NCBI GenBank assembly: GCA_947628735.1 | Contig: CANRAY010000001.1 | Coordinates: 10,391 to 74,390, forward strand | From: an uncultured Clostridia bacterium | GTDB lineage: Bacteria > Bacillota > Clostridia > TANB77 > CAG-508 | Direction of reading: 5' to 3' | Length of the DNA stretch: 64,000 bases | Part shown: one piece after another, positions 1 through 64,000 of the stretch | Position numbering within the stretch: the stretch's first letter is position 1 | Layout of the letters: the number at the start of each line of letters is the position of its first letter | Translations under genes and position numbers: made by a program | The notes under the pieces: model-generated | Told to the model about the DNA's origin: nothing | The model's database searches: none | The model's input: only the letters and a program-made list of their open reading frames with translations

Positions 1-1482
1 AATGATCTGTCCATCTTCGCCTAACACATTAAATGCTGCTGCATCAACACGAATTGCTTCATATTGAATAAATGGATCCATATCATAAAATTGGCCTTCT
101 TCGTCTGAAAAGTGATCTGTATCATGTTTATAAGCTCCATCTAAAATATCTTTTGCTTCTGAATATTTTTCTGAAAATACAAATTTTTTAATTTTGTCAT
201 CATACATATAGAAATTTACAGTCCAATCCACTTTATACTTAACATCCATATTAATATTTTTATCATACATCAATCTACTATTTGTTTTAGATAATAACGT
301 ATCATCTATATCAACATTATATAAAAGCACTGAACCTTTTGGATTTTGAAGATCAATTGCAGTTGATATACTTTCAGTATTTGACTGTACTTTTTCAAGT
401 TTTCCTTTTGTATCTGTTGACCAACCCTCCAAATATGCTGTAGCTTTAAATTGAAGACTGTTAGTTGTTGCTTCTATTTTGTTATATGCATCAATAGGAT
501 ATTCCATAACGATATTGGCTTGATAAAGATTCTCATAGTAAATAACACTTCCAATACCATTATTTAATGGATTTTCCATGTGAATTTCTAAACTACCTGT
601 TGCTGAATCATAATCTACTTTAGTAATATTCTTTTTAGATGCACTTATATCATTTACATAAACAGATGTAGGATAATAATCTCCCATTTTAGGAGCATTT
701 CCTTTAATTACAGTTCCTGCATCTGGTGCCATTGCAGTAAAACCTTCTCCAGTTCTTGTAAATACATATGGATTACAAATTATATATACTTTTTCACTTT
801 TTGAATCTACAACAAAAACATTATCAGCTGCTCTACACCAAAATCCTTGTACAAATTCATATTCAATACTTCCATACCAATCAATTCTAAATTCAATTTC
901 TTTTGTAATTGTTTTAGTAACTCCATCACTTCCAGTATAATCACCTGTAAAAGTTAATTTATTAGTTTTAGAAAGAAGATTAACATCAAAAGTATTCATA
1001 TATTCTGAGTCAAAAATATTTTGTTTCATAGTAATATCTACTGGTTTATTATGACCAGCTGTCATTTCATTAAACGAAATTGTTCTACTTGTTACACTCT
1101 TGACATACTCATCTGTTGGAATATTTCTTACCATTGAGAAATTTCCATTTGATTCTAAAGTAATTTTTGCATTCTTTAATGTTCCTTGAGTATCAACTGT
1201 TAGCTTAGTTTTTAAAACAACACTTTCATTCAATTCTTGCCTAATTCCTGAATATTTTTTTCCATCTGGCGACTCAAAATATGCTTCAAATTTTACAAAT
1301 TCCGAATCTGTTTTTGATATATCACCTGTTAATTCTTCAAAAGCATCAAATGTTGCAGTTTGAGAAGACGCTGCTTCTGTTATTTGGATATTTGCAAAAC
1401 AACTTAGTACTGTTGTAACTAGGCATATTATCATAGCTATTAAAACCAAAACTTTTACTTTACTTGTTAATCTTCCCTTCAT
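1..1482 (-). CDS. Giant cell-surface protein paralog P1; only the N-terminal 494 codons are present because the gene runs off the left edge
   Basis: The ORF is open to the window edge, so it is not in the ORF track. My own minus-strand translation from the ATG at 1482 gives MKGRLTSKVKVLVLIAMIICLVTTVLSCFANIQITEAAS, a signal peptide. It continues with FVKFEAYFESPDGKKYSGIRQELNE, EFRIDWYGSIEYEF, NPKGSVLLYNVDIDD and DTDHF, all shared with the 3561-aa and 2611-aa ORFs. The RBS AGAGGT lies 6 nt upstream. Confidence 0.85.
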   Translation of the reverse strand, partial: MKGRLTSKVKVLVLIAMIICLVTTVLSCFANIQITEAASSQTATFDAFEELTGDISKTDSEFVKFEAYFESPDGKKYSGIRQELNESVVLKTKLTVDTQGTLKNAKITLESNGNFSMVRNIPTDEYVKSVTSRTISFNEMTAGHNKPVDITMKQNIFDSEYMNTFDVNLLSKTNKLTFTGDYTGSDGVTKTITKEIEFRIDWYGSIEYEFVQGFWCRAADNVFVVDSKSEKVYIICNPYVFTRTGEGFTAMAPDAGTVIKGNAPKMGDYYPTSVYVNDISASKKNITKVDYDSATGSLEIHMENPLNNGIGSVIYYENLYQANIVMEYPIDAYNKIEATTNSLQFKATAYLEGWSTDTKGKLEKVQSNTESISTAIDLQNPKGSVLLYNVDIDDTLLSKTNSRLMYDKNINMDVKYKVDWTVNFYMYDDKIKKFVFSEKYSEAKDILDGAYKHDTDHFSDEEGQFYDMDPFIQYEAIRVDAAAFNVLGEDGQII

Positions 1483-1660
1483 AATCTTACCTCTTTTTGT
1501 TATTAATATAATAATATATATATATTTATATTAGCTTGGTTTTAAAAAGCCGTCAATTCCTTGCGCGCGTGTAATTTTTTCCATTTTTCTTACTTTCTTA
1601 CGGAAAACAATTATTAGCATATTATTAAAAATTATTTACATTTTTGTAATATTTTGTTAA
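1483..1660 (-). promoter_or_regulatory. Conserved 5' regulatory module of P1, including a SigA-type promoter (-35 TTGACG at 1551-1556, 17-nt spacer, -10 TAATAT at 1528-1533)
   Basis: The minus strand reads TTGACG-N17-TAATAT about 45 nt upstream of the ATG. The whole block aligns in long identical runs with 58571-58750 upstream of P3, for example CCGTCAATT, CCATTTTTCTT, TTACGGAAAA, ATTATTAA and ACATTTTTGT. Confidence 0.55.
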
Positions 1661-1679
1661 TTTTACAAGCATTCAAAAT

Positions 1680-1706
1680 CAAGAAAAGAGAGGTTTCCCT
1701 CTCTTC
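1680..1706 (-). terminator. Rho-independent terminator of smc
   Basis: The minus strand reads AAGAGAGG-GAAA-CCTCTCTT followed by TTTCTTGATTTT. It lies about 25 nt after the smc stop codon. Confidence 0.7.
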
Positions 1707-1729
1707 CCTAAATTTTTATGATTTAATTT

Positions 1730-4700
1730 TTACGATTTTAATCTCATTGATAACAATTTACTAATTCCATTCTCCTCCATAGTAACACCATAAACTGTAT
1801 CTGCAACTTCCATAGTTCCTTTTCTATGTGTAATTACCAAAAATTGTGTTTCTTTACAGAATTTTTTCAAATATTCTGCAAAACGATATACATTTACATC
1901 ATCTAGTGCTGCTTCTATTTCATCCAAAATACAGAAGGGTGCAGGATTTATCTTTAAAATTGCAAATAAAAGTGCTATTGCTGTAAAAGCTTTTTCTCCT
2001 CCAGAAAGTAACATCATATTTTGTAACTTCTTTCCTGTTGGTTGAACTTGAATATCAATTCCACATTCTAGAATATTTGATTCATCCTGTAAAATAAGTT
2101 CTGCTTTACCACCACCAAATAATTCTACAAATACTTCATTAAAGTTTTTATTTATCTGCTTAAACTTTTCAGCAAATTGAGATTTCATCGTTTCTGTCAT
2201 ATCTTCAATCATTTTACGCAATTTTGTTGCTGTATTTTCCAAATCTAAACGTTGTTCACACATGAAATCATATCTTTCTTTTGTTTTTTTGTATTCTTCA
2301 ATAGCATCAATATTAATACTTCCTAAATCTTTTATTTCATTTCTAATACGATTAACTTCTTTTTGTGTCTGTGCAATATTTTCTGGTTTTTTATATTCTT
2401 CTACCATATTAGGAGTTAATTCATATTCTTCCCATAAGCCATTTACTTCTTGCTCTAAATCTTGCTCTAATTTAGTTTTCTTAACATCTAATTTAACTAT
2501 CTGCTCTTTTAGACCTTCTAATACTTCAAATTGATCATTAATCTTTGATTCTGTTTTAGATAATTCTTCATTTTTAGCAATTCTTGTCTTTTTTAATTCA
2601 TCCACTTTTGAACTACTATTTTGAACATCAGATTTAATCTTCTCTATTTCTTGTTGTAGATTAATAATTTTTGTATCTAATTCTGTATTTTCTTCAATAA
2701 TTGCTTTAACATTACTTTTCTTCGCTTCCATACTCTTATCTTGATTTTCAATATCAGCTTTAATTCTATCAATCATTTCATCAATTGAAGTACCACTTTC
2801 TTCAAATGAAGTAACTGATATTTTTAAATTTGTAATGTCAAAATTCAAATCATCTATATACTTTTGGTTTTCTTTATTTTTTAATGCAAACTCTTCAACA
2901 ACTTTACTTAGATCACTAATTTCTATATTCAAAGTCTCAATTTCTTTTTGTTTTTCTTCCTTCAAGTGAATAATTTCTTCCTTTTGTTGTTTCAATGTTT
3001 CTTGTTCTGCCTTATATTTATCTCTTTCTCCTTCTAATCTACTAATATTACTTTCAACTGCTACCATTTTTTGATTTTCCGTTGCAAAAACCACTTCTAT
3101 TTCTTGTAATTCTTTTTCTAATCGTGTTGTTTCTTCGATAACATCTGTTACTGAAGTACTATATTTTTCCTTTTCGTTTGATACATTCTCTATTTGATGT
3201 TTTAAATCTTTTATTTTTTTATCAATCTCCTCTATTTCTCTACTTCTTCCAAGAATATTAACTGTCTTTTTTACAACACTTCCTCCAGTAATACTTCCTG
3301 AAGGACTAATAATATCTCCTTCTAATGTAACAATACGAAAATTATATGAATTTAATTTAGCTACTTCTATTGCTGATTTCATATTTTCAACTACCAAGGT
3401 TCTTCCAAGAAGATTTAAAATAATTTGCTCGTATTTTTTATCACATTTTACTAGATCAGAAGCAATTCCAATAATACCTTCAGCACTGTTTTTTATAATT
3501 CTATCTAATTTTTTACCTTTAACAGAAGACATTGGTAAAAAGGAAGCTCTACCCAAATTATTAACTCTTAAATGTTCTATTAGTTTTTTAGCATCATCCT
3601 CTGTTTTGGTTACAATATTTTGCAAAGCCTGTCCCAAACACATTTCTATTGCAGTTTCATATTTTTTATCTACAGAAATAATATTTGCAAGAACACCTTC
3701 CATTCCTTTATTTAGGCTAGAATCTTTTTCACAGTCATTCAATAAAGTTTTAACACTCTTTATATATCCTTCTTTTTCCTTTTCTGTTTCTATTAAAAAT
3801 TTCAATCGAGAATCTTTCATTCTCATTTCATCTTCTAGATTTCTTATTCTATCATCAAATTCTTTTATTTTGTCCATACAAGCTTGTTTTTCATGTTGCT
3901 TTTCTTCTAAGATTTTAGCTTGTTTATCCTTCTTTGCTTGAATTTCATAAAAGCCTTTTCCTAATTCTTGTTTATTTGTTCTTTCATGATCTAACTGTGA
4001 AATTATAGATGTAAGCTCATTTTCAATTGTTTTTTCTCTCTTTTCTATATTTTCAAAATTAACATCTTTATTACTAATAAATTCTGTTATTTCATATTTT
4101 GCATCAGTATCTTGTTCAATCTTCTTTTTCTTTTCTTCAATAGAAATTTCCTCATCAGATAACTTTTGTGTTAATTCCGCTAATTCTTTTTCCTTATTTG
4201 TTAATTCCTCTTGAAATTTTCCTTTATTTAAAACAAGATTTTCTTTTTTAACTTCTTTTTGATGTATTTCTTCTTGCAAAGTATTTTTTCTTTGTTCTAT
4301 TTCTTCTATTTCTTTCTCTAATCTTTCACAATTAGTTGCATTATTCTGCATTTTTTCTTTTGTGATACCAATTTCAGAATTAATTTTTTCAATTTTATTA
4401 GTACTTTCAAATCCTAAATTTTGCAATTCTTCAACATTTACTGTAATCTGATCTACCTCTTGTTTTAGTTGTTCTTTTGCTGTTTGAAGTTGTTGCATTT
4501 TTTCATCTTCAGTTTGTTTCTGATCTTGCATAATTTCAACATCTTTAACAACTTGAGCTAATTTTTCTTTATATGTTTCAATATGATGCAAAAATAAACC
4601 TACTTCTATGCTTTTCAATTCTTCTCGTAAGTCTAAAAACTTTTTTGCTTTATCTGCTTGGATTTTTAGTGGATCGATATTAGCTTCTATTTCTGCTAAT

Positions 4701-5281
4701 ATGTCATTAATTCTAAGTAAATTTAATTTTGTTTGTTCTAACTTTTTTTCTGATTCTTCTTTTCTTGTACGATATTTTACAATTCCTGCCGCTTCTTCAA
4801 AAATATGTCTTCTATCTTCAGATTTATTACTTAAAACCTCATCTATCCTACCCTGCCCAATAATACTATATCCATCTTTTCCAATTCCAGTATCCATAAA
4901 TAGCTCTGTGATATCTTTTAATCTGCATGGCGTTTTATTAATAAAATATCCAGTTTCACCACTTCTATAAATTTTTCTTGTTACTGTTACCTCTGAATAT
5001 TCAACAGGAAGCTTACCATCTGTATTATCTATTACAATACTAATTTCTGCAAACCCTAATGATTTTCTGGCTTGTGTTCCAGCAAAAATAACATCTTCTG
5101 ATTTAGCTCCTCTAAGAGCTTTCATACTTTGTTCTCCTAAAACCCAACGAATTGCATCTGAAATATTACTTTTTCCAGAACCATTTGGTCCAATAACAGC
5201 AGTTATTCCTTCTTTAAATTCCAATACTGTTTTATCTGCAAAAGATTTAAATCCTTGCAATTCCATCCTTTTTAAATACAT
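1730..5281 (-). CDS. smc: Chromosome partition protein SMC
   Basis: 1183 aa. It has an N-terminal Walker A (GPNGSGKSN), long coiled coils, a hinge, and a C-terminal LSGGEK signature with Walker B (ILDEIEAALD). Confidence 0.97.
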   Translation of the reverse strand: MYLKRMELQGFKSFADKTVLEFKEGITAVIGPNGSGKSNISDAIRWVLGEQSMKALRGAKSEDVIFAGTQARKSLGFAEISIVIDNTDGKLPVEYSEVTVTRKIYRSGETGYFINKTPCRLKDITELFMDTGIGKDGYSIIGQGRIDEVLSNKSEDRRHIFEEAAGIVKYRTRKEESEKKLEQTKLNLLRINDILAEIEANIDPLKIQADKAKKFLDLREELKSIEVGLFLHHIETYKEKLAQVVKDVEIMQDQKQTEDEKMQQLQTAKEQLKQEVDQITVNVEELQNLGFESTNKIEKINSEIGITKEKMQNNATNCERLEKEIEEIEQRKNTLQEEIHQKEVKKENLVLNKGKFQEELTNKEKELAELTQKLSDEEISIEEKKKKIEQDTDAKYEITEFISNKDVNFENIEKREKTIENELTSIISQLDHERTNKQELGKGFYEIQAKKDKQAKILEEKQHEKQACMDKIKEFDDRIRNLEDEMRMKDSRLKFLIETEKEKEGYIKSVKTLLNDCEKDSSLNKGMEGVLANIISVDKKYETAIEMCLGQALQNIVTKTEDDAKKLIEHLRVNNLGRASFLPMSSVKGKKLDRIIKNSAEGIIGIASDLVKCDKKYEQIILNLLGRTLVVENMKSAIEVAKLNSYNFRIVTLEGDIISPSGSITGGSVVKKTVNILGRSREIEEIDKKIKDLKHQIENVSNEKEKYSTSVTDVIEETTRLEKELQEIEVVFATENQKMVAVESNISRLEGERDKYKAEQETLKQQKEEIIHLKEEKQKEIETLNIEISDLSKVVEEFALKNKENQKYIDDLNFDITNLKISVTSFEESGTSIDEMIDRIKADIENQDKSMEAKKSNVKAIIEENTELDTKIINLQQEIEKIKSDVQNSSSKVDELKKTRIAKNEELSKTESKINDQFEVLEGLKEQIVKLDVKKTKLEQDLEQEVNGLWEEYELTPNMVEEYKKPENIAQTQKEVNRIRNEIKDLGSINIDAIEEYKKTKERYDFMCEQRLDLENTATKLRKMIEDMTETMKSQFAEKFKQINKNFNEVFVELFGGGKAELILQDESNILECGIDIQVQPTGKKLQNMMLLSGGEKAFTAIALLFAILKINPAPFCILDEIEAALDDVNVYRFAEYLKKFCKETQFLVITHRKGTMEVADTVYGVTMEENGISKLLSMRLKS

Positions 5282-5308
5282 TTTTTCACCTAATTTCTTA
5301 TGTAGTTT

Positions 5309-6586
5309 TTATATAATATTTATCTGATTAACTTTTTTTATTGCTTCATTAACATCAACTTGTTCAAATTTTCTATTTTTCATTAAAATTTTTCCTTTAA
5401 CAATAGTTGTATCCACATCTCTTCCGCTTGTATTATATACTAAATTAGAAATAATGTCATGATTTGGTAACATAGATATATGATCTAATTTTGATGAAAT
5501 ATCTACTAAAATAATATCTGCATCTTTTCCTTCTTCCAAGCTACCAATCCTATCTTCCAATCCTAAAAGTTTCGCTCCTTCAATTGTTGCCATTTTTATA
5601 ACATCTCTGGATGTAATTCTATCTGCATCTTCATAAATACCTCCTTGCATTAAACATGCTGTACGTAAAGATTCAAACATATCCAAATTATTTCCAGAAC
5701 CAGCACCATCTGTTCCCAATGCAACTGTTATTCCTGCTTTTTTATACTTTGTAACATCTGCAATTTTACATCCTAAACGTAAATTTGAAACCGGATTATG
5801 TGCAATTCCGCAATCCATTGTTTTTAATACTTCTATATCTTGATCATTTAATTTTACACCATGAGCTAATATTGTATGAATTCCATCAAAATATTTTTTC
5901 AAAACTTTACTTGCTTCTTCACCATGGAGTTCCTTTATAGAATTAATTTCATCAATACTCTCTAAGAAATGAACATGTATTGGTAAATTATATTCCACTG
6001 CTAAATCTCTTGCTTTTTTCAAGCAATTGCCTGAACAAGTATATAATCCATGTGGTGCAACTGAATAAGTAATTAAATCATTATTTTCATCTCTTGACTC
6101 ATAAAAATCTCTAAATTCTTGTATTCTAACATTTAAATCAGAGCCATCTGTATCCATAAGAGGTCTTGTTAAAACTGCTCTCATTCCCATTTTTTCTGCT
6201 GCTTTTCTTGTTTCTTCTGGCATGAAATATTGATCATTAAAACAAGTAGTTCCTGTTGCGATCATTTCTATCATAGAAAATATACTAGCATCATAAATTT
6301 GCTCTTTTGTTAACTTATCTTCTATTGGCCATATCTTTTTGTGTAACCATGTAAATAGATCACATCCTTCAAAAGTTCCTCTAAAAAGACACATAGCAAT
6401 ATGAGTGTGTGTATTAATTAAACCTGGCATAACTATTTTATCTGTTGCATCAATAATTTCCTCGCCATCAGCTTTTATTTGATCTTCTATTTTTGTAATC
6501 TTTCCTTCTTGAATTAAGACATCCTTTTCTTCTATAACAACATCATCATTTTTAAATAATAGTACCTTACCATTCTTAATAATCAT
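5309..6586 (-). CDS. mtaD: Amidohydrolase of the 5-methylthioadenosine/S-adenosylhomocysteine deaminase type
   Basis: It carries the motifs PGLINTHTHIAM and FRGxxxxxxLxxWLxxKIWP, plus the His and Asp metal ligands typical of MtaD-type amidohydrolases. I place the start at MIIKNGK (6586), which follows AAGGAA; the track ORF extends to 6634. Confidence 0.8.
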   Translation of the reverse strand: MIIKNGKVLLFKNDDVVIEEKDVLIQEGKITKIEDQIKADGEEIIDATDKIVMPGLINTHTHIAMCLFRGTFEGCDLFTWLHKKIWPIEDKLTKEQIYDASIFSMIEMIATGTTCFNDQYFMPEETRKAAEKMGMRAVLTRPLMDTDGSDLNVRIQEFRDFYESRDENNDLITYSVAPHGLYTCSGNCLKKARDLAVEYNLPIHVHFLESIDEINSIKELHGEEASKVLKKYFDGIHTILAHGVKLNDQDIEVLKTMDCGIAHNPVSNLRLGCKIADVTKYKKAGITVALGTDGAGSGNNLDMFESLRTACLMQGGIYEDADRITSRDVIKMATIEGAKLLGLEDRIGSLEEGKDADIILVDISSKLDHISMLPNHDIISNLVYNTSGRDVDTTIVKGKILMKNRKFEQVDVNEAIKKVNQINII

Positions 6587-6778
6587 GCCATTTCCTTCTT
6601 TCCGTAAATAAATTTCTATATAATAACATATCATAAATTCTTTTATATTTCTATAATTCTATGACAAAATAATATATATTTCAATGGTTTTTAATTTTAA
6701 TTTTCATTTATTGACCTTATTATATTTTTGTAGTATTATTAAATTAAAGTTACAAATGAAAAATAAAGGAGAAACTCG

Positions 6779-7714
6779 ATGCAAGAAAAATTTGATTTTT
6801 ATAGCTCAGTTAATTTAAAGTCTTATAACTTAGATCAAACCATGAAATATCAGTTACAAATGTTAGAACGTTTAGATAGATTTACAAGAACACACAGTGA
6901 AAATGTTGCAAACCTAGTTTGTAGAATGTGTGAATATTTACATTGTTCTAAACCATTTACAATTCATGCTACAATTTCAGGATATTTACATGATATTGGA
7001 AAATTATTTATTCCACCAGAAATTTTAGGAAAACCAACACAATTAACTGAAGAAGAATTTGAAATTATGAAAACACATACTACTTTAGGATACGAAATGT
7101 GTATGAAAGACCTAAATCTTCGTCCTTATGCTTTAGGAGCATTAAATCACCATGAAGCATTAAATGGAACCGGATATCCAAATGGAATTACAAAGGCTGA
7201 CATTCCTTATGAAGCTCAAATTATTCGTGTAGCAGATGAATATGATGCAATTGTTACCAAAAGGCAATACAAAACACACGTAAATATTTCTGAAACACTA
7301 AAAGAACTTATTAAGGATGCTCAACCAGATCCAAGATTTGTTGCCTTAGATCATTTAGCAGAAAATTCTAAAGTAGGAAAAATTAATAAAAAAGCTTTAA
7401 AAGTATTATTTAAAGTTGTTATAGACGATACATTATATGAAATATCTGGTGTTATTGATTATATTGATTATTTAAAAGATCAAATTAAAAGATTAGAAAT
7501 GATTGATAAATACCATCAAAAAATGGAAAATTCAAATAAAGAAAAAACAAAAAATTATTATCTTGAAGGAATAAAATTTTTATTACAACCTGATGAAACA
7601 GTTGAGAATTACAGTCAAATACTAAGTGAATATAGAGCTGCTGTTGTAATGCGTCAAGACAGAATTAAACAACTTTACAAAGAAATTGATATTATTAAAA
7701 AATTAAAAGTATAA
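6779..7714 (+). CDS. Stand-alone HD-GYP domain protein (putative cyclic-dinucleotide phosphodiesterase) with a C-terminal helical extension
   Basis: It contains the HD motif (GYLHDIGK) and HHEALNGTGYPNG (HHExxxGxGYP). The RBS AAAGGAG lies 7 nt upstream. The last ~110 aa appear helical or coiled-coil and match no domain I recognise. Confidence 0.85.
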   Translation: MQEKFDFYSSVNLKSYNLDQTMKYQLQMLERLDRFTRTHSENVANLVCRMCEYLHCSKPFTIHATISGYLHDIGKLFIPPEILGKPTQLTEEEFEIMKTHTTLGYEMCMKDLNLRPYALGALNHHEALNGTGYPNGITKADIPYEAQIIRVADEYDAIVTKRQYKTHVNISETLKELIKDAQPDPRFVALDHLAENSKVGKINKKALKVLFKVVIDDTLYEISGVIDYIDYLKDQIKRLEMIDKYHQKMENSNKEKTKNYYLEGIKFLLQPDETVENYSQILSEYRAAVVMRQDRIKQLYKEIDIIKKLKV

Positions 7715-7723
7715 ACAAATATA

Positions 7724-7785
7724 AAAAACTATATCATAATCATTTGAAATAATAAAATATCTCAAATAATGATATAGTTTTTTAT
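7724..7785. terminator. Bidirectional terminator hairpin between the convergent HD-GYP gene and mazF
   Basis: AAAAAACTATATCAT ... ATGATATAGTTTTTT: 15-nt arms flanked by an A-run and a T-run, so it can act on either strand. Confidence 0.6.
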
Positions 7786-7786
7786 A

Positions 7787-8137
7787 TTATAATTCTAGAC
7801 CAAAGCTAACTTCTAAAGCATTATTCAACTTTGAAATAATCTCTTCATCATCTATATGCCCTATTTTTTCTTTTAGTCTACTTTTATCAATTGTTCTAAT
7901 TTGTTCAGTTAAAACAATAGAATCTGATTTAAGCCCTCCACTTTGTGTTCCTATTTCAATATGTGTTGGTAATTTATTTTTACCTGTTTGAGATGTAATA
8001 GCCGCTGCAATTACAGTAGGACTATGTTTATTACCAACATCATTTTGAATAATCAAAACCGGTCGTACTCCACCTTGTTCAGATCCTACTACAGGGCTTA
8101 AATCTGCATAAAACATATCTCCTCTTTTTATTACCAT
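7787..8137 (-). CDS. mazF: MazF/PemK-family endoribonuclease toxin (EndoA-like)
   Basis: MVIKRGDMFYADLSPVVGSEQGGVRPVLIIQNDVGNKHSPTVIAAAITSQ is near-canonical EndoA/MazF. AGGAG lies 8 nt upstream of the ATG at 8137, giving 116 aa; the track ORF begins at an upstream GTG. Confidence 0.9.
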   Translation of the reverse strand: MVIKRGDMFYADLSPVVGSEQGGVRPVLIIQNDVGNKHSPTVIAAAITSQTGKNKLPTHIEIGTQSGGLKSDSIVLTEQIRTIDKSRLKEKIGHIDDEEIISKLNNALEVSFGLEL

Positions 8138-8228
8138 ATTCTTCACTCCTAATAATTTCTAGCATTAAGGATTATTTATTGATATATTTTATATATTCGC
8201 TATTTTGAAATACGACGATGGTTTTTAA

Positions 8229-8945
8229 TTAATAAATTTCATCATATATCTTTTGTAACTTAAAAGCTAATACTTCTTCTTTTTGTAAACCATTTATCGT
8301 TATCTCATTATATAATATGTAAACAAGATTATTTTTGTTAATATCTTGAATAATTAGCTTTGTTGGTTTACCAGTACTTCTATCAACATATAGTTCTTTT
8401 TGATATACATATCGATTATCATCTTTTTTTGCCTTTGTTTTAAGAATTATTATTCCATTTTCTTCTTCTATTGTTGCCTGACCATTTCCTTTTCCTACTT
8501 GATAATCTTCAATAAATTCATTAAGCCATAAAAAATTATCAAATATGTCTTCATAGTTTTCATATATAGTACTTGCGTTTAATCTCGTATTATGAATTGT
8601 TAGTGTATTTCCATCATAAATTGTTTCGATTCCAGCTATATTTTTTGGTTCTATCACAGTTTGTTTTGATATATTTGGTTTTGTAAATTTCTGTGATAAA
8701 ATATATTGATTTTTATTTTTATTACTCTCAACAGTTACTTCAATTTCTGCTTCATAAGAGCCAATATTTAAAATATATTCTTCTATTTCCTCTAAAGTTT
8801 TATTACTCATATTATTTCCAACTTTTGAATTTTTATAATCATTTTTTACAAAAAAATATATAATTAAAGCAATTATAAAAAAAGCTATTAAAAATAAAAG
8901 AAAGATTTTTCTTTTATTTAACTGATGTATTGATTTTTCTTTCAT
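8229..8945 (-). CDS. Membrane-anchored hypothetical protein, possibly LolA-like or YdcC-like
   Basis: It has an N-terminal TM anchor (IFLLFLIAFFIIALIIYFFV) followed by a beta-rich domain. Its position directly upstream of an EndoA homolog recalls the B. subtilis order ydcC-alr-ndoAI-ndoA. GGAGG precedes the ATG at 8945. The family assignment is a recollection, not a search result. Confidence 0.45.
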   Translation of the reverse strand: MKEKSIHQLNKRKIFLLFLIAFFIIALIIYFFVKNDYKNSKVGNNMSNKTLEEIEEYILNIGSYEAEIEVTVESNKNKNQYILSQKFTKPNISKQTVIEPKNIAGIETIYDGNTLTIHNTRLNASTIYENYEDIFDNFLWLNEFIEDYQVGKGNGQATIEEENGIIILKTKAKKDDNRYVYQKELYVDRSTGKPTKLIIQDINKNNLVYILYNEITINGLQKEEVLAFKLQKIYDEIY

Positions 8946-8992
8946 ACAATTCCTCCATATCAAATTTTATAAAAAATTAGTAAATACTCAAT

Positions 8993-9017
8993 AAAAAAAG
9001 AGTAGTAAACTACTCTA
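8993..9017 (-). terminator. Terminator of dusB
   Basis: The minus strand reads AGAGTAG-TTTA-CTACTCT followed by TTTTTTT. Confidence 0.7.
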
Positions 9018-9025
9018 ATTTTATT

Positions 9026-9997
9026 CTACAATGATTCAAAATATTCAGTTAAACAATTTATTAAATCTTCTTTATTATCAATTCTATTAATTATATCTCT
9101 TATTCTACTTGCATCCTTCATATTATGAATATAAGCAGATAAATGTTTTCTCATTTCTTTAATTCCAACATCTTCACCTTTTGTTTCTATTTCTAAATTT
9201 ATATGCTCAATTATGATCTTTAATTTTTCTTGATAAGAAACTTCTTGATAATCTCTACCTGAAAGATAATCTTGAATATTTTTTAAAAGCCAAGGATTTC
9301 CCATACAAGCTCTTCCAATCATAATTCCGTCTACATTCGTTTCTTGAAACATTTTTAAAGCATTTTCTGGAGTTTTTATATCTCCATTACCAATAACCGG
9401 TATATTAACACTTTCTTTAACTTCTTTGATGATTTTCCAATCTGCCTTTCCTGCATAATATTCATCTCTAGTACGACCGTGAATTGTAATAGCAGAGGCA
9501 CCTGCTTGTTCAAATATTTTTGCTGCTTCTACTGCTACAATATGCTCATTATCCCATCCTTTTCTATATTTAACAGTTACAGGAACTTTACTTTGTTTTA
9601 CAACTTCTTCTACAATTTTACCTGCTAGTTCCAAATTTAAAAGTAACTTACTTCCATCACCATTTTTTACAACTTTTGGTGCAGGACATCCCATATTAAT
9701 ATCAACAATATCTGCATATTCACTAACATAACTAGCAGAACATTTCATTGCTTCAATATCATTTCCAAAAATCTGTACAGCTACTGGTCTTATTTCATTT
9801 TTCATACATAATAATTGCTTCGTTTTTTCATCATTATAAAAAATTCCTTTACTACTAATCATTTCTGTACAAACTAGTCCTGGAGAAAATTTTTCGCATA
9901 TTAATCTAAATGGCAGGTCTGTAATACCTGCCATTGGTGCCAATAATATATTATTTTTAAGTTCTACATTTCCTATTTTTATTTTTTGTAAATACAT
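9026..9997 (-). CDS. dusB: tRNA-dihydrouridine synthase
   Basis: It has LAPMAGITDLPFR, a TIM-barrel Dus signature (INMGCP, HGRTR) and a C-terminal helical domain. The likely start is MYLQKI (9997), which follows AAGGAA. Confidence 0.9.
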   Translation of the reverse strand: MYLQKIKIGNVELKNNILLAPMAGITDLPFRLICEKFSPGLVCTEMISSKGIFYNDEKTKQLLCMKNEIRPVAVQIFGNDIEAMKCSASYVSEYADIVDINMGCPAPKVVKNGDGSKLLLNLELAGKIVEEVVKQSKVPVTVKYRKGWDNEHIVAVEAAKIFEQAGASAITIHGRTRDEYYAGKADWKIIKEVKESVNIPVIGNGDIKTPENALKMFQETNVDGIMIGRACMGNPWLLKNIQDYLSGRDYQEVSYQEKLKIIIEHINLEIETKGEDVGIKEMRKHLSAYIHNMKDASRIRDIINRIDNKEDLINCLTEYFESL

Positions 9998-10011
9998 AAT
10001 TGTTTCCTTCA

Positions 10012-11118
10012 TTATTCGACAAAAATCGCCTTTTGACGTCTGCCTGATATATTTAGTAATAAACCAATCATAATAAAATTACTAATTAAAGAGCTTCCAC
10101 CATAACTAACAAATGGTAAAGGAATTCCGGTAATTGGTAACAATCCCATTGTCATTCCTATATTTTCTACCATATGGAAAAATAAAATTCCGGCAATTCC
10201 TATAGCAATATAGGATCCCATATCATCTTTAGCAGTTTTTGCGACATATACTGCCTTAGTAATTAAAATAACATACAAAATAATAATTCCTGCTGCTACA
10301 ATAAATCCCATTTCTTCACTAATTAATGCAAAAATAAAGTCAGTTGTTTTCGGATATAAAAAACCTAATTGTGTTTGATTTCCCTTAAACAATCCCATAC
10401 CTAATAATTGTCCTGAACCAACAGCTAATTTTGATTGTATAATATTGTATCCAGCATTTCTTGGATCCAAATCAGGATTTAAATAAACGTCTATCCTTGT
10501 CTTAGCATGTTCTGGCAATACAAAGAAATATAAAACAGGTACTAATATTACGACTAACAGTAAAGCACTTATAATATACCTTTTGCGTATTCCACCAGCA
10601 AATAACATAAAAACAAAGGCTACCACAAAAGCCAATGCAGTTCCATAATCTGGTTGTTCAATAATTAAAAATACTGGAACAGCAAAAGCAATAATGATTA
10701 AGCCTAATTTTAAAACACGATTTATTTCGTCTCTTCCTTTAGATTGTATTTTTGTCATTAACCATGCTAAAAATAATACAACAATAATCTTAGCAAATTC
10801 AGCAGGTTGGAATGAAAATGCACCAATATCAAACCAACTAGTTGCCCCATTAATAGCTCCCGTAAATAAAACTCCAACCAACATGACTAATATAATTCCA
10901 TATAAAATAGGAGAAATTTTTACTAAAACTTCATAATCAATAAAAATGGTAACAATAAGTAATGGAATACTTATTGACAACCAAATAATTTGTTTCTTTA
11001 ATTCTTCATAATCAGAATTTTGCGTTGCCGATGTTAATGCGACAATCCCTACCATAACTAACAAAATAGTACATACAAGAATGCCCCATTCTACATTTTT
11101 AAGAATCTTTCTTTTCAT
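10012..11118 (-). CDS. rodA: FtsW/RodA/SpoVE-family peptidoglycan polymerase (position suggests RodA)
   Basis: A 368-aa polytopic membrane protein with SEEMGF and LPITGIPLPFVSYGGSS motifs. It lies immediately downstream of minDE, as in many Firmicutes. Confidence 0.88.
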   Translation of the reverse strand: MKRKILKNVEWGILVCTILLVMVGIVALTSATQNSDYEELKKQIIWLSISIPLLIVTIFIDYEVLVKISPILYGIILVMLVGVLFTGAINGATSWFDIGAFSFQPAEFAKIIVVLFLAWLMTKIQSKGRDEINRVLKLGLIIIAFAVPVFLIIEQPDYGTALAFVVAFVFMLFAGGIRKRYIISALLLVVILVPVLYFFVLPEHAKTRIDVYLNPDLDPRNAGYNIIQSKLAVGSGQLLGMGLFKGNQTQLGFLYPKTTDFIFALISEEMGFIVAAGIIILYVILITKAVYVAKTAKDDMGSYIAIGIAGILFFHMVENIGMTMGLLPITGIPLPFVSYGGSSLISNFIMIGLLLNISGRRQKAIFVE

Positions 11119-11124
11119 TCTTAC

Positions 11125-11820
11125 TTATTTATCCTTTTTCTTTTTAATTTCAGTCGTTTCGTCTTTTCCCTTTTTAGATGTTTCTTCCGGTTGGCTGTCC
11201 TTTTTTTCTGTTTCTTTTTCGGCTACTTTTTCATTTTCCTTTACATTTTTTTCAATTTTTGAGCCATCTTCTTTTTCAGTTTCTACTTGTTTTTCTTCAC
11301 TCTTATTTTTCTCTTCTTGATCTTTTTTATCTTTTTTATCTTTTTTATCCTCTTTATTTTCTTTATCATTTACTTCTTTATTATCTTCTTTTTTTACTTC
11401 ACTTTTTTCGTCTTTTTCTTCAACTGCTTTTTTATTGTCTTCCTTTTTTTCTGCTTTTTGCTTTCCTTTTTTAACATTATTAGCAGTTTCCTCTACATTT
11501 TCTTTCATCTGCTTTTCCAATTTTCTTGCTTCATTTTTAATTGTAACAATAGGAATATTAGCATACAAAGCTGGTGCTCCAATTGTTCCATCTTCACCTG
11601 GTTTGTTAGTCATTCTTACATCAATTGCTTCTTCATCAATATCTATGTACTTTTTTATTACCTCAATAATTTCCTGTCTCATCATATCCAAAAAGTCAGC
11701 TGAAATATTTGCTCTATCTTGTGCCAATACTAAATGTAATCTTTCTTTTGCTGTAGTTTTTGACTTTGATTTTTCGTTTTTTCCAAATTTCTTAAAGAAT
11801 TTAGTAATGTTTTCGAACAT
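11125..11820 (-). CDS. minE: Cell-division topological specificity factor MinE with a long Lys/Glu-rich C-terminal extension
   Basis: Residues 1-95 form a normal MinE (KERLHLVLAQDR ... IEVIKKYIDIDEEAIDVRM). A low-complexity K/E/D tail of ~135 aa follows. The RBS is GGAGG. Confidence 0.85.
   Translation of the reverse strand: MFENITKFFKKFGKNEKSKSKTTAKERLHLVLAQDRANISADFLDMMRQEIIEVIKKYIDIDEEAIDVRMTNKPGEDGTIGAPALYANIPIVTIKNEARKLEKQMKENVEETANNVKKGKQKAEKKEDNKKAVEEKDEKSEVKKEDNKEVNDKENKEDKKDKKDKKDQEEKNKSEEKQVETEKEDGSKIEKNVKENEKVAEKETEKKDSQPEETSKKGKDETTEIKKKKDK
11321..11349. repeat. 3 x 9-bp tandem repeat (TCTTTTTTA) inside the minE tail
   Basis: Read directly from the sequence. It encodes the KKDKKDKKD stretch. 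Confidence 0.9.
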
Positions 11821-11838
11821 AATTTACCTCCAATAGTA

Positions 11839-12639
11839 TTAGTGTTTACCTTTTGAGAAAAAACCTTTTATTTTTGAGAAGAATCCTTCTTCCTTTCCAG
11901 GAACATTTATATCAACGTTTTCTCCTAATATTCTATTTGCAATTTCAGTATAAGCTTTACCTGATGGAGCTCTATGATTTGTTACCACAGGTTCTCCTTT
12001 ATTAGTTTGCGTAATAATATATTCATCATCTGGTACAACACCTATTAAATCTATTGACAATAAATCTACAATATCGTCTACATCCATCATTTCGCCTTTT
12101 TTTATCATTGCAGGTCTTATTCTATTAATTACTAATTCTGGATTTTTAATATCAGATGCTTCTAATAACCCTACAATTCTATCTGCATCTCTAATAGCAG
12201 AAATTTCTGCAGTTGTTACTACAATTGCTCTTGTTGCTCCAGCAATAGCATTCTTAAAACCTTGCTCTATACCAGCTGGACAGTCAATTAATATAAAATC
12301 AAACTCTTCTTTTAATTTACTGATTAATTCTTTCATTTGTTCTTCATTTATTGCACTTTTATCTCTTGTTTGAGCTGCTGGAAGTAAAAACAACTCATTA
12401 AAACGTTTATCTTTAATAAGGGCTTGTCTTAGTTTACATTTTTCTTCTACGACATCTACAATGTCATATACAATTCTATTTTCTAAGCCCATAACAACAT
12501 CTAGATTTCTTAAACCTATATCAGTATCTACTAATGCTACTTTTTTTCCTCTCAATGCCAATGCAGCACCTAAATTAGCTGTTGTTGTTGTCTTACCTAC
12601 TCCACCTTTGCCGGACGTTATGACAATAACTTCTCCCAT
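11839..12639 (-). CDS. minD: Septum site-determining ATPase MinD
   Basis: It has a deviant Walker A (SGKGGVGKTT), the MinD switch regions and a C-terminal amphipathic helix (FFSKIKGFFSK). Confidence 0.97.
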   Translation of the reverse strand: MGEVIVITSGKGGVGKTTTTANLGAALALRGKKVALVDTDIGLRNLDVVMGLENRIVYDIVDVVEEKCKLRQALIKDKRFNELFLLPAAQTRDKSAINEEQMKELISKLKEEFDFILIDCPAGIEQGFKNAIAGATRAIVVTTAEISAIRDADRIVGLLEASDIKNPELVINRIRPAMIKKGEMMDVDDIVDLLSIDLIGVVPDDEYIITQTNKGEPVVTNHRAPSGKAYTEIANRILGENVDINVPGKEEGFFSKIKGFFSKGKH

Positions 12640-12718
12640 AAATTTTCCTCCTTATTTGATTAAAACAAAACTTATTATTTTGTTTTTATTTCAAAAGTGC
12701 ATAATTCTAAACACATAT

Positions 12719-12747
12719 ATTATATACGGAAATCGTTAAAAGGTCAA
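12719..12747 (-). promoter_or_regulatory. Promoter of the minDE-rodA-dusB operon
   Basis: The minus strand reads TTGACC-N17-TATAAT. It sits between the upstream terminator and the minD RBS. Confidence 0.55.
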
Positions 12748-12754
12748 TCTTTTC

Positions 12755-12794
12755 AAACAAAAAAACATCGATTATTACTATTAAATAATAATCG
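12755..12794 (-). terminator. Terminator of the 201-aa gene
   Basis: The minus strand reads CGATTATTA-loop-TAATAATCG followed by ATGTTTTTTTG. Confidence 0.65.
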
Positions 12795-12815
12795 ACATTT
12801 TTATTTTTTATAAAT

Positions 12816-13421
12816 TTATTTATAAGCTCTAATATAATCTACATCCATTGTAACATTACTTTCTGTTGTCCAAACCCATGTCCAGCCTGTAATAGGTGAA
12901 TTTCTCCATATATTAGCATCTAATCCTAGATCAAATGTTGCTGTATGCCATTGTCCATCACAAGTTAGAGTTTTTTCTATAGTTGAATCTCCTATAATAA
13001 GTTTCATTGAACCTGCATTTGAATTTGTTTTATATTTTATATCAATATAACGATATTCTCTTGGATTAAATGAAGTTACATCTTCCATAGTAATTGTAGG
13101 ATTAACATCACTAGACCTTAATGATAAAATTCCATCTACAATATTATTTTCCGCTGTTGCTGTTAATTGAAAATTTTTCCAATCTTTAAAATCTTCAAAA
13201 TATGCCATCTGATCTGCTATTTTTTGATAAGTTTCACCAATTCGATCATTTCCTTGCTCATAAGATTCTTTAATCTTAACTATTGTCGATAACTGTGTAT
13301 TTCGCATAGAAGTCGAAGCAATATAAATAGCTGTTAAAATAATTAAAAAGCTTGTAAGAGTAACAGCCACATAAACAGCCATAGAACCCTTCTCTTCTCT
13401 CACTTTTTTCTTCATTTGCAT
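12816..13421 (-). CDS. Hypothetical membrane-anchored protein with a TadE/G-like N-terminus and a beta-sandwich-like C-terminus
   Basis: EKGSMAVYVAVTLTSFLIILTAIYI resembles the Tad_N (putative Flp pilus assembly TadE/G-like) pattern. The C-terminal ~130 aa are beta-rich and end in DVDYIRAYK. It has its own promoter and terminator, and no other tad or pilus genes are nearby. Confidence 0.4.
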   Translation of the reverse strand: MQMKKKVREEKGSMAVYVAVTLTSFLIILTAIYIASTSMRNTQLSTIVKIKESYEQGNDRIGETYQKIADQMAYFEDFKDWKNFQLTATAENNIVDGILSLRSSDVNPTITMEDVTSFNPREYRYIDIKYKTNSNAGSMKLIIGDSTIEKTLTCDGQWHTATFDLGLDANIWRNSPITGWTWVWTTESNVTMDVDYIRAYK

Positions 13422-13519
13422 AATAGAGTTTCCCGTTCCTTTCGTTCCATATTATTTATTATATAATATCAATTATATAATAATTTAAAATCATAAAATT
13501 GTCAATTCAATAAATAAAT

Positions 13520-14755
13520 TTACATTCTCTTTTTTATCCATTCAATTCTTTCTTTATGTAATAATTCTCCCACTTTTTTTCCAGATAATGATGGATTTTT
13601 CTGAAGAATATTTTTTCCTTTAACCGCTTCTAAACATTCTTCTCCAATAATATCAAAATTAATATTTTCCGGATATTTTCCATTTCGATACTGATCACAT
13701 AAAACCACTATCTTCATACCAGACAATCGTAATGGTGATTTAGACACATTTTCAATAAAATCCACTTGTTTTTTCGGAGTCATTACTGAAAACATTCCAC
13801 CTCTCATATGTTCCTTTGCTGCTGTTTTTCCACATTCTTCCCATATTTTTGGAATTCCTATACGACTTCCTAATTTAGATACTAGTTCTTCTCCCCTTTT
13901 TTCATGCCCATAATGATGTGGTAATACTTCAATTGGAGTTGTTCCTTTTCCCAAATCATGAACAAGACAGCTAAACCTTATTTTTAAATCGTTTGTTAAT
14001 AGACAAGATGCATCTAAGGAAATCATTGTATGCTGATAGCTATCTCCTTCTGGATGATATTTTTCTGGTTGTATTTTTCCAATCAAATCATAAATTTCTT
14101 TAAAATGAACATCTAATAAATCTGCTTTCCTTAAAACCTCAAAAAAAGTAGAAGGTTTGTCACTCGCCAAAGCCTTTTTAAATTCTTGAAATACCCTCTC
14201 TTTAGGCAAAGTAAACAATTCTTCCTTTAATAAATGCATTTTTTGTGTAGTCTTATCTTCTACTTGAAATTGAAACATTGAACTAAAACGTGCTACACGA
14301 TACACTCGTAAAGGATCCTCTCCAAATGCATTTGAGGTCATTCTTATAATTTTATTCTTAATATCTAGTATACCATCAAACGGATCTATATATTCATTTT
14401 TCAAAACATCTTTAGCTATTGAATTAATAGTAATATCCCTTCTTTTCAAGTCTTCTTCTATCGTAATTTTCTTATTAGTTTCAATTTCAAATCCTTTATG
14501 ACCTATTCCTATTTTTTTCTCAGTTCTTGCAAGAGCAATTTCTTTTTTATCAATTTCATATACTGGAAAACTTTTTCCTTTTAAAGTTGCTTCTGGAAAC
14601 AATTCCTCAAATTCTTTTTGTGATATTCCTACAATACAGTAATCTTCATCTTCTATTTTTCTTCCCATAATTTCATCACGAACTGCTCCTCCAACTAAAT
14701 AAAGCCTTCCTCCTATTTTTTGTATTTTTTGTGCAATTTCTGTTATTTTTTCCAT
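13520..14755 (-). CDS. cca: CCA-adding tRNA nucleotidyltransferase with an HD domain
   Basis: It has the class II nucleotidyltransferase head (LVGGAVRDEIMGR ... DEDY, RRDITIN) and a C-terminal HD region (LVHDLGK). Confidence 0.88.
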   Translation of the reverse strand: MEKITEIAQKIQKIGGRLYLVGGAVRDEIMGRKIEDEDYCIVGISQKEFEELFPEATLKGKSFPVYEIDKKEIALARTEKKIGIGHKGFEIETNKKITIEEDLKRRDITINSIAKDVLKNEYIDPFDGILDIKNKIIRMTSNAFGEDPLRVYRVARFSSMFQFQVEDKTTQKMHLLKEELFTLPKERVFQEFKKALASDKPSTFFEVLRKADLLDVHFKEIYDLIGKIQPEKYHPEGDSYQHTMISLDASCLLTNDLKIRFSCLVHDLGKGTTPIEVLPHHYGHEKRGEELVSKLGSRIGIPKIWEECGKTAAKEHMRGGMFSVMTPKKQVDFIENVSKSPLRLSGMKIVVLCDQYRNGKYPENINFDIIGEECLEAVKGKNILQKNPSLSGKKVGELLHKERIEWIKKRM

Positions 14756-14855
14756 TTATTAAATAAACCTTTCTCTTCTTACAAGAATTATATTTTTAAT
14801 ATTATATCATAACTTTTTTATGTCATTCATATTCCCAGGAAATATTATGAAACTA

Positions 14856-14884
14856 TTGATAAATTCATTAAAAAAATATATAAT
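14856..14884 (+). promoter_or_regulatory. Promoter of the lepB-holB-yaaT-fdx operon
   Basis: TTGATA-N17-TATAAT on the plus strand, about 45 nt before the lepB ATG. Confidence 0.55.
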
Positions 14885-14930
14885 AGGATAGTATAAAATT
14901 GATAAAATATAAGTACGTTAGGAGAGTATT

Positions 14931-15578
14931 ATGGAATTAAGTGCCAAAACTAAAAATATTTTAGAATGGATCTTTTGTTTTATAATTGCATTAGTTATTG
15001 CTTTATTAATACGTTTTTTCATTGGAACACCTACAATGGTTCAACAACCATCTATGTATCCAACCTTAAAACCAGGAGAACGTCTTATTTTAAATAGATT
15101 AGTTCGCACAACTCATCAAATGCCAAGTAGAGGAGATATTATCACTTTTGAAGCTCCTACTTCTGATTCTTATATATATCCAAATGATTTTGATGCTAAC
15201 AATGTTATTGCTAAATACTCGCATGAGCCAAACACTTTATGGGGTAAATTTGTTCACTACATCCTAGAACTAGGCAGAGACAGCTATATAAAAAGAGTCA
15301 TTGCCTTACCTGGTGAACATATTAAAATAGAAAATGGAAAAGTTTATATTAATGATGTGGAGCTACAAGAAGATTATCTACGTGAGGGAATTACAACTAG
15401 CACTCAAAATCGTGCTTATTGTGATTTGGTTGTTCCAGAAAATTGTGTTTTTGTTATGGGAGATAATCGTCCTGAATCTACGGATAGTAGAAATTTCGGA
15501 TGTATTCCATTAGAAAAAATAGAAAGTAAAGTTTGGATTCGCTTCTGGCCATTAAACTTATTTGGAAGTGTTCAATAA
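14931..15578 (+). CDS. lepB: Signal peptidase I
   Basis: It has the S26 motifs SMYPTL, the catalytic Lys region (YIKRVIALPGE) and GDNRPESTDSR, plus an N-terminal TM anchor. Confidence 0.92.
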   Translation: MELSAKTKNILEWIFCFIIALVIALLIRFFIGTPTMVQQPSMYPTLKPGERLILNRLVRTTHQMPSRGDIITFEAPTSDSYIYPNDFDANNVIAKYSHEPNTLWGKFVHYILELGRDSYIKRVIALPGEHIKIENGKVYINDVELQEDYLREGITTSTQNRAYCDLVVPENCVFVMGDNRPESTDSRNFGCIPLEKIESKVWIRFWPLNLFGSVQ

Positions 15579-15594
15579 TTTAGAGGAGGTATGA

Positions 15595-16521
15595 ATGAGT
15601 TTTCAGCATATTATTGGTAACAATAAAATAAAAGAATCATTATCTATAGCAATCTCTAATCAAAATATATTGCACAGTTATATGTTTGTTGGTCAAGAAG
15701 GAATTGGTAAACTTCTATTAGCCAAGGAATTTGCAAAAGCAATTTTATGTTATAATTCTTCATCAGGAGAAGCTTGCGATCAATGCAAATCTTGTATTAG
15801 TTTTCAGGACAATAATCATCCAGATTTTTTTGTAATTGATAGCCAAGATGGAAAAAGCATAAAAATTGAACAGATTCGATATCTACAAGAAAAAATAGCA
15901 GAGAAACCGATTACTTCTAATCGCAAAGTATATATTATAAATAATAGTGATTTTATGACAAAAGAAGCTCAAAACTGTTTATTAAAAACATTAGAAGAAC
16001 CACCTCAATATGCAACTATCATACTTGTCCTATCTAATGAAAATAAAATACTTAATACAATTAAGTCAAGATGTACAAAAATGAACTTTATACCATTAAC
16101 AAATGAAGAAATGATACAATACTTTCATGAAAACAATCCAGATTATTCTTTAAGCGAAAATATATTAAATGTTTGTCATGGTAGTATTGGAAAAGCTTTA
16201 AGAATTCAAAATGAGCTTGAACTTTATGATCAGCTTGATAACATATTAAACAATATTGAACATAAGGATATTGTAGACATTTGGAATAATAGTGAGATAT
16301 TATATAAAAATAAAGATTCTATATATGACTTATTAGAGTATATGAACACAATTTTTATAAACCAGTTAACCAAAAGTAATTTAATTAAATATGCAAATTG
16401 CATTTCAATTGTTGAAGATGTAAAATTAAGATTACTTTCTAATGCTAATTATGATATGTCTATAGATTATCTATTAATGAATATATGGGAGGAATTACAT
16501 GAAAAAAATGGTAGGAATTAG
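15595..16521 (+). CDS. holB: DNA polymerase III delta-prime subunit
   Basis: It has an AAA+ clamp-loader fold (GQEGIGK), a zinc module (CxxCxxC), KVYIINNSDFMTKEAQNCLLKTLEEPP and SRC. Confidence 0.88.
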   Translation: MSFQHIIGNNKIKESLSIAISNQNILHSYMFVGQEGIGKLLLAKEFAKAILCYNSSSGEACDQCKSCISFQDNNHPDFFVIDSQDGKSIKIEQIRYLQEKIAEKPITSNRKVYIINNSDFMTKEAQNCLLKTLEEPPQYATIILVLSNENKILNTIKSRCTKMNFIPLTNEEMIQYFHENNPDYSLSENILNVCHGSIGKALRIQNELELYDQLDNILNNIEHKDIVDIWNNSEILYKNKDSIYDLLEYMNTIFINQLTKSNLIKYANCISIVEDVKLRLLSNANYDMSIDYLLMNIWEELHEKNGRN

Positions 16522-17422
16522 ATTTAAAAAACCTGGCAAAATTTATTTTTTTGATCCAGAAAATCTAAATTTAAATACAAAAGATCTTGTCATTGTAGAA
16601 ACTTCAATGGGCGAAGAATTAGGAGAAGTAGTAATTAGTAAAAGAAACATGCCTGAAGAAAAAATTGTATCTCCATTAAAAAAAGTAATACGTATTGCTA
16701 CTCCAAAAGACATAAAACATCATGAGGAAAACAAAAAGAAAGAACAAGAAGCCTTCAAAATTTGTGAAGAAAAAATTAAAAAATATAATCTAGATATGCA
16801 TTTGACAGATGTAGAATATAAATTTGACAATAGTAAAATTTTATTTTATTTTACTGCAGATGGTAGAATTGATTTTAGAGAACTAGTAAAAGATTTAGCA
16901 GCTGTTTTTAAAACTAGAATAGAATTAAGACAAATTGGAGTAAGAGATGAAGTAAAAAGAATTGGTGGCAACGGAATTTGTGGTAGAGAATTATGTTGTT
17001 GTTCTTTTTTAAATGACTTCGAAACAGTATCTATTAAAATGGCAAAAGAGCAAAATTTATCATTAAATCCATCTAAAATATCTGGCAATTGTGGAAGATT
17101 AATGTGTTGTTTAAAATATGAACAACAAGCTTATGAAGACAAACTAGAAAGACTTCCTAAAGTAAATTCTATTGTAAAAACCCCTGATGGAGAAGGTATT
17201 ATTGACTCTGTTGAAACATTAAAAGAGATTGTACGTGTTAAATTTAAAGATGAGGATGATGATATATTTTACAAGAAATATCCTGCATCAGAAATTAAAA
17301 TTATTAAAAGTGCAACTACAGATACAATGAATGAAGAAGAAAAAGAGAATTTAAAAGAATTACAAGAACTAGAAAAATTAGAAATAGCAGATAAAGAAAA
17401 CGCAACAAATGATGAAATATAA
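16499..17422 (+). CDS. PSP1-domain protein (YaaT/RicT-like)
   Basis: The PSP1 C-terminal domain carries Cys clusters (CGRELCCCSF, GNCGRLMCCLKYE). It overlaps the holB stop, which is the classic holB-yaaT arrangement. Confidence 0.9.
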   Translation: MKKMVGIRFKKPGKIYFFDPENLNLNTKDLVIVETSMGEELGEVVISKRNMPEEKIVSPLKKVIRIATPKDIKHHEENKKKEQEAFKICEEKIKKYNLDMHLTDVEYKFDNSKILFYFTADGRIDFRELVKDLAAVFKTRIELRQIGVRDEVKRIGGNGICGRELCCCSFLNDFETVSIKMAKEQNLSLNPSKISGNCGRLMCCLKYEQQAYEDKLERLPKVNSIVKTPDGEGIIDSVETLKEIVRVKFKDEDDDIFYKKYPASEIKIIKSATTDTMNEEEKENLKELQELEKLEIADKENATNDEI

Positions 17423-17446
17423 ATAGATTTTAAGGAGGTGAATAAA

Positions 17447-17617
17447 ATGGCATATAAAATAACAGATAAATGTATTAGCTGTGGTGCATGTAGTGCAGCT
17501 TGTCCTGTTACATGTATATCACAAGGTGAAGACAGATATAAAATTGACCCAGAACAATGTATTTCTTGTGGAACTTGTGCAGGTATTTGCCCTGTTGGAG
17601 CTCCAGAAGAAGAATAA
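17447..17617 (+). CDS. fdx: Clostridial-type 2x[4Fe-4S] ferredoxin, 56 aa (below the ORF-track size cut-off)
   Basis: My translation is MAYKITDKCISCGACSAACPVTCISQGEDRYKIDPEQCISCGTCAGICPVGAPEEE, with two CxxCxxCxxxCP motifs. AAGGAGG lies 8 nt upstream. Confidence 0.88.
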   Translation: MAYKITDKCISCGACSAACPVTCISQGEDRYKIDPEQCISCGTCAGICPVGAPEEE

Positions 17618-17629
17618 TAATAAACATAA

Positions 17630-17668
17630 AAGAGTATAATGCTATTATTCATTATACTCTTATTTTTT
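17630..17668. terminator. Terminator after fdx; its T-run abuts the stop codon of the convergent Rpn remnant
   Basis: AAGAGTATAATG-ctattatt-CATTATACTCTT followed by ATTTTTT: a perfect 12-bp stem. Confidence 0.75.
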
Positions 17669-18373
17669 AGACTAATTTTTTTATTTCTGATTCAGACAAT
17701 TCTGTCAATTCAACAATTTCACTGATTGGTATATTTTTTTGTAGCATCCTTTTGGCTACATTCCTTTTTTCCTCTTCTTTACCTTCTTTTATACCTTCTT
17801 TCATTCCTTCTTCTCTTCCTTCTTCTCTTCCTTCTTCTCTACCCTCAGCTAAACCTTGCTCTTTGTAATATCTTTTAGCACTTTTTTCATCACGTATATA
17901 TTTTTCCTTTAAGAATGCTATTCTTTTTAATTCTTCATTCTGACTAATTTCTTTTCTAATTCTTCTACAGCTTCTTTTATCTCATTATTTTCTTTCATTA
18001 TTTTTGACTCCTCCACACTATTAGGATCATCTAAAAACATTAACCAATCTGCTATATTATCTTTTTCTCCATTTTTTATTTTTTCCCTTGCTTTTGGTAT
18101 CTCTAGTATAACTAATTCTAATTTTTCTGTCAATATACGTCTTTCGCCTTCTTCTGCCATTATCTTCCATTTTGTCCCTAGTTTTTCTATTCCCTCCATT
18201 TCTTTAAGATTAAAATCTACAATTAAAATTCCTATTGTTTTATTTAACTCTTGATATTCATCTCCCTCTTTTAATTGCTCACTGAAAGCTCGGCTCCAAT
18301 AGTATAATATTCTGTCTATTATGTTTCCAGGATTTGCTAATTGTACTTTTATGTTATTTGCAAGAAAAATCAA
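17667..18373 (-). pseudogene. Decayed Rpn/PD-(D/E)XK nuclease-family (transposase-like) gene, N-terminally truncated and frameshifted
   Basis: The 148-aa ORF (ILYYWSRAFSEQLKEGDEYQELNKTIGILIVDF ... WLMFLDDP) matches the middle of Rpn-family proteins and stops at 17927. The family's C-terminus continues in another frame down to 17667: EGREEGREEGREEGMKEG ... NIPISEIVELTELSESEIKKLV. The N-terminal catalytic part is absent. Confidence 0.7.
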
Positions 18374-18395
18374 TCGTCAAGTTTCGACATTATAT

Positions 18396-18437
18396 AATAA
18401 AAAAGGACTATTATATATTTCTAATATAATAATCCTT
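18396..18437 (-). terminator. Terminator of the oxidoreductase operon
   Basis: The minus strand reads AGGATTATTATAT-loop-ATATAATAGTCCT followed by TTTTTTATT. Confidence 0.65.
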
Positions 18438-18467
18438 TCACTTGTAATATCACTTATATCTAATTAA

Positions 18468-19424
18468 TTAGTTTTCCTTATTTGTCATAGCTTCTAGGTC
18501 TAGTAAATCTTGCCATCTTTTATCAACTTCTTGTTGAAACTCTTCAATCATCCATTCATTTCCTGGTTTAAACATATGTTTAAATCTTTTTTGTGGCTTT
18601 AAAAATTCTTCTATAGGTAATTTTTTAGCTGGTTTATATGTAATCTTATATTTACCATCTACAACCTCATATAAAGGCCAATAACATGTTTCTACAGCTA
18701 ATTTATTTATTTCCATTAACATATCTGTTGGATATCCCCATCCTCTTGGGCAAGGTGCTAATACATTTAAAAATGCTGGTCCTTTTGTATAAATAGCTTT
18801 TTCTGCTTTTTCATATAAATCTTTAAAATTATTAACTGCTATACTTTGAGCTACATAAGGAATATGGTGTGATACCATAATTTCTGATAAGTCTTTTCTT
18901 GATTGCATCTTTCCTGGAATAACACTTCCAGCTGGACTAGTTGTTGTATCTGCAAATCTTGGTGTTGCTGAAGAACGTTGAATACCTGTATTCATGTATG
19001 CTCCATTATCATAGCATACATATACCATATCATGTCCTCTTTCCATAGCTCCTGATAAACTTTGAAGGCCTATATCGTAAGTTCCTCCATCTCCTCCAAA
19101 TGCAATAAATTTTGTTTCTTTATCTTCTGGTAACTTACCTTGTCTCTTTAATGATTTATATGCTGCTTCTACACCTGAGCAAGTTGCCCCTGCGCATTCA
19201 AAAGCAGTATGAATATAAGAATCTGTCCAAGCTGTATATGGATAAATAAAACTTGAAACTTCCATACAACCTGTTGCATTTGCAATTACTGCATGATCTT
19301 CTGGTTTTAATGCTCTTAACACCATTCTAGCTACTGCTGGTGCTCCACAACCTGCACACATTCTATGACCTGCTGTAAATCTAGATGGTTTCTCTGCAAT
19401 TACTTCTTTTAAATTATATGCCAT
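18468..19424 (-). CDS. porB: 2-oxoacid (pyruvate-type):ferredoxin oxidoreductase, beta (TPP-binding) subunit
   Basis: It has a CAGCG motif near the N-terminus and GGDGGTYDIG (TPP binding). It is the last gene of a gamma-delta-alpha-beta operon. Confidence 0.9.
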   Translation of the reverse strand: MAYNLKEVIAEKPSRFTAGHRMCAGCGAPAVARMVLRALKPEDHAVIANATGCMEVSSFIYPYTAWTDSYIHTAFECAGATCSGVEAAYKSLKRQGKLPEDKETKFIAFGGDGGTYDIGLQSLSGAMERGHDMVYVCYDNGAYMNTGIQRSSATPRFADTTTSPAGSVIPGKMQSRKDLSEIMVSHHIPYVAQSIAVNNFKDLYEKAEKAIYTKGPAFLNVLAPCPRGWGYPTDMLMEINKLAVETCYWPLYEVVDGKYKITYKPAKKLPIEEFLKPQKRFKHMFKPGNEWMIEEFQQEVDKRWQDLLDLEAMTNKEN

Positions 19425-19430
19425 ATTCTT

Positions 19431-20615
19431 CTACTCCTTTCTTAATCCAAGATATCTATAAGGATTTCCTACATTACCTGTCTTTGCTACTTCCTCTAAA
19501 TCTGTATAAACAGAAGTAATATCTTGAGCTGTTGTATCTCTTCCACCAATTCCATAAACATAACTTAATGCTTTTACATTATTTCCATTTGTATACATTC
19601 CAGATACAACATCCTCAAATAAAACTCCTCCTACACCATTTAAAGAATCAGATTTATCAAGTATTGCCACTGCTTTTAAATGAGATAATGCCTTTGCAAT
19701 TTCTTCAGCTGGGAATGGTCTAAATACACGAACTTTAAGCATACCTGCTTTAATTCCTTTTTCTCTTAATTCATCTACAACATCTTTTGTTGTTCCTGCT
19801 GTTGAATTCATACAAACTACTGCAATTTCTGCATCTTCTAATCTGTATTCTTCAAATAATCCATATTTTCTTCCTGTCATTTTTTCAAATTCTTCTGCTA
19901 CTTCAAGAATTACCTTCTTAGCATTTCTCATTGCTTCTGCTTGTTGATATTTATGTTCAAATAAAAATGCTTGTAAATCCATTGGTCCTATTGCCATTGG
20001 TTCTTTATCATTTAATAAATAATGAGCTGGATGATAACTTCCAACAAATTCTTTTACTTTTTCATCTTCTATCAATTCAATATTTTCAATAGAATGTGAT
20101 GTAATAAATCCATCTTGACATATCATTAAAGGTAATAATACATCTTTATGTTCTGCAATTCTATGTGCCATAATTAAATTATCATATGCTTCTTGGTTAT
20201 TTTCTGAAAATAACATAATCCATCCACTATCACGTACTCCCATTGCATCTGAATGGTCATTATGAATATTTAATGGTCCAGATACAGCACGATTAACCAA
20301 AGACATAACAATTGGTAATCTTAAACTTGAAGCAATATAAATCATTTCCCACATTAATGAAAGTCCATTAGCTGATGTTGCTGTCATAGCTCTTGCTCCT
20401 GCAGCCTCTGCACCTATACAAGCACTCATAGCACTATGTTCACTTTCAACTGCAACAAATTCCGTATCAACACTTCCATTACTTACAAAAGTTGAAAAAT
20501 ATTGTGGAATTTCTGTTGAAGGAGTTATTGGGAATGCTGCAACAACATCTGGATTAATTTGTTTCATAGCAGTAGCTGCTGCTTCATTTCCACTTAATCT
20601 TTCTCTAATACTCAT
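19431..20615 (-). CDS. porA: 2-oxoacid:ferredoxin oxidoreductase, alpha subunit
   Basis: 394 aa, with a typical PorA/VorB N-terminus (GNEAAATAM ... AAFPITPSTEI). Confidence 0.9.
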   Translation of the reverse strand: MSIRERLSGNEAAATAMKQINPDVVAAFPITPSTEIPQYFSTFVSNGSVDTEFVAVESEHSAMSACIGAEAAGARAMTATSANGLSLMWEMIYIASSLRLPIVMSLVNRAVSGPLNIHNDHSDAMGVRDSGWIMLFSENNQEAYDNLIMAHRIAEHKDVLLPLMICQDGFITSHSIENIELIEDEKVKEFVGSYHPAHYLLNDKEPMAIGPMDLQAFLFEHKYQQAEAMRNAKKVILEVAEEFEKMTGRKYGLFEEYRLEDAEIAVVCMNSTAGTTKDVVDELREKGIKAGMLKVRVFRPFPAEEIAKALSHLKAVAILDKSDSLNGVGGVLFEDVVSGMYTNGNNVKALSYVYGIGGRDTTAQDITSVYTDLEEVAKTGNVGNPYRYLGLRKE

Positions 20616-20677
20616 CTTTTTTCTTCCTTTCTTTCATTCAATTTTTATGAAATCATTATTTTTTATTATAAAATCTT

Positions 20678-20971
20678 TTAGTCCTCGCCTTCAGTTTTCA
20701 TTTCTATTGCTCCAAATGGACATACTTTAGCACAAACGCCACATCCCTTGCAATAATCATAATTAAAATCTTTTCTTAATTGGTCTTTTCCAACTGGAAT
20801 TGCATCATCTGGACATACTGGAAAACATAAACCACATTGTTTGCACTTTTCAGAAATATAAACTGGTCTAATACTTCTCCAATCTCCTGTCTTAAATTCT
20901 CTTGCATTACCAGCTTCATAAATATTTCCACCAATTGTTAAATCTTTTGCTGGTGTATTCTTATCTATCAT
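20678..20971 (-). CDS. porD: 2-oxoacid:ferredoxin oxidoreductase, delta (2x[4Fe-4S]) subunit
   Basis: It contains CKQCGLCFPVCP and CKGCGVCAKVCP. Confidence 0.9.
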   Translation of the reverse strand: MIDKNTPAKDLTIGGNIYEAGNAREFKTGDWRSIRPVYISEKCKQCGLCFPVCPDDAIPVGKDQLRKDFNYDYCKGCGVCAKVCPFGAIEMKTEGED

Positions 20972-20995
20972 TTTTTTACCTCCTTTAGGAACTAT

Positions 20996-21577
20996 TTATA
21001 CTTCTTTAATAGATGTTAAAGCCATTTCTAATGCTTTCATATTACCATCAATTACTTCTGGTTTTTTAGCAAATTTATGTTGGAATGAACCTTTCATATC
21101 TTCTAGAAAAGCCTTTTCTTCCATTATTCCACTTACCTTTACAATTGCTGCAAGCATTGGTGTATTTGGAAAATATTTTCCTAAGGTTTCCATTGATACC
21201 TTTCTTGCGTCAATTGTATAAATTTTTCCCTTATATCCATTTAATACTTTTCTTAAGTATTCTCCATCTTTTACTGTATTAATAACAATTGCACCATCTT
21301 CTTTTAATCCTGCTGTAACATCTACACTCTCTAAAAGAGTATCATCTACTACAACAACATAATCAGGCTCATATATGTTACTATGCATACGAATTGGAGT
21401 ATCGCTAATTCTGTTATATGCTGTAATTGGTGCACCCATTCTTTCTGGTCCATATTCAGGAAAACCTTGAATATATTTTCCTGTATTAAAGGCTGCATCT
21501 GCTAATAATAATGATGCTGTCTTTGCACCCTGTCCGCCTCTACCATGCCATCTAATTTCCACTAAATTATTGCTCAT
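20996..21577 (-). CDS. porG: 2-oxoacid:ferredoxin oxidoreductase, gamma subunit
   Basis: It begins IRWHGRGGQGAKTAS. The likely start is MSNNLVEI (21577), about 10 nt after AGGAGG; the track ORF starts at 21601. Confidence 0.88.
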   Translation of the reverse strand: MSNNLVEIRWHGRGGQGAKTASLLLADAAFNTGKYIQGFPEYGPERMGAPITAYNRISDTPIRMHSNIYEPDYVVVVDDTLLESVDVTAGLKEDGAIVINTVKDGEYLRKVLNGYKGKIYTIDARKVSMETLGKYFPNTPMLAAIVKVSGIMEEKAFLEDMKGSFQHKFAKKPEVIDGNMKALEMALTSIKEV

Positions 21578-21611
21578 TAATAGAAAACCTCCTTTTTTCA
21601 TTAATAACTAC

Positions 21612-21640
21612 AGTATATTATTTTAGCTTTTATCTGTCAA
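21612..21640 (-). promoter_or_regulatory. Promoter of the por operon
   Basis: The minus strand reads TTGACA-N17-TATACT. Confidence 0.55.
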
Positions 21641-21685
21641 TAAATCTTGAGCAAAAATCCTCTAAGTTAATTAGAAGATAATACA

Positions 21686-21724
21686 TAAAAAAAGTATGTA
21701 AATATATTTATTACATACTTTTTA
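21686..21724 (-). terminator. Terminator of the WalRK-like operon
   Basis: The minus strand reads AAAAAGTATGTAA-loop-TTACATACTTTTTTT. Confidence 0.7.
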
Positions 21725-21754
21725 AATCCGTAAGACTTAAGCTATTTTCATTAT

Positions 21755-23179
21755 CTATTTAACTGCTGGTAAACGAATAACAACCTCTGTTCCTTTTCCT
21801 ACTTCACTCTTAATATCTATGCTTCCTCTATTTTGACTTAAAATTTCTTTTGCAATAGAAAGTCCTAAACCAGTTCCACCCATTTCTCTAGTACGAGCCT
21901 TATCTACTCTGTAGAATCTTTCAAAAATTCTATTTAAATCTTCTTCTGGAATTCCTATACCATTATCTATAACTTTAATATAAGCATCATTATAGACAAA
22001 GCCAACATATACCTTAATAGTTCCCTTTTCAGGGGTATATTTTATAGCATTTGATAAAATGTTTAAAACAACTCTTTCTATTCCATATCTATCTGCTTTG
22101 ACCGGTGGGACACTAGCTGTTACAAAACATTCTACTTGATGTTCTTTTTTCTCAATTTCAAATCTTAATTTTTCTTGACATTGTTTTACAAGCTCTCCTA
22201 AATCGAACTCTGTTTCCTCAGTTCTAGCTTTTTTACTATCATATTTTGAAAGTGTTAATAAATCTGTTACCAATTTGGCCATTCTTCTAGCTTCTGTTGC
22301 AATAACATTTAGAAATTTGCTTTGTGTTTCTTTATCATATTCTCCCTCTAATAGTGTATCAGCATAACCCATAATTGAGGTAATTGGTGTTTTCAATTCA
22401 TGCGATACATCTGCCACAAATTCTTTTCTCATATTGTCCAATTTAACATGTTCAGTAATATCTTGTATTACAACAACAATTCCACCCGGAAGATCTTTTT
22501 CATCTTGAAATGGAGCAAATAATATATTAATATATTTCTCCCCAATATTTTTTCTTTGCTCAGATGATGTCCAATTCTCTAGGTAAATAATCTTTTCCAT
22601 ATTAATATCAATATTTAATTTGTTAAATACTTTTTCAAAAGTATTATCTTTATCGTTTAATCCTAATAAATTTTTAGCAGCTGGGTTAATATGTATAATA
22701 TCTCCATTTATGTCAAAAGCTATAATTCCATCTGTCATATGTAAAAGAATAGTTTCTATTTGTTTTTTCTGCCTATCTACCTCATTAAATTTTTGCTTTA
22801 GTTCTGTTGTCATTATACTAAAAGCATTTTCTAGATCTCCTACTTCACTATTTGCCTTTGATGTTTGTGCAATTTCAATATTTTCTCCTGACGCAATTTT
22901 TTCTGCACTCTTTATCAATTTTTTCATTGGAGAAATCAAAACTTTAGACACAAAAAGACCAACCAGCACAGAAATAACAGCATATGCAACGCCAGAAATT
23001 ATCAGCATAATCTGTACTTTATTTATTTGAATATCTAATGTATCAGCATATATTTGCATACCTTCCATTGCTTTTAACTCTTGTAAAATGGAAAGATAGC
23101 CTAAACCCAAACCTCCAATTAATAAAAGCCCAATTATAAAAAAGATTAATACGATTTTTACTTGTAAATTTCGATTCAT
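21755..23179 (-). CDS. Sensor histidine kinase, WalK/PhoR-like (TM-HAMP-PAS-HisKA-HATPase)
   Basis: It has two TM segments, a PAS region (MTDGIIAFDINGDIIHINPAAKNLLG), the H-box EFVADVSHELKTPITSIMGYADTLL, and N, G1 and G2 boxes (GGTGLGLSIAKE). Confidence 0.88.
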   Translation of the reverse strand: MNRNLQVKIVLIFFIIGLLLIGGLGLGYLSILQELKAMEGMQIYADTLDIQINKVQIMLIISGVAYAVISVLVGLFVSKVLISPMKKLIKSAEKIASGENIEIAQTSKANSEVGDLENAFSIMTTELKQKFNEVDRQKKQIETILLHMTDGIIAFDINGDIIHINPAAKNLLGLNDKDNTFEKVFNKLNIDINMEKIIYLENWTSSEQRKNIGEKYINILFAPFQDEKDLPGGIVVVIQDITEHVKLDNMRKEFVADVSHELKTPITSIMGYADTLLEGEYDKETQSKFLNVIATEARRMAKLVTDLLTLSKYDSKKARTEETEFDLGELVKQCQEKLRFEIEKKEHQVECFVTASVPPVKADRYGIERVVLNILSNAIKYTPEKGTIKVYVGFVYNDAYIKVIDNGIGIPEEDLNRIFERFYRVDKARTREMGGTGLGLSIAKEILSQNRGSIDIKSEVGKGTEVVIRLPAVK

Positions 23180-23188
23180 ATTTTTCCC

Positions 23189-23938
23189 TTATTTTGATGA
23201 TAAATAATATCCTACTCCTCTTTTGGTAATTAATATCTTAGGACTTGATGTATCAGTTTCAATTTTTTCTCTAATTCTTCTAATTGTTACATCTACTGTT
23301 CTAATATCTCCATAATATTCATATCCCCATACCTTTTCAAGTAGAGCTTCCCTTGTAACAACTTGTCCTGGTTGATTTGCTAAATAACGAAGTACCTCAA
23401 ATTCTCTTAATGTTAAATCTATTACATTTCCTCTTACTTTTACTTCAAATTTATCTAAATTTAAAATTAAATCTCCTAATTCAATTACATTATCATGGTT
23501 TTCTGCTTGTCTCATAGCTGGTTGAAAATCTAATGCAGGATTCATTGTTACTTCTGCTTTTCTTAAATTAGCTTTTACTCTTGCCATTAATTCTCTTACA
23601 CTAAAAGGCTTTGTAATATAATCATCTGCACCTAATTCTAATCCAACGATTTTATCGATTTCTTCATCTTTTGCAGATATCATAATAATTGGCATATTAT
23701 ATGAATTTCTTATCTTTTTACATACAGTTAAGCCATCTATTTTTGGAAGCATAATATCTAACAAAATCAAATCCGGTTTCTTTTCAAATGCAATATTGAT
23801 TGCTTGTTCGCCATCATTTGCTTCTAAAGTATTATATCCTTCCTTTTGTAAATTATATACTAAAATATCTACAATTGGTTTTTCATCATCCACAATTAAT
23901 ATCGTCTTTTTTTGCTCGTCAATATTATTCTCTTCCAT
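23189..23938 (-). CDS. OmpR-family response regulator, WalR/PhoP-like
   Basis: It has a receiver domain (ILIVDDE ... LLDIMLP) and a winged-helix domain whose VWGYEYYGDIRTVDVTIRRIREKIE closely resembles WalR/YycF. Confidence 0.88.
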   Translation of the reverse strand: MEENNIDEQKKTILIVDDEKPIVDILVYNLQKEGYNTLEANDGEQAINIAFEKKPDLILLDIMLPKIDGLTVCKKIRNSYNMPIIMISAKDEEIDKIVGLELGADDYITKPFSVRELMARVKANLRKAEVTMNPALDFQPAMRQAENHDNVIELGDLILNLDKFEVKVRGNVIDLTLREFEVLRYLANQPGQVVTREALLEKVWGYEYYGDIRTVDVTIRRIREKIETDTSSPKILITKRGVGYYLSSK

Positions 23939-24106
23939 ATAGAAATTTCCACCTTTCTTTTTTTACACTTATCTGTATTAAAACCCCACTATATGTTTTT
24001 CCGTAGCAAATTATATTTACCATATTTATATCACAATCAAATAAATTGTACAAGTATTTTCATTATTTTTGTAATATTCCTTTAGCTAAAGAAAGAATTT
24101 TATTTA

Positions 24107-24166
24107 ACTAAAAGAAAGATTCTTTTACTTGAAATAAATTGATTTATTTCAATAAGAATCTTTCCT
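24107..24166 (-). terminator. Long compound hairpin downstream of ftsH
   Basis: The minus strand reads GAAAGATTCTT-ATTGAAATAAAT-CA-ATTTATTTCAA-G..-AAGAATCTTTC followed by TTTTAG. Confidence 0.55.
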
Positions 24167-24202
24167 TTTACGCATATCAATATTTTATAAACTCAAAACT
24201 AT

Positions 24203-26011
24203 TTACTCTCCAAAAATTGCGTCAAATTCTTCTCCATCAATCTTCTCTTTTTCTAGAAGAACTTGAGCTACGCTATGCAATTTATCAATATGTTCCCTTA
24301 ATATTGTTTCTGCTTTTTTGTAAGCAAAATCTACAATACTTTTTACTTCTTCATCTATAACTCCAGCTGTTTCTTCTGAATATTCCTTTGCTTGAGCAAA
24401 ATCTCTTCCTAAAAATACCTCTTCTTGTGTTTGACCTAAAGTAATAGTTCCAATTCTTTCACTCATACCATATCTTGTTACCATGTTTCTTGCAATTTTA
24501 GTAGCTCTTTCTATATCATTACTTGCTCCTGTTGATATATCATTTAATATTAATTGTTCTGCTACTCTACCACCTAGCAAAGATACAATATTTTCTATCA
24601 TTTCTGTTCTAGACATAAATGATTTATCTTCTGTTGGACGATACATTGTATATCCTCCAGCCATTCCTCTTGGTACAATTGAAATTTGATGAACTGGATC
24701 TTGTGTTGGTAAAAATCTACTAACAACAGCATGACCTGCTTCATGATATGCTACTAGTTTTTGTTCTTTGTCACTTCTAACTCTTGTTCTCTTTTCTGGT
24801 CCCATAGTAACTTTAACCATAGCATCTTCTATTTCTGTCATTCCTATTTCTTTCAAGTTTCTTCTAGCAGCTAAAAGAGCTGCTTCATTTAAAACATTTT
24901 CTAGATCAGCTCCAGAAAATCCTGATGTATTCTTAGCAATTGTTTTAAGTTCAACATCATCAGCTAATTTTTTCTTTCTACTATGAACTTCTAGTATTTG
25001 TTCTCTTGCCTTAACATCTGGACTAGATACTACAATTTGTCTATCAAATCTTCCCGGTCTTAATAATGCTTTATCCAATACATCTGGTCTGTTAGTTGCA
25101 GCTAATACTATAACACCTTCATTTTCTGAGAATCCATCCATTTCTACTAACAATTGATTTAATGTTTGTTCTCTTTCGTCATGTCCTCCTCCAAGTCCGG
25201 CTCCTCTTTGACGTCCTACAGCGTCAATTTCATCAATAAATACTATACAAGGAGCTTTTCTCTTTGCTTCTTCAAATAAATCTCTAACACGTGATGCACC
25301 AACACCAACGAACATTTCTACGAAATCAGAACCACTTATAATAAAGAATGGTACTCCAGCTTCACCAGCTACTGCTTTTGCTAATAAAGTTTTACCAGTA
25401 CCAGGTGCTCCTACTAAAAGAACTCCTTTTGGAATTCTAGCACCCATATCTGTAAATTTCTTTGGATTTTTTAAGAATTCTACTATTTCTTCTAATTCTT
25501 CTTTTTCTTCATCTACTCCGGCAACATCATCAAATGTAACTCTATTTTTATCTGTTGGTCCAAGTACTTTTGCTCTACTTTTTCCAAAAGACATTGTCTT
25601 AGTTCCGCCACCAGCTTGGTTTCCTCCGCTCATAAATAAAAACCAGAAGATTAAGAAAATAATAAGAATTCCGAATGGTGTAAGTAAACTTAATATCATA
25701 ATAAAGACAGATTCTGATTTTTCACTAACTACAATAGAACCCTCTTTCATATTAGTTTGCAAAGTTTCCATTAAGCTATCAATACTTGGTATATTTACCT
25801 GCTTCACCAGATTACTATTCTTCAAAGTTACTTCAGCTGTTGATCCATCTGCAGATATTTCTATTTCTTTAACCTCTCTTGCTTCAATTTTAGTAACTAA
25901 CTCTGAATAAGAAAGCTTACTATTATCATTATCAAATACTGCACTAATTAGCACAACAAATATAATAATTATTATTAGCCAAGTTGCTAATGTCTTTATA
26001 CTATTTTTCAA
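24203..26011 (-). CDS. ftsH: ATP-dependent zinc metalloprotease FtsH
   Basis: It has two TM segments, an AAA module ([23 protein letters not shown]), the zinc site HEAGHA, a TTG start and the RBS AAGGAGG. Confidence 0.97.
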
Positions 26012-26144
26012 ATCAAATCCTCCTTCAATGTCATTTGTACTTTTACATTATAGAAATATAACATAGAAATTTTTCATTTTCAAGGTTTTTCAATAAAGTT
26101 TTTTTCCTGTTATCGGCTATTTTCAAGGCTTTTATTACGGATAC

Positions 26145-27182
26145 TTATGTTCTACCCATGAAAAAAATTTTACCTTTTTTCACGTAAACTTTAAGATTTT
26201 TTCGAGGAATCAAATATTTATTTCCAACATGATTATCACATAATTTAATAATATCATCTATATGTACTTTTTCTATTCCCTGTGTTGTTCCCAATAATTT
26301 ATTAATAGTATATAAAATCATTCTTGATTTTATGACATTATCTAATTCTCTAAATTTCTTCAAATTTAAAATAATATTTTTTGAATAACCATTTCCTTGT
26401 TCTTCTATAACTGCTTTTTCATCTAAATTATCTCCAGCAATTTGGATATTTTCGAACTCCTTTTCCACAATTTTGTGGAAAAATTCTTCATCATCCTGCA
26501 TAATTTGTGATAATCTATTCAAAGTTTCTACAATATTAGGATTAAATTCTTTTTCAATACTTGGAATTAAAATATTTCTAATTTTATTTCTTGTATAAAT
26601 ATTCTCTTTATTTGTTTTGTCATATCTAGGATGTAATTGTTTTTCTTGACAATATTGTTCAATCTCTCTTCTTGTACATGTTAAAAGTGGACGAATAAAT
26701 TTATTATCTCTTACTTTTTCAATTCCTTTTAAACCAGTTGTTCCACTACCTCTCATTAAATTCATTAAAACTGTCTCCGCATTATCATTTGCAGTATGAG
26801 CTGTTGCAATTTTATTTGCATTTACTTTTTGAGCCACCTCATCAAAGAACATATATCTCATATTTCTTCCAACAAGTTCTGTACTTTTTTTCTCTTCTTG
26901 TGAAATCTTTGTAACATCTACTTTTTTAACATAAAAATCTATATTGTATTTCTTACAATATGCTTTTACATATTCTGAATCGTCATCTGCTTCTTCTCTT
27001 ATCATATGATTAATATGTGCTACAGCAAGATGTATTCCTAGTTTATCTTTCAATGAATAAAGCACATTTAATAAAGTCATTGAATCTGGACCACCAGATA
27101 CACCAACAACAATAGTATCGCCATATTTAATTAATTCATACTGTTTTATTACATTTAAAATTTTTTCTTCTAAATTATCCAT
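26145..27182 (-). CDS. tilS: tRNA(Ile)-lysidine synthase (short form, 345 aa)
   Basis: It has the PP-loop SGGPDS near the N-terminus and keeps the tilS-ftsH neighbourhood. No hprT lies between them. Confidence 0.88.
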   Translation of the reverse strand: MDNLEEKILNVIKQYELIKYGDTIVVGVSGGPDSMTLLNVLYSLKDKLGIHLAVAHINHMIREEADDDSEYVKAYCKKYNIDFYVKKVDVTKISQEEKKSTELVGRNMRYMFFDEVAQKVNANKIATAHTANDNAETVLMNLMRGSGTTGLKGIEKVRDNKFIRPLLTCTRREIEQYCQEKQLHPRYDKTNKENIYTRNKIRNILIPSIEKEFNPNIVETLNRLSQIMQDDEEFFHKIVEKEFENIQIAGDNLDEKAVIEEQGNGYSKNIILNLKKFRELDNVIKSRMILYTINKLLGTTQGIEKVHIDDIIKLCDNHVGNKYLIPRKNLKVYVKKGKIFFMGRT

Positions 27183-27193
27183 ACTATTTTACT

Positions 27194-27226
27194 AATTTCC
27201 CCCAAGAGATCTTCTTGGGGGAAATT
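27194..27226. other. Perfect 14-bp GC-rich hairpin between dnaB and tilS
   Basis: AATTTCCCCCAAGA-gatct-TCTTGGGGGAAATT. The T-run (TTTCCTTTTTATT) follows it on the plus strand only. Confidence 0.8.
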
Positions 27227-27235
27227 TCCTTTTTA

Positions 27236-28570
27236 TTATCCTTCTCTATATTTATCAATACTTGCAAATTTAGTATAATTGCTAAGCCACAAAAGTTCTA
27301 CTGTACCAGTTGAACCAGATCTATGCTTTGCTAAAATAACTTCTGCTATATTTTTCTTTTCACTATCTTCGTTATAATAATCATCTCTATATAAAAACAT
27401 AACAATATCAGCATCTTGTTCAATAGATCCAGATTCACGTAAATCGGCTAACATTGGTCTGTGATCTGGTCTTTGTTCTGGAGCACGAGAAAGTTGTGAT
27501 AATGCAATAACCGGAACATTAATTTCTTTTGCTAAAATCTTTAAAGAACGGCTGATTTCAGCAATTTCTTGTTCACGGCTTGAACTTCTTTTTCCACTTC
27601 CTTGAACTAGTTGTAAATAATCGATAACAACTAATCCAATATTTTTTTCTAACTTTAACTTTCTACACTTTGCACGAATTTCCATAATAGAAATACCAGG
27701 TGTATCATCAATAAAAATATTTGATTCAGAAAGCTGTCCAGAAGCACTAGCAAGTTTTGCCCATTCATCATCATCTATTGTACCTGTACGCACTTTATTG
27801 CTATCTACCATTGCCTCAGAACATAAAATTCTATTTACCATTTGTTCTTTTGACATTTCCAAACTGAAAATAACTACAGGAACATTTGCACGTACTGCTG
27901 CATTTGTTGCAATATTAAGAGCAAAAGCTGATTTTCCCATAGCAGGTCTTGCAGCAATTAATATTAAATCTGAATTATGAAGTCCTGCTGTTTTAAAGTC
28001 TAAGTCTGCAAACCCAGTAGGCACTCCAGTAATATGTTGCTTTTGATTATATAATTGTTCTAGTTGAGTAAAAGTATCCACCAATACATCTTTAATAGAA
28101 CTATATCCTTTTTGATTTCTTTTTTGCATTACCTCAAAAATTTTCTTTTCAGCACCATCCATAATTGTTTCTACATCTTGAGTTGGATCATATCCCAATG
28201 TAATTAATTCATTAGCAGTTTTAATTAAATTTCTTAAAACTGATTTTTCTTCTACTATCTTTATATATTGTTCTACATTAGATGTAGTTGGTACTTTTTC
28301 TGGAAGAGAAGCAATATACTCAAGCCCACCTACTGAATCTAGTTTTCCAATAGAAGAAAGTTCAGACTTTAACGTAATAATATCTATTGGTTGACTTTGA
28401 TTATACAAATTTAAAATAGCATCATAAATTGCTTTATTATCCTCACGATAAAAATCTTCTGGCTTTAGAACTTCTATAGCAGATGAAACAGCATCTCTAT
28501 CTGTTAACATACTTCCAATAACAGCTTGTTCAGCTTCTATATCATTTGGCGGTACTTTTCCCAGTTCCAT
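27236..28570 (-). CDS. dnaB: Replicative DNA helicase (DnaB/DnaC family)
   Basis: It has PPNDIEAEQAVIGSML, Walker A (ARPAMGKSAF) and Walker B (VVIDYLQL). The likely start is MELGKV (28570), which follows GGAAGGAG. Confidence 0.95.
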   Translation of the reverse strand: MELGKVPPNDIEAEQAVIGSMLTDRDAVSSAIEVLKPEDFYREDNKAIYDAILNLYNQSQPIDIITLKSELSSIGKLDSVGGLEYIASLPEKVPTTSNVEQYIKIVEEKSVLRNLIKTANELITLGYDPTQDVETIMDGAEKKIFEVMQKRNQKGYSSIKDVLVDTFTQLEQLYNQKQHITGVPTGFADLDFKTAGLHNSDLILIAARPAMGKSAFALNIATNAAVRANVPVVIFSLEMSKEQMVNRILCSEAMVDSNKVRTGTIDDDEWAKLASASGQLSESNIFIDDTPGISIMEIRAKCRKLKLEKNIGLVVIDYLQLVQGSGKRSSSREQEIAEISRSLKILAKEINVPVIALSQLSRAPEQRPDHRPMLADLRESGSIEQDADIVMFLYRDDYYNEDSEKKNIAEVILAKHRSGSTGTVELLWLSNYTKFASIDKYREG

Positions 28571-28583
28571 AATTACTCCTTCC

Positions 28584-29030
28584 TTATTCACTAATTACTT
28601 GAATTTTTAAAGGACCAAAAACGCCTTCATATAACTTTACATTTACTTGGAAACTACCAAGTGTTTTAATAGGCTCCTTTACTTCTATTTTCTTTTTGTC
28701 TATATCATAACCATATTGCGCTTTCAAATTTTCTGAAATTTCCTTTGAAGTAACTCCTCCAAATATTTTTCCATTTTCTCCAGCTTTTACTTTTACTTTA
28801 AGTAAAATACCTTTTAATTTTTGAATTAATTCTTCTGCACTCTTTTTTTCCATATCTTTTTTATACTGATTAGCATCTTTTTTGTTATTCAACTTGCTCA
28901 TGTTTTCTGCATTTGCTTCTACTGCTAATTTTTTAGGGAGTAAATAATTTCTAGCATATCCGTCACTAGCATTAATGACTTCATCTTTTTTTCCTACACC
29001 TTTAATATTGTCTAATAAAATTACCTTCAT
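28584..29030 (-). CDS. rplI: 50S ribosomal protein L9
   Basis: MKVILLDNIKGVGKKDEVINASDGYARNYLLPKKLA is canonical L9. Confidence 0.97.
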   Translation of the reverse strand: MKVILLDNIKGVGKKDEVINASDGYARNYLLPKKLAVEANAENMSKLNNKKDANQYKKDMEKKSAEELIQKLKGILLKVKVKAGENGKIFGGVTSKEISENLKAQYGYDIDKKKIEVKEPIKTLGSFQVNVKLYEGVFGPLKIQVISE

Positions 29031-29052
29031 ATTTGCCTCCTTAAAATTAATT

Positions 29053-31038
29053 TTAATCTGTTATTTCACTAAAATACTCATTAATTCTATTCATTAATTC
29101 TTGTTTTACTTCATCAATTTCCATTCCTTCTACTTGAGCACCGGCCAAAGTAATATGACCTCCGCCTCCTAATTTTTCAAGGATGACTTGAACATTAATA
29201 TCACCAATAGATCTTCCACTAATACAAATCTTATTACCTAATTTTCCAATAACAAAAGAAGCCGTAATATTACTAATTGTAAGAAGTTCATCTGCCGCTT
29301 TTGCACATATAACATTTGCATCTTTATCTTCTTCTTCATAAATAGAAATAGCAATAGAATCATATACAACTTCTGCATTAGCAACAATAGCAGAGATTTT
29401 ATTATATGTGTCTAAATCACTTTGAAACCATTTTTTTACCTTAATAATATCAACTCCACATTTTCTCAAATATGCTGCTGCTTCAAAAGTTCTAACACCA
29501 GTTTTGAAAGTAAATGCCTTTGTATCCATCATAATTCCTGCATATAAAGCTTCAGCTTCTATCTCTGATAAATTAATTTCTTTTGAAGCATATTCTAATA
29601 TTTCAGTTACCAATTCGGCAGCTGAAGATGCATATACTTCTTGGAATGTTAATGTTGCATTTTCAATATAATCTGTACTTCTTCTATGATGATCTATAAT
29701 AACGATTTTTTCAGTTTTATCCAACAATTCTGGTGCTTCTACATAAGTACTTTTATGTGTATCTACAATAATTAATAACGTATCTGAAGTTATTTTTTCT
29801 AATGCTTCTTCTTTATTAATCATAACATTCTCGTATTCTGGTACTTCTGAAAGTGCTTCCATAAAAGCTTGTAAACTAAGGCCATAATCATTATTTACGA
29901 TATATGCCTCTTTTTCAAAAGTTCTAGCAAGACAATAAATACCAATACCAGATCCAATACAATCAATATCTGAATTATTATGTCCCATTATAATAACATT
30001 ACTAACCTCTTTAATAAGTTCCTCTAAAGCATGAGATACCATTCTAGCCTTTACTTTAGTTCTCTTTTCTACTTCTTGAGTTCTACCACCAAAGAAATGA
30101 TATTTTTCATCTTCTCTAACAACAGCTTGATCTCCACCACGTCCTAAAACAATATCTAATGCTGCTTGTGTTGATTTATATTTTTGGGCATCATTTTCCC
30201 CTTCGTTTGACATAGCAATACTTAATGTAAATTGCATTTTTTCATGAGATTGTATTTCTTTAATAGAATCTAATATATCAAATTTCTTTTCTTCAATTTC
30301 TTTTAATTTCTTCTTTTCTAAAAGACATACAAAAGTATCTCTTTCTAATTTCAAAGCTAAGCCATCATATTCTGAAATCCAATCATAAATTGCTTTCTCA
30401 ACTTTTGCAATCAATTGAGTTTTTTCATCATCTGGTATTCTTTGTGCATTTTCTTCATAATTATCTATCATAATAAGACCAAGATAAGAATCTTTATCAT
30501 CAAATTCTTCTTCTAACTTTTTAGTCTTTGTAATATCAAGAAAATGAACAGCAATAATCTTCTCGTCTTTTAAAGACATATATGTTCCATAAATACGATA
30601 TGCCTTTTTATCAATAACAATTTCATCAATAATACGATCTTGCTTACTATTATTTAATTGTGTTTTTACATTCTTAACAATTTCATTAACATAATTGTTA
30701 ATATCTACATTAGCAAATTCTTCAATGAATTTTGTATTTTTAAATACAACTGTTTCATCATTTTCTGCAATAATAAGCGGAATTGGTGAATTTACTAAAG
30801 CTGTTTTTGCAATTTTTTCTACACTAAATGTTAAATTTTTAATATGTTCATTAAGCTCAGCCTGTCCCTTGCTATTACTCCAATATGCATATCCAATTAT
30901 CAAACTATACACAATAATAGATGGAATACTAAGAATTGGATATGATACAGATAAAGCAATTAAAAGTATTGCAATAACAACTAAATATATTTTTGTTTTA
31001 GAAAGTATTTTTTCTAATATTTTCTTGTTGTGATTCAT
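29053..31038 (-). CDS. gdpP: GdpP/YybT-like DHH/DHHA1 phosphodiesterase (putative c-di-AMP phosphodiesterase)
   Basis: It has two N-terminal TM segments, a PAS-like and degenerate GGDEF region, the DHH motifs (NSDIDCIGS, IVDTH, IIDHHRR) and the DHHA1 GGGH motif. It keeps the classic gdpP-rplI-dnaB order. The start at MNHNKK (31038) follows AAGGAG. Confidence 0.88.
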   Translation of the reverse strand: MNHNKKILEKILSKTKIYLVVIAILLIALSVSYPILSIPSIIVYSLIIGYAYWSNSKGQAELNEHIKNLTFSVEKIAKTALVNSPIPLIIAENDETVVFKNTKFIEEFANVDINNYVNEIVKNVKTQLNNSKQDRIIDEIVIDKKAYRIYGTYMSLKDEKIIAVHFLDITKTKKLEEEFDDKDSYLGLIMIDNYEENAQRIPDDEKTQLIAKVEKAIYDWISEYDGLALKLERDTFVCLLEKKKLKEIEEKKFDILDSIKEIQSHEKMQFTLSIAMSNEGENDAQKYKSTQAALDIVLGRGGDQAVVREDEKYHFFGGRTQEVEKRTKVKARMVSHALEELIKEVSNVIIMGHNNSDIDCIGSGIGIYCLARTFEKEAYIVNNDYGLSLQAFMEALSEVPEYENVMINKEEALEKITSDTLLIIVDTHKSTYVEAPELLDKTEKIVIIDHHRRSTDYIENATLTFQEVYASSAAELVTEILEYASKEINLSEIEAEALYAGIMMDTKAFTFKTGVRTFEAAAYLRKCGVDIIKVKKWFQSDLDTYNKISAIVANAEVVYDSIAISIYEEEDKDANVICAKAADELLTISNITASFVIGKLGNKICISGRSIGDINVQVILEKLGGGGHITLAGAQVEGMEIDEVKQELMNRINEYFSEITD

Positions 31039-31063
31039 AAATAACTCCTTTTTCACAACTTAT

Positions 31064-31092
31064 ATTTTACTATTTTTACATATTGTTGTCAA
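31064..31092 (-). promoter_or_regulatory. Promoter of the gdpP-rplI-dnaB operon
   Basis: The minus strand reads TTGACA-N17-TAAAAT, just downstream of the rpoC terminator. Confidence 0.5.
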
Positions 31093-31130
31093 GTTGACGT
31101 AAAGTTATGAGTCGGATTTTAAGTAGAATA

Positions 31131-31158
31131 CAAAAAGGACTGAATAATCAGTCCTTTT
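31131..31158 (-). terminator. Terminator of rpoC
   Basis: The minus strand reads AAAGGACTGA-TTAT-TCAGTCCTTT followed by TTGTATT. Confidence 0.7.
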
Positions 31159-31161
31159 ATT

Positions 31162-34100
31162 TTAATCTACCACAGCATCTTCAACAGATGTTTCTTCTGC
31201 AGTAGCTTCACCATCTTCTTCATTTTCTGCTTTAGGTTCTTTTTCTGTATTAATATGAACATTTTTATATGCATTTAAACCTGTTCCAGCAGGAATTAAT
31301 TTACCTATAATAACGTTTTCTTTTAATCCTATTAATTCATCAACTTTACCTTTAACAGCAGCTTCTGTAAGAACTCTTGTTGTCTCTTGGAATGATGCTG
31401 CTGACAAGAAGCTTTCTGTTGCAAGAGATGCTTTTGTAATTCCTAGTAATACTTGTTTATATGTTGCTGGTCTCTTTCCTTCAGCAATTACTTTTTCATT
31501 TTCATCTTGAACTTCATAAATATCTACTAATGAACCTGCAAATAATGGTGTATCTCCATTATCTTCAACTCTTACTTTCTTAAGCATTTGTCTACCAATT
31601 ACTTCAATATGTTTATCGTTGATATCAACACCTTGATTTCTATATACTTTTTGTACTTCTTGTACAAGATATTGATATACGCCTTGAGCTCCTTTAATTG
31701 CTAAGATTTCAGCTGGGTTCATAGATCCTTCTGTAATTGGATCTCCTGCTTTTACTTCATCGCCATCTCTAACACGAAGTTTTGAACCAAATGGTATAAC
31801 ATATGTTTTAGCATTATCTTTACCTGTAATAACAACTTCTTTCTTGCCTTTTTCTTCAGCAACCTTGACTACACCATCAATTTCAGTCATAATAGCTAAT
31901 CCCTTTGGTTTTCTAGCTTCAAATAACTCTTCAACTCTAGGAAGACCTTGTGTAATATCAGCAACACCAGCAACACCACCTGAGTGAATAGTTCTCATTG
32001 TAAGCTGTGTACCAGGTTCACCAATTGATTGTGCTGCAATAATACCAACAGATTCACCAATATTAACTTCTTCACGTGTAGCCAATCCCATACCATAACA
32101 TTTACTACATACACCATGTTTTGTATGGCATCCTAATACAGAACGTACATTTACACTTGTGATTCCTGCATTAATAATTTTATCTGCTATACTATCTGTA
32201 ATAAGTGTATTAGTATCAACAATAACTTCTTTTGTCTTTGGATCTATAATATCTTCTAATGGATATCTACCTACTAATCTCTCAGACATTTTTTCAACAA
32301 TTTGGCTACCATCTTTAATGTCTGATACTTCAATTCCTTCATGTGTTCCACAATCATGTTCTCTAACAATAATATCTTGTGATACATCTACTAATCTTCT
32401 TGTTAAATATCCAGAGTCTGCTGTTCTTAAAGCTGTATCTGCTAATCCCTTTCTAGCACCATGAGCTGAAATAAAGTATTCTAGAGCATCTAGACCCTCT
32501 CTAAATGATGAAGTAATAGGGATCTCTACTGTTTTACCAGTTGTACTTGCCATAAGTCCACGCATACCAGCTATTTGTCTTAACTGATTGATATTTCCTC
32601 TGGCTCCTGATTCAGACATCATGTAAACTGGATTTAATCTATCAAAATTATCTTTCATTGCGTCTGTAACTTTATCTGTTGCCTTTTCCCAAATCTTAAT
32701 AACTGAGTTATATCTTTCTTGATCAGTTATTAAACCACGTTTATATTGCTTTAATACACCATTAACTTCTTGATTTGCTTCTTCTAGAATTGCTTTCTTT
32801 GCAGGTGGTACTTTAACATCATCTACAGATACTGTCATACCAGCAATTGTAGAATATTTATATCCTGTTGCTTTAATATAATCTAGCAATTCAGCAGTTT
32901 TACTTAATCCATGAACATTGATACATTTTGCAATAATCTTTCCAAGGTTTTTCTTCATAACAGTAAAGTTCAATTCTGGATCAAACATTGTATCTGGATT
33001 TGTTCTATCTACAAATCCTAAATCCTGAGGAATTCCTTCGTTATAAATTAATCTACCTACTGTTGTCTCTACTTTTTTGCTCTTTATTTCTCCATCAATT
33101 TCTTTTTCCATTCTAACAAATATCTTTGCATGCATTCCTAATTCATGATTTACATAAGCAATAACAGCTTCGTCTGGTGAAGAAAAATAATTTCCTTCTC
33201 CTTTTTCTCCATCAACTTCCATTGTTAAATAGTAAGCACCTAAAATCATATCTTGTGTAGGAACTGTTACTGGTTTACCATCTTGTGGTTTTAATAAATT
33301 GTTTTCTGATAACATTAAATATCTTGCTTCAGCTTGTGCTTCTGGTGATAAAGGTAAGTGAATAGCCATTTGATCACCATCAAAGTCAGCATTGAAAGCT
33401 GTACAAACTAATGGATGAAGTTTAATAGCTCTACCCTCTACTAATACTGGTTCAAATGCTTGAATACCAAGTCTGTGTAGTGTAGGAGCACGGTTTAACA
33501 TAACTGGATGATCTTTAATAACATCCTCTAATATATCCCATACTTCTGGGCGTAATCTTTCTACCATTCTTTTTGCATTTTTAATATTATGAGCAATTCC
33601 TCTTCCTACTAATTCCTTCATAACAAATGGTTTAAACAATTCTACTGCCATTTCTTTTGGAACACCACATTGATAAATCTTAAGTTCTGGTCCTACAACG
33701 ATAACAGAACGTCCAGAATAATCAACACGTTTTCCAAGTAAGTTTTGACGGAATCTACCTTGTTTTCCTTTTAATAAATCTGATAATGATTTTAAAGGTC
33801 TGTTTCCAGCACCTGTAACTGGTCTTCCACGTCTTCCATTATCTATTAATGCATCTACTGATTCTTGTAACATTCTTTTTTCATTTCTTACAATAATCTC
33901 TGGAGCACCTAATTCTAATAATCTTTTTAATCTGTTATTTCTATTAATAACTCTTCTATATAAATCATTTAAATCAGATGTTGCAAATCTACCACCATCT
34001 AATTGAACCATAGGTCTTAAATCAGGTGGAATAACTGGAACTACATTCATAACCATCCACTCTGGTCTATTTCCAGATAATCTAAAAGATTCTACAGTAT

Positions 34101-34734
34101 CTAATCTTTTAACAATTTTTGCTTTTCTTTGTTCACTTGCTTTTTCAAGTTCTTTCTTTAAACTATTAGCTAATTTATCTAAATCAATTTCTTCTAGTAA
34201 AATACGTAATGCCTCTGCCCCCATTTTAGCTTTGAAAGAACCCTTTCCATATTTTTCTTCTGCTTCATGATATTCTTTTTCAGATAATACTTGACCTTTT
34301 GTTAGATCAGTAGTTCCTTTATCTATTACAATATATGCAGCAAAATAAATAACTTTTTCCAAACTTCTTGGAGAAATATCTAACATTAATCCTATTCTGC
34401 TTGGAATTCCTTTGAAATACCAAATATGCGCAACTGGTGCAGCAAGTTCAATATGTCCCATTCTTTCACGTCTTACTTTTGCCTTTGTTACCTCAACACC
34501 ACATCTATCACATACAATACCTTTATATCTTACCCTTTTATATTTACCACAATGACATTCCCAGTCTTTTGTTGGTCCAAATATTCTTTCACAGAATAAA
34601 CCATCTCTCTCTGGTTTCAATGTTCTGTAATTAATTGTCTCAGGTTTTTTTACTTCTCCCTTTGACCACTCTCTAATCTTTTCATCTGATGCTAATCCGA
34701 TTTTGATCTTATCAAAAACTTCTAATTCGTCCAC
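31162..34734 (-). CDS. rpoC: DNA-directed RNA polymerase beta-prime subunit
   Basis: 1190 aa. It has the zinc finger [20 protein letters not shown], the catalytic NADFDGDQM motif, a GTG start and the RBS GGGGGAGG. Confidence 0.98.
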
Positions 34735-34885
34735 GATTGGTTAGCCTCCCCCGATTCATTTATTTTTACAACTTGTCTTTCAAGAATTTCAAAGCTATCC
34801 CCTGCTGAGCAATTCCCTACTGTCGCCTCTCCACTCTTTTCAAAACTATTCAATTAATTACTTTTATTTGATTAACAGTATCTGA

Positions 34886-35028
34886 GAATAAGAATCAATA
34901 AAATTTCAAAATGAGTTCGACCTAATGCATTTATTTATATAACACATTAAAATGTGTATCTATCTCCCAATTTTTTCTATCCAAAACGCCTTGGAGAACG
35001 GAATTTTTAAATTTTATTGTTCTTATTC
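34886..35028 (-). repeat. Long-range inverted repeat (20 bp with one bulge) enclosing 102 nt in the rpoB-rpoC spacer; candidate processing stem or structured RNA
   Basis: The minus-strand 5' arm is GAATAAGAACAATAAAATTT (35028-35009) and the 3' arm is AAATTTTATTGATTCTTATTC (34906-34886). Inner hairpins are TCCAA-GGCGTT-TTGGA and ACACATT-TT-AATGTGT. Confidence 0.6.
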
Positions 35029-35041
35029 ATATAATTGTAAA

Positions 35042-38000
35042 CTAATCATCTAACATATCTTGATCATTTAATAAATTATCTTCTGCTAAGTCTGTTAAAT
35101 CAAGGTCTGTTTCATCTATTTCTAATTCTTCGTCTGTAAAGTCTTCAAACAATTCTTCATTCATATCGTCATTTTCTTCTTCTGAATCTAAGTTTTCTTC
35201 TTCGTAGCCATCATTTAATTCTTGCTTGTCTAAGACTTCTTCCTCTAATTTCTTACTATCTAAATTAAAATCGATTCCATCATCAATGTTTTCTTTTAAT
35301 TCTAGTTCTTTATTATCATGTGATAGTAAACGAACATCTAAACCTAATGATTGAAGTTCTTTTATCAATACTTTGAATCCTTCTGGTACACCTGGTTCAG
35401 GAACATTCTCACCTTTTACAATTGCTTCATAAGTTTTAACACGTCCTACAGTATCATCTGATTTTACAGTTAACATTTCTTGTAATGTATATGCTGCACC
35501 ATAAGCCTCTAATGCCCAAACTTCCATCTCTCCAAAACGTTGTCCACCAAATTGAGCTTTACCTCCTAAAGGTTGTTGTGTAACAAGTGAATATGGTCCA
35601 GTTGAACGAGCATGGATCTTATCATCTACTAAGTGGTGTAATTTAAGCATATACATAACTCCTACTGTAACTGGATGATCAAATGCATCACCTGTTCTAC
35701 CATCATAAAGAGTAATTTTTCCATCTTCACGAAGTCCCGCTTTATTTAATAACTCTCTAATTTCTTCATCTGTTGCACCATCAAATACTGGAGTTGCAAC
35801 CTTCCATCCTAATGCTTTTGCTGCCATTCCTAAGTGAACCTCTAATACTTGACCTAAGTTCATACGAGAAGGAACACCAAGTGGATTTAATACTATATCT
35901 ACTGGAGTACCATCAGGCATAAATGGCATATCTTCTTCTGGTAATATTCTTGAAATAACACCTTTGTTACCATGACGTCCAGCCATTTTATCACCAACAG
36001 AGATTTTTCTCTTTTGAGCAATGTAACAACGGATTATTTGATTAACACCAGGTCCTAATTCATCTGAATTTTCTCTTGTAAATACTTTAATATCTACAAT
36101 TGTTCCACCTTCACCATGTGGTACACGAAGTGAAGTATCTCTAACTTCTCTTGCTTTTTCACCAAATATTGCTCTAAGTAATCTTTCTTCTGCTGTAAGT
36201 TCTGTTTCTCCTTTTGGAGTAACTTTACCTACTAAAATATCACCAGGTCTTACTTCTGCACCAATTCTAATAATTCCATTTTCATCTAGATCTTTTAAGC
36301 TATCATCACCAACGTTAGGAATATCTCTTGTAATTTCCTCTGGTCCTAATTTTGTATCTCTACATTCACAATCATATTCTTCAATATGAATTGATGTGTA
36401 AATATCTTCTTTTACTAATCTTTCATTGATTAAAATAGCATCCTCATAGTTATAACCTTCCCATGTTGTGAAAGCTATAAGAACATTTCTTCCTAACGCC
36501 ATTTCTCCATCTTTTGTAGCTGGTCCATCGGCGATAAGATCTCCTTCTTTAACCTTTTCTCCACGAACAACAACTGGTCTTTGATTAATACAAGTTCCAC
36601 CATTTGTTCTCTTGAATTTTCTTAATTTATAAACATCTAATTCATCTTTCTTATTTCTAATAGTAATTTCATCACCAGTTACTTTCTCTACAACACCTGC
36701 ATTTTTTGCAACTACAGTTGTTCCAGAATCTTTGGCTGCTCTATACTCAATACCTGTTCCAACAATAGGTGCCTCTGGCATAAGTAATGGAACTGCTTGA
36801 CGTTGCATGTTAGAACCCATTAAAGAACGTTTTACGTCATCATGCTCTAAGAATGGAATCATTGCGGCTGCAACAGAAACTAATTGCTTTGGTGATACAT
36901 CAACAAAGTTTACTTGATCTCTATCTACAACTGTAATTTCTTCACGAATTCTAACTCTAATTCTATCATTAACAAATACACCATTTTCATCAAGTGGTTC
37001 TGAAGCTTGTGCAATAATATATTTATCTTCTTCATCAGCTGGCATATAAACTATTTCATCTGTTACTTTACCATTTACTACTTTTCTATATGGAGTTTCT
37101 ACAAATCCATACTCATTAATAATTGCAAATGAAGAAAGTGCTGAAATAAGTCCTATGTTTGGTCCTTCTGGTGATTCTACTGGACATAATCTTCCATAGT
37201 GCGTATAGTGAATATCTCTAACCTCAAATCCTGCTCTTTCTCTTGAAAGTCCTCCAGGTCCTAATGCTGAAATTCTTCTTTTATGTGTAAGCTCTGAAAG
37301 TGGGTTTGTTTGATCCATAAACTGTGATAATTGTGAGCTTCCAAAGAATTCTCTAATTGATGATGTAATTGGTTTTGTATTAATTAATGTTTGTGGTGTG
37401 ATAACATCTAGATCTTGAATTGTCATTCTTTCACGAACAACCCTCTCTAATCTTGTTAAACCAATTCTAAATTGATTTTGAAGTAATTCACCAACGCAAC
37501 GAATACGTCTATTTCCTAAATGGTCAATGTCATCAATATTTCCTATTCCATGATCTAAATTTAATAAATAGCTAATAGATGCAATAATATCTTCTGTTGT
37601 AACATGCTTTGGAATTAATTCTTCTATTCTTTCTTTAATAACATCATGTAATTTCTTTTCTTCAGTAGTATCTACAATTGATTTTAATACTTCATAATTA
37701 ACATACTCATGAATATGTAGATCACTTAATTTAACATTTGGTAAATATTTGTGGATATTAACTGTTCCATTACCAATAATTCTAACTTTTTTGTCTTCTA
37801 CTTTAATATCAACAATATTGATTCCTGAATTCTGAATATTTTCTGCAACTTCCTCTGTAATTATTGAGTCTTTTTCTACAAAAACTTCTCCAGAACTTGG
37901 ATCTACGATATCTTCAAAAGCTACTTTTCCTGTAATTCTTGAAGCTAAACTTAATTTTTTGTTAAATTTATATCTACCAACTTTAGCTAAATCATATCTT

Positions 38001-38785
38001 CTTGGGTCGAAAAATAAACCATTGAATAAATTTCTAGCAGCATCTGCTGTTGGAAGTTCTCCTGGTCTTAATTTTTTATAAATTTCAATTAATGCTTCAT
38101 CTTGTGTCTTAATTGGATCTTTTTGTATTGTTGCACTAATTTTTGCTTCGTCCCCAAATAATTCTAATATTTGTTCATCTGTAACAACACCAATTGCTCT
38201 TAATAATGATGTTACAGGTATTTTCCTTGTTCTATCAACTCTTGCATAAAATATGTCATTAGCATCTGTTTCATATTCTATCCAAGCTCCTCTAATAGGC
38301 ATAACTGTAGAAGTATATATTTTCTTTCCTGTTTTATCATAATCAAATGCATAATAGCATCCTGGTGAACGTACTAATTGGCTAACGACAACTCTTTCTG
38401 CACCATTAATGATAAATGTTCCACTATCTGTCATAAGTGGAAAATCACCTAAATAAATCTCTTGTTCTTTTATTTCTCCTGTTTCTCTGTTAATTAATCT
38501 TACTCTAACATGTAGTCTTGTTGAATAAGTTGCATCTCTCTCTTTTGCTTCTTCTAGTGTATATTTTGTTTTGTCTTCCATATAGTAGTCTAAAAATTCA
38601 AGAACTAAATTTCCTGAATAATCGACAATTGGAGATATATCCCTTAATATTTCTCCTAGTCCTTCTTCTACGAACCAATCGTAAGAATCTTTTTGGACTT
38701 TAATCAAGTTTGGCATTTCGGTAGCATCACCGATTTTTGCAAAAGTCTTACGAGTACATTTCTCGTGCTTAATGTCTTTTACCAA
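35042..38785 (-). CDS. rpoB: DNA-directed RNA polymerase beta subunit with an extended acidic C-terminal tail
   Basis: It shows canonical RpoB blocks throughout ([45 protein letters not shown]). I prefer the TTG start at 38785, 7 nt after AGGGG; the track ORF starts at a GTG at 38794 that lacks an RBS. Confidence 0.95.
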
Positions 38786-38967
38786 AAGAATCACCCCTAA
38801 AAAATACTAAGCAGATTAAATATATATGATTTTATAAAAAAGTCCTTCTTATACATTATTTTGGTTTACCGAAATTTAGACTTCCTGCTCTTTAAAGCCT
38901 TATTTCCGTAGCCTTAATAATGCAAATTCCTCTTTTCTATAAATTTACATAACAAAAGTAAAAACAG

Positions 38968-39014
38968 CAATAAAAAGTTAGGTCGGTAAATTTCTCTTTT
39001 TTACCAACTTAACT
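38968..39014 (-). terminator. Strong intrinsic terminator or attenuator hairpin between P2 and rpoB
   Basis: The minus strand reads AGTTAAGTTGGTAAA-AAAGAGAAA-TTTACCGACCTAACT, a 15-bp stem with one mismatch and one G-U pair, followed by TTTTATTG. Confidence 0.7.
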
Positions 39015-39177
39015 TTTTACTTTTCTTTTTTATTACAAAATGTTAATAAAGTCTGTCACCTTATATTAACCATCCTTACTCCACTAAGATTTGCTAAGGG
39101 AAGAATGCGCATATCTTCCTTATATCCGTAAATCCCTATAATATGATAGTATATAATATTTTTGTAATACTTGTCAA

Positions 39178-42100
39178 CTATTTTGTATCATTTTCTTTTA
39201 TTTTTTTAACATAAAATATTACCTTTATTATAGCTATTATGATAGTTAATATATAAATAATACCGTATACATTAATTTCTTTACCTGTTTTTACACTGAC
39301 AATAACTTCTGCATTAGATTTATTGTCTTCTAAATTGTTATCTTCATAATTTGCTTCATTTTCAAATTCTTCAATTTCTGCTGTATTTTTCTCGTTACCG
39401 AAGTTCTCACTTCCTCTTTTCCAAACTAGAGTAATAGGAAATTCCTTTGTTTCTCCCACTTCTAGTTCAACTTCTCTTTTTAAATTTCCGTTTCCATCTT
39501 CTTTCCAATCTTTTGATGTTTTTTCAGTAGCAACAAAGTATTCTGGAAGTCTTTCTATTAAAGTAGCTTTACCAGCAATTTCTCCTGTATTACTTACTTT
39601 AATATTATATTGTATTTCTACTGTTGTATTTTCCATTTCTGAACCTACAATTTCAACTTTAATTAATTTTCCATCTAATACTTTCTGCTCTTCTCCATTA
39701 ATAATTGCTTTTGTAATGGTTTTCTCTACTGCGAAATTAAATATTTGTTTTCTATAATAATAAACAATTTCTTTATCTTCCTCTGTAAATTTTCCATCTT
39801 TATTACTTGGAATTAGCTCTTCCACTAAATTATAGAACGGAATATCTCTTGGCTCTGTTTCATAATCTTCTCCAACTTCACCAGTTTGTTCATCTCTATA
39901 AGGCTCATACTCATCTGTCTCTTCGTTTTTATGTAAAATTTCTTCATCTGTTTCAACATCTTTGTATTTTACAACAATCTTTCCTGAGACTTTCTCATAC
40001 CAGTAAATAACAATTTGTTCTTCTCTTAAAAATACACCTGTTTTATTTTCTGGTTCTGGATCTGCTGCTCGATATCCTGGTATACTTTTTCTTTCTGTAT
40101 CATATGGTGTTTTAACTTCTCCTTCTAAAACAACCTCTGTTTCTAGAACATTTTCTGTTTCTTTCTCTAAAAACTTAACAATAACTGTTCCTCTTCTTTT
40201 TTTATAATGATAAATAACATCTTTATGTTCATCTCCATATTCACCCTCTGGTTCTCCTTCTACCCAGTCTACTTCATAATCTTCAAATGGATCTCCTGTA
40301 CCAGGTTTTGTTTCATATGGTGTTCCTATTGGTTCCTCTGTATCTTTTGGTGGAATAATATCATTTCCATCTTCATCTACGTGCCTTTCTGTTAATGTTC
40401 CTTTTTGTTTTACATAATAGTATATTACCTCATCCACTCCATCTGGTAATACACCTGTTTCATTTCCTTTAACACTATCATATACATATCCAGGAATTTC
40501 TTTTTGATCTGTTGGTCCATAAGGATCTCCAGCATTTCCATTTATTTCATATTGATAAGTTTTCTCTACTCCATCTTCTTCGTAAGTAATTTCTTCACCT
40601 GTGTCTTTATCTACATAATGTACAACTACTTTTCCTGGAAGATCAAAAAATGTTTCAGCATCATCTTCTACTGTATTTTTTTCTTCTGTTTCATAGAACT
40701 CTATTGTTCCTGAAACATAATTTATCATTCTCTTATCATTAAAATTCAAATCTTTAAATACTACTGTTATATCTTTGCTAAATGATATTTCATGTTCTCC
40801 GTTTGGCTCTTTAGAAGTATCAATATCATTTAATTCTATCTCCCATGTAATAGATGGTTTTAGATCCTCATAAACTCCATCAAAAGTAGATTTACTTTCA
40901 TCTATATGATATGGCAAAATATCAGTTACAATTAACTTAGCATCTCCCTTATAGTCTTTTACTATAGCATGATATTCAATATGATAAGTTACTGGTTCAT
41001 CAGATTTTTTAACTACTGTTGGCCCTGTTTTTGTTATTTCTGCTTCTAAATCCCTATTCACAAGCCAATAATTATTAGTTATTTCAATAACATCATTTGC
41101 AAGTACGATACTAGGTGTCTCATAGGCATCTAGTTCACCATCTTGTGTAGGTTTTTCTTCTATACTATATATAATTTCTATTCCTTGTTGTGTATATTTT
41201 TGTAAATTTTCAAATGAAGCTCTCCAACTATTATCATCATTTAGAACTTTCTCTTGTCCAGTATGCATTCCATTAGAAAGTAGTTCTACAGTTACACTAT
41301 TAGGTCTTTTTCCTTTTTTATTTCCATTATCATTCCATTTTTTTATTACTTCTTTTGTTACAAGATAGTTTTGTTCTACCTCTTCTGTATCTGTATCTTC
41401 TTCTGTAATTCTTTCTCCTCCAGGATCATCTGGATAATTGCTTGGATAATATAATGTTACTGTAGCATCAACAATATTTATTAATGTTTCTGCTTTATTT
41501 TGTCCAACATATACAAATTCTATATCTTTTTCAATTGTTTCTGTATATGGTTTATTTGTTGCAAATGTATCAATATTTCTTTCTTCTTCCCAAGTAATTG
41601 TTCTAGTTATTTTATCATATTTTCCACCATTCAATTTTGTTTTCTCAGATTGAATATCTATATCAGCTGGTAAAATATCTTTAATTATAATTTTAGCTTT
41701 TCCTTTATATGAATCTATTTCAACAGTTTGTTTAATATGATATTTAACAACTCCATCTTCTTTAGTTAAAACTGCAACATTGTCTCTTACACTATCTGCT
41801 TCTGCAGTTTTCTCTACATTTGTTTTTACACTAACATCCTTTAATGTATAGTAGTAAATAACAACTTGCTCTTCCTCTGTATAAGTTCCACTTTGTGGAG
41901 TTGGGTTTTTACATTCATAATTTGGATCAACTTCACTTGATGGACTTGTATCAAAGTTTTCTCCTATAACACCTGTTTTTTCTGAATCTGGTGCTAGACT
42001 ATCTGTAGTAGCTCCAAGATCACCCTTTGATTCATCCCAGAAATAATGGTGAACAACCACCTTTCCTGGTAATTCTACTTTAACACTTGCATCATCTTTC

Positions 42101-45100
42101 TTTTCATCTCCAGGCACTGTAACTTCATATTCATCTGGATGTTCTGGATCTGTACTCTTTTGCAATAAATCAATTTTACCTGTTGCTGTATTATCTATTG
42201 TTGCATTTACAACATTTGATGGATAAATATATTTTAATGTAATATTTTTAGTAATTGTAATTACTTGTTCGTCATTATCCTCATTGTAAGTATTAACATC
42301 TACTAATGGAATATCCCAACTAATTGTATTAGTATCTGAATCAAAATGTCCTCCTTCATCTAGGTTTGAATTAGATACATCTATTGGATATGGTAATTTA
42401 TCAGTTAATGTAATTTTAGCCTTACCAACAAAATCTCTAACAGTAGCAGTATATGTTATTGTATAAGAAATTTTTGTTTCTTTGCTAGTAACTTTTTCTG
42501 TAGTTGTAGTTTTAGTAATAGTATCATCTATACTTATATCTGGTTTTTCATAAGGCGTATCTACTTCATTTGTTGATTCATCTGTAACTATTGCGACATT
42601 TTTTATAGTACCATTTTCAGGTTTATAATTAACTATAACTGTAAATTTTAATCTCACTTCTGAATTAGCTTTAATTTCTGAAACTAACCAATGAATAATT
42701 TTACCATCCGTAATTTTACCGTCATTTTCTATTGTTTTCTTTGATGTACCATCTGGTATAACATCTGTTACAGTAATATTATTAGCAGATATTTCACTTA
42801 AGTTTTTAATAACAATTGTATATTCAATTTCATCTCCTGCTGTAACTGCATCTTCACTAATATCTTCTGTTGTTTTCTTTATAAGTTTAGCTTCCTTATA
42901 AAATTTAATAATTGGTGTTTTTACTGGTCCTACAGGTATTTCTTCTTCTTCCTCTTCATCCTCTGTTGGTGGTACTTTGACCATACCTGTATTCGTAATA
43001 GTAACTTGTCCTTTTCCTTCTTGTACAGTATCTACTGTAACTTTAAATTCAACTGTAGATGTAGTTCCTTTTTTTACATGAACTGAAATTCCAGTTTGTA
43101 GATTTGTTTCATCATATGCTTGTGGTGATACTACTCCATCTATAGTTACTTTAATACTTCCTGGAACCAAAGTAGTTCCTTCTGGTACTGTATCAGATAC
43201 AGTTACATCACTATCGCTCATTCCAGTATTTGTAATATTAATCTTATAAGTAAGTTGCTCACCTTCAATTGCATAATTATGTCCATATTGTGTAGTTACA
43301 GTTTTATTAGCATTAATAATAGCATCTCCAGCAGCATTTTCTATTATAACATACACCTCTGGCATATTTTCAAAGTCATCTGCACCTTTTATACTAACTT
43401 TACTATTATCTAAGTTTTGAAGTTCACTTACTTCTAGGACTTTCGTATTAGCATTTCTATTAACTTTTAATTTATGTTCCTTTGTATTTAATTTATATAT
43501 GCTTTCTCCAACTCTATCTTGAACAATTTTCCATGTATCAGCATATAGTTCTTTCCAAGCTATCGATCCTTCTGGTGCATTTTTTTGATCACCATTTGTA
43601 TATTGATCAGAACCTGTTAAAGTAAAATCAGACCCTTTTATTAAAGTTTCTTCATCCTTTACTTTATTAATAACAGTAAGATTATATTTGTACAAATTTT
43701 GAATGTCCAAATAAACAATATTTGTATTTTCTCCATTTCTTACTGCTTTAACAAATCCATTTGCATTTCCACCTGGTTGATTATCATCATCTAATATTTG
43801 TAATTCATAAGTTCCATTATTATATACAACACGGAATTTAATTTCATTTGTATCTAAAATATAAGGACTACTAATATCTTTTTGATGAATAACATAAATT
43901 CCATCAACATATAAACCGCTATATTGTGCTATGGTGTTTCCTACTTTTTTAGCATCTCCATAAGTATCTCCATACTTTTCACCCTTAATTTCTATTGTTG
44001 CAGATGCATTTGTAATTTGTGGTGTTGCGTTTTTTATAGTAGATTGAGTGTTATATTTATAATCATTAATAATAAGATTATATTTTTTTCCTGAGCCTAT
44101 TTGAACACCTACTTTATCTGTTTCAGTTGAACGACCCGCAGCACCTACTGCATCAAAATATATAGCATGGGTTGCATACGTAATATCTCCATAATTTACA
44201 TTTGCAGGTAAATTAACATCATAATAAAGAACTTCTCTTGTTTTAGCCGCAATTTGGTTGCTTCCAAAATCAATCATATATGATTTTACACGAGACCAAT
44301 CTGGGTTTTGAATCCAAACACTATCACCTGAAGTACCTTTTGTATCATCTTTTGTTGCATTTTCATTATACGAATAATAAACTGTATATTTTCCATTTAT
44401 ATCATTATAATCTGTTTTAATTCCTGCAGCATCCATAGTTGTATCTATTTTTGAGCCTAATTCTCTATCTGAATTAATAACATTTTTATTACCTGTAAAT
44501 GGTATTCTTCCTACTATTTTTACATTACTAATAGCAGATTCATAACCATTTGAAACATTTATGTTAATTCTTACTTTTTTATTTGCTTCCTTAGCTACAC
44601 TTGCCACATTTGGTCCTTCTACAACTGTACCAAGATCATCAAAATTAGTAACTTGTGTTGATGTATATAATGTATTTGATGTTGCATAATAAATTTTTAA
44701 ACTTTCTGCTCTTGTTGTTTCTGTTTTATTGTTATCATTATCTATATCATATATATCTTCTGCATTATCAGATTCTCTATTGTAATATTTCCAAAGATTA
44801 CATGCCTCATTATAAGCAAATATTCTTACAGTGTCACTATCTTTTCTACTGCTATTATTAATTAAAGATTGAAATTTTAAATATCCAACTTCTAATTCTT
44901 TAGTAATAACACCTTCTAGTTCTAATGTTAATATATATTTATTACCTTTCTTTTCAACCTCATGCTTTTTTATTTCTATATCATTACCATTATTATAAAA
45001 AGTAAAACTATTATAAATAACCTCCGTAAAAGTTTCTGGAAACTCTACAATGATTTTTGGATTAACCCAATTAACATAATCTTTATCAAGATACTTTTCA

Positions 45101-47007
45101 GTTCCATACAAAAAGATTGATAAAGTATTTGTATTTAATTTTTGCTCACTAAACGTATAGTTAGGTGCATCAAACCTGGTATAATACATACTGCTTCCTT
45201 CTAGATATTCACCAGCTACCGCATCACCATTGATTTTTACCAATTCCTCTTGATTAGTTCTTTTAATTAAACCACTAAATGCAGAATTAACATGTGTAAA
45301 TGTATCAAATAAATTTACATCATACGTACTTTTTAATATTGAATTATCTATTCTCTTAAAATTTTCTATTCTAATAATACCAACATCTACTGGTTTACTT
45401 GTTTCAATACGAATATGCTTTATTGGTTTATCTGAATCATAAGTTACAATTTTATTTACATCTTCATAAGTAATTTGTTTTATTTTTTGACCCGTATCTT
45501 CATCATAAACATCTATATATCCACTTTCACCCAATACCAAAAATGCGGTACTATCAACACGTATTGCAGAATAGCTAAGAAATTGCTGCATATCATATAG
45601 ATTGTTATTAGAACCAGTAAAATGATCTGTATCTTTATTATATGCTCCTGATAAAATACCATCACTTTGAGAATATTTTTCAGAGAAAACAAATTTTTCA
45701 ATGCTCTCATCTATTAAATGATATCTTACTAACCAATCTACTTGATATCCTGCCTCTGCATTCTTTTCTTTTTCATAATAAATTCTACTATTTGCTTTTG
45801 CTAATCCATCTATATCTATATTGTACAATAAGATAGAGCCTTTAGGATTTTGTAATTTAAGCCAAAAAGTAGTCTCATCTTTAGTAGATTGAACATCTAC
45901 AATATTTCCAGACTCATCAGTTGAATATCCTTTTACATACGCTTCTGCCCTAAATTGAAAAACTTGTCCTGTAGCTCCTACTTGAGTAGCAGCACTTATT
46001 GGATATTCTATAATAATAGTAGGAGAATACTTATATGTATTAGTTATAACTTTTCCATTACCATCTGCATCAAGAGGATTTTCCATTGTAACTACTAATT
46101 TTCTAGTAGTTTTATTATAATCACATTTCATATGTTTTCTATATGCACTCATATCATTAACATATACATCTACTGGAGAACAATTACCCAACTGTGGTAT
46201 TGTAGCTTCAATTATTCCTTCTTTATCTGGTGCAAATATATATGATGAACCCGCCTTTTTTGTACTTAGAAAAGGATTAAAAATTATATAAACTTTGTTT
46301 TGTTTATGGTCTATAATATACAAGCTATCAGCTGAATATACTACAAATCCACTTATTTCGTTTTCAATTTCAATACTACCATACCAATCTATTCTAAACT
46401 GAATTTCTTTTCTAATGGTAGTTTCTGTTCCATTTGGATCTTCATATGTACCCGTAAATATTAATAAATTATCTTTACACGACAATTTATTTTTATTAAA
46501 ATCACTATCTTTTATAACTCCTTGTTCCATTGTTATATTAATTGTTTTTGTAGTACCATAATCTATAGTTGCAAATTCGATTTTATTTACAGCAACACTT
46601 TTTATATGTTGATCTTTTTCTATGTTATTTATCATCGTAAAGTTCTTAGATTGCAATTCAATTTTGGCATTTTTCAATTTACCTTGTGTTTGAACATTTA
46701 AATTAACTGTTAATTTAACATCTTCATTTAGTTCTTGCCTAAAACCTTTATATTTTTTATTTCCATCTAAAAAATACGCATCAAATGTAACATAGGGCGA
46801 TTCTGTTTTATTATCTTCTTGTTCTATTGGATCTAATCCCTTTGCCGTATTTGCAGCTTTGTAATTTTGATTACTTAATTTTATTTGCTGAACATCATTG
46901 CTAGTAAAATTATTTACTATACCAGTAATAATTAACATAACAGTTAAAATAAATATTACAGCCATCATGATTTTTATTTTTTTACGTTCTACCTTCTCTA
47001 AATACAT
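39178..47007 (-). CDS. Giant cell-wall-anchored surface protein paralog P2 (about 2609 aa)
   Basis: The order of parts is: N-terminal signal or anchor (IMMAVIFILTVMLIITGIV); a ~970-aa region shared only with P1 and P3; SpaA-like folds; two DUF11-type repeats (LTYKINITNTG..., IEYTIVIKNLS...); three isopeptide-D2-like modules; a Cna-B-type domain (KKWNDNGNKKGKRPNSVTVELLSNG, about 41150-41365); MucBP-like repeats (about 39745-40636, plus one further upstream); and a C-terminal SVKTG + TM + KKIK tail. I prefer the second ATG (47007), 7 nt after AGAGG. Confidence 0.9.
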   Translation of the reverse strand: MYLEKVERKKIKIMMAVIFILTVMLIITGIVNNFTSNDVQQIKLSNQNYKAANTAKGLDPIEQEDNKTESPYVTFDAYFLDGNKKYKGFRQELNEDVKLTVNLNVQTQGKLKNAKIELQSKNFTMINNIEKDQHIKSVAVNKIEFATIDYGTTKTINITMEQGVIKDSDFNKNKLSCKDNLLIFTGTYEDPNGTETTIRKEIQFRIDWYGSIEIENEISGFVVYSADSLYIIDHKQNKVYIIFNPFLSTKKAGSSYIFAPDKEGIIEATIPQLGNCSPVDVYVNDMSAYRKHMKCDYNKTTRKLVVTMENPLDADGNGKVITNTYKYSPTIIIEYPISAATQVGATGQVFQFRAEAYVKGYSTDESGNIVDVQSTKDETTFWLKLQNPKGSILLYNIDIDGLAKANSRIYYEKEKNAEAGYQVDWLVRYHLIDESIEKFVFSEKYSQSDGILSGAYNKDTDHFTGSNNNLYDMQQFLSYSAIRVDSTAFLVLGESGYIDVYDEDTGQKIKQITYEDVNKIVTYDSDKPIKHIRIETSKPVDVGIIRIENFKRIDNSILKSTYDVNLFDTFTHVNSAFSGLIKRTNQEELVKINGDAVAGEYLEGSSMYYTRFDAPNYTFSEQKLNTNTLSIFLYGTEKYLDKDYVNWVNPKIIVEFPETFTEVIYNSFTFYNNGNDIEIKKHEVEKKGNKYILTLELEGVITKELEVGYLKFQSLINNSSRKDSDTVRIFAYNEACNLWKYYNRESDNAEDIYDIDNDNNKTETTRAESLKIYYATSNTLYTSTQVTNFDDLGTVVEGPNVASVAKEANKKVRININVSNGYESAISNVKIVGRIPFTGNKNVINSDRELGSKIDTTMDAAGIKTDYNDINGKYTVYYSYNENATKDDTKGTSGDSVWIQNPDWSRVKSYMIDFGSNQIAAKTREVLYYDVNLPANVNYGDITYATHAIYFDAVGAAGRSTETDKVGVQIGSGKKYNLIINDYKYNTQSTIKNATPQITNASATIEIKGEKYGDTYGDAKKVGNTIAQYSGLYVDGIYVIHQKDISSPYILDTNEIKFRVVYNNGTYELQILDDDNQPGGNANGFVKAVRNGENTNIVYLDIQNLYKYNLTVINKVKDEETLIKGSDFTLTGSDQYTNGDQKNAPEGSIAWKELYADTWKIVQDRVGESIYKLNTKEHKLKVNRNANTKVLEVSELQNLDNSKVSIKGADDFENMPEVYVIIENAAGDAIINANKTVTTQYGHNYAIEGEQLTYKINITNTGMSDSDVTVSDTVPEGTTLVPGSIKVTIDGVVSPQAYDETNLQTGISVHVKKGTTSTVEFKVTVDTVQEGKGQVTITNTGMVKVPPTEDEEEEEEIPVGPVKTPIIKFYKEAKLIKKTTEDISEDAVTAGDEIEYTIVIKNLSEISANNITVTDVIPDGTSKKTIENDGKITDGKIIHWLVSEIKANSEVRLKFTVIVNYKPENGTIKNVAIVTDESTNEVDTPYEKPDISIDDTITKTTTTEKVTSKETKISYTITYTATVRDFVGKAKITLTDKLPYPIDVSNSNLDEGGHFDSDTNTISWDIPLVDVNTYNEDNDEQVITITKNITLKYIYPSNVVNATIDNTATGKIDLLQKSTDPEHPDEYEVTVPGDEKKDDASVKVELPGKVVVHHYFWDESKGDLGATTDSLAPDSEKTGVIGENFDTSPSSEVDPNYECKNPTPQSGTYTEEEQVVIYYYTLKDVSVKTNVEKTAEADSVRDNVAVLTKEDGVVKYHIKQTVEIDSYKGKAKIIIKDILPADIDIQSEKTKLNGGKYDKITRTITWEEERNIDTFATNKPYTETIEKDIEFVYVGQNKAETLINIVDATVTLYYPSNYPDDPGGERITEEDTDTEEVEQNYLVTKEVIKKWNDNGNKKGKRPNSVTVELLSNGMHTGQEKVLNDDNSWRASFENLQKYTQQGIEIIYSIEEKPTQDGELDAYETPSIVLANDVIEITNNYWLVNRDLEAEITKTGPTVVKKSDEPVTYHIEYHAIVKDYKGDAKLIVTDILPYHIDESKSTFDGVYEDLKPSITWEIELNDIDTSKEPNGEHEISFSKDITVVFKDLNFNDKRMINYVSGTIEFYETEEKNTVEDDAETFFDLPGKVVVHYVDKDTGEEITYEEDGVEKTYQYEINGNAGDPYGPTDQKEIPGYVYDSVKGNETGVLPDGVDEVIYYYVKQKGTLTERHVDEDGNDIIPPKDTEEPIGTPYETKPGTGDPFEDYEVDWVEGEPEGEYGDEHKDVIYHYKKRRGTVIVKFLEKETENVLETEVVLEGEVKTPYDTERKSIPGYRAADPEPENKTGVFLREEQIVIYWYEKVSGKIVVKYKDVETDEEILHKNEETDEYEPYRDEQTGEVGEDYETEPRDIPFYNLVEELIPSNKDGKFTEEDKEIVYYYRKQIFNFAVEKTITKAIINGEEQKVLDGKLIKVEIVGSEMENTTVEIQYNIKVSNTGEIAGKATLIERLPEYFVATEKTSKDWKEDGNGNLKREVELEVGETKEFPITLVWKRGSENFGNEKNTAEIEEFENEANYEDNNLEDNKSNAEVIVSVKTGKEINVYGIIYILTIIIAIIKVIFYVKKIKENDTK
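39283..39297 (-). other. Putative non-canonical sortase recognition motif SVKTG of P2
   Basis: AGTGTAAAAACAGGT encodes SVKTG. It is followed by a hydrophobic helix (VYGIIYILTIIIAIIKVIFYV) and a basic tail (KKIKENDTK), which is the tripartite cell-wall sorting signal architecture. Confidence 0.55.
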
Positions 47008-47170
47008 ATGCATACCTCTTTGTTTAAAATTTATATTTAATATTTTATATTTATTTATATATATAATTATTAAATATTCAAGATAGCTATATACACTATT
47101 TTTACAGTATTATTACGGTTTTTCAGCTTACACTAATTATTAAGTTTTTTTTACATTTTTGTCATAGTTT
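47008..47170 (-). promoter_or_regulatory. 5' region of P2, with a weaker copy of the conserved paralog upstream module
   Basis: It shares TTACGG ... ATTATTAAG ... ACATTTTTGT.AT with the P1 and P3 modules. A possible promoter is TTGAAT (47081-47076)-N17-ATAAAT (47058-47053), but AT-richness makes this weak. Confidence 0.3.
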
Positions 47171-47306
47171 TTTCAATTATTTACCAAATTTCGCCACATT
47201 TAATGATTCCCTAGTAAATTCTATATTACTGTAAACTTATTAGTTGCATTTATAAATAAATTATAGTAGAATAAAAACGTTATTGAAATGAAAGGATTTA
47301 AAACAT

Positions 47307-47798
47307 ATGCCAGTTATTTTAAAATATTTAATTACATTTGGAATCTCTATGGTACCTATTATTGAACTAAGAGGAGCTATCCCTGTTGGCGTTGGAATGG
47401 GATTATCTTATTTTGAATCATTTATTTGTAGTTTTATTGGAAATATCATTCCAATTTATTTTATTGTAAAATTCATTAGACCACTTTTTGATTTTTTTGG
47501 AAGATGGAAAATCTTTAAAAAAATTATTGATTTCGCCACAGAAAAAGCAACTAGAAACATTGAAAACAACCCACGTTTACAAAACTTTACTGCATTAGGT
47601 TTATTTTTATTTGTTGCTATTCCTTTACCTGGCACAGGTGCATGGGTTGGATCACTAATTGCTAATTTTCTAAATTTACCACCTAAAAAAGCTATTCCAC
47701 CAATTGTAGCCGGTGTATTTACTGCAGGAGTTATTGTTTTATCAATTACTGCAGTTGCTGCTGGTGGTATTCAAGCTATTTTTACACATACAATGTAA
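47307..47798 (+). CDS. Small polytopic membrane protein of the COG2426 / small multidrug export-like family
   Basis: 163 aa with about 4 TM segments. MVPIIELRGAIPVG and LPGTGAWVGSLIA are characteristic of that family as I recall it. It is the only plus-strand gene between P2 and P3. Confidence 0.6.
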   Translation: MPVILKYLITFGISMVPIIELRGAIPVGVGMGLSYFESFICSFIGNIIPIYFIVKFIRPLFDFFGRWKIFKKIIDFATEKATRNIENNPRLQNFTALGLFLFVAIPLPGTGAWVGSLIANFLNLPPKKAIPPIVAGVFTAGVIVLSITAVAAGGIQAIFTHTM

Positions 47799-47808
47799 TT
47801 TAAAAAAT

Positions 47809-47856
47809 AAAGAACTAAGAATCTAGCCATATTTATGAGCTAGATTTTTAGTTCTT
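47809..47856. terminator. Bidirectional terminator shared by the small membrane protein gene and P3
   Basis: AAAGAACTAAGAATCTAGC-loop-GCTAGATTTTTAGTTCTT, between convergent stop codons. Confidence 0.65.
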
Positions 47857-47884
47857 ATGGTAAATATTTACTTATATTTCAATA

Positions 47885-50800
47885 TTACAACTTTGCCTCT
47901 GTTTTACGTTTATAGAAAATTATGACTTCTGTAATTGATACTACAATAGCAATTATATAGACAATAAAGAATGTATAACCTGGAGCACCTGTTTTAACAC
48001 TCATAACTACTTCTGCCTCTGATGTATTATCTTTCTCGTTATTATCATCATAATGAGCATCATTATCAAAATCTTTTATCTCTGCTGTATTTATCTCTCT
48101 ACCAAAGTTTGCACTTCCTCTCTTCCATGTTAATTTTATTGTAAATTCTTTTGTTTCTCCTGGTTCTAAGCTTACTTCTGCCTCTAAGTTTCCATTTTTA
48201 TTTTCTGTCCACTCATCATATACTTCTTTTCCGATAGTAAAATGCTTTGGTAGTTTTTCTAATACTGTCGTCGTTCCTGCAATTTCTCCTGTGTTTGTTA
48301 CTCTTATCTTATATGTGATTTCTACGTCTGTGTCTTCCATTTCAGAACCCACAATCTCTACTTTTATTAGTTTTCCATCTAATACTTTCTGCTCTTCTCC
48401 ATTAATTACTGCTTTCGTTATTACTTTATCTACCTTAAAGTTGAATGTCTGCTTTCTATAGAAGTAAATTACTTCTTTATCTTCTTCTCCAAAGAATCCA
48501 TCTTGGTTTGTAGGTAATAATTCCTCTACTAAATCATAATATGGTATATCTAATGGGTCTGTTGTATATGGATCTCCTACATCTCCGGTTTGTTCTTCTC
48601 TATATGTCTCATATTCTCCTGTGTCTTCATCTGGATATAGAATTTCTTCTCCTGTATCTACATCTACGTGTTTTGTTACTACTTTTCCGCCAGGAATTCT
48701 TTCATAATAGTATTTTACGTAAGTATCTTCTTTCGTTACTATACCATTCTTATTATCTGGTTCTGGATCTGCTCTTCTATAGTTTGGTATATTTTCTCTT
48801 TCTGTTGTATACTCTTCTCCTATTGGATATTTTTCAACTTTTTCTGGTAATAATTCTTCTTCTGTATCTTTTTCTAAGTATTGCACAATTACTGTACCTA
48901 CTTTTTTCTTATAGTGATATACTACTTCTCCTCCTTCTTCTGTTAATGTACCATCTGTTTCTCCTTCTACATAGTCTAATTCATAGTCATCAAAATCTTT
49001 TGGTTCTGTATGATATGGATCTCCTATTTTTCCTGGTTGTCCTTCCCCTGGTATACGTTCTGGTGTAGCTAAATCGTTTCCGTCTTCATCTACCCATCTT
49101 ACATCAATACCTGGCGTTTCCTCATTAACATAGTAGAATGTTACTTCTATAGTACCGTCTTCATATACTCCGAATTCATTTCCTTTTACAGAATCAAATA
49201 CATAACCTGGAATAATTTCTTTTCTTGCTGTATATGTATCTCCTACTCTTCCTTCTTCCTCATATTTATATTCTTGTTGCACGCCATCTACTTCATGAGT
49301 AAGTTCTTCTCCTGTTTTCTTATCTTTATAATGCACTATCAATTTTCCTCTAATATCAACTGGTGTAGTTTCAATATCTGTTACTACATTACTTGAATTA
49401 TTTGCATAAAGGTCTAATATTGCATCTACTTTATTTGAAAGACTATTAATACTACTATCAATATCATTAAATACTAACACAATATTAGTTTTGAATTGAA
49501 TTGAATAATTACCATTTTCATCTGTATTAATATTATTCATTGAAATTTCCCATGTTATTGTATTTGTATTTTCATCATAAACACCTGTATAAGTACCATC
49601 ACTTAATACAGAGCTTTCTGCATCAATATGATATGGCAAATAATCAATAATCTTTAATTTAGCATCTCCACGGTAATCTGTTAATGTTGCTTGATAATTA
49701 ATAGTATAATTTACACCTTCTCTAAATGATGTTATCTTTTCTGGTCCATCTTTATTTATTACTGCATCAATATTTTCAGCTATTGTTCTGTACCTATTTG
49801 TAATAATAATTGGATTTTCACCAGACAATGTTGGTGCCTCATAAAATAGTAAATCTTCTGGATTTGCTTCTATTTCTTCAACACTATACACAATTTTATT
49901 TCCTAAAGCAGAATATTTATCTAAGTTTTCAAAAGTTGTGGTCCAATTATTTCCTGCATTTAATACAGCTCTTTTATCTGTTCTAACTCCATCTGCAATT
50001 AATTCAACAATTATACTTGATGGTCTTTTTCCATTATGATCATCACCATCTTCCCAAACTTTTTGAACAGCTTGATTTACTATGTATTTTTGCTCTACTG
50101 TTTCCTTATCTTCTTTTTCATCAACTTTTCTTTTTTCATTTGGTGCTGGTGTATAATTCTCTGGATTATATAATATAACTTTTGCATTAACTTTATTTTC
50201 TAATGGTAATAAAACATTTTGATCTTCATATACAATTTCTATATTTTTACTAATTGTTTCTTCATATATTCCATCTGTAAATGTATCGATATTCTTTTCA
50301 ATTGTCCATGTAATTGTTCTACTCTCAGGATGATATGTTCCACCATCTAATTTTGACGCACCCTTATTAATAGCAGCTGGTAAAATATCTTTTAATGCAA
50401 TTGTTACTTTTCCTTTATATGTATCCACTTTTACTTTTTGTGTAATATTATATTTTACGACACCATTTTCTTGTGTTAATACTTTAATTTCTGCTGTCTT
50501 ATCCACGCTATTTTCTATTGTAGGATCCTTCAATTTATAATAATAATTTGCATGTTTAGTTTCTTTTTCTCTAATTCCTGTATGATTGTCACTTTCTGGT
50601 TCTGGATTAATACATTCATAATTTGGATCAAGTTCTTCACCTGTTAATGGACTAGTAGTATAAGTTTCTCCAACTAAGCCAGGTGCTAATTGTCTATCTT
50701 CTACTAATTTGTCAGTTGTTCTTCCACCTTTATCTTCATCATATATATAGTGGTGTACAATAACATCTCCTTGAATCTCTAAATTAGCTGAATGATTATC

Positions 50801-53800
50801 CTCTGTTGTTTCTGTTTTAACAATAACATCTTCCTCATTTTCTTCCTGTATTAAATCAACAGTTACTTGAACTTTATTATTAATACTTCCTGTTAGTTCT
50901 CCTCCATCCGGATAAATATATTTTAACTCCAAATTTTTTATACGATTAATAATATTATTTTGTCCTTCAAATGAATCAACTGTTAATATTTCTTCCCATG
51001 TAATTGTATAGGTTCCATCAATTGCTTGATAATGACCTCCATTTAATTGTGAATTTGCATCATCAATTGGGAAAGGTAATGTATCTACCATTGTTATTTT
51101 TGCTTTTCCTTTGAAGTCTTTAATTTCAGCATTATATTCAATTGAATATCTTACTTTTGCATTTACATCAGCTACTGTAACATCTCCTGATTTATCAACA
51201 CTATGATCTACTATTGGTTCAGGTTTTTTATATGGTGTATCTATTTCATTTGTTTCTTTGCCATCTACCACTGCAACGTTTTTAATAATAGCATCTTTAT
51301 TTTGATAATTTACAGTAACTTCGAAGCTTACAGTTGTCTTCATTCCAGCTTTTAGCTCAGAAATTTTCCATGTTATTTCACCTTGACCATTATAAACTCC
51401 ATCATTATCAATATGTTTTAAAACTGTTCCTTCTGGAATTTTATCTTTTACTACAATTTTAGATACATCAACTTCACTAATATTTTCTACAGTAATGATA
51501 TATTTAATAACATCTCCCACTGTTACTGAATTTTCTGGAAGTTGTTCTTTTTCTTTATTTGAAATTTCCACTGTTTTGTAATATTTCATTACAGGAGTTT
51601 TGGTTTCATTCGTTTCTATTTCTTTTGGATCAGGTTCTTCTGGATCTTGATTTGTTTTACTTTCTTGATATGTAGCTTTATTACGTATTGTTACCTGAGG
51701 TTGATTTTCTATATTTAATACTCTTACTTCAAAAATTACCTTAGATGTTGAATTTGCTTCAACCTTTACATCAATACCATCCCTTAAATTATCTTCTGTA
51801 TAAGTACCTTCTACTCTCATGTCATTTGAATCTAGTACTTCAATACTATCTGAAACAAACTCTGTATTATCTGGTGCAGTATCTTTTACTTTTACTGTTG
51901 TTGCTAAATCTCCTTTGTTTGTTAAAGTAATTGTATACTTGATTTTTTCACCTTCAATTACATATTCTCTACCATATTCAGATGTAGCCACTTTTTCAGC
52001 AACTATATCTGTTTCAACATATGGATTTTCAACAATATTTGTTTTTCTTCCTTCTGGCTCTTTTGTTGCATCATCAATAACAGTTGCAACATTTTTAATT
52101 GTCGCACCTTTCTCCAAATCTTTTACTTTTACTTTAAATTCTACTTTTTTCTTTGCCCCTGCATCAATAGTTACTGAAATACCACTCTCTAACTGTGTAT
52201 CATCAATACCTTGATTTTCTGACTCCCAAGTATCCTCATCATTTTTGTATTTCATAACTTTAATACTATTGGCTACTAAATCAGTTCCTGTTGGAACATT
52301 ATCTTTTACTTTAACAGTTGCTGGAGCTTTTCCTGTACTATTATCTAATAAAATAGTATAAGTAATAACTTGACCTGCAGTTACTGCTTCTTTAGGATCA
52401 TTCATTTTGCTTACTTTTAGATCTGATTTATCTACTACTGTTTCTACTTTTGGAGTTTCCTTTCCATCTACAGTAGCTATATTCTCAATCTTTCCAACTT
52501 TAGCATCACCCTCTAAATCATTTACAGTAACTTTAAAGCTTACAACAACACTTGAATTTTCCTTAACATCTACATCTATACCAGATTCTAAATCTGCTTC
52601 TTTAACAGTAGTTCTTTCTTCCTCACCTACTTTTACACTTCCTTCTACAAAAGTAGTTCCATCAGGTGCAGAATCTATTACCTTTACTTTTTTTGCTAAG
52701 TTACCACTATTAGTAATAGTAATATAATAAGTAAGTGTATCATTTGGAACCGCATATGGTTGTTCTGAACTAATTTCTACTGTTTTCTTCATTGAAATAT
52801 CAGATCTCTTATATGGATCTTCTACTTCATTTGTTTCATGCTCATCTTTTGGATCTGGATCTGGTTTTGGATCATCTGGATTATAATTTGGCCCTACTAC
52901 TGTATAAGTTCCTTTATTTACAATTTTTTCTACTCCTGCTAATTCTTTTACTGTTACTTGGAACTCTAACGTTTTTTCTTCACCTGGAGCTACCTTTACA
53001 GTAATTCCACTTTTCAAATCTTCTGCCGTATAATCTCCTTCAGATTTTGGTTCTTCTTCTCCTGAGCTTTTCTTTACTTTAATGCTCTTTTCTACCAATT
53101 CTACTTGTTCTTCTAAAATAGGATCTTTAATTGTAACAGTTCCTTCTGCTTTTCCACTATTTGTAATAGTTAAAGTATATGTTATAACATCTCCTGTTGT
53201 AACATATTCATTTTCTATTTCTGATGATTTTGTAATATTTATTTCTGGTCTTGCATAATCAGTTTCTGTTTCATTAGTAGGATGTTCTCCTACCGTTGCT
53301 ACATTTTTTATCTTATGTCCTTCTGGAATTTCTACTACAGTTACTTCAAAACTTACTGTTTTAGTTTCTCCCTTTTCTCCATCATGTCCTCCTGCTAATG
53401 AGTCTATTGTCCATGTTATTTCGTTAGTTTCTTCACTATAATTTTCTTGATTATCTGATGATTTATATTTTGTTCCATTAGGTATTTTATCTTTAATAAT
53501 GATATCACTTGCATTTTCTTCACTTATATTGCTTACTTCTATTGTATATTTTATTGTATCTCCCATAGTAGCACAATTATCTTTTACCTGTCCCTCTACT
53601 TTTCTTGTTATTTCCACAGTTTTTTTAGTAACAATAACTGGTGTTTTAGTTTCTACTGTTTTATCTTCTGGTTTTGGTTCCGGATGATCAGGTTGAGTAA
53701 TAGTAGCAATATTCGTAATTGTTTCTTTAGTTTCATCTGTTATTTTATTTACTTTTACTCTAAATTCAAGTACTGCTTTTCCTTTTGCTGGAACACTAAT

Positions 53801-56800
53801 ATCAATACCATCCTTTAACTCTTGTTCAGTATATACAGATCTAAGTGAAGCATCATTTATTTTGATAATAATACTATCATCAACAAATGTTGTTCCTTCT
53901 GGAGCAGAATCTTTTACATTTGCTGTTCCATCTAAATCTCCACTATTTGTTAATGTAATTGTATATGTAATTTCTTCTCCTTCCATTGCATATTTTCTAG
54001 TTGTTCCATCTACTAATTTTACAAATGCATCTTTTTCTCCTGTAATAACTGCTTCTTTATATGTATTTACAACTTGTACTGTGTGAGTTTCTGGTTGCTC
54101 TTGATTTGGTATATCTTCTGTAACAGTTGCAACATTTTTAATTTCAGCACCATTTGTTAAATCTTTTTCTATTTGTGATACTTTTACCGAAAATTCTACT
54201 GTTGCTATTGTATGTGCTGGAATTTCTATAGATATTCCATTTTTCAAATTATCTTCACTATATGAATTTCCTTCTGATGGATTTTGTTTTTCTTCACCTA
54301 TTTTTACAATAATACTATTTTCAACAAATGTTGTACCCTCTGGAGCCGTATCTTTTACAGTTGTTTTTGCAGGAGCAGTTCCATTTGTATTATCTAATTT
54401 GATTGTATATGTAATTGTATCATTTACTTTTACTGCTGTTTCAGAATCTGGATTATTTATTTTACTTACTTTTAAATCTGAAGCATATTCTTTTATTGGC
54501 TCACTAGTTGGATTATCCTTTGGATCATCAGTTGGATCTTCTCCTGGTTCTTCATCATTATCTTCTATATGAGCTGTATTAATAATTTCTCTTTCTGTTT
54601 CTTCTTCATTTAAAGGTAAAACTTTTACTCTAAATGTTAATGTTTTTGATTTTCCTGCTTCTAAAGTTACATCAATTCCATTTATTAAATCTTGTTGCGT
54701 ATAATCAGTACCATCAAGTTTTACTTGTACTTGATTATCACTATCTTCAATTTTAATACTTTTATCAACAAATTCTGTACCTGCTGGAATCTCATCTTTA
54801 ATTTTAGCTGTTCCTTCTTTGTTTCCGTTATTAGTTACAGTAATAGTATATTCTATAAAATCTCCTGCTACTGCATATGTTCTTTCTTCCTCATCTTCAG
54901 CTAATATTAATTTAGCTGTTTTTGTAGCAATAATATCTGCCGCTTCATAAGTATTTTCAATAATAACATAAACAGTTGGTTGATGTTCATAATCATTATT
55001 TTCTATTCTTATTGTAGTATCATCCAACTCAGAAAGATTTTCTAATTTTATTTTTCCATCTTCATCTCTTGAAACAGTAAATTTATGTTCTTTGTCATCT
55101 TTTACATATTTATTATTTCCTACTTCTTCTTGAGTAACAGTCCATGTATCTTCTAATTCATTTTCCCATGTTGCTTTTCCATCTTCTGCTACTTTGATAT
55201 TATCTTCTTTTTCCTGTTTCTCACCTTCTACTTTGATTTTTGAACCTGTAATATAATCTTCAGAACCTTTTACCTTATTCTCTACAACAATATTATATTT
55301 GTATTTATTTTGAACATCTAATCTAACAGTTGGAACATCAGATTCTGGATCTTCAATTTCTGTTGCTTTTATAAATTCTTTTGTTTTTTCTTCCTCATCT
55401 AAAATTTCAAATACAAGATCTCCATTAAGGTCTGTTGTTAAACGGAACTTAATTTCATTTTCATCTCTAATATATGGATCACTGATTTTACTTTGATGAA
55501 CTGTATACACTGCTCCTACATATAAATCATCATAAACTGCAGGATTATTTCCTGTAACTTTATCATTATTCCAATCTTCTCCAAGATTTTCACCTTTTAT
55601 TTGGAAAGTAGCTTCAGCATTTGTTACAGTTTCTGTTGCATTTGGAATTAATGACTCTGTTTTAAATTTATAATCGCTAATTTTTAATTTATATTTTTGT
55701 CCACCTATTTGTAGTCCAACTTTATCTGGTTCAGTTGAAGTTTCACTAGACGTACCCTTAGAATGGAAATAAATAGCATGATCTGCATAAGTCTTTTGTC
55801 CATAAGATAATTTTTCTGGTAAATCAATCCAGTAATAGAAACTAAAATTAGACTTTGCTGGAACTTCTGAACTTATTTCTATTTTATATGATTTAATATT
55901 TTCCCAATCAGTTGGATGTTCTTCCCATTCCGAACCATCTTTTGTTGCATTTTCATCTGTTGAATAATATACTTTATAACTTAAATTTTGTTTATAATTC
56001 TCGTCTATTTTAATTCCTGTTTCTTCCATTGTTGTTGAGAATTCTGATCCAAGCTCTATACTGCTATTTATTACATGATCATTTCCTACAAATGGAATTC
56101 TTCCTACAATAACTGTACCTGTAATCGGATTAGAATATCCATTTGAAACTAATATATTTACTCTTGCTTTATTACCTGATGCACTTGGTATAATTGAAGC
56201 TATATTTGGTCCTTCTACAATAGAACCTAATTCATCAAAATCTGTAATTTGTGTTTTGGTTACTAAATTATCTGTTTGTGCATAATATATTACTGGTTTT
56301 TCAATTCTGGTCTTCTCATTCTTATTACTGTCACCATCAATATCATAAATATCATCAACATATTCTGATGATCCTAGATATGCAACATCATAATATTCAC
56401 AAATACTGTTATATCCAAATACTCTAATTCTATCAGCTGATTCTAGTGTAGGATTTTCAACTAATGATTGAAATTTTAAAAGTGAGTCTGAGTTTGATGT
56501 AATAATTCCTTCTGTTTCTATTTTCATCACAATATGATTTTCTATTTTTTCTATTTTTACTTTTTTAACTTTTACATTCACTCTACTAGTCGAAAAACTA
56601 CTATATGAAACTTTTGTAAAATTATCTGGAAACTCTATATATAACGTTGGATTTACCCATGCTGTAAATTGTCTATCAATATCACTATCTCCTGCAAAAA
56701 AATGAATTATCATAGTATTTTTATTCAATTTTTGTGGGTCAAATGTATAATTTTCTTTATCAAACTCTGGATAATATGATGTACTACCTTCTCTATAATC

Positions 56801-58570
56801 TACATTTTTTACATCACCATTAATTGAAGTTAGTTTTGCTTCATCACTATATTTAACAAGTCCATGTAATGTAGAATATAATTTTACAAATTTCTCAAAT
56901 TCATCTTTATCATGTTCTGTTTTTAATATTTGATTATCAATATTTTTTATATGTTCTATCTTAATATTACCTGTTGATACTGGTTTACTTGTTTCTATTC
57001 TAATATGCTCAATAGGAGTATCATATTTTATTAATTCATTTGCATCAGTATATCTAATTTCCTTAACAACTTTATCAGAATCTGCATCATAAACATAAAC
57101 AATTCCATTTTCACCCAAAACATCAAATGTTGTCTCAGAAACACGAATACCTTCATAATGAATAAATGGATCCATGTCGTAAAAATTACCATCTGAATCT
57201 GCAAAATGATCTGTATCTTCTTCATAAGCTTCATCTAAAACATTTTTTGCATTTGAATAATCTTCTGCAAAAACGAATTTCTCTATTTTTTCATCATACA
57301 AATAGAAATCTAGGTTCCAGTCAACCTTATAGTTAACTTTCATGTCAACATTTTTATCATAGATTAATCTACTATTTGTTTTAGATAATAATGATTCATC
57401 AATATCAATATTATATAAAAGCACAGAACCTTTAGGATTTTTTACATCAACTGACATTGTTACACTTTTTTCTTTAGACTGCACTTTTTCTCTTTCACCA
57501 TTTATGTTAGTTGACCATCCCTCTAGATATGCACTTGCTGTAAAGTCAATATTATTAGTTGTGGCTTCTATTTCATCATATACTTCAATTGGATATTCCA
57601 TAACAATATTAGTAAAATACCATTGTTCCCCATAAATAACATAACCTTTTCCCGCATCTGACAATGGATTTTCTATACTAATTTTTAATTCACCTGTTGA
57701 CTTATCATATGATTGCTCTTTAATGTTTTTTTTGTAAGTACTCATATCATTAACATGAATTGCTGTAGGATACTGTCCTCCTATACTTGGGGCTGTTCCA
57801 CTAATAACAAGTCCAGCATCTGGTGCCATTACAGTATCAGTATCTCCAGTTTTTGTAAATGCCCATGGATTATAAACAAGATATACCTTTTCTTCTTTTT
57901 CATCTACAATAAATAAATTATCTTCAGCATAACACCAAAAACCATACTCATATTCATAATCAATACTTCCATACCAATCAATTCTAAATTCAATTTCCTT
58001 TTTAATTTTTTGAGTCTGACCACTTTTATCTATATAATTACCACTAAAGGTTAACTTATTTGTTCTAGAAAGAAGATTAACATTAAATGTATCCATAAAA
58101 GTATCAAAAACTTTTTGTTCAAAAGTAAGGTCAATTGGTTTTGTAGTACCGTTATTTATTGTATTGAAATAAATTGAATTACCACTTACACTTCTAATTT
58201 GGTCATCTGTAGAAATATTTTTTATCATTGAAAAATTGCCATTTGATTCCCAAGATATTTGTGCATTCTGTAACTGTCCTTCTGTTTGGACTGTTAATGT
58301 AGTTTTCAATACAACTTGTTCATTTAGCTCTTGCCTAATACCCCTATATTTTTTTCCATCTGTTGATTCGAAATATGCATCAAACTTTACAAATTCAGAA
58401 CCTGTATCTGATGAATTTTCTGGTAATTGTTCAAAGTTTTCAAAAGATTCTGTGTTTTTAACTGCTTTTACTTCGACATTTGAAAAACTACCCAATATTG
58501 CTGTCATAATACAAATAATTGCAATAATTAAAAACAAAAACTTTAATTTAACCGATACCTTTTTCTCCAT
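47885..58570 (-). CDS. Giant cell-wall-anchored surface protein paralog P3 (3561 aa)
   Basis: It starts with a signal peptide (FLFLIIAIICIMTAILGSFSNVEVKA) and a ~950-aa N-terminal region homologous to P1 and P2 (FRIDWYGSIDYEYE, NPKGSVLLYNIDIDE, IEHIRIETSKPV, IVEGPNIASI, VGRIPFVGN, YADHAIYF). SpaA-like folds and nine DUF11-type repeats follow. Then come isopeptide-D2-like modules, a Cna-B-type domain (about 49870-50090) and four tandem MucBP-like repeats (about 48450-49350). It ends in SVKTG + TM + KRK. Confidence 0.92.
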   Translation of the reverse strand: MEKKVSVKLKFLFLIIAIICIMTAILGSFSNVEVKAVKNTESFENFEQLPENSSDTGSEFVKFDAYFESTDGKKYRGIRQELNEQVVLKTTLTVQTEGQLQNAQISWESNGNFSMIKNISTDDQIRSVSGNSIYFNTINNGTTKPIDLTFEQKVFDTFMDTFNVNLLSRTNKLTFSGNYIDKSGQTQKIKKEIEFRIDWYGSIDYEYEYGFWCYAEDNLFIVDEKEEKVYLVYNPWAFTKTGDTDTVMAPDAGLVISGTAPSIGGQYPTAIHVNDMSTYKKNIKEQSYDKSTGELKISIENPLSDAGKGYVIYGEQWYFTNIVMEYPIEVYDEIEATTNNIDFTASAYLEGWSTNINGEREKVQSKEKSVTMSVDVKNPKGSVLLYNIDIDESLLSKTNSRLIYDKNVDMKVNYKVDWNLDFYLYDEKIEKFVFAEDYSNAKNVLDEAYEEDTDHFADSDGNFYDMDPFIHYEGIRVSETTFDVLGENGIVYVYDADSDKVVKEIRYTDANELIKYDTPIEHIRIETSKPVSTGNIKIEHIKNIDNQILKTEHDKDEFEKFVKLYSTLHGLVKYSDEAKLTSINGDVKNVDYREGSTSYYPEFDKENYTFDPQKLNKNTMIIHFFAGDSDIDRQFTAWVNPTLYIEFPDNFTKVSYSSFSTSRVNVKVKKVKIEKIENHIVMKIETEGIITSNSDSLLKFQSLVENPTLESADRIRVFGYNSICEYYDVAYLGSSEYVDDIYDIDGDSNKNEKTRIEKPVIYYAQTDNLVTKTQITDFDELGSIVEGPNIASIIPSASGNKARVNILVSNGYSNPITGTVIVGRIPFVGNDHVINSSIELGSEFSTTMEETGIKIDENYKQNLSYKVYYSTDENATKDGSEWEEHPTDWENIKSYKIEISSEVPAKSNFSFYYWIDLPEKLSYGQKTYADHAIYFHSKGTSSETSTEPDKVGLQIGGQKYKLKISDYKFKTESLIPNATETVTNAEATFQIKGENLGEDWNNDKVTGNNPAVYDDLYVGAVYTVHQSKISDPYIRDENEIKFRLTTDLNGDLVFEILDEEEKTKEFIKATEIEDPESDVPTVRLDVQNKYKYNIVVENKVKGSEDYITGSKIKVEGEKQEKEDNIKVAEDGKATWENELEDTWTVTQEEVGNNKYVKDDKEHKFTVSRDEDGKIKLENLSELDDTTIRIENNDYEHQPTVYVIIENTYEAADIIATKTAKLILAEDEEERTYAVAGDFIEYTITVTNNGNKEGTAKIKDEIPAGTEFVDKSIKIEDSDNQVQVKLDGTDYTQQDLINGIDVTLEAGKSKTLTFRVKVLPLNEEETEREIINTAHIEDNDEEPGEDPTDDPKDNPTSEPIKEYASDLKVSKINNPDSETAVKVNDTITYTIKLDNTNGTAPAKTTVKDTAPEGTTFVENSIIVKIGEEKQNPSEGNSYSEDNLKNGISIEIPAHTIATVEFSVKVSQIEKDLTNGAEIKNVATVTEDIPNQEQPETHTVQVVNTYKEAVITGEKDAFVKLVDGTTRKYAMEGEEITYTITLTNSGDLDGTANVKDSAPEGTTFVDDSIIIKINDASLRSVYTEQELKDGIDISVPAKGKAVLEFRVKVNKITDETKETITNIATITQPDHPEPKPEDKTVETKTPVIVTKKTVEITRKVEGQVKDNCATMGDTIKYTIEVSNISEENASDIIIKDKIPNGTKYKSSDNQENYSEETNEITWTIDSLAGGHDGEKGETKTVSFEVTVVEIPEGHKIKNVATVGEHPTNETETDYARPEINITKSSEIENEYVTTGDVITYTLTITNSGKAEGTVTIKDPILEEQVELVEKSIKVKKSSGEEEPKSEGDYTAEDLKSGITVKVAPGEEKTLEFQVTVKELAGVEKIVNKGTYTVVGPNYNPDDPKPDPDPKDEHETNEVEDPYKRSDISMKKTVEISSEQPYAVPNDTLTYYITITNSGNLAKKVKVIDSAPDGTTFVEGSVKVGEEERTTVKEADLESGIDVDVKENSSVVVSFKVTVNDLEGDAKVGKIENIATVDGKETPKVETVVDKSDLKVSKMNDPKEAVTAGQVITYTILLDNSTGKAPATVKVKDNVPTGTDLVANSIKVMKYKNDEDTWESENQGIDDTQLESGISVTIDAGAKKKVEFKVKVKDLEKGATIKNVATVIDDATKEPEGRKTNIVENPYVETDIVAEKVATSEYGREYVIEGEKIKYTITLTNKGDLATTVKVKDTAPDNTEFVSDSIEVLDSNDMRVEGTYTEDNLRDGIDVKVEANSTSKVIFEVRVLNIENQPQVTIRNKATYQESKTNQDPEEPDPKEIETNETKTPVMKYYKTVEISNKEKEQLPENSVTVGDVIKYIITVENISEVDVSKIVVKDKIPEGTVLKHIDNDGVYNGQGEITWKISELKAGMKTTVSFEVTVNYQNKDAIIKNVAVVDGKETNEIDTPYKKPEPIVDHSVDKSGDVTVADVNAKVRYSIEYNAEIKDFKGKAKITMVDTLPFPIDDANSQLNGGHYQAIDGTYTITWEEILTVDSFEGQNNIINRIKNLELKYIYPDGGELTGSINNKVQVTVDLIQEENEEDVIVKTETTEDNHSANLEIQGDVIVHHYIYDEDKGGRTTDKLVEDRQLAPGLVGETYTTSPLTGEELDPNYECINPEPESDNHTGIREKETKHANYYYKLKDPTIENSVDKTAEIKVLTQENGVVKYNITQKVKVDTYKGKVTIALKDILPAAINKGASKLDGGTYHPESRTITWTIEKNIDTFTDGIYEETISKNIEIVYEDQNVLLPLENKVNAKVILYNPENYTPAPNEKRKVDEKEDKETVEQKYIVNQAVQKVWEDGDDHNGKRPSSIIVELIADGVRTDKRAVLNAGNNWTTTFENLDKYSALGNKIVYSVEEIEANPEDLLFYEAPTLSGENPIIITNRYRTIAENIDAVINKDGPEKITSFREGVNYTINYQATLTDYRGDAKLKIIDYLPYHIDAESSVLSDGTYTGVYDENTNTITWEISMNNINTDENGNYSIQFKTNIVLVFNDIDSSINSLSNKVDAILDLYANNSSNVVTDIETTPVDIRGKLIVHYKDKKTGEELTHEVDGVQQEYKYEEEGRVGDTYTARKEIIPGYVFDSVKGNEFGVYEDGTIEVTFYYVNEETPGIDVRWVDEDGNDLATPERIPGEGQPGKIGDPYHTEPKDFDDYELDYVEGETDGTLTEEGGEVVYHYKKKVGTVIVQYLEKDTEEELLPEKVEKYPIGEEYTTERENIPNYRRADPEPDNKNGIVTKEDTYVKYYYERIPGGKVVTKHVDVDTGEEILYPDEDTGEYETYREEQTGDVGDPYTTDPLDIPYYDLVEELLPTNQDGFFGEEDKEVIYFYRKQTFNFKVDKVITKAVINGEEQKVLDGKLIKVEIVGSEMEDTDVEITYKIRVTNTGEIAGTTTVLEKLPKHFTIGKEVYDEWTENKNGNLEAEVSLEPGETKEFTIKLTWKRGSANFGREINTAEIKDFDNDAHYDDNNEKDNTSEAEVVMSVKTGAPGYTFFIVYIIAIVVSITEVIIFYKRKTEAKL
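47987..48001 (-). other. Putative non-canonical sortase recognition motif SVKTG of P3
   Basis: AGTGTTAAAACAGGT encodes SVKTG. It is followed by APGYTFFIVYIIAIVVSITEVIIFY and KRKTEAKL. Confidence 0.55.
51306..54878 (-). repeat. Array of nine diverged DUF11-type (conserved repeat domain) modules within P3
   Basis: The recurring pattern is GD.I.YTIT..N.G...... V.D..P.GT.FV..SI.V ... L..GI.V.V......V.F.V.V, about every 85-130 aa. I counted nine copies by eye in the translation. Confidence 0.75.
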
Positions 58571-58750
58571 AATCTTACCTCTTCTTGTTAATTAATATAA
58601 TAAATATTATTATATATATATTAATTAGCTTTTAGAAAACCGTCAATTACTTGTATACGTGTATTTTGGCCCATTTTTCTTTCCAATTTACGGAAAATAA
58701 TCGTTTCTACATTATTAAGAATTATTGACATTTTTGTTATATTTTAGACA
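58571..58750 (-). promoter_or_regulatory. Conserved 5' regulatory module of P3, including a SigA-type promoter (-35 TTGACG at 58641-58646, -10 TAATAT at 58618-58623)
   Basis: It has the same TTGACG-N17-TAATAT, RBS and upstream blocks as 1483-1660. It contains TACGGAAA at 58689-58696, and an inverted copy lies just upstream at 58781-58788. Confidence 0.55.
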
Positions 58751-58790
58751 CATTACATATGCGGAGAGCAATTCTTAAAATTTCCGTAAG

Positions 58791-58815
58791 AAAAAGAGTT
58801 CCAAACAGGAACCCT
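58791..58815 (-). terminator. Terminator after the 45-aa ORF (end of the two-component operon)
   Basis: The minus strand reads AGGGTTCC-TGTTT-GGAACTCT followed by TTTTCTT. Confidence 0.6.
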
Positions 58816-58827
58816 TGATTTTAATTT

Positions 58828-58965
58828 TTATTCTTCATTTTTTTCTTTCTTTTCTTCTTTTGGTTTGTCATCTTCTAATATGATATTATCTGGTAATTCC
58901 AAACCCATATCTTCTAAAATTTTAGCATATTCATCTTCTAACTTTCTATCTTTCATTAATCCCAT
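58828..58965 (-). CDS. Small acidic hypothetical protein, 45 aa (not in the ORF track)
   Basis: My translation is MGLMKDRKLEDEYAKILEDMGLELPDNIILEDDKPKEEKKEKNEE. AGGAG lies 8 nt upstream. No terminator separates it from the kinase gene, and its own terminator follows. Confidence 0.45.
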   Translation of the reverse strand: MGLMKDRKLEDEYAKILEDMGLELPDNIILEDDKPKEEKKEKNEE

Positions 58966-59026
58966 AATCTTCAACTCCTATATTTATATTATAGAGTGTA
59001 TGCTATAAAATATCAAGCTTAATATT

Positions 59027-61063
59027 CTATTTCATCTTTTCAAATTCAATTGTAATCTTAAACAAATCTCCATCCAAGTAAATATTAAACTTGCCACCCT
59101 GAAGTTCCGTTAAACTCGTAGCAATAGAAAGTCCTAAGCCGCTTCCTTCCGTATTTCTTGAAACATCTCCTCTAACAAATCTTTGCATTAACTCATCAGC
59201 CGTGATATTCAATTTTTCCTTTGAAATATTTTTTATTTGTATAATTACATCTTCACCCTGATCAATAATATCTGTATACACTCTTGTATTATCTAAAGCA
59301 TATTTAGATACATTTGAATACATATTTTCTAAAATACGATACATATATCGATTATCTGCATAAATATAAATTGGCTTTTCTGAAAAAGTAATAATTTCTT
59401 CTAAATGATTTACCTTAAACTTATCTTCAAACTCTCCTGAAACCTGCTTAATTAATTCATTAATCTCTAATTTTTCTTTATTTAGTTTAATATTACCTGA
59501 AGAAGCTTTTGATGCTTCAACTAAATCCTCTGTTAATTTTTTTAATCTCTGTGATTTATTATCTAGTATTGTTAAATATTCTTTTGCCTTTTCATTAGTA
59601 ATACCATCTCTTTTTAATAAATCAATATAATTAATAATAGATGTAAGAGGTGTTTTTATATCATGAGACACATTTGTAATTAATTCTGTTTTTAATCTTT
59701 CACTTTTTAACTGTTCTGCAACTGCATTTGAAAGTCCTCCAGCAATATCATTAATATAAATAGCAATTTGCTTCATCTCACCTTTAAATTTACTTGTATC
59801 TAAATGAATATCTGTATTTCCTTTATAAATCTCCTCTAAAGCTTTTTTTAATTTCTTAAAAGCTACTATACCTCTAATTATAGCAGAAAATGTTAGTACA
59901 TATAATATCATCAGGCAAATAGCCCCAATAACAGATCTTCTAAATAGAACATAGATAAGCCAATTTGCTATAATAAACCCAATAAATAATATAGAAACTC
60001 TCAAAGATACTTTTGTATTTTCCATCATTTCTTTAATTTGTTTATATATCCAATAAACAAATGTTGTTTCAATAAAAGTATGTGTTTTTAATCTCTTAAC
60101 AATTGTTTCTAAAAGTACAATATTAACCACATAAAACGTACCAAGACCCATACATAATGCAATTAACGCTATAATAATTTCATTATATACTCCAATAAAA
60201 CATAATATAAATGAAAACATAAAAAATGGTATTGATAATAAAATAACTATTTCCAGGCTCCATTTATCTAAAAAGTCTAAATGTATCCCTTCTTCTCTGC
60301 TAGTATGACCTATACCTAGCAAAATCACAAAAATCATAACGCAAAACAGAATTATAATAGTTGGTATAAGATAAATAGACCATTCTCTTAATGCTAAAGT
60401 CGTGTTATAAACCCAATAACGTGAAAAATAAGAATCATAATTTGGTACATCTTCTAACATACACGTATAGATTTCGTATTTGCCATCTTTCAAATATTCA
60501 CGATAAAATGAAGTGGTCGCATCCATATTTCCTTTTAGTTTATCTATTGATGTATCAACTTTTCCATTAACACATTTCCAATATAAAGAACTTGACAAAA
60601 TTTGAGATTTAATTGTTGAAACTTTATTATTAGCCACATTATCTTCTAAATTGGTATAAATTGCACCATTTTCATGATCGATAATTAAATAGTTAAAATT
60701 AGATTGAAACGCCATATAATAAATAGGCACTTCAGAATCATAATCTTCTTCACTAATCAAATGATATGAATGATAACCATACATTAATCTATCACCATAT
60801 AATTCTTCCCCATATTCTAGGGTTAAATCATAATAAACAGAATTAATTGATTCAATTTCATTAATAGCATTTTTTAGTGATGTCGAATATGAATCTGCAA
60901 AATCTACTGATTCGAAATAAGTTTCTCCTCTTCTCATAGAATCTGTACTACAAATCAAAGATATAATACAAGCCAATAACAAAACTAATAATATGGGAAT
61001 CATAAAATAAGACAAATTTTTAAATACACGTATCCAACAAATTTTCTTTTTTGTCTTTTCCAT
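59027..61063 (-). CDS. Sensor histidine kinase with a large N-terminal extracytoplasmic domain and a multi-TM block
   Basis: After one TM segment comes a ~190-aa extracellular region, then about 6 TM segments and a HAMP-like linker. The H-box is LITNVSHDIKTPLTSIINYIDLL and the HATPase domain contains EGSGLGLSIA. Confidence 0.88.
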   Translation of the reverse strand: MEKTKKKICWIRVFKNLSYFMIPILLVLLLACIISLICSTDSMRRGETYFESVDFADSYSTSLKNAINEIESINSVYYDLTLEYGEELYGDRLMYGYHSYHLISEEDYDSEVPIYYMAFQSNFNYLIIDHENGAIYTNLEDNVANNKVSTIKSQILSSSLYWKCVNGKVDTSIDKLKGNMDATTSFYREYLKDGKYEIYTCMLEDVPNYDSYFSRYWVYNTTLALREWSIYLIPTIIILFCVMIFVILLGIGHTSREEGIHLDFLDKWSLEIVILLSIPFFMFSFILCFIGVYNEIIIALIALCMGLGTFYVVNIVLLETIVKRLKTHTFIETTFVYWIYKQIKEMMENTKVSLRVSILFIGFIIANWLIYVLFRRSVIGAICLMILYVLTFSAIIRGIVAFKKLKKALEEIYKGNTDIHLDTSKFKGEMKQIAIYINDIAGGLSNAVAEQLKSERLKTELITNVSHDIKTPLTSIINYIDLLKRDGITNEKAKEYLTILDNKSQRLKKLTEDLVEASKASSGNIKLNKEKLEINELIKQVSGEFEDKFKVNHLEEIITFSEKPIYIYADNRYMYRILENMYSNVSKYALDNTRVYTDIIDQGEDVIIQIKNISKEKLNITADELMQRFVRGDVSRNTEGSGLGLSIATSLTELQGGKFNIYLDGDLFKITIEFEKMK

Positions 61064-61089
61064 TTCCTTCTCCTTTTAAATAGTTATTT

Positions 61090-61791
61090 TTACTTCTCTA
61101 AATTTTCTATTTTATACCCTACACCCCAAATTACTTTTAAATATTTAGGTTCCCTAGGATTAATTTCTATCTTTTCACGAATATGACGAATATGCACAGC
61201 AATAATATTTTCCGCTCCATAACATTCTTCTTCCCAAACATTTTGATAAATCTGTTCAATAGAATAAACAATTCCTTTGTTTTTTGTTAGAAACTTTAAA
61301 ATATTATATTCTGTAGGTGTCAATTTTACATTTTTTCCTTCTACAATTACTTCTTTTGTTATATCATTTATTTCTAACTGACCAGTCCTATAAATTTGTT
61401 CTTCTTCTTTCACCATAGATCCCAATGAAGTATATCTACGAATTTGTGAATTTACTCTAGCAATTAATTCCAAAGGATTAAAAGGTTTGGTAATATAATC
61501 ATCTGCTCCATTATTAAGTCCAGCTATTTTATCATAATCTTCTGATTTAGCAGATAACATAATAATTGGAATAGCTTTATCTTTACGAATTATATTAGCT
61601 ACACTAATTCCATCTAATTTTGGCATCATAACATCTAATAATACCAAATGAATATCTTTTACTTGATCTATTATTTCTAATGCTTCTTTTCCATCATAAG
61701 CTTTTAAAATATTATATCCTTCTTTAGAAAGATAAATTTCAATAGCTTTTACAATTTCCTTATCATCATCTACTACTAAAATATTATACAT
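61090..61791 (-). CDS. OmpR/PhoB-family response regulator
   Basis: It has a receiver domain (ILVVDDD ... LLDVMMP ... SAK) and a winged-helix output domain (LTPTEYNILKFL ... IWGVGYK). Confidence 0.9.
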   Translation of the reverse strand: MYNILVVDDDKEIVKAIEIYLSKEGYNILKAYDGKEALEIIDQVKDIHLVLLDVMMPKLDGISVANIIRKDKAIPIIMLSAKSEDYDKIAGLNNGADDYITKPFNPLELIARVNSQIRRYTSLGSMVKEEEQIYRTGQLEINDITKEVIVEGKNVKLTPTEYNILKFLTKNKGIVYSIEQIYQNVWEEECYGAENIIAVHIRHIREKIEINPREPKYLKVIWGVGYKIENLEK

Positions 61792-61905
61792 CTTAAACTC
61801 CCCTTATTTACTAGGCTTTATTATAACATAAAAAAACCCTTTTTTCTATCATAACTATAACACATAATTATTAAGAAAAAAGGTAGTAAATTATTAATTT
61901 TTTCT

Positions 61906-61938
61906 TAAAAAAAGATAGTCTAATTTAATAGACTATCT
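61906..61938 (-). terminator. Terminator of the AI-2E gene, overlapping its last codons and stop
   Basis: The minus strand reads AGATAGTCTA-TTAAAT-TAGACTATCT followed by TTTTTTT. The TAG stop lies inside the loop and 3' arm. Confidence 0.7.
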
Positions 61939-63062
61939 CCACCTTTTAATCTAATTTTATACTCTACATACTCTGTCACAATTAATTTCAAAATAGCTGC
62001 AATTGGAACTGCTAAGAACATACCCCAAACGCCGAAATATGCTCCTCCGATAGTAACTCCAAAGATAACTAATAGTGGACTAATTTTTAATGATGTACCA
62101 ATAATTTTTGGATTAATAATATTAGCATCAATTTGTTGTAAAATAATAACAACAATTAGCATGGCAATTGCTTGACCTAATCCTCCTGTTAAAAGAGTAA
62201 TTAATGCTGCTATTGTTACTGCAATAATAGCTCCAAAATATGGAATCATATTAAATAATCCTATCATAAAGCCTAATAACACTGCATATTTAACCCCTAA
62301 AATTGACATTCCTATTGATGTAAGAATACCTACAACAATACCATCTATAAATTGACCTGCAATAAAATTAAAGAAAATAGAATTACTTCGATCAAAATAT
62401 TTTCCTAAATGTTTATAGCTTTTCTCTTTTAACACTGCTCTTGCCAATCTCTTAAAGAATTCCAAAATCTCTCTTCTTTGAAGTAATAAATAAACAGAAA
62501 CAATAACTGCAACAAAGAAATCGAAAATTTTTGTAGCAAAACTAATAGCTCCTTTCGCATAATCTGCAATTTTTTCTAAGTTAATATATTGTTTAAAATC
62601 AATATTTTGAATATTATTAATAATCTCTAAAATAGCTTCATTTTTTAATATAGAATCATCTGGTAAACTAGCATATCCATTTATAGTGTCATTATAGTAT
62701 CCCTGAAAATTATTAACTAAATCTATAATACTATTAGATATTACTGGTATTAAAAATGTAAAAGAAATAACAATAAGAACTAACAAAATAGTATATACAG
62801 TAAAAACAGATAATCCTCTTGCTCTTTTTTGAATAAATTTAACCTTTATTTTTTGATAAAGATTCTCTATTTTTCTACATGGTATGTATAACAAATAAGC
62901 AATTAAGATTCCAATTAAGAATGGCATCAAAACATCTAATAATTCTTTAATCCAATTTCCTATATCCTGAAAATTATCTAATGTTTTGTAAACTACTATA
63001 ACTGCTACTGCAAATAAAAACCAATATAACCATTTTGTTATTGTTTTTTTCTTTCCTTCCAT
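61920..63062 (-). CDS. AI-2E family transporter (UPF0118/PerM-like permease)
   Basis: 380 aa with about 8 TM segments. The C-terminal pattern (PYFGAIIA ... NIINPKIIG ... SPLLVIFG ... GMFLAVPIAA) is typical of the family. Confidence 0.85.
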   Translation of the reverse strand: MEGKKKTITKWLYWFLFAVAVIVVYKTLDNFQDIGNWIKELLDVLMPFLIGILIAYLLYIPCRKIENLYQKIKVKFIQKRARGLSVFTVYTILLVLIVISFTFLIPVISNSIIDLVNNFQGYYNDTINGYASLPDDSILKNEAILEIINNIQNIDFKQYINLEKIADYAKGAISFATKIFDFFVAVIVSVYLLLQRREILEFFKRLARAVLKEKSYKHLGKYFDRSNSIFFNFIAGQFIDGIVVGILTSIGMSILGVKYAVLLGFMIGLFNMIPYFGAIIAVTIAALITLLTGGLGQAIAMLIVVIILQQIDANIINPKIIGTSLKISPLLVIFGVTIGGAYFGVWGMFLAVPIAAILKLIVTEYVEYKIRLKGGDSLLN

Positions 63063-63075
63063 TTTTGTACTCCTT

Positions 63076-63837
63076 TTATATTTCTAATCCTACTGGACAA
63101 TGATCACTACCCATAATTTCTGAAAAAATATAACTTTCTTTAATTTTTTCTTCTATCGATTTAGATACAATAAAATAATCAATTCTCCATCCTACATTCT
63201 TTTCTCTTGCATGAAACATATATGACCACCATGAATAGCAATTTTCTTTATTAGGATATAAATAACGAAAACTATCTGTAAATCCTGACGTTAATAATTC
63301 GGTCATTTTACCTCTTTCTTCATCTGTAAAGCCTGCATTTCTATGATTTGTTTTAGGATTTTTTAAATCAATTTCTTGATGAGCTACATTTAGATCCCCA
63401 CATAAAACAACAGGTTTTTTTTGATTCAATTTTAATAAATATTCCCTAAATGCATCTTCCCATATCATTCTATAATCTAGTCTTTCTAATTCTCTCTTTG
63501 AATTAGGGGTATAACAATTTACTAAATAAAAATCATCAAATTCTAAAGTAATAACCCTGCCTTCTTTATCATGTTCTTCTATACCAATGCCATAGTGAAC
63601 AGAAATTGGTTCTTGTTTTGTAAAAACTGCTGTACCTGAATATCCTTTTTTCTCAGCACTATTCCAATATGTATGATATCCTTTAAAAATATCCATAATT
63701 TGTTCATCTATTTGATCTTCTTGCATTTTTGTTTCTTGTATACAAAATATATCCGCATTTTGCTGTTCAAAAAAATTTTTAAATCCTTTATTAATAACCG
63801 CTCTTAAACCATTAACATTCCATGAAATTAACTTCAT
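63076..63837 (-). CDS. xth: Exodeoxyribonuclease III
   Basis: It has MKLISWNVNGLRA, CIQETK, GDLNVAH and SDHCPV, which are EEP-fold ExoIII signatures. Confidence 0.95.
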   Translation of the reverse strand: MKLISWNVNGLRAVINKGFKNFFEQQNADIFCIQETKMQEDQIDEQIMDIFKGYHTYWNSAEKKGYSGTAVFTKQEPISVHYGIGIEEHDKEGRVITLEFDDFYLVNCYTPNSKRELERLDYRMIWEDAFREYLLKLNQKKPVVLCGDLNVAHQEIDLKNPKTNHRNAGFTDEERGKMTELLTSGFTDSFRYLYPNKENCYSWWSYMFHAREKNVGWRIDYFIVSKSIEEKIKESYIFSEIMGSDHCPVGLEI

Positions 63838-63870
63838 TTTATTTCTCCCTATTTTTCACCTATTATATAA

Positions 63871-63901
63871 CAAAAATGGCCCAAAATCAATTTTGAGCCA
63901 T
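63871..63901 (-). terminator. Terminator of the partial gene at the right edge
   Basis: The minus strand reads ATGGCTCAAAA-TTGA-TTTTGGGCCAT followed by TTTTTG. Confidence 0.7.
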
Positions 63902-63917
63902 TTCTATGCTTTTATTC

Positions 63918-64000
63918 TTAAAAAATATATACATAACATTCAAGATCACGTCTACCAAATTGTAATGCTTCACTATGTGTATTCATAAAGATGTCTAATT
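63918..64000 (-). CDS. 3' end of an unidentified gene that extends beyond the right edge
   Basis: An open minus-strand frame, LDIFMNTHSEALQFGRRDLECYVYIF, ends at a TAA (63918-63920) and a terminator follows. It is too short to name. Confidence 0.4.
   Translation of the reverse strand, partial: LDIFMNTHSEALQFGRRDLECYVYIF

Follow-up and report, generated by a model that had tools for sequence, protein, structure and literature searches.

Old paralogous giant surface proteins, probable fibrillar adhesins with a shared promoter module, beside rpoBC and smc in an uncultured Clostridia bacterium

Three giant surface-protein genes lie among essential core genes in the small genome of an uncultured low-GC Clostridia bacterium that appears to be a gut inhabitant, and the question they raise is whether they form a recombining, diversifying adhesin repertoire, as an initial annotation of this DNA had proposed, or a set of old and stable copies. 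The sequence studied (hereafter, the window) comprises 64,000 nt of contig CANRAY010000001.1 (GCA_947628735.1), positions 10,391–74,390. Two of the genes are complete: P2 (39178..47013, minus strand; 2611 aa), located directly upstream of rpoB, and P3 (47885..58570, minus strand; 3561 aa). The third paralogue, P1 (1..1482, minus strand), starts at an ATG at 1482 and runs off the left edge of the window; its visible N-terminal 494 aa contain the signal peptide and the first half of the head. The open reading frames were found exactly at the coordinates first given for them, and together they fill (7836 + 10686 + 1482)/64000 = 31% of the window, the 'almost a third' of the initial annotation. 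Given this share, the giants are likely to be the main contact of the organism with its host or neighbours.

The similarity among the three proteins survives proper alignment. P1 shares 59% amino acid identity with P3 over 492 aa and 44% with P2 (E=8e-122), while P2 and P3 are 40% identical in their N-terminal HSP and 46% in their C-terminal HSP (E=0). These values lie far beyond chance and, at the level of sequence, identify P1, P2 and P3 as true paralogues. The conserved ends ascribed to them are real as far as homology goes, but strong conservation is not seen, the ends being 40–60% identical, about as much as the remainder of the protein. Likewise, all three genes do lie on the same strand, but this is uninformative in a window with uniformly negative GC skew, where the minus strand encodes 27 of the 32 ORFs that reach 150 aa. 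Two of the five plus-strand ORFs of this size overlap P3 and are probably spurious. P2 and P3 are minus-strand neighbours, as the description of a tandem implied, but they are not directly adjacent, since a gene for a small membrane protein of the Sm_multidrug_ex family (47307..47798, plus strand; Pfam PF06695, E=3.9e-39) lies between them, divergent from P2.

An N-terminal secretion signal, consisting of a basic n-region followed by some 18–20 hydrophobic residues, was recognized by inspection in P1, P2 and P3, in agreement with the signal peptide first attributed to all of them. The head follows, spanning aa 37–960 in P3 (55691..58462, minus strand) and approximately the same residues in P2 (44134..46905, minus strand), whose head is homologous to the modelled one of P3. 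Searches with the head against Pfam, NCBIfam and PDB sequences gave no match. AlphaFold2 produced an all-beta model for the 924-aa head of P3 (pLDDT 86.4) and a model of its N-terminal 344 aa with a pLDDT of 90.4, so that the region of about 950 aa is predicted to be a chain of Ig-like beta-sandwich domains outside any described domain family. Foldseek matched the P3 head models to integrin alpha legs, complement MG domains, AgI/II and SdrG/Bbp/Als3, and the whole 924-aa head to generic multi-Ig chains only. Matches to the Bap BSP domain and the AgI/II C-terminus were also returned. Considering that the structural matches are generic Ig-chain matches with low TM-scores (0.15–0.45), no ligand can be named from them. 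An exhaustive HMM search with the head retrieved 281 representative clusters at E<=1e-3. Among the best 150 matches, the head is located at or near the N-terminus of proteins ranging from short fragments to 3307 aa, and head homology among family members reaches approximately aa 950–1150.

The stalks of the complete copies differ. Above Pfam cut-offs, ten DUF11 domains were detected in P3 and three in P2, plus Cna_B. In fibrillar adhesins, DUF11 forms stalks and is known as CLIPPER, an isopeptide domain [PMC12617251]. The array of P3 covers approximately 51251..54928 (minus strand), with ten repeats diverged from each other, and that of P2 approximately 42544..43341 (minus strand), with three repeats (three stretches for PF01345 and two for TIGR01451). 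The central repeat content thus differs as sharply as first noted, and P3 has about 950 more stalk residues than P2. Further parts of the stalk are two SpaA-like prealbumin domains, one Cna_B domain and three additional repeat units of about 250 aa with no Pfam match. Near the C-terminus, Pfam identified MucBP repeats, four in P3 and five in P2, with scores of 96–102 bits.

Both complete copies also share a C-terminal anchor module, as had been observed: SVKTG, a hydrophobic helix of about 22 residues and a K/R tail, which reads KKIKENDTK in P2 (39181..39297, minus strand) and KRKTEAKL in P3 (47888..48001, minus strand). Complete members of the family mostly end in x-[ILV]-x-T-G followed by about 22 hydrophobic residues and a K/R tail, and the giant of a sister species ends in NPHTG, a transmembrane segment and RRK. 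No LPXTG-type pentapeptide is present in P2 or P3, NCBIfam sorting-signal models do not match them, and a search for a sortase gene was negative in the 64-kb window and the related loci surveyed. The C. difficile sortase SrtB cuts PPKTG and SPKTG at the T–G bond [PMC4591827]. Given that SVKTG is one residue off SPKTG, sortase-mediated attachment of the giants to the wall is, by analogy, likely. A plain C-terminal membrane anchor is a possible alternative, because the motif is not LPXTG and lacks a match among the NCBIfam sorting-signal models.

An actively recombining repertoire would use conserved ends as substrates, with the middles shuffled by gene conversion or unequal crossing-over. Same-strand paralogues of one architecture with different DUF11 counts are what this proposal expects, and distant family members usually occur in tandem pairs or triples. 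The divergence of the copies points in the opposite direction. Between-copy DNA identity is 64–73%, with longest exact common runs of 13, 36 and 38 nt, and synonymous sites are at or near saturation, the fraction of identical codons at conserved residues being 0.64–0.72 against 0.62 expected at synonymous saturation. Alignment at the protein and DNA levels for recombination breakpoints, with codon-aligned sliding windows along the copies, gave a flat profile with no low-divergence or mosaic tract. No long high-identity tracts or donor cassettes of the pilE/pilS, tprK or vlp type were detected between copies. TRF found no relevant tandem DNA repeats, and the internal repeats of P3 have diverged to at most 76% mutual DNA identity. 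Around the promoters there are no homopolymers of at least 9 nt and no SSR tracts except one (AT)6 in the P1 leader (1514–1525, minus strand), and inverted repeats are only weak and AT-rich, none of them convincing. The inverted pair TTACGGAAA/TTTCCGTAA around the P3 box was considered as an inverton and rejected, because each arm has only 9 nt and P1 lacks the left one. The plus-strand gene between P2 and P3 also argues against exchange between them. One relative, P0016, has a P3-like stalk and tail (63% identity in the BLAST HSP) and a head about 47% identical to that of P3, no closer to P3 than the P2 head is. This step in identity at the head/stalk boundary, up to about 64%, is compatible with an ancient module exchange and would fit recombination in the past. 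Taken together, ongoing recombination among P1, P2 and P3 is very unlikely, and the repertoire proposed in the initial annotation was not borne out. For genome scans, the lesson is that like architecture on one strand is, alone, no sign of ongoing recombination.

Relatives of the locus give the same picture. In a sister species, with an RpoB N-terminal identity to the window of about 76%, the gene order xth-ytvI-HTH-Sm_multidrug_ex-giant-LRR-rpoB was found, in full or in part, in 15 independent gut assemblies, and the slot between ytvI and rpoB holds a single family member. The conserved flanks in the window are the ytvI-like gene (61920–63062) and xth (63076–63837) upstream, 59% and 75% identical to their counterparts, and rpoB (35042..38794) downstream, all on the minus strand. 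P2 occupies the slot of the single member of the sister species, a positional match that does not imply orthology. A gene of the Sm_multidrug_ex family lies directly upstream of the sister-species giant as well (L084, PF06695, E=1.5e-41). The sister-species giant measures 2240–2270 aa in the nine assemblies with a complete ORF. In L005 (RpoB 82% identical), the rpoBC/dnaB block has family members on either side. In the sister species, the head of the giant is 99.0–99.9% identical to the reference assembly in 11 of the 12 closest assemblies and 97.0% in one segment of L097, and its flanks are 98–100% identical. The head is, therefore, no more variable than the flanks, while the stalk is slightly more variable. 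A comparison of related genomes for variation in copy or repeat number thus revealed, in the sister species, an invariant order, which again argues against a diversifying repertoire, and we extrapolate from it that the copies may be stable in the species of the window too. The single same-strain contig was identical over 6355 nt. Exact-sequence look-ups with P2 and Smc gave no match, and in GTDB representative genomes a pattern built on the N-terminal alignment detected no relatives either. Protein searches by word index gave very little for the head of P3, the P1 fragment and the head of P0016, yielding one identical fragment, about 14 matches at 23–28% identity, one at 34%, or nothing.

The same comparison bears on whether the giants are a horizontally acquired island that landed by chance beside rpoB and smc. 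Such an origin would agree with L003 (RpoB 80% identical), where the 10 kb upstream of rpoB lack a giant gene, and with L005, in which the order is rearranged and a PD-(D/E)XK transposase-family gene lies beside rpoB. Against it, the giant genes have a GC content of 0.28–0.31, with GC and skew equal to those of their flanks, a search for an integrase, a tRNA or flanking repeats was negative, and the slot from ytvI to rpoB holds a family member and the same small membrane-protein gene in the lineage with about 76% RpoB identity. Given the flank-like composition and the conserved synteny, we rejected an island as highly improbable. The placement of the giants among essential genes, with smc (1730–5281) next to P1 and rpoC (31162–34734) and rpoB beyond P2, was correctly read from the outset as lying outside an island, and the rpoB-side slot is kept in the sister lineage.

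The three genes have a further feature in common, located upstream of their coding sequences. The 5' regions of P1 (1483..1660, minus strand) and P3 (58571..58745, minus strand) are about 79% identical, with a local-alignment z of 33; the local z-score was used for upstream regions as global alignment was uninformative, shuffled AT-rich sequence also reaching about 70%. A 31-nt box is found in the window only at P1 (1621–1651, TATTAC-N5-TGTAAA...TTAATAAT), P2 (47136..47166, minus strand, TATGAC-N5-TGTAAA...TTAATAAT) and P3 (58711–58741, TATAAC-N5-TGTCAA...TTAATAAT), with 0 occurrences expected by chance. The layout of the module is two direct half-sites 11 nt apart, of the WalR/OmpR type, then TTAATAAT and then a CCGTAA leader motif, which follows the box at -105 in P2; TTTCCGTAA lies at 1598–1606 in P1 and at 58688–58696 in P3. 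A proximal promoter-like site, TTGACG-N17-TAATAT, is present at 1528–1556 in P1 and at 58618–58646 in P3 (both minus strand). The same module occurs upstream of family members that are only about 24% identical. In Rfam scans, neither the window as a whole nor the leaders of P1 and P3 matched a riboswitch or any other family. RNAalifold gave only -5.7 kcal/mol on the P1/P3 leaders, and we therefore abandoned an RNA structure as the explanation of the leader and prefer a DNA operator/promoter.

The consensus box of WalR (YycF) is TGTWAH-N5-TGTWAH [PMC9210968]. No exact match to it occurs in the window, the boxes of P1, P2 and P3 carrying 1, 2 and 2 mismatches, respectively. The exact consensus is present upstream of a giant gene in five related loci (L005, L099, L100, L101 and L106), with 13 other matches in the 106 loci. 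Given that P1, P2 and P3 share a private promoter module, they are probably co-regulated by an OmpR-family response regulator, the candidates being the WalR-like protein of the window and the VanR-like one beside P3. The WalK/WalR-like two-component system (21755..23938, minus strand; histidine kinase 21755–23179, response regulator 23189–23938) could be the regulator that acts on the WalR-like boxes; its response regulator scores 337.1 bits against a YycF cut-off of 340, and the best match of its kinase is WalK. The VanS/VanR-like system identified with NCBIfam (59027..61791, minus strand; histidine kinase 59027–61063, response regulator 61090–61791) lies immediately upstream of P3 and is a candidate regulator of the giants. 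The two response regulators are 42% identical.

From the domain content of the giants, we infer that they would act in adhesion. They could instead be surface structures other than host or mucus adhesins, such as aggregation or biofilm-matrix fibres of the Bap/SasG kind or envelope spacers, and under WalR-like control, should it apply, they might serve cell-wall homeostasis instead of attachment. The Foldseek matches to Bap and the AgI/II C-terminus and the WalR-type boxes upstream of family genes would suit such roles, as would the finding that family members of other lineages lie within mreBCD-PBP-minC clusters for cell shape and division, and the fact that no specific ligand-binding fold was recognized in the head. 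We nevertheless regard a non-adhesive role as unlikely, considering that MucBP is classed as an adhesive domain, that the head-on-stalk design fits fibrillar adhesins and that relatives come from the gut, a habitat in which such proteins usually serve attachment, although aggregation would be compatible with all of these points. A broader proposal, which we advance tentatively, is that the head of about 950 aa, with its 281 clusters, may be an undescribed adhesion module held in fixed core slots across genera together with a family-specific promoter module. These slots might be beside rpoB or after minC in uncultured low-GC gut Clostridia, and the WalR-type box with CCGTAA might, again tentatively, have outlasted protein divergence to about 24% identity. 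If this is true, the essential cell-wall two-component system, or a dedicated paralogue such as the VanRS-like pair beside P3, would directly control the production of the largest surface proteins of the cell.

Probably, then, P1, P2 and P3 are old, stable paralogues encoding fibrillar surface proteins, presumptive adhesins with a sortase-type signal and a shared OmpR-type promoter. Each protein would be exported through its N-terminal signal sequence and would present its Ig-like head on a long stalk, which comprises two SpaA-like prealbumin domains, DUF11/CLIPPER domains (3 or 10), three units of about 250 aa, Cna_B and 4–5 MucBP repeats, with the SVKTG, hydrophobic and basic signal keeping it at the cell surface. 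The locus would be an old resident of the slot between ytvI and rpoB in this clade, and the copies, diverged to synonymous saturation, would no longer exchange sequence; their differences would go back to old duplications, to stalk domains gained or lost and to a head that diverges fast. An OmpR-family response regulator would drive all three genes through the private promoter module. As old stable copies, the giants would be separate tools that may differ in ligand or reach, rather than a means of immune evasion. Domain curation, binding tests and regulator-DNA tests can start from the unannotated head domain and from the conserved promoter module.

Among known systems, fibrillar adhesins with DUF11/CLIPPER stalks (PF01345) [PMC12617251, PMC9210967] resemble the giants in their very large size and in having a signal peptide, a head at the N-terminus, a C-terminal anchor and, as a long stalk, CLIPPER and CnaB-type Ig-like domains in tandem. 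Unlike in these, the head of P1–P3 matches no described adhesive domain family, and the stalk of the giants mixes CLIPPER, SpaA-like, Cna_B and MucBP domains. The C. difficile SrtB substrates CD2831 and CD3246 [PMC4591827] are likewise clostridial putative adhesins with a CnaB-type domain and share x-x-K-T-G, a hydrophobic segment and a basic tail, SVKTG differing from SPKTG in one residue; in contrast to them, the motif in the window has no proline, the giants are 5–10 times larger, and no c-di-GMP riboswitch precedes them according to Rfam. The N-terminal two domains of P3 are modelled, like the heads of the MSCRAMMs (SdrG, SdrE and Bbp) and Candida Als3, as tandem Ig-like beta-sandwiches (Foldseek E 4e-7 to 2e-4), although the TM-score is only about 0.2 (SdrG, SdrE and Bbp, E about 1e-6), with no sequence similarity. 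With the MucBP mucus-binding proteins of lactobacilli (PF06458), the giants have in common the 4–5 repeats near the C-terminus and, apparently, the gut habitat; MucBP is, however, a minor part of the giants, the bulk of which is head and CLIPPER stalk. Promoters of the WalR (YycF) regulon [PMC9210968] likewise carry two direct hexamers with an 11-nt period over the -35 region, an arrangement found exactly in five related loci, whereas the boxes in the window, as putative WalR sites, have 1–2 mismatches, and the regulon known so far comprises chiefly wall hydrolases rather than giant adhesins. The giants probably belong to the known fibrillar-adhesin type, and the new point is the upstream module that they share, a WalR-like direct-repeat box with CCGTAA.

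The window has a GC content of ~28% and a negative GC skew throughout. Of its 32 ORFs that reach 150 aa, 27 are minus-strand; among the five on the plus strand, two overlap with P3 and are likely to be spurious. The giant surface-protein genes P2 (39178–47013) and P3 (47885–58570) are intact minus-strand ORFs of 2611 and 3561 aa, and P1, also on the minus strand, begins at its ATG (1482) and is cut by the left edge, leaving 494 aa visible. Together they take up 31% of the window, as measured, which agrees with the earlier estimate of almost a third. The proteins share 59% identity between P1 and P3 (over 492 aa), 44% between P1 and P2, and 40% and 46% in the N- and C-terminal HSPs of P2 and P3, respectively. 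Their neighbours in the window are housekeeping genes: P1 adjoins smc (1730–5281) and P2 adjoins rpoB (35042–38794), with rpoC (31162–34734) on the P2 side. Further along are dus, an FtsW/RodA/SpoVE-family gene, minD/minE, the genes for the CCA-adding enzyme, signal peptidase and pyruvate:ferredoxin oxidoreductase, holB, a WalRK-like pair, ftsH, tilS, dnaB and a gdpP-like gene. Upstream of P3 are a VanSR-like two-component system (59027–61791), a ytvI-like gene and xth. Paralogy and housekeeping neighbours thus confirm the initial annotation of three paralogous giants among essential core genes. P2 and P3 are neighbours on the same strand, as described there, but a real plus-strand gene for a small membrane protein (Sm_multidrug_ex, PF06695, E=4e-39; 47307–47798) splits them, and they therefore form neither a simple tandem pair nor an operon.

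Two other parts of the window deserve mention. The usual genes ahead of rpoB are rplJ and rplL; here, a 383-nt spacer (38795–39177) follows P2 instead, containing a strong promoter-like site (TTGACA-18-TATACT, 39177–39148) and two imperfect hairpins (39095–39122 and 38943–39047). The MinE-containing ORF (11125–11820, minus strand) encodes 231 aa, with the MinE match spanning residues 20–91 only; the nearby minus-strand ORFs at 8229–8963 (244 aa) and 12816–13421 (201 aa) have no Pfam match, and the latter occupies the expected minC position.

The giants had been interpreted as a recombining, diversifying adhesin repertoire with conserved ends. Comparison of the copies argues against exchange between them, and that interpretation is not supported. 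The ends of P2 and P3 are not specially conserved, identity being 35–77% in 60-residue windows all along the alignment, except for 28% in the signal-peptide window. DNA identity is 64–66% for P2/P3, 73% for P1/P3 and 65% for P1/P2, and the longest exact common runs (36, 38 and 13 nt, respectively) sit in the most conserved peptide motifs. The fraction of identical codons at conserved residues (0.67 for P2/P3, 0.72 for P1/P3 and 0.64 for P1/P2) is to be read against the 0.62 expected from codon usage at full synonymous saturation. Divergence along the codon alignment is flat, and no tract of low divergence stands out. DUF11 units within P3 share at most 76% DNA identity, TRF detected no tandem DNA repeats, homopolymers of at least 9 nt and simple repeats were absent except for (AT)6 in the P1 leader, and no convincing inverted repeats surround the giants' promoters. 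These sequence comparisons indicate that P1, P2 and P3 are old duplicates, not today's substrates for homologous exchange.

The stability of related loci points the same way. A metagenome scan yielded 17 loci, 15 of them from one human gut sister species or close species group (GC 26.5%; N-terminal part of RpoB ~76% identical to that of the window). Its genes run in the order xth, ytvI-like, HTH protein, Sm_multidrug_ex, giant, BspA-type LRR protein and rpoB, and its giant, of 2248 aa, comprises a head, four SpaA and two MucBP domains and an NPHTG anchor. Sm_multidrug_ex directly upstream of the giant (9023–9532 in the reference assembly, L084) is a conserved neighbour. Since the ytvI–rpoB slot and the small membrane-protein gene are kept while the giant's head has drifted to ~25% identity, the slot is conserved and the locus is an ancient resident. 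An island reading was therefore dropped, in agreement with the earlier remark that the giants do not sit in an obvious island, and this synteny strengthens the supported view of surface adhesin paralogs in a core-gene setting. P2, which adjoins rpoB and the Sm_multidrug_ex gene, holds the slot that the giant takes in the sister species; identity at the sequence level does not favour P2 over P3, so P2 is slot-sharing and not a demonstrated ortholog. The window lineage has P3 and the two-component system in addition.

A comparison of related genomes for copy-number and repeat-number variation had been suggested as a test; the sister species is the best available proxy for it, and its data point to stability. 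Across the 12 assemblies closest to L084, nucleotide identity to that reference was 99.1–99.9% in the first half of the giant head, 99.0–99.7% in the second half (97.0% in assembly L097), 97.2–100% in the stalk, 97.7–99.5% in the LRR gene and 98.1–100% in the flanks (xth, ytvI-like and rpoB); L095 and L098 were more diverged all along (95–99%). Where the ORF is complete (nine assemblies), the giant measures 2240–2270 aa. L085 differs from the other assemblies upstream of xth: in place of their unrelated genes it carries a distinct large BspA-LRR/CUB protein (3–6056; 2018+ aa), a strain-specific difference in large surface proteins.

Sampling of the organism is sparse: the only near-identical, same-strain public sequence is a 6.6-kb ENA contig with 2.5x coverage, 100% identical over 6355 nt of the window. 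Its last ~220 nt (6356–6576, against window position 54422) no longer agree with the window; the point of departure lies in the DUF11 array of P3, and the protein called there ends at 1398 aa. Most likely, short-read assembly broke at the repeats. Among GTDB representatives, the nearest are MAGs of uncultured Clostridia whose RpoB is 80–82% identical. One (L003) retains the downstream order rpoB-rpoC-gdpP-rplI-dnaB-tilS-ftsH and, in the 10 kb upstream of its rpoB, a LysM-GH25 gene is found in place of any giant. In the closest (L005, RpoB 82%), the dnaB/rpoBC/ftsH block is rearranged and has family members at either end, and a PD-(D/E)XK transposase-family gene (5681–6706) adjoins its rpoB. 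The slot ahead of rpoB is taken, in the relatives examined, by cell-wall or surface proteins (LysM-GH25 in L003; giant and BspA-type LRR protein in the sister species).

The three genes also share upstream sequence. The window contains exactly three copies of a 31-nt box, TATNACAAAAATGTNAANAANNNTTAATAAT (0 expected by chance), one ahead of each giant gene and 123–172 nt from its start codon. The ~175-nt 5' regions of P1 and P3 are alike over their whole length (~79% identity; local alignment z=33 against shuffles), which is notable given that synonymous sites are nearly saturated; they also hold a second promoter-like site, TTGACG-N17-TAATAT, and the motif TTTCCGTAA, found four times in the window against 0.24 expected. 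The module with the box and CCGTAA (1598–1651, 47113–47166 and 58688–58741, minus strand) consists of a WalR-like direct-repeat box, TTAATAA and CTTCCGTAA, in that order. It recurs in relatives, at 9814–9880 in L099, 9707–9761 in L100, 659–712 in L101, 2632–2700 in L104, 2479–2542 in L106 and 9704–9774 in L084; in the first five, CTTCCGTAA follows the box 20–35 nt downstream. The sister species has TATTAC-N5-TGTTAA and the 12-mer TCCGTAAGAAAG, which equals that of P1 and was found in all 15 loci. The 12-mer ACAAAAATGTAA was found in only five of the 106 fetched loci, all five with family members. The module persists upstream of proteins only ~24% identical. No Rfam family was detected in the leaders or module, and predicted RNA structure is weak.

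Two direct hexamers, repeated with a period of 11 nt, make up the box and overlap the -35 position. Compared with the WalR consensus of B. subtilis, TGTWAH-N5-TGTWAH (PMC9210968), the boxes upstream of family genes in five relatives (L005, L099, L100, L101 and L106) match exactly, with only 13 other exact matches in all fetched loci. The window copies deviate by 1–2 positions, and no exact match occurs within the window. The conserved promoter module is possibly of the WalR type. Candidate regulators are a WalR/WalK-like pair (21755–23938), whose response regulator scores 337 bits against a YycF cut-off of 340, and the VanR/VanS-like pair beside P3. The WalR-like and VanR-like response regulators are OmpR-family paralogs with 42% identity; a 123-nt stretch of their genes (23574–23696 and 61451–61573) is 75% identical. 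The P3-side histidine kinase (59027–61063, minus strand) has a ~380-aa N-terminal region without a Pfam match, HisKA and HATPase_c, from residue 458 onward, being its sole recognised domains. We infer from sequence that P1, P2 and P3 may be co-regulated by an OmpR-family response regulator.

The first ~1200 residues of the giants have no match in Pfam, NCBIfam or PDB sequences. An exhaustive search of 1.84 billion representatives with a profile of the first 496 residues retrieved 281 clusters at E<=1e-3 and 10 at E<=1e-30; the best 150 hits include anything from short fragments to a protein of 3307 aa, and the matching region in them is at the N-terminus or close to it. Homology reaches approximately residue 950–1150, and the head constitutes an undescribed family. 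AlphaFold2 predicts all-beta chains of Ig-like sandwiches for P3 residues 37–960 (pLDDT 86.4) and 37–380 (pLDDT 90.4). Foldseek matched the models, with low TM-scores (0.15–0.45), to integrin alpha legs, complement MG domains, the AgI/II C-terminus, Bap and the tandem-Ig heads of SdrG, SdrE, Bbp and Als3. Given these matches to Ig chains and adhesin heads, the modelled head is adhesin-like in build, and no ligand can be inferred.

Repeat content differs sharply between the copies, as originally noted, with 10 Pfam DUF11 stretches in P3 and three in P2, besides four and five MucBP stretches, respectively, and one Cna_B apiece; beyond Pfam, NCBIfam contributed the DUF11-type repeat only. The anchor module reported for both complete copies was also recovered: each ends in SVKTG, ~22 hydrophobic residues and a K/R-rich tail. 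Complete family members elsewhere mostly end in x-[ILV]-x-T-G, a TM segment and a basic tail (NPHTG, TM and RRK in the sister-species giant). In C. difficile, signals laid out exactly like the P2 and P3 C-termini are cut by SrtB at the T–G bond of PPKTG and SPKTG (PMC4591827). Taken together, these endings make it likely that P2 and P3 are sortase-anchored; no sortase gene was found in the window or the related loci examined.

In the wider family, P0016, of 3307 aa, is 63% identical to P3 over stalk and tail in a BLAST HSP but only ~47% in the head, which is no closer to P3 than the P2 head is; it has ~2 fewer DUF11 units than P3, a pattern that hints at deeper modular evolution. Distant members (~24% identical, 1660–1700 aa) usually form tandem pairs or triples and follow minC of an mreBCD-PBP-minC cluster, so tandem paralogs and a core-gene setting are family traits. 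This is a conserved core slot other than the one beside rpoB: in four such loci (L099, L100, L104 and L105), the order mreB-mreC-mreD-PBP-minC is followed by 2–3 small opposite-strand ORFs and a giant, usually with a second giant directly next, and the anchors are of SLNTG or GLVTG type. A member ~31–34% identical (L082, 4600–4720) is split into two ORFs (1463 and 2376+ aa) with a 47-nt overlap; the split may reflect a frameshift, pseudogene status or faulty assembly.

The head family and the promoter module are worth following up. DUF11, now named CLIPPER, is a CnaA-like domain, often with an isopeptide bond, that builds the stalks of fibrillar adhesins (PMC12617251). The window giants, with their undescribed head family, are like these proteins and probably belong to a known type, fibrillar adhesins of giant size in Gram-positive bacteria that have CLIPPER stalks and a sorting signal resembling SPKTG.

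Follow-up and report, generated by a model that had tools for sequence, protein, structure and literature searches.

A proline-less Thr-Gly motif as candidate sorting signal of giant surface proteins in a family of uncultured gut Clostridia

Sortase substrates are commonly predicted genome-wide through motifs that resemble LPXTG. In Clostridioides difficile the sequence NVQTG was proposed as a sortase motif of the protein CbpA, but SrtB did not cleave it in two in-vitro studies (PMC4155245, PMC4371152), and CbpA is now treated as not being a true substrate of SrtB (PMC5569036). Thus, where the preliminary description of the DNA investigated here had named NVQTG as a motif of SrtB substrates, the proposal for CbpA holds, but the cleavage does not. 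The class B sortase Spy0129 of S. pyogenes accepts (E/Q/V)(V/P)PTG (PMC3019223). Sortase D of C. perfringens, CpSrtD, is encoded beside its own substrate and prefers LPQTGS (PMC4498605). Here we describe a C-terminal signal of giant surface proteins which has the form SVKTG. A literature search for SVKTG returned nothing relevant.

C-termini of the giant surface proteins

The window, a stretch of 64,000 nt from an uncultured Clostridia bacterium, contains two complete genes for giant surface proteins, P2 and P3, as well as the N-terminal part of a third paralogue (Table 1). The P2 and P3 genes are located just upstream of rpoB and rpoC and adjoin a two-component system. P2 contains DUF11, Cna_B and MucBP domains followed by a terminal module; P3 has ten DUF11 repeats, again Cna_B and MucBP, and ends in the same module. 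Judged by these domain matches, the content appears typical of Gram-positive fibrillar adhesins. When read by eye, both N-termini look like signal peptides: they start with a Lys-rich n-region, and a hydrophobic stretch comes next.

In translation, the C-terminus of P2 reads ...AEVIVSVKTG, then KEINVYGIIYILTIIIAIIKVIFYV, then KKIKENDTK and the stop; that of P3 reads ...AEVVMSVKTG, then APGYTFFIVYIIAIVVSITEVIIFY, then KRKTEAKL and the stop. The signal region of P2 around the motif is, as a peptide, AEVIVSVKTGKEIN. There are 34 residues after the Gly in P2 and 33 in P3. The third paralogue also terminates in SVKTG, followed by a TM segment and RKIKLK. Both complete paralogues had been described before as ending in SVKTG, a hydrophobic helix and a Lys/Arg tail, and the positions given then were exact. 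The earlier reading of this arrangement as the layout of a sorting signal around a non-canonical pentapeptide is borne out as well: Thr-Gly, helix and tail are present, the Pro is absent. Since P2 and P3 are paralogues, their tails are not independent evidence.

Table 1. Location of the features discussed in the text. Positions are counted from the first nucleotide of the window, except for the sortase gene.
Feature	Position	Strand	Basis or remark
P2 (P0001), giant surface protein, 2611 aa	39178..47013	-	ORF and domain matches
P2 terminal DUF11/CARDB-like Ig domain, residues 2425-2575	39289..39741	-	Pfam, AlphaFold2, Foldseek
P2 SVKTG, putative scissile bond Thr/Gly	39283..39297	-	Sequence read and aligned relatives
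P2 hydrophobic segment INVYGIIYILTIIIAIIKVIFYV, 23 aa, internal Lys	39208..39276	-	Sequence; predicted helix at query residues 158-186
P2 basic tail KKIKENDTK	39181..39207	-	Sequence read
P3 (P0002), giant surface protein, 3561 aa	47885..58570	-	ORF and domain matches
P3 SVKTG	47987..48001	-	Sequence read
P3 hydrophobic segment YTFFIVYIIAIVVSITEVIIFY, 22 aa, internal Glu	47912..47977	-	Sequence read
P3 basic tail KRKTEAKL	47888..47911	-	Sequence read
Third paralogue, N-terminal part (3933 aa; G000:C1:119-11920)	1..1482	-	C-terminus beyond the window
C19-type sortase	G000:C19:1063-1803, outside the window		Adjoins a ksgA-like gene

Conservation and predicted structure of the terminal module

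The last 187 residues of P2 served as query against 1.84 billion cluster representatives. This search yielded 1376 relatives of the module at E <= 1e-3, 609 of them at E <= 1e-10. For the alignment of the tails we took the best 150 of the 1376, with one representative per 50%-identity cluster, and the counts given in this paragraph refer to these 150 sequences. The proteins with the module are mostly very large, and in nearly all of them it forms the extreme C-terminus, within a few residues of the end. In its layout, a DUF11/CARDB-like Ig domain leads into [S/T/G/A/N]-[I/V]-x-T-G, behind which come a TM helix and a basic tail. The Gly, here called position 0, is found in 149 of the 150 (99%) and is preceded by Thr in 145 (97%) and by Ser in the rest. 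Position -2 is variable (K, S, E, A, R, G, Q), position -3 is Ile or Val in 143 sequences and Pro in none, and position -4 is S, T, G, A or N. Conservation extends further upstream, with D-N at -14/-13, Ser at -11 and Ala at -9, then three hydrophobic residues. Beyond the Gly there is a median of 34-35 residues, which make up the hydrophobic helix and the basic tail. SIKTG is the commonest form, SVKTG the second; NVSTG and SVQTG are present too. Some relatives share a conserved cytoplasmic tail, ..GP.I..I.FLNK in about 22 and a longer one, YEYE..KER.., in about 11 of the 150. A charged residue within the helix was seen in 43 of 152 sequences, including the Lys of P2 and the Glu of P3. To judge from this alignment, SVKTG is no local quirk: it represents, in this genome, an uncurated anchor signal which is widespread among uncultured gut Clostridia.

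Curated models miss this signal. Neither TIGR01167 and other NCBIfam models nor Pfam Gram_pos_anchor (PF00746) matched P2 or P3 at E <= 1, and one module paralogue reached 13.6 bits against Gram_pos_anchor, for which the cut-off is 20. TIGR01167 does recognise a small LPQTG protein of the source genome (G000), which served as positive control and scores 16.7 bits at a cut-off of 15.9.

Within the window's family, each of the 61 genomes sampled, from 50 genera, has one to ten copies of the module. These genomes range from 0.9 to 1.9 Mb in size and hold 3-15 sortases each. Across a class-wide sample of 300 genomes, it turned up in seven out of seven other family genomes and only once, weakly, elsewhere; none of the three sister-family genomes in this sample gave a match. 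A scan of metagenomes for the module gave eight loci, in the flanks of which there was no sortase.

At the aligned position, other motifs can take the place of [I/V]-x-T-G. The module proteins of genome G332 carry MPRTG, LMSTG and TVVAG there, and a B-type partner in the same genome carries MPPTG. At the same position the giants of the B-type have MPPTG, LPPTG, HPPTG or TKPTG. Therefore, a Pro-containing, LPXTG-like motif can occupy the site of the module. The exchange of Thr for Ala before the Gly, as in TVVAG, mirrors the canonical IPQ[T/A]G signals of the source genome. Among the in-silico evidence, these swaps argue most strongly, in our view, for a sortase TG in the module. Furthermore, the internal DUF11 repeats of P3, as read from the sequence, do not end in TG, hence TG is no general feature of the DUF11 fold.

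The terminal domain matches Pfam DUF11 (PF01345) with 25.2 bits in the case of P2 and with 31.9 bits in the other instance, at a cut-off of 24.6. An AlphaFold2 model, built on a 15-row alignment of sequences from the window, the genome and metagenomes, predicts a beta-sandwich for this domain (pLDDT 88), and the best Foldseek match of the modelled domain is the CARDB domain 3idu. In the model of the 187-aa query the last beta-strand comprises residues 141-151, KSNAEVIVSVK; it is followed by T-G, a six-residue linker of low confidence and a helix from 158 to 186. The conservation of Ile or Val could thus be due to the packing of this residue in the last strand. As S, V and K are placed within the fold, the free element would essentially be Thr-Gly. 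Because S-V-K would be part of a beta-strand, SVKTG may not be a free pentapeptide in the style of LPXTG, and a sortase would need either fraying of the strand or a different mode of recognition.

Such a model also lends itself to a C-terminus which is a plain, uncleaved membrane anchor, in which the helix would keep the giant fibre tethered, the Ile or Val would pack in the strand, and Thr-Gly would cap the Ig domain or act as its hinge to the helix. Besides the predicted strand position of S, V and K, it would fit this explanation that no curated sorting-signal model matches, that NVQTG of C. difficile is no sortase substrate in vitro and that most genomes have no sortase beside their module genes. 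The conserved cytoplasmic tails of some subfamilies would be odd for a segment that is discarded after cleavage; together with the charges in the helix they suggest a lasting role for helix and tail. Ebh of S. aureus is an example of a giant adhesin with a simple C-terminal membrane anchor. However, a hinge gives no reason for the 97% conservation of Thr among the best 150 of the 1376 relatives. It also leaves unexplained the appearance of MPRTG and xPPTG at exactly this site in orthologues and partners, as well as the clustering of one sortase clade with such genes in several genera. Moreover, TG is missing from the internal DUF11 repeats. We therefore consider an uncleaved anchor, the main rival of a sortase signal, somewhat unlikely.

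Sortases and their gene neighbourhood

The source genome (1.31 Mb, 28% GC, 95% complete) contains nine sortase genes, eight of which are Pfam matches and one is a second class-B copy. Two class-B-like genes on contig C13 have scores of 139 and 152 bits, at a cut-off of 153.75. As noted in the preliminary description, there is no sortase in the window, and there is none on the whole 189-kb contig C1 either. A genome-wide scan for similar tails gave 286 ORFs with a C-terminal hydrophobic stretch and a basic residue. Among the inspected ORFs of at least 150 aa, h-x-T-G directly before the helix was seen in only seven, all of them giants which carry the module signal or its B-type variant: SVKTG three times, and GVKTG, SLVTG, SIVTG and ILTGTG once each. 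Thus, this genome neither lacks sortases nor restricts the motif to the proteins of the window. It also encodes about 11 canonical substrates with [I/L]PQ[T/A]G, MPDTG or LPRTG, four of which adjoin a sortase of their own.

A tree and the neighbouring genes served to compare the sortases of the source genome with the sortases of five genomes of the family. In addition to the C19-type (Table 1), this comparison comprises a C11-type, which adjoins HIT and alaS-like genes, a C25-type beside the small LPQTG protein, a C2-type beside a protein that ends with LPxTG plus one residue and has no helix, and, as a fifth kind, the class B sortases. Only the C19-type and the C11-type are near-universal in the family, with full-length orthologues in 58 and 60 of the 61 genomes, respectively. 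G333 (95% complete), G329 (89%) and G321 (81%) have only catalytic-domain matches to the C19-type. Among the 300 genomes of the class, full-length sortases of either type are confined to the window's family, with none in the three genomes of the sister family. Because the distributions of the two types coincide, class-wide profiling separates neither clade, and since a family-restricted distribution represents a single lineage, the co-occurrence of sortase and module carries little weight.

The C19-type clade is well supported in the tree (99/96), and its sortase carries an N-terminal membrane segment as well as a conserved cytoplasmic peptide at the N-terminus. The C19-type sortase remains below the cut-off of every NCBIfam sortase class, for class C with 73.5 versus 160 bits, and its nearest solved relative is CpSrtD (4D70, E = 1e-15). 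The C11-type is nearest to class A sortases among the solved structures. These relationships would fit a division of labour between the two types.

More informative is the gene order. In five genomes the C19-type orthologue and giant-adhesin genes are only a few kilobases apart, and in four of these, from three genera, the sortase lies directly beside such genes. In G348 the order is ksgA, a giant A (1695 aa, ISVKTG), a giant B (1690 aa, TKPTG), the sortase and a further giant (1438 aa, TVSTG). G307 shows A (ISIKTG), B (MPPTG), one other gene, the sortase and a giant with GVSTG. The order in G313 is ksgA, A (SVETG), B (LPPTG) and the sortase, and in G146 ksgA, a giant of 2336 aa with HPPTG and the sortase. 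G334, which belongs to a fourth genus, has a single gene between the sortase and a giant with SIKTG. A different situation is found in the source genome as well as in G332, G227 and G056, where ksgA is followed by the sortase and the giants are located elsewhere. In the source genome the nearest module gene, which encodes the SIVTG protein, is found on contig C19 at a distance of 16 kb. Altogether, 53 of the 58 genomes with a C19-type sortase, the source genome included, have no module gene adjoining it. By a rough estimate, one would expect about 0.3 direct adjacencies by chance over 58 genomes, compared with the three genera observed. These three genera may be close kin, therefore we take the link as suggestive only. 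No C11-type sortase was near a module gene among the module genes listed.

The gene order suggests the C19-type sortase as the best enzyme candidate for the module. In the preliminary description a sortase with unusual specificity had been postulated. In line with this idea, a sortase clade is tied to such genes by gene order in related genomes; the class B sortases of the source genome are unlikely to be the enzyme sought. As a general enzyme, class B is ruled out, since G332 and G227 have no class B sortase and retain the module. G332, which is 98% complete, encodes three module proteins together with one C19-type and two C11-type sortases and no class B. Even this minimal set allows no elimination between C19-type and C11-type, because both kinds of substrate and both clades are present.

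The succession of A, B and sortase genes could also mean that the signal does more than anchor single proteins to the wall, and that it links giants of the A-type with those of the B-type, or builds them into a fibre, by a pilus-like transpeptidation to Lys. The pair of x[I/V]xTG and xPPTG resembles the FCT pilus with its EVPTG major pilin and its VPPTG protein Cpa (PMC3019223), and Cna_B and DUF11 domains are present as possible stalks. This explanation appears improbable to us. The sortase is closest to CpSrtD and not to class B, its class C score stops at 73.5 of 160 bits, a pilin motif or an acceptor Lys was not identified, P2 and P3 are outside any A-B-sortase cluster, and giants of 1700-3900 aa are unlike pilins. 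Least of all do we expect that Thr-Gly is processed by another enzyme, such as a non-sortase protease or a new family-specific sorting system: the motif is unlike all curated sortase signals and the module is distributed like many family-specific genes, but rhomboid and exosortase are rejected as sorting enzymes as neither was found in the source genome (95% complete), T-G is the exact scissile pair of sortases, and the linkage to a sortase gene provides the simpler answer.

Proposed anchoring of the giants and comparison with known systems

From the observed architecture, conservation, sortase repertoire and gene-order link we derive the following proposal, to which we assign a probability of roughly 0.6: SVKTG is an anchor signal of the sortase type which lacks Pro, and the enzyme that serves it is a CpSrtD-like sortase specific to the family and encoded elsewhere in the genome. 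The giant adhesins would be exported through their N-terminal signal peptides and would then be held in the membrane by the C-terminal helix and the basic tail. A sortase, putatively the C19-type enzyme, would cut between Thr and Gly and transfer the adhesin to the cell wall. The class-A-like C11-type would serve the unlinked canonical [I/L]PQ[T/A]G proteins. The three-part layout, the conservation of Thr-Gly, the motif swaps and the gene order make processing by a sortase probable, and so do the distribution within the family, the failure to find a rhomboid or exosortase in the source genome and the precedent of Spy0129. Several points argue against it. The motif has no Pro, and S, V and K are predicted to lie in the last strand. 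By analogy, the failure of SrtB to cleave NVQTG, the nearest motif in the literature, and the preference of CpSrtD, the closest solved relative, for LPQTGS would also speak against it. In addition, there is the lack of adjacency in 53 of 58 genomes and the identical distribution of the C11-type. That the C19-type enzyme would read Thr-Gly in its structural context, at the edge of a domain and before a membrane helix, and not as part of a free peptide, is a tentative idea drawn from the structural model, and we regard it as rather doubtful.

The signal goes undetected by curated models, although it is found on the largest surface proteins throughout a family of abundant gut Clostridia that are uncultured and have small genomes. 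Should a sortase process it, the known specificity of these enzymes would extend to motifs which lack Pro and are built into a folded domain; one could then predict which surface proteins these bacteria display, and the new pair of enzyme and motif might serve protein ligation. If Thr-Gly is indeed read at the edge of a domain, this would be a new mode of sortase recognition, shared by more than 1000 giant adhesins of uncultured gut Clostridia. Without processing by a sortase, some other reason would be required for the almost invariant Thr-Gly. New in this study are the C19-type as candidate enzyme, derived from conserved gene order, the motif variants with Pro at the site of the module, the structural placement of S-V-K and the finding that CbpA is not homologous. 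With a named candidate enzyme, the question can be tested with recombinant protein, without culturing the organism.

With the LPXTG signal as defined by TIGR01167 and PF00746, the module has in common an N-terminal signal-like segment, the hydrophobic helix, the Lys/Arg tail, a Thr-Gly about 33-35 residues from the C-terminus and a genome with several sortases. It differs in that a small polar residue and an Ile or Val stand in place of Leu-Pro, in that the motif follows without a linker and is, in the model, partly inside the last DUF11 strand, and in that curated models overlook it whereas they detect the canonical LPQTG protein of the same genome. Compared with the (S/P)PxTG substrates of C. 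difficile SrtB, the module has Val or Ile where Pro is expected. CbpA (CD3145) resembles the module in that its [N/S]-V-x-T-G has no Pro and precedes a helix and a basic tail. However, inspection of its C-terminus showed that NVQTG there follows long, low-complexity repeats of Asp, Gly, Asn and Pro and no DUF11 domain. CbpA is therefore rejected as a homologue of the module, and the likeness is at the level of the motif only. No sortase remnant was seen downstream of cbpA in the C. difficile strain examined.

Sortase D of C. perfringens (4D70, PMC4498605) is the closest solved relative of the C19-type, at low identity. The FCT pilus signals of S. pyogenes differ from the A-type signal described here by a Pro before the Thr. 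Furthermore, the candidate enzyme is CpSrtD-like and not of class B, and its putative substrates are adhesins of 1400-3900 aa and not pilins, with no indication of polymerisation. What both systems share is a Val three residues before the Gly, a motif placed right behind the final strand of an Ig-like domain, substrates that come in pairs (EVPTG with VPPTG there, x[I/V]xTG with xPPTG here) and, in some genomes, a sortase gene within the same cluster.

Variants, helix and tail of the C-terminal module

Within the module, which joins a terminal DUF11/CARDB-like domain, the Thr-Gly motif, a helix and a basic tail, a charged residue lies mid-helix at the same position in the closest paralogues (four listed in the table), and in 43 of 152 relatives the core of the helix contains a charged residue. 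At the Thr-Gly site itself, VKSG (4 of the best 150 relatives) and IKTD (1 of 150) are rare; a metagenomic relative (locus L012) reads ..LLIAISPG instead of ..TG, with Pro for Thr. The SPG, VKSG and IKTD variants could be natural non-cleavable forms.

Behind the helix the cytoplasmic tails are conserved in two subfamilies among the best 150 of 1376 relatives. The tail ..(K/R)KGP.I(K/N).I(K/R)FL(N)K is common to about 22 of the 150 (e.g. proteins P0010, P0014, P0016, P0034, P0045, P0050), and YEYE.Y.KER...V.L.G.NVV.KK to about 11 (e.g. P0044, P0064, P0069). The C19-type sortase, the candidate enzyme of the module, has a conserved cytoplasmic N-terminus, MNQILV.EK.YVTPELKRK.., which could be a docking site for these tails.

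Giant pairs and their surroundings

In the family of the window's genome, G000, two giants of about 1700 aa form a conserved tandem pair. Its A-type member carries the module; the B-type partner ends in xPPTG or KPTG, in G000 in ILTGTG. In some genera ksgA and the C19-type sortase flank the pair. Between the giant adhesins P2 and P3 lies a lone gene of the small multidrug-export family (PF06695).

Features discussed in this part
Feature	Position	Detail
P2 C-terminal helix	window 39208-39276	..AIIKVIF..
P3 C-terminal helix	window 47912-47977	..SITEVII..
Paralogue, C-terminal helix	G000:C1:119-11920 (gene)	..AIIEVIA..
Paralogue, C-terminal helix	G000:C2:101410-108312 (gene)	..AIAEVIV..
Metagenomic relative	L012:4860-5429	
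Tandem giants	G000:C1:90805-101505	
Tandem giants	G332:C1:33858-44621	
Tandem giants	L145, L146, L148	
Gene between P2 and P3	window 47307-47798	plus strand
Class-B-like sortase locus	G000:C13:422-3455 (L008)	
C2-type-clade sortase locus	G000:C2:59600-61572 (L002)	
IPQAG substrate	G000:C3:100240-100944 (L007)	cohesin 22.9 bits (cut-off 24.1)
MPDTG substrate	G000:C6:18633-19697 (L003)	cohesin 16.2 bits (cut-off 24.1)

Other sortase loci

Two adjacent class-B-like sortase genes stand beside a gene for a 378-aa protein, which has a C-terminal helix and no obvious xPxTG motif (..NGLENTEVVIATAM..); the neighbour of the counterpart in the related genome G146 (L042) has NPKTG. Elsewhere the gene after a compact sortase of the C2-type clade encodes a protein with the C-terminus ..TLPRTGY-stop, and the counterpart in G227 (L038) ends ..KLPVTGM-stop, in both proteins with neither helix nor tail after the motif. 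Finally, two sortase-adjacent canonical substrates, with IPQAG and MPDTG, give cohesin-domain matches below threshold, which hints at cohesin-like surface scaffolds.

Follow-up and report, generated by a model that had tools for sequence, protein, structure and literature searches.

The non-coding DNA upstream of three giant surface-protein genes of an uncultured Clostridia bacterium is under purifying selection, and the spacing of its conserved blocks is rigid across species. Judged from its sequence, this module is probably (at a probability of about 0.6) the transcriptional control region of a giant adhesin family, in which a sigma-A promoter is combined with operators further upstream that would serve one or more trans-acting factors, possibly via a DNA loop. 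In the arrangement that we propose, a sigma-A-type promoter would start transcription near a (TA)4-6 tract, and three upstream blocks, here called A, B, and C, are candidate DNA sites for a factor or factors encoded elsewhere that would co-regulate all family members. A bivalent protein would probably bridge block C and block B and hold block A in the loop. The use of this promoter, the binding of protein to the blocks, the sign of the regulation and the looping are what we infer from the motifs and their arrangement.

The Giant Genes and Their Setting

The window, by which we mean the whole 64,000-nt stretch of DNA analyzed here, has a G+C content of 29% and carries core genes on the minus strand, including smc (1730-5281), rpoB, rpoC, gdpP, rplI, dnaB, and ftsH. 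Three giant genes, P1, P2, and P3, are likewise encoded on the minus strand. P1 is represented by its 5' part (1-1482, 494 codons) and continues past the left window end. P2 (39178-47013) encodes a surface protein of 2611 aa, and its true start is likely the ATG at 47007, as judged from the spacing to the ribosome binding site (RBS). P3 (47885-58570) encodes a surface protein of 3561 aa with DUF11, DUF7927, Cna_B, and MucBP domains and a C-terminal transmembrane segment. The products of the giant genes have a signal peptide, DUF11/DUF7927/Cna_B/MucBP repeats and a C-terminal membrane anchor.

P1, P2, and P3 have a common N-terminal domain of about 490 residues, for which we found no Pfam model. 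The domain is 59% identical between P1 and P3 and 44-45% identical between P2 and either of the two. According to an exhaustive HMMER profile search, it is carried by 276 clusters, in each case at the N-terminal end of a large protein. No match to the domain came from scans of genome contigs, run with a single protein and with an alignment, or from two word-index protein searches, and a tblastn search of plasmids gave no match. The upstream regions of relatives used below stem from a metagenome scan, which yielded L003 (a 1458-aa homolog whose N-terminal domain is 34% identical), and from the four best matches of the HMMER search, which yielded L069a, L069b, L070, L071, and L073. L069a and L069b are two giant genes of the NCBI metagenome-assembled genome GCA_947631745.1, and L071 is duplicated as L072. 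A 501-aa protein beside Sm_multidrug_ex (L012) was considered as a family member and rejected, being unrelated to the giant-gene family.

Architecture of the Upstream Module

An earlier reading of the DNA that used the letters and open reading frames (the sequence-only reading) had listed a series of elements shared by P1 and P3, and all of them are present on the minus strand at the positions that it gave. The RBS and start codon match AGAGGTAAGATTATG (P1, 1494-1480; P3, 58582-58568). Upstream of the RBS lies a dinucleotide tract, which is (AT)6 in P1 (1514-1525) and (TA)5 in both P2 (47056-47065) and P3 (about 58611-58621); the P3 tract lies on or after the -10 hexamer and covers the probable start of transcription. 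The predicted core promoter, TTGACG-17-TAATAT, was located with a position weight matrix (PWM) at 1528-1556 in P1 and, as a sigma-A-type site, at 58618-58646 in P3. An ACACG-N4-CAAG block (P1, 1572-1560; P3, 58650-58662) abuts the -35 hexamer in P3; its central N4 is variable, and its general form is TACAC-N4-RCAAG.

Block B takes the form TTTTCCGTAA-N8-GAAAAATGG in P3 (58671-58697) and in P1 (1581-1607, TTTTCCGTAAGAAAGTAAGAAAAATGG) and reads AAAACCGTAATAATACTGTAAAAATAG in P2 (47096-47122). TTCCGT and ATGGAA, its two arms, repeat each other imperfectly in inverted orientation. Block A, the distal block, reads TTACAAAAATGTAAATAATTTTTAATAAT in P1 (1621-1649), TGACAAAAATGTAAAAAAAACTTAATAAT in P2 (47136-47164), and TAACAAAAATGTCAATAATTCTTAATAAT in P3 (58711-58739), where a 14-bp palindrome, TNACA-AAAA-TGTNA, is followed by TTAATAAT. 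The pattern common to P1 and P3 is T[T/A]ACAAAAATGT[A/C]AATAATT[T/C]TTAATAAT. Further upstream lies block C, which in P3 reads TTACGGAAA (58781-58789, with its core at 58782-58788), the inverse of the block B left arm, and is TAGGGAA in P1 (1704-1710), within the 5' arm of the smc terminator stem, and in P2 (47207-47213). Block C falls outside the interval considered by the sequence-only reading, which had put the module at about 180 bp. The conserved stretch is real, and with block C its true extent is about 220 bp.

The general order of elements is thus block A (TNACAAAAATGTNA-N7-TTAATAA), 17 nt, block B (TTCCGTAA-N8-GAAAAATGG), 24 nt, and the -35 hexamer. In an alignment of nine modules, block A is described by T-N-ACAAAAATGT-N-A-N7-TTAA(T/A)AA and followed by 17 variable nt. 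Downstream of block B come AAAAAATTACAC, a variable N4, CAAG-NN-A, a -35-like hexamer, a variable 17-nt spacer and a -10-like hexamer. P2 has blocks A, B, and C and lacks an alignable proximal promoter.

Conservation of P1 and P3 Relative to Neutral Sites

The near base-for-base alignment of the DNA upstream of P1 and P3 holds up quantitatively, with 80.5% identity between 1483-1657 (P1) and 58571-58747 (P3) over 174 columns, 4 of which contain gaps. The similarity has a sharp edge roughly 8 nt upstream of the distal block. Past this edge, where the DNA consists of the terminators of different genes, identity is 23-38%, which is the background for such composition, and the first 150 coding nt, which encode the signal peptide, are 63% identical between the two genes. 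Hence, the module forms an island of conservation.

Plain recent duplication, the refuting case named by the sequence-only reading, would leave synonymous sites no less similar than the DNA upstream. At four-fold synonymous sites, P1 and P3 share 62.6% identity (n = 99), corresponding to a composition-corrected distance of d = 0.61 (95% CI 0.39-0.99), whereas the module has d = 0.23 (95% CI 0.16-0.32; Fisher p = 0.0016 against the four-fold sites). Synonymous sites of P2 are saturated with respect to P1 or P3 (35-48% identity vs. about 43% by chance). Despite this saturation, P2 retains 83% identity in the distal block and an unbroken CCGTAA-N8-KAAAAAT at the 46-nt offset seen in P1 and P3, in line with the earlier observation that P2 keeps both blocks.

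The blocks are also specific to these upstream regions. A distal-block consensus derived from P1 and P3 alone has a single third match in the 64 kb, which is P2 with 3 mismatches (0.00 expected). CCGTAA-N8-KAAAAAT matches three times in the window, each time in a module (0.36 expected), and the three occurrences of at least five TA units in the window are all in modules. A profile scan of all collected loci revealed no other module copies. Block B gave 46 matches in viral contigs, all of them due to chance; they lie mostly in coding DNA, and none adjoins a family member. Two further features were dropped because the other modules lack them: in P2, blocks A and B resemble each other as direct repeats, and P1 contains a repeat of 83 nt.

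Conservation Across Assemblies

The same architecture occurs upstream of P2 and of six family genes from other assemblies, with P2 and L003 being partial only. The proteins encoded by these genes are 31-48% identical, and the synonymous sites are saturated. Anchored on CCGTAA, the nine modules align without gaps over about 125 nt. CCGTAA lies 46 nt from the start of block A in eight of eight modules, and block B lies 24 nt from the -35 hexamer in eight of nine; these counts come from modules that are not phylogenetically independent, as P1 and L069a are positional orthologs, each located downstream of smc, and L071 is closely related to L073. Among the eight modules bearing block A, this block is 62-93% identical.

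The pair of P1 and L069a illustrates the extent of the conservation. While their proteins are 47% identical, their four-fold sites 50% (about chance) and their upstream flanks 33%, block A is 93% identical and the module as a whole 82% over 128 gap-free columns. In L071 and L073, whose proteins are 31-33% identical, block A is kept at 69-79% with exact spacing. L003 is without block A; its upstream region contains TTTCCGTAA-N8-GAAAAATG, for which shuffling gives an expectation of 0.00, and 24 nt after this block B follows TTTACA-17-TAAAGT. The block B of L070 is degenerate. Elsewhere, the neighbors of module-bearing genes are unrelated and comprise smc, ComEA-like/PBP5, a tRNA with an integrase, and an intein-containing gene.

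These data bear on the view that the module has no dedicated function and is a residue of duplication that has been kept by gene conversion or by A+T low complexity. P1 and P3 are indeed paralogs, and their runs of identity are, by an estimate from the alignment, no longer than expected at 80% identity. However, such a residue should not stand out as an island from both its upstream flank and the first coding nucleotides, and conservation between different organisms is beyond the reach of within-genome conversion. Moreover, the P1 module is more similar to the modules of L069a and L069b (82-84%) than to that of P3 (76%), even though the L069a and L069b proteins are more diverged. Composition-corrected distances and dinucleotide-preserving shuffles speak against low complexity. 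Conservation and exact spacing across assemblies with diverged proteins thus exclude recent duplication, within-genome gene conversion and low complexity, and the view that the module lacks a dedicated function is largely refuted and the least probable of those considered here. Since the module is conserved above neutral coding sites and its spacing is fixed in homologs with saturated synonymous sites, we conclude that there is selective constraint on cis-acting DNA. The sequence-only reading had taken the conservation over more than 100 bp to indicate a trans-acting regulator site or a 5' RNA element rather than mere recent duplication. The distances and the fixed spacing across assemblies bear out the rejection of duplication and favor the regulator site as the best reading; the RNA element does not fare as well, as the next section shows.

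Predicted Core Promoter, Possible Leader and RNA Structure

With an A+T-rich background model, TTGACG-17-TAATAT is the first-ranking PWM site in both P1 and P3 at 10.1 bits, a score obtained in DNA of 77-81% A+T, where promoter prediction is unreliable. It agrees with the usual form of a promoter, in which -35 and -10 hexamers near TTGACA and TATAAT are 16-18 bp apart. The top site of L003, TTTACA-17-TAAAGT (6.8 bits), is the positional equivalent of the P1/P3 site. Across modules, the hexamers vary (TTGACG/TTTACT/TTTACA and TAATAT/TAGTAT/TATAAT/TAAAGT) and occupy the same columns in eight of nine modules. This variation and the free 17-nt spacer are consistent with the promoter call. Transcription is predicted to start about 7 nt after TAATAT, within or beside the (TA)4-6 tract and some 38-47 nt ahead of the ATG. 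Block B would then lie at approximately -84 to -60 and block A at approximately -128 to -100. As the best promoter is downstream of the distal blocks, these are probably untranscribed.

Two other features of the promoter-proximal DNA were considered and abandoned. ACACG-CGCG/TATA-CAAG initially resembled a 22-bp dyad with compensatory changes (p = 0.003 and 0.018), but more sequences show the N4 to be variable (GCGC, GTAT, AGGT, AGGC, TCCT). Phased A-tracts causing an intrinsic bend were rejected on inspection of the nine-module alignment, in which the tract spacings are irregular.

The best sigma-70-like site of P2 is block A itself (ATGACA-18-AATAAT). In P2, block A may act as the promoter, which would place block B inside the transcript, or the gene may be poorly expressed. 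Extended to the whole family, this arrangement leads to a different model, in which block A (AT[T/G/A]ACA-18-AATAAT) is the real promoter and the DNA from block B onward is a 5' UTR of roughly 130 nt with a role at the level of RNA or elongation. Such a leader might act through an RNA motif recognized by a protein, through a roadblock operator, or through an ops-like pause at which a NusG paralog joins RNA polymerase and keeps it processive over 8-11 kb. In P1, P2, and P3 alike, a sigma-70 scan accepts block A, with 9-10 of 12 positions matching, and in P2 this block is the sole candidate. Giant genes are plausible clients of antitermination by analogy with RfaH and LoaP, and the lowest-energy fold of P1 pairs UUUUCCGU with AUGGAAAA. 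However, the "-10" of block A degenerates in relatives (AATAAA in L069a, AAAAAA in L071 and L073), and block A scores 3.3-4.5 bits compared with 10.1 bits for the proximal site. L003 keeps block B and the proximal promoter without block A. Furthermore, the ops element, GGCGGTAGNNTG, is absent from the window, and block C, being upstream of block A, would fall outside such a transcript.

The RNA level offers little to this model either. A whole-window search against Rfam gave no match at the gathering score, and a permissive scan of the region gave only chance-level matches (E of at least 0.5). Folding of leaders that begin at the hypothetical block A start revealed no stable fold (z = 0.02, -0.93, -1.09, and -0.54). 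RNAalifold predicted no base pairs on four leaders and one 5-bp helix of -1 kcal/mol on nine leaders, with no covariation. A structured 5' RNA element, one of the two options raised by the sequence-only reading, is therefore not supported, and we consider transcription from block A with a long regulatory leader an unlikely explanation of the module as a whole.

Block C and a Possible DNA Loop

Block C has the form TTA[C/G]GGAA (core TA[C/G]GG(G)AA) and is the reverse complement of the left arm of block B, TTCC[G/C]TA. It is found upstream of block A in eight of the eight modules for which sequence is available there, while the background frequency is 1.1e-4 per nt per strand. The distance between the centers of block C and block B is 94-95 bp in P3, P2, L069a, and L069b, 106 bp in P1, and 116-117 bp in L073 and L071, corresponding to 9, 10, and 11 turns at 10.5 bp. 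In L070 the distance is 183 bp and off phase, and the helical-phase argument comprises only three independent distance classes. The central C/G of block C does not co-vary with the block B copy in the same module, which favors a protein recognition motif over RNA pairing or recombination arms. The idea that the stretch from block C to block B is a MITE or another mobile element was rejected, because its interior upstream of block A is unconserved and its length is variable.

Within the control-region reading, a more specific scheme can be drawn from this spacing. A single bivalent regulator recognizing TTCC[G/C]TAA might either bridge blocks C and B over 9-11 turns, thereby sequestering block A, or fill both arms of block B beside the promoter, and the module would thus be a "light-switch" operator set that turns every giant adhesin gene on or off. 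This scheme is tentative, and we regard it as rather improbable.

Possible Phase Variation

The dinucleotide tract and the inverted motif copies raise the possibility of phase variation, either by (TA)n slippage that alters the promoter or by flipping of the DNA from block C to block B, which would then be an invertible promoter acted on by a recombinase. Slippage of a (TA)9-11 tract in the Haemophilus hifA/hifB promoter provides a precedent (PMC2651432). In the window, tracts of at least five TA units are confined to the three modules, and TA tracts of 4-6 units recur in L003, L008, L009-L011, L069a, L069b, L070, and L073. In L003 and L073 the tract is located inside the -35/-10 spacer. Inverted copies of 8-9 bp, moreover, flank the promoter-like block A. 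In a hif-type promoter, the repeat sits between the -35 and -10 hexamers, and its unit number determines how far apart they are. However, in P1, P3, L069a, L069b, and L070, the tract directly follows the -10 hexamer, as it also does in the more distant L008 and L009-L011, and for the former five, a change in its length would leave the hexamer spacing unaltered. The tracts are short, varying between 4 and 6 units among copies. In a second assembly from another sample of the same organism (L001), the P3 module, its (TA)n tract and its orientation are identical, the only difference being a T4/T5 indel outside the conserved blocks.

Inversion meets further objections. The inverted copies are 7-9 bp long and mismatched within most modules, while invertons usually have repeats of at least 15 bp; all nine modules and the second sample show one orientation only; the interval between blocks C and A is unconserved; and among the module-bearing loci of relatives, no recombinase gene is consistently nearby. 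A hif-like phase switch is hence unlikely in the P1 clade, and phase variation in either form appears very improbable as an explanation of the module.

Candidate Regulators

Two response regulators (RRs) in the window had been put forward as binding partners. One is adjacent to P3 (61090-61791), pairs with a histidine kinase (HK; 59027-61063), and is OmpR/VanR-like in a generic sense (268 bits vs. a cut-off of 350). The other (23189-23938; partner HK 21755-23179) is WalR-like, with 337 bits against the cut-off of 340 of the YycF/WalR model. Either of them might bind the blocks as direct-repeat sites. Cell-envelope genes are targets of WalR-type regulators, and the WalR site consists of direct-repeat hexamers, TGTWAH-N5-TGTWAH; the P1 and P2 modules contain hexamers repeated every 11 bp that fit this consensus with one mismatch. 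However, the consensus is not enriched in the window (42 matches vs. 39.2 expected) and has no match in P3, so that the resemblance to WalR sites does not exceed chance. The most conserved positions (ACAAAAATGT, CCGTAA, ATGG) form no direct repeat, and the other module loci have unrelated neighbors.

The position of the adjacent RR is explained in another way by synteny. In every relative examined, all of which were reached via homologs of the adjacent HK, a block of Exo_endo_phos, AI-2E, RR, and HK genes is conserved, and none has a giant gene there. In most of these relatives, a small ORF, Sm_multidrug_ex or both come after the block, with rpoB next in line. This suggests that P2 and P3 were inserted into a housekeeping neighborhood. 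On this syntenic evidence, the adjacent RR/HK pair is not a dedicated partner of the giant genes, and its adjacency is the outcome of insertion. Binding of the blocks by an OmpR-family RR of the window is thus unlikely.

Most likely, the gene for the factor lies in another part of the genome. The consensus boxes of PrfA, PlcR, CRP, cre, CodY, Spo0A, VirR, and sigma-54 have no exact match inside the three window modules. The MbpR motif YAATGGTGCCA, described for MucBP genes of Lactiplantibacillus (PMC11880434), was compared as well and is unrelated to the module blocks.

Comparison With Known Systems

Looping operators upstream of sigma-70 promoters are known for AraC (O2/I1-I2), LacI (O1-O3), and GalR (OE-OI). 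The module resembles them in having two copies of a short motif about 90-120 bp apart, at integral helical turns, with one copy near a sigma-70-type promoter. The arms of block B, which are about two turns apart, are moreover reminiscent of the adjacent I1/I2 half-sites of AraC. Unlike in these systems, a third conserved block (A) lies inside the putative loop, TTCC[G/C]TAA matches none of their operators, and looping is deduced purely from spacing, with L070 off phase.

Regulon boxes of Firmicutes include the PrfA box, TTAACA-N2-TGTTAA, of Listeria internalin genes, the PlcR box, TATGNA-N4-TNCATA, and the ComR/Rgg boxes. The palindrome of block A is comparable, as it spans 14 bp with a 4-nt A/T center and precedes a family of surface-protein genes (L003 being without block A). 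By this analogy, the palindrome points to a single dimeric helix-turn-helix regulator acting on the entire family. In contrast to these boxes, the module has no exact match to the consensuses given, and its palindrome comes with further blocks at fixed distances. The palindrome center would lie at about -121 from the predicted start, whereas PrfA usually binds at -41.5.

Mycoplasma vlp and vlhA are families of surface proteins with conserved 5' cassettes and a simple repeat. Like these and Haemophilus hifA/hifB (PMC2651432), the giant genes are paralogous surface genes with a common upstream cassette that includes a dinucleotide repeat. However, the repeat of the module is short (4-6 units), mostly downstream of the -10 hexamer and invariant between two samples, and conservation resides mainly in the non-repeat blocks.

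In Clostridioides difficile, c-di-GMP riboswitches are located upstream of surface-protein genes. Like them, the module is a conserved, non-coding stretch exceeding 100 nt that precedes the genes of large adhesins in a Firmicute of low G+C content. It differs from them in lacking an Rfam match at gathering or permissive scores, a thermodynamic signal and covariation.

Implications

The cassette is thus of a familiar kind, and its distinctive point is the unusually rigid architecture across species. For annotation, the synteny data correct a tempting assignment, because the neighboring two-component system is not the cognate regulator by virtue of its position. The cis-code can serve as a search pattern for the whole regulon in metagenome-assembled genomes and as bait for the regulator in DNA-affinity capture or DAP-seq, and the fixed spacing of the blocks provides a defined set of spacing mutants for looping. 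If a single switch does control the family, the same cis-code would be conserved across several species of uncultured gut Firmicutes whose adhesins otherwise retain only about 30% identity. At 2,000-3,700 residues, giant adhesins are costly, and they probably determine how these uncultured gut bacteria attach to host or particles. The cassette offers a starting point for studying how uncultured gut Firmicutes regulate them.

Insertion Site of P2 and P3

The giant surface-protein genes P2 (39178-47013) and P3 (47885-58570) together place about 19 kb between the pair of histidine kinase (HK; 59027-61063) and small ORF on one side and Sm_multidrug_ex/rpoB on the other (window 47014-63837). This interval of the window was compared with the loci L012, L014, L015, and L018. 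Relatives with 53-58% identity in the HK have the order Exo_endo_phos, AI-2E, response regulator, HK, small ORF, Sm_multidrug_ex, rpoB, and rpoC, either uninterrupted or with other cargo in it, e.g., an ABC transporter, an IS element or a pilin-like gene. A further locus, L067, shares the arrangement of window 47014-63837 only as far as the HK. The rpoB-adjoining site occupied by P2 and P3 appears to be an insertion hotspot.

The small ORF lies directly downstream of the HK gene on the minus strand (58828-58974). It encodes an acidic product of 45-48 aa that begins MGLMKDRKLEDEYAKILEDMGLELPD and is without family assignment. Several relatives (L012, L013, L015, L018, L019, and L020) have an ORF of 43-52 aa at the equivalent position.

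Upstream Region of P3 in Two Assemblies

In the compared region upstream of P3, the window and the second assembly of the same organism (L001; ERZ27249283) differ solely by a T4/T5 length change (window ~58776-58779, L001 ~3249), which directly adjoins block C (TTACGGAAA-TTTT), one of the conserved motifs of the module upstream of the giant genes. The HK protein is identical in both assemblies, although a gap-free comparison suggests that the 3' part of its gene also differs, at multiples of three.

Some IMG/VR phage contigs contain tandem short repeats such as TTCCGTAATTTTTCCGTAAAAATACCGTAG (L022 7150-7300, and in L056 and L065 close to the matches to the block B pattern). They emerged as chance hits to this pattern, block B being another motif of the module, and are unrelated to the module. 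They may represent phage iterons or operator arrays.

Other Genes of the Window

A WalR/WalK-like two-component pair is encoded at 21755-23938. With the YycF model, whose cut-off is 340, its response regulator reaches 337 bits, and the kinase is a short PAS kinase. Together with the nearby ftsH, tilS, dnaB, rplI, and gdpP (24203-31056), the pair resembles the classical Firmicute walRK neighborhood.

The window also holds a MazF/PemK-family toxin gene (7787-8146), a 148-aa transposase fragment of the PD-(D/E)XK family that spans positions 70-200 of the 229-position model (17927-18373), and a 231-aa MinE-domain protein (11125-11820). The MinE domain occupies residues 20-91 only, and the C-terminal ~140 residues are without family assignment.

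The Giant-Protein Family

The giant proteins share an N-terminal domain of ~490 residues that is without a Pfam model (minus strand; 57100-58570 in P3, 1-1482 in P1, and 45500-47007 in P2). An exhaustive profile search returned 276 clusters (50% identity) with this domain, which invariably forms the N-terminal end of its protein; these proteins reach 3307 aa.

In the MAG GCA_947631745.1, the second giant gene is called as two parts of 184 aa and 3708 aa (L069 12212-13924). A frameshift or an assembly error within the N-terminal domain could account for this split, or the gene could be a pseudogene; the module upstream is fully intact. At the duplicated locus L071/L072 (181-2500), an excisionase-like HTH gene, a tyrosine integrase gene, and a putative tRNA gene recognized by eye lie directly upstream of a 2259-aa family member. 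Their proximity suggests that this adhesin, together with its module, is able to travel on an integrative element.
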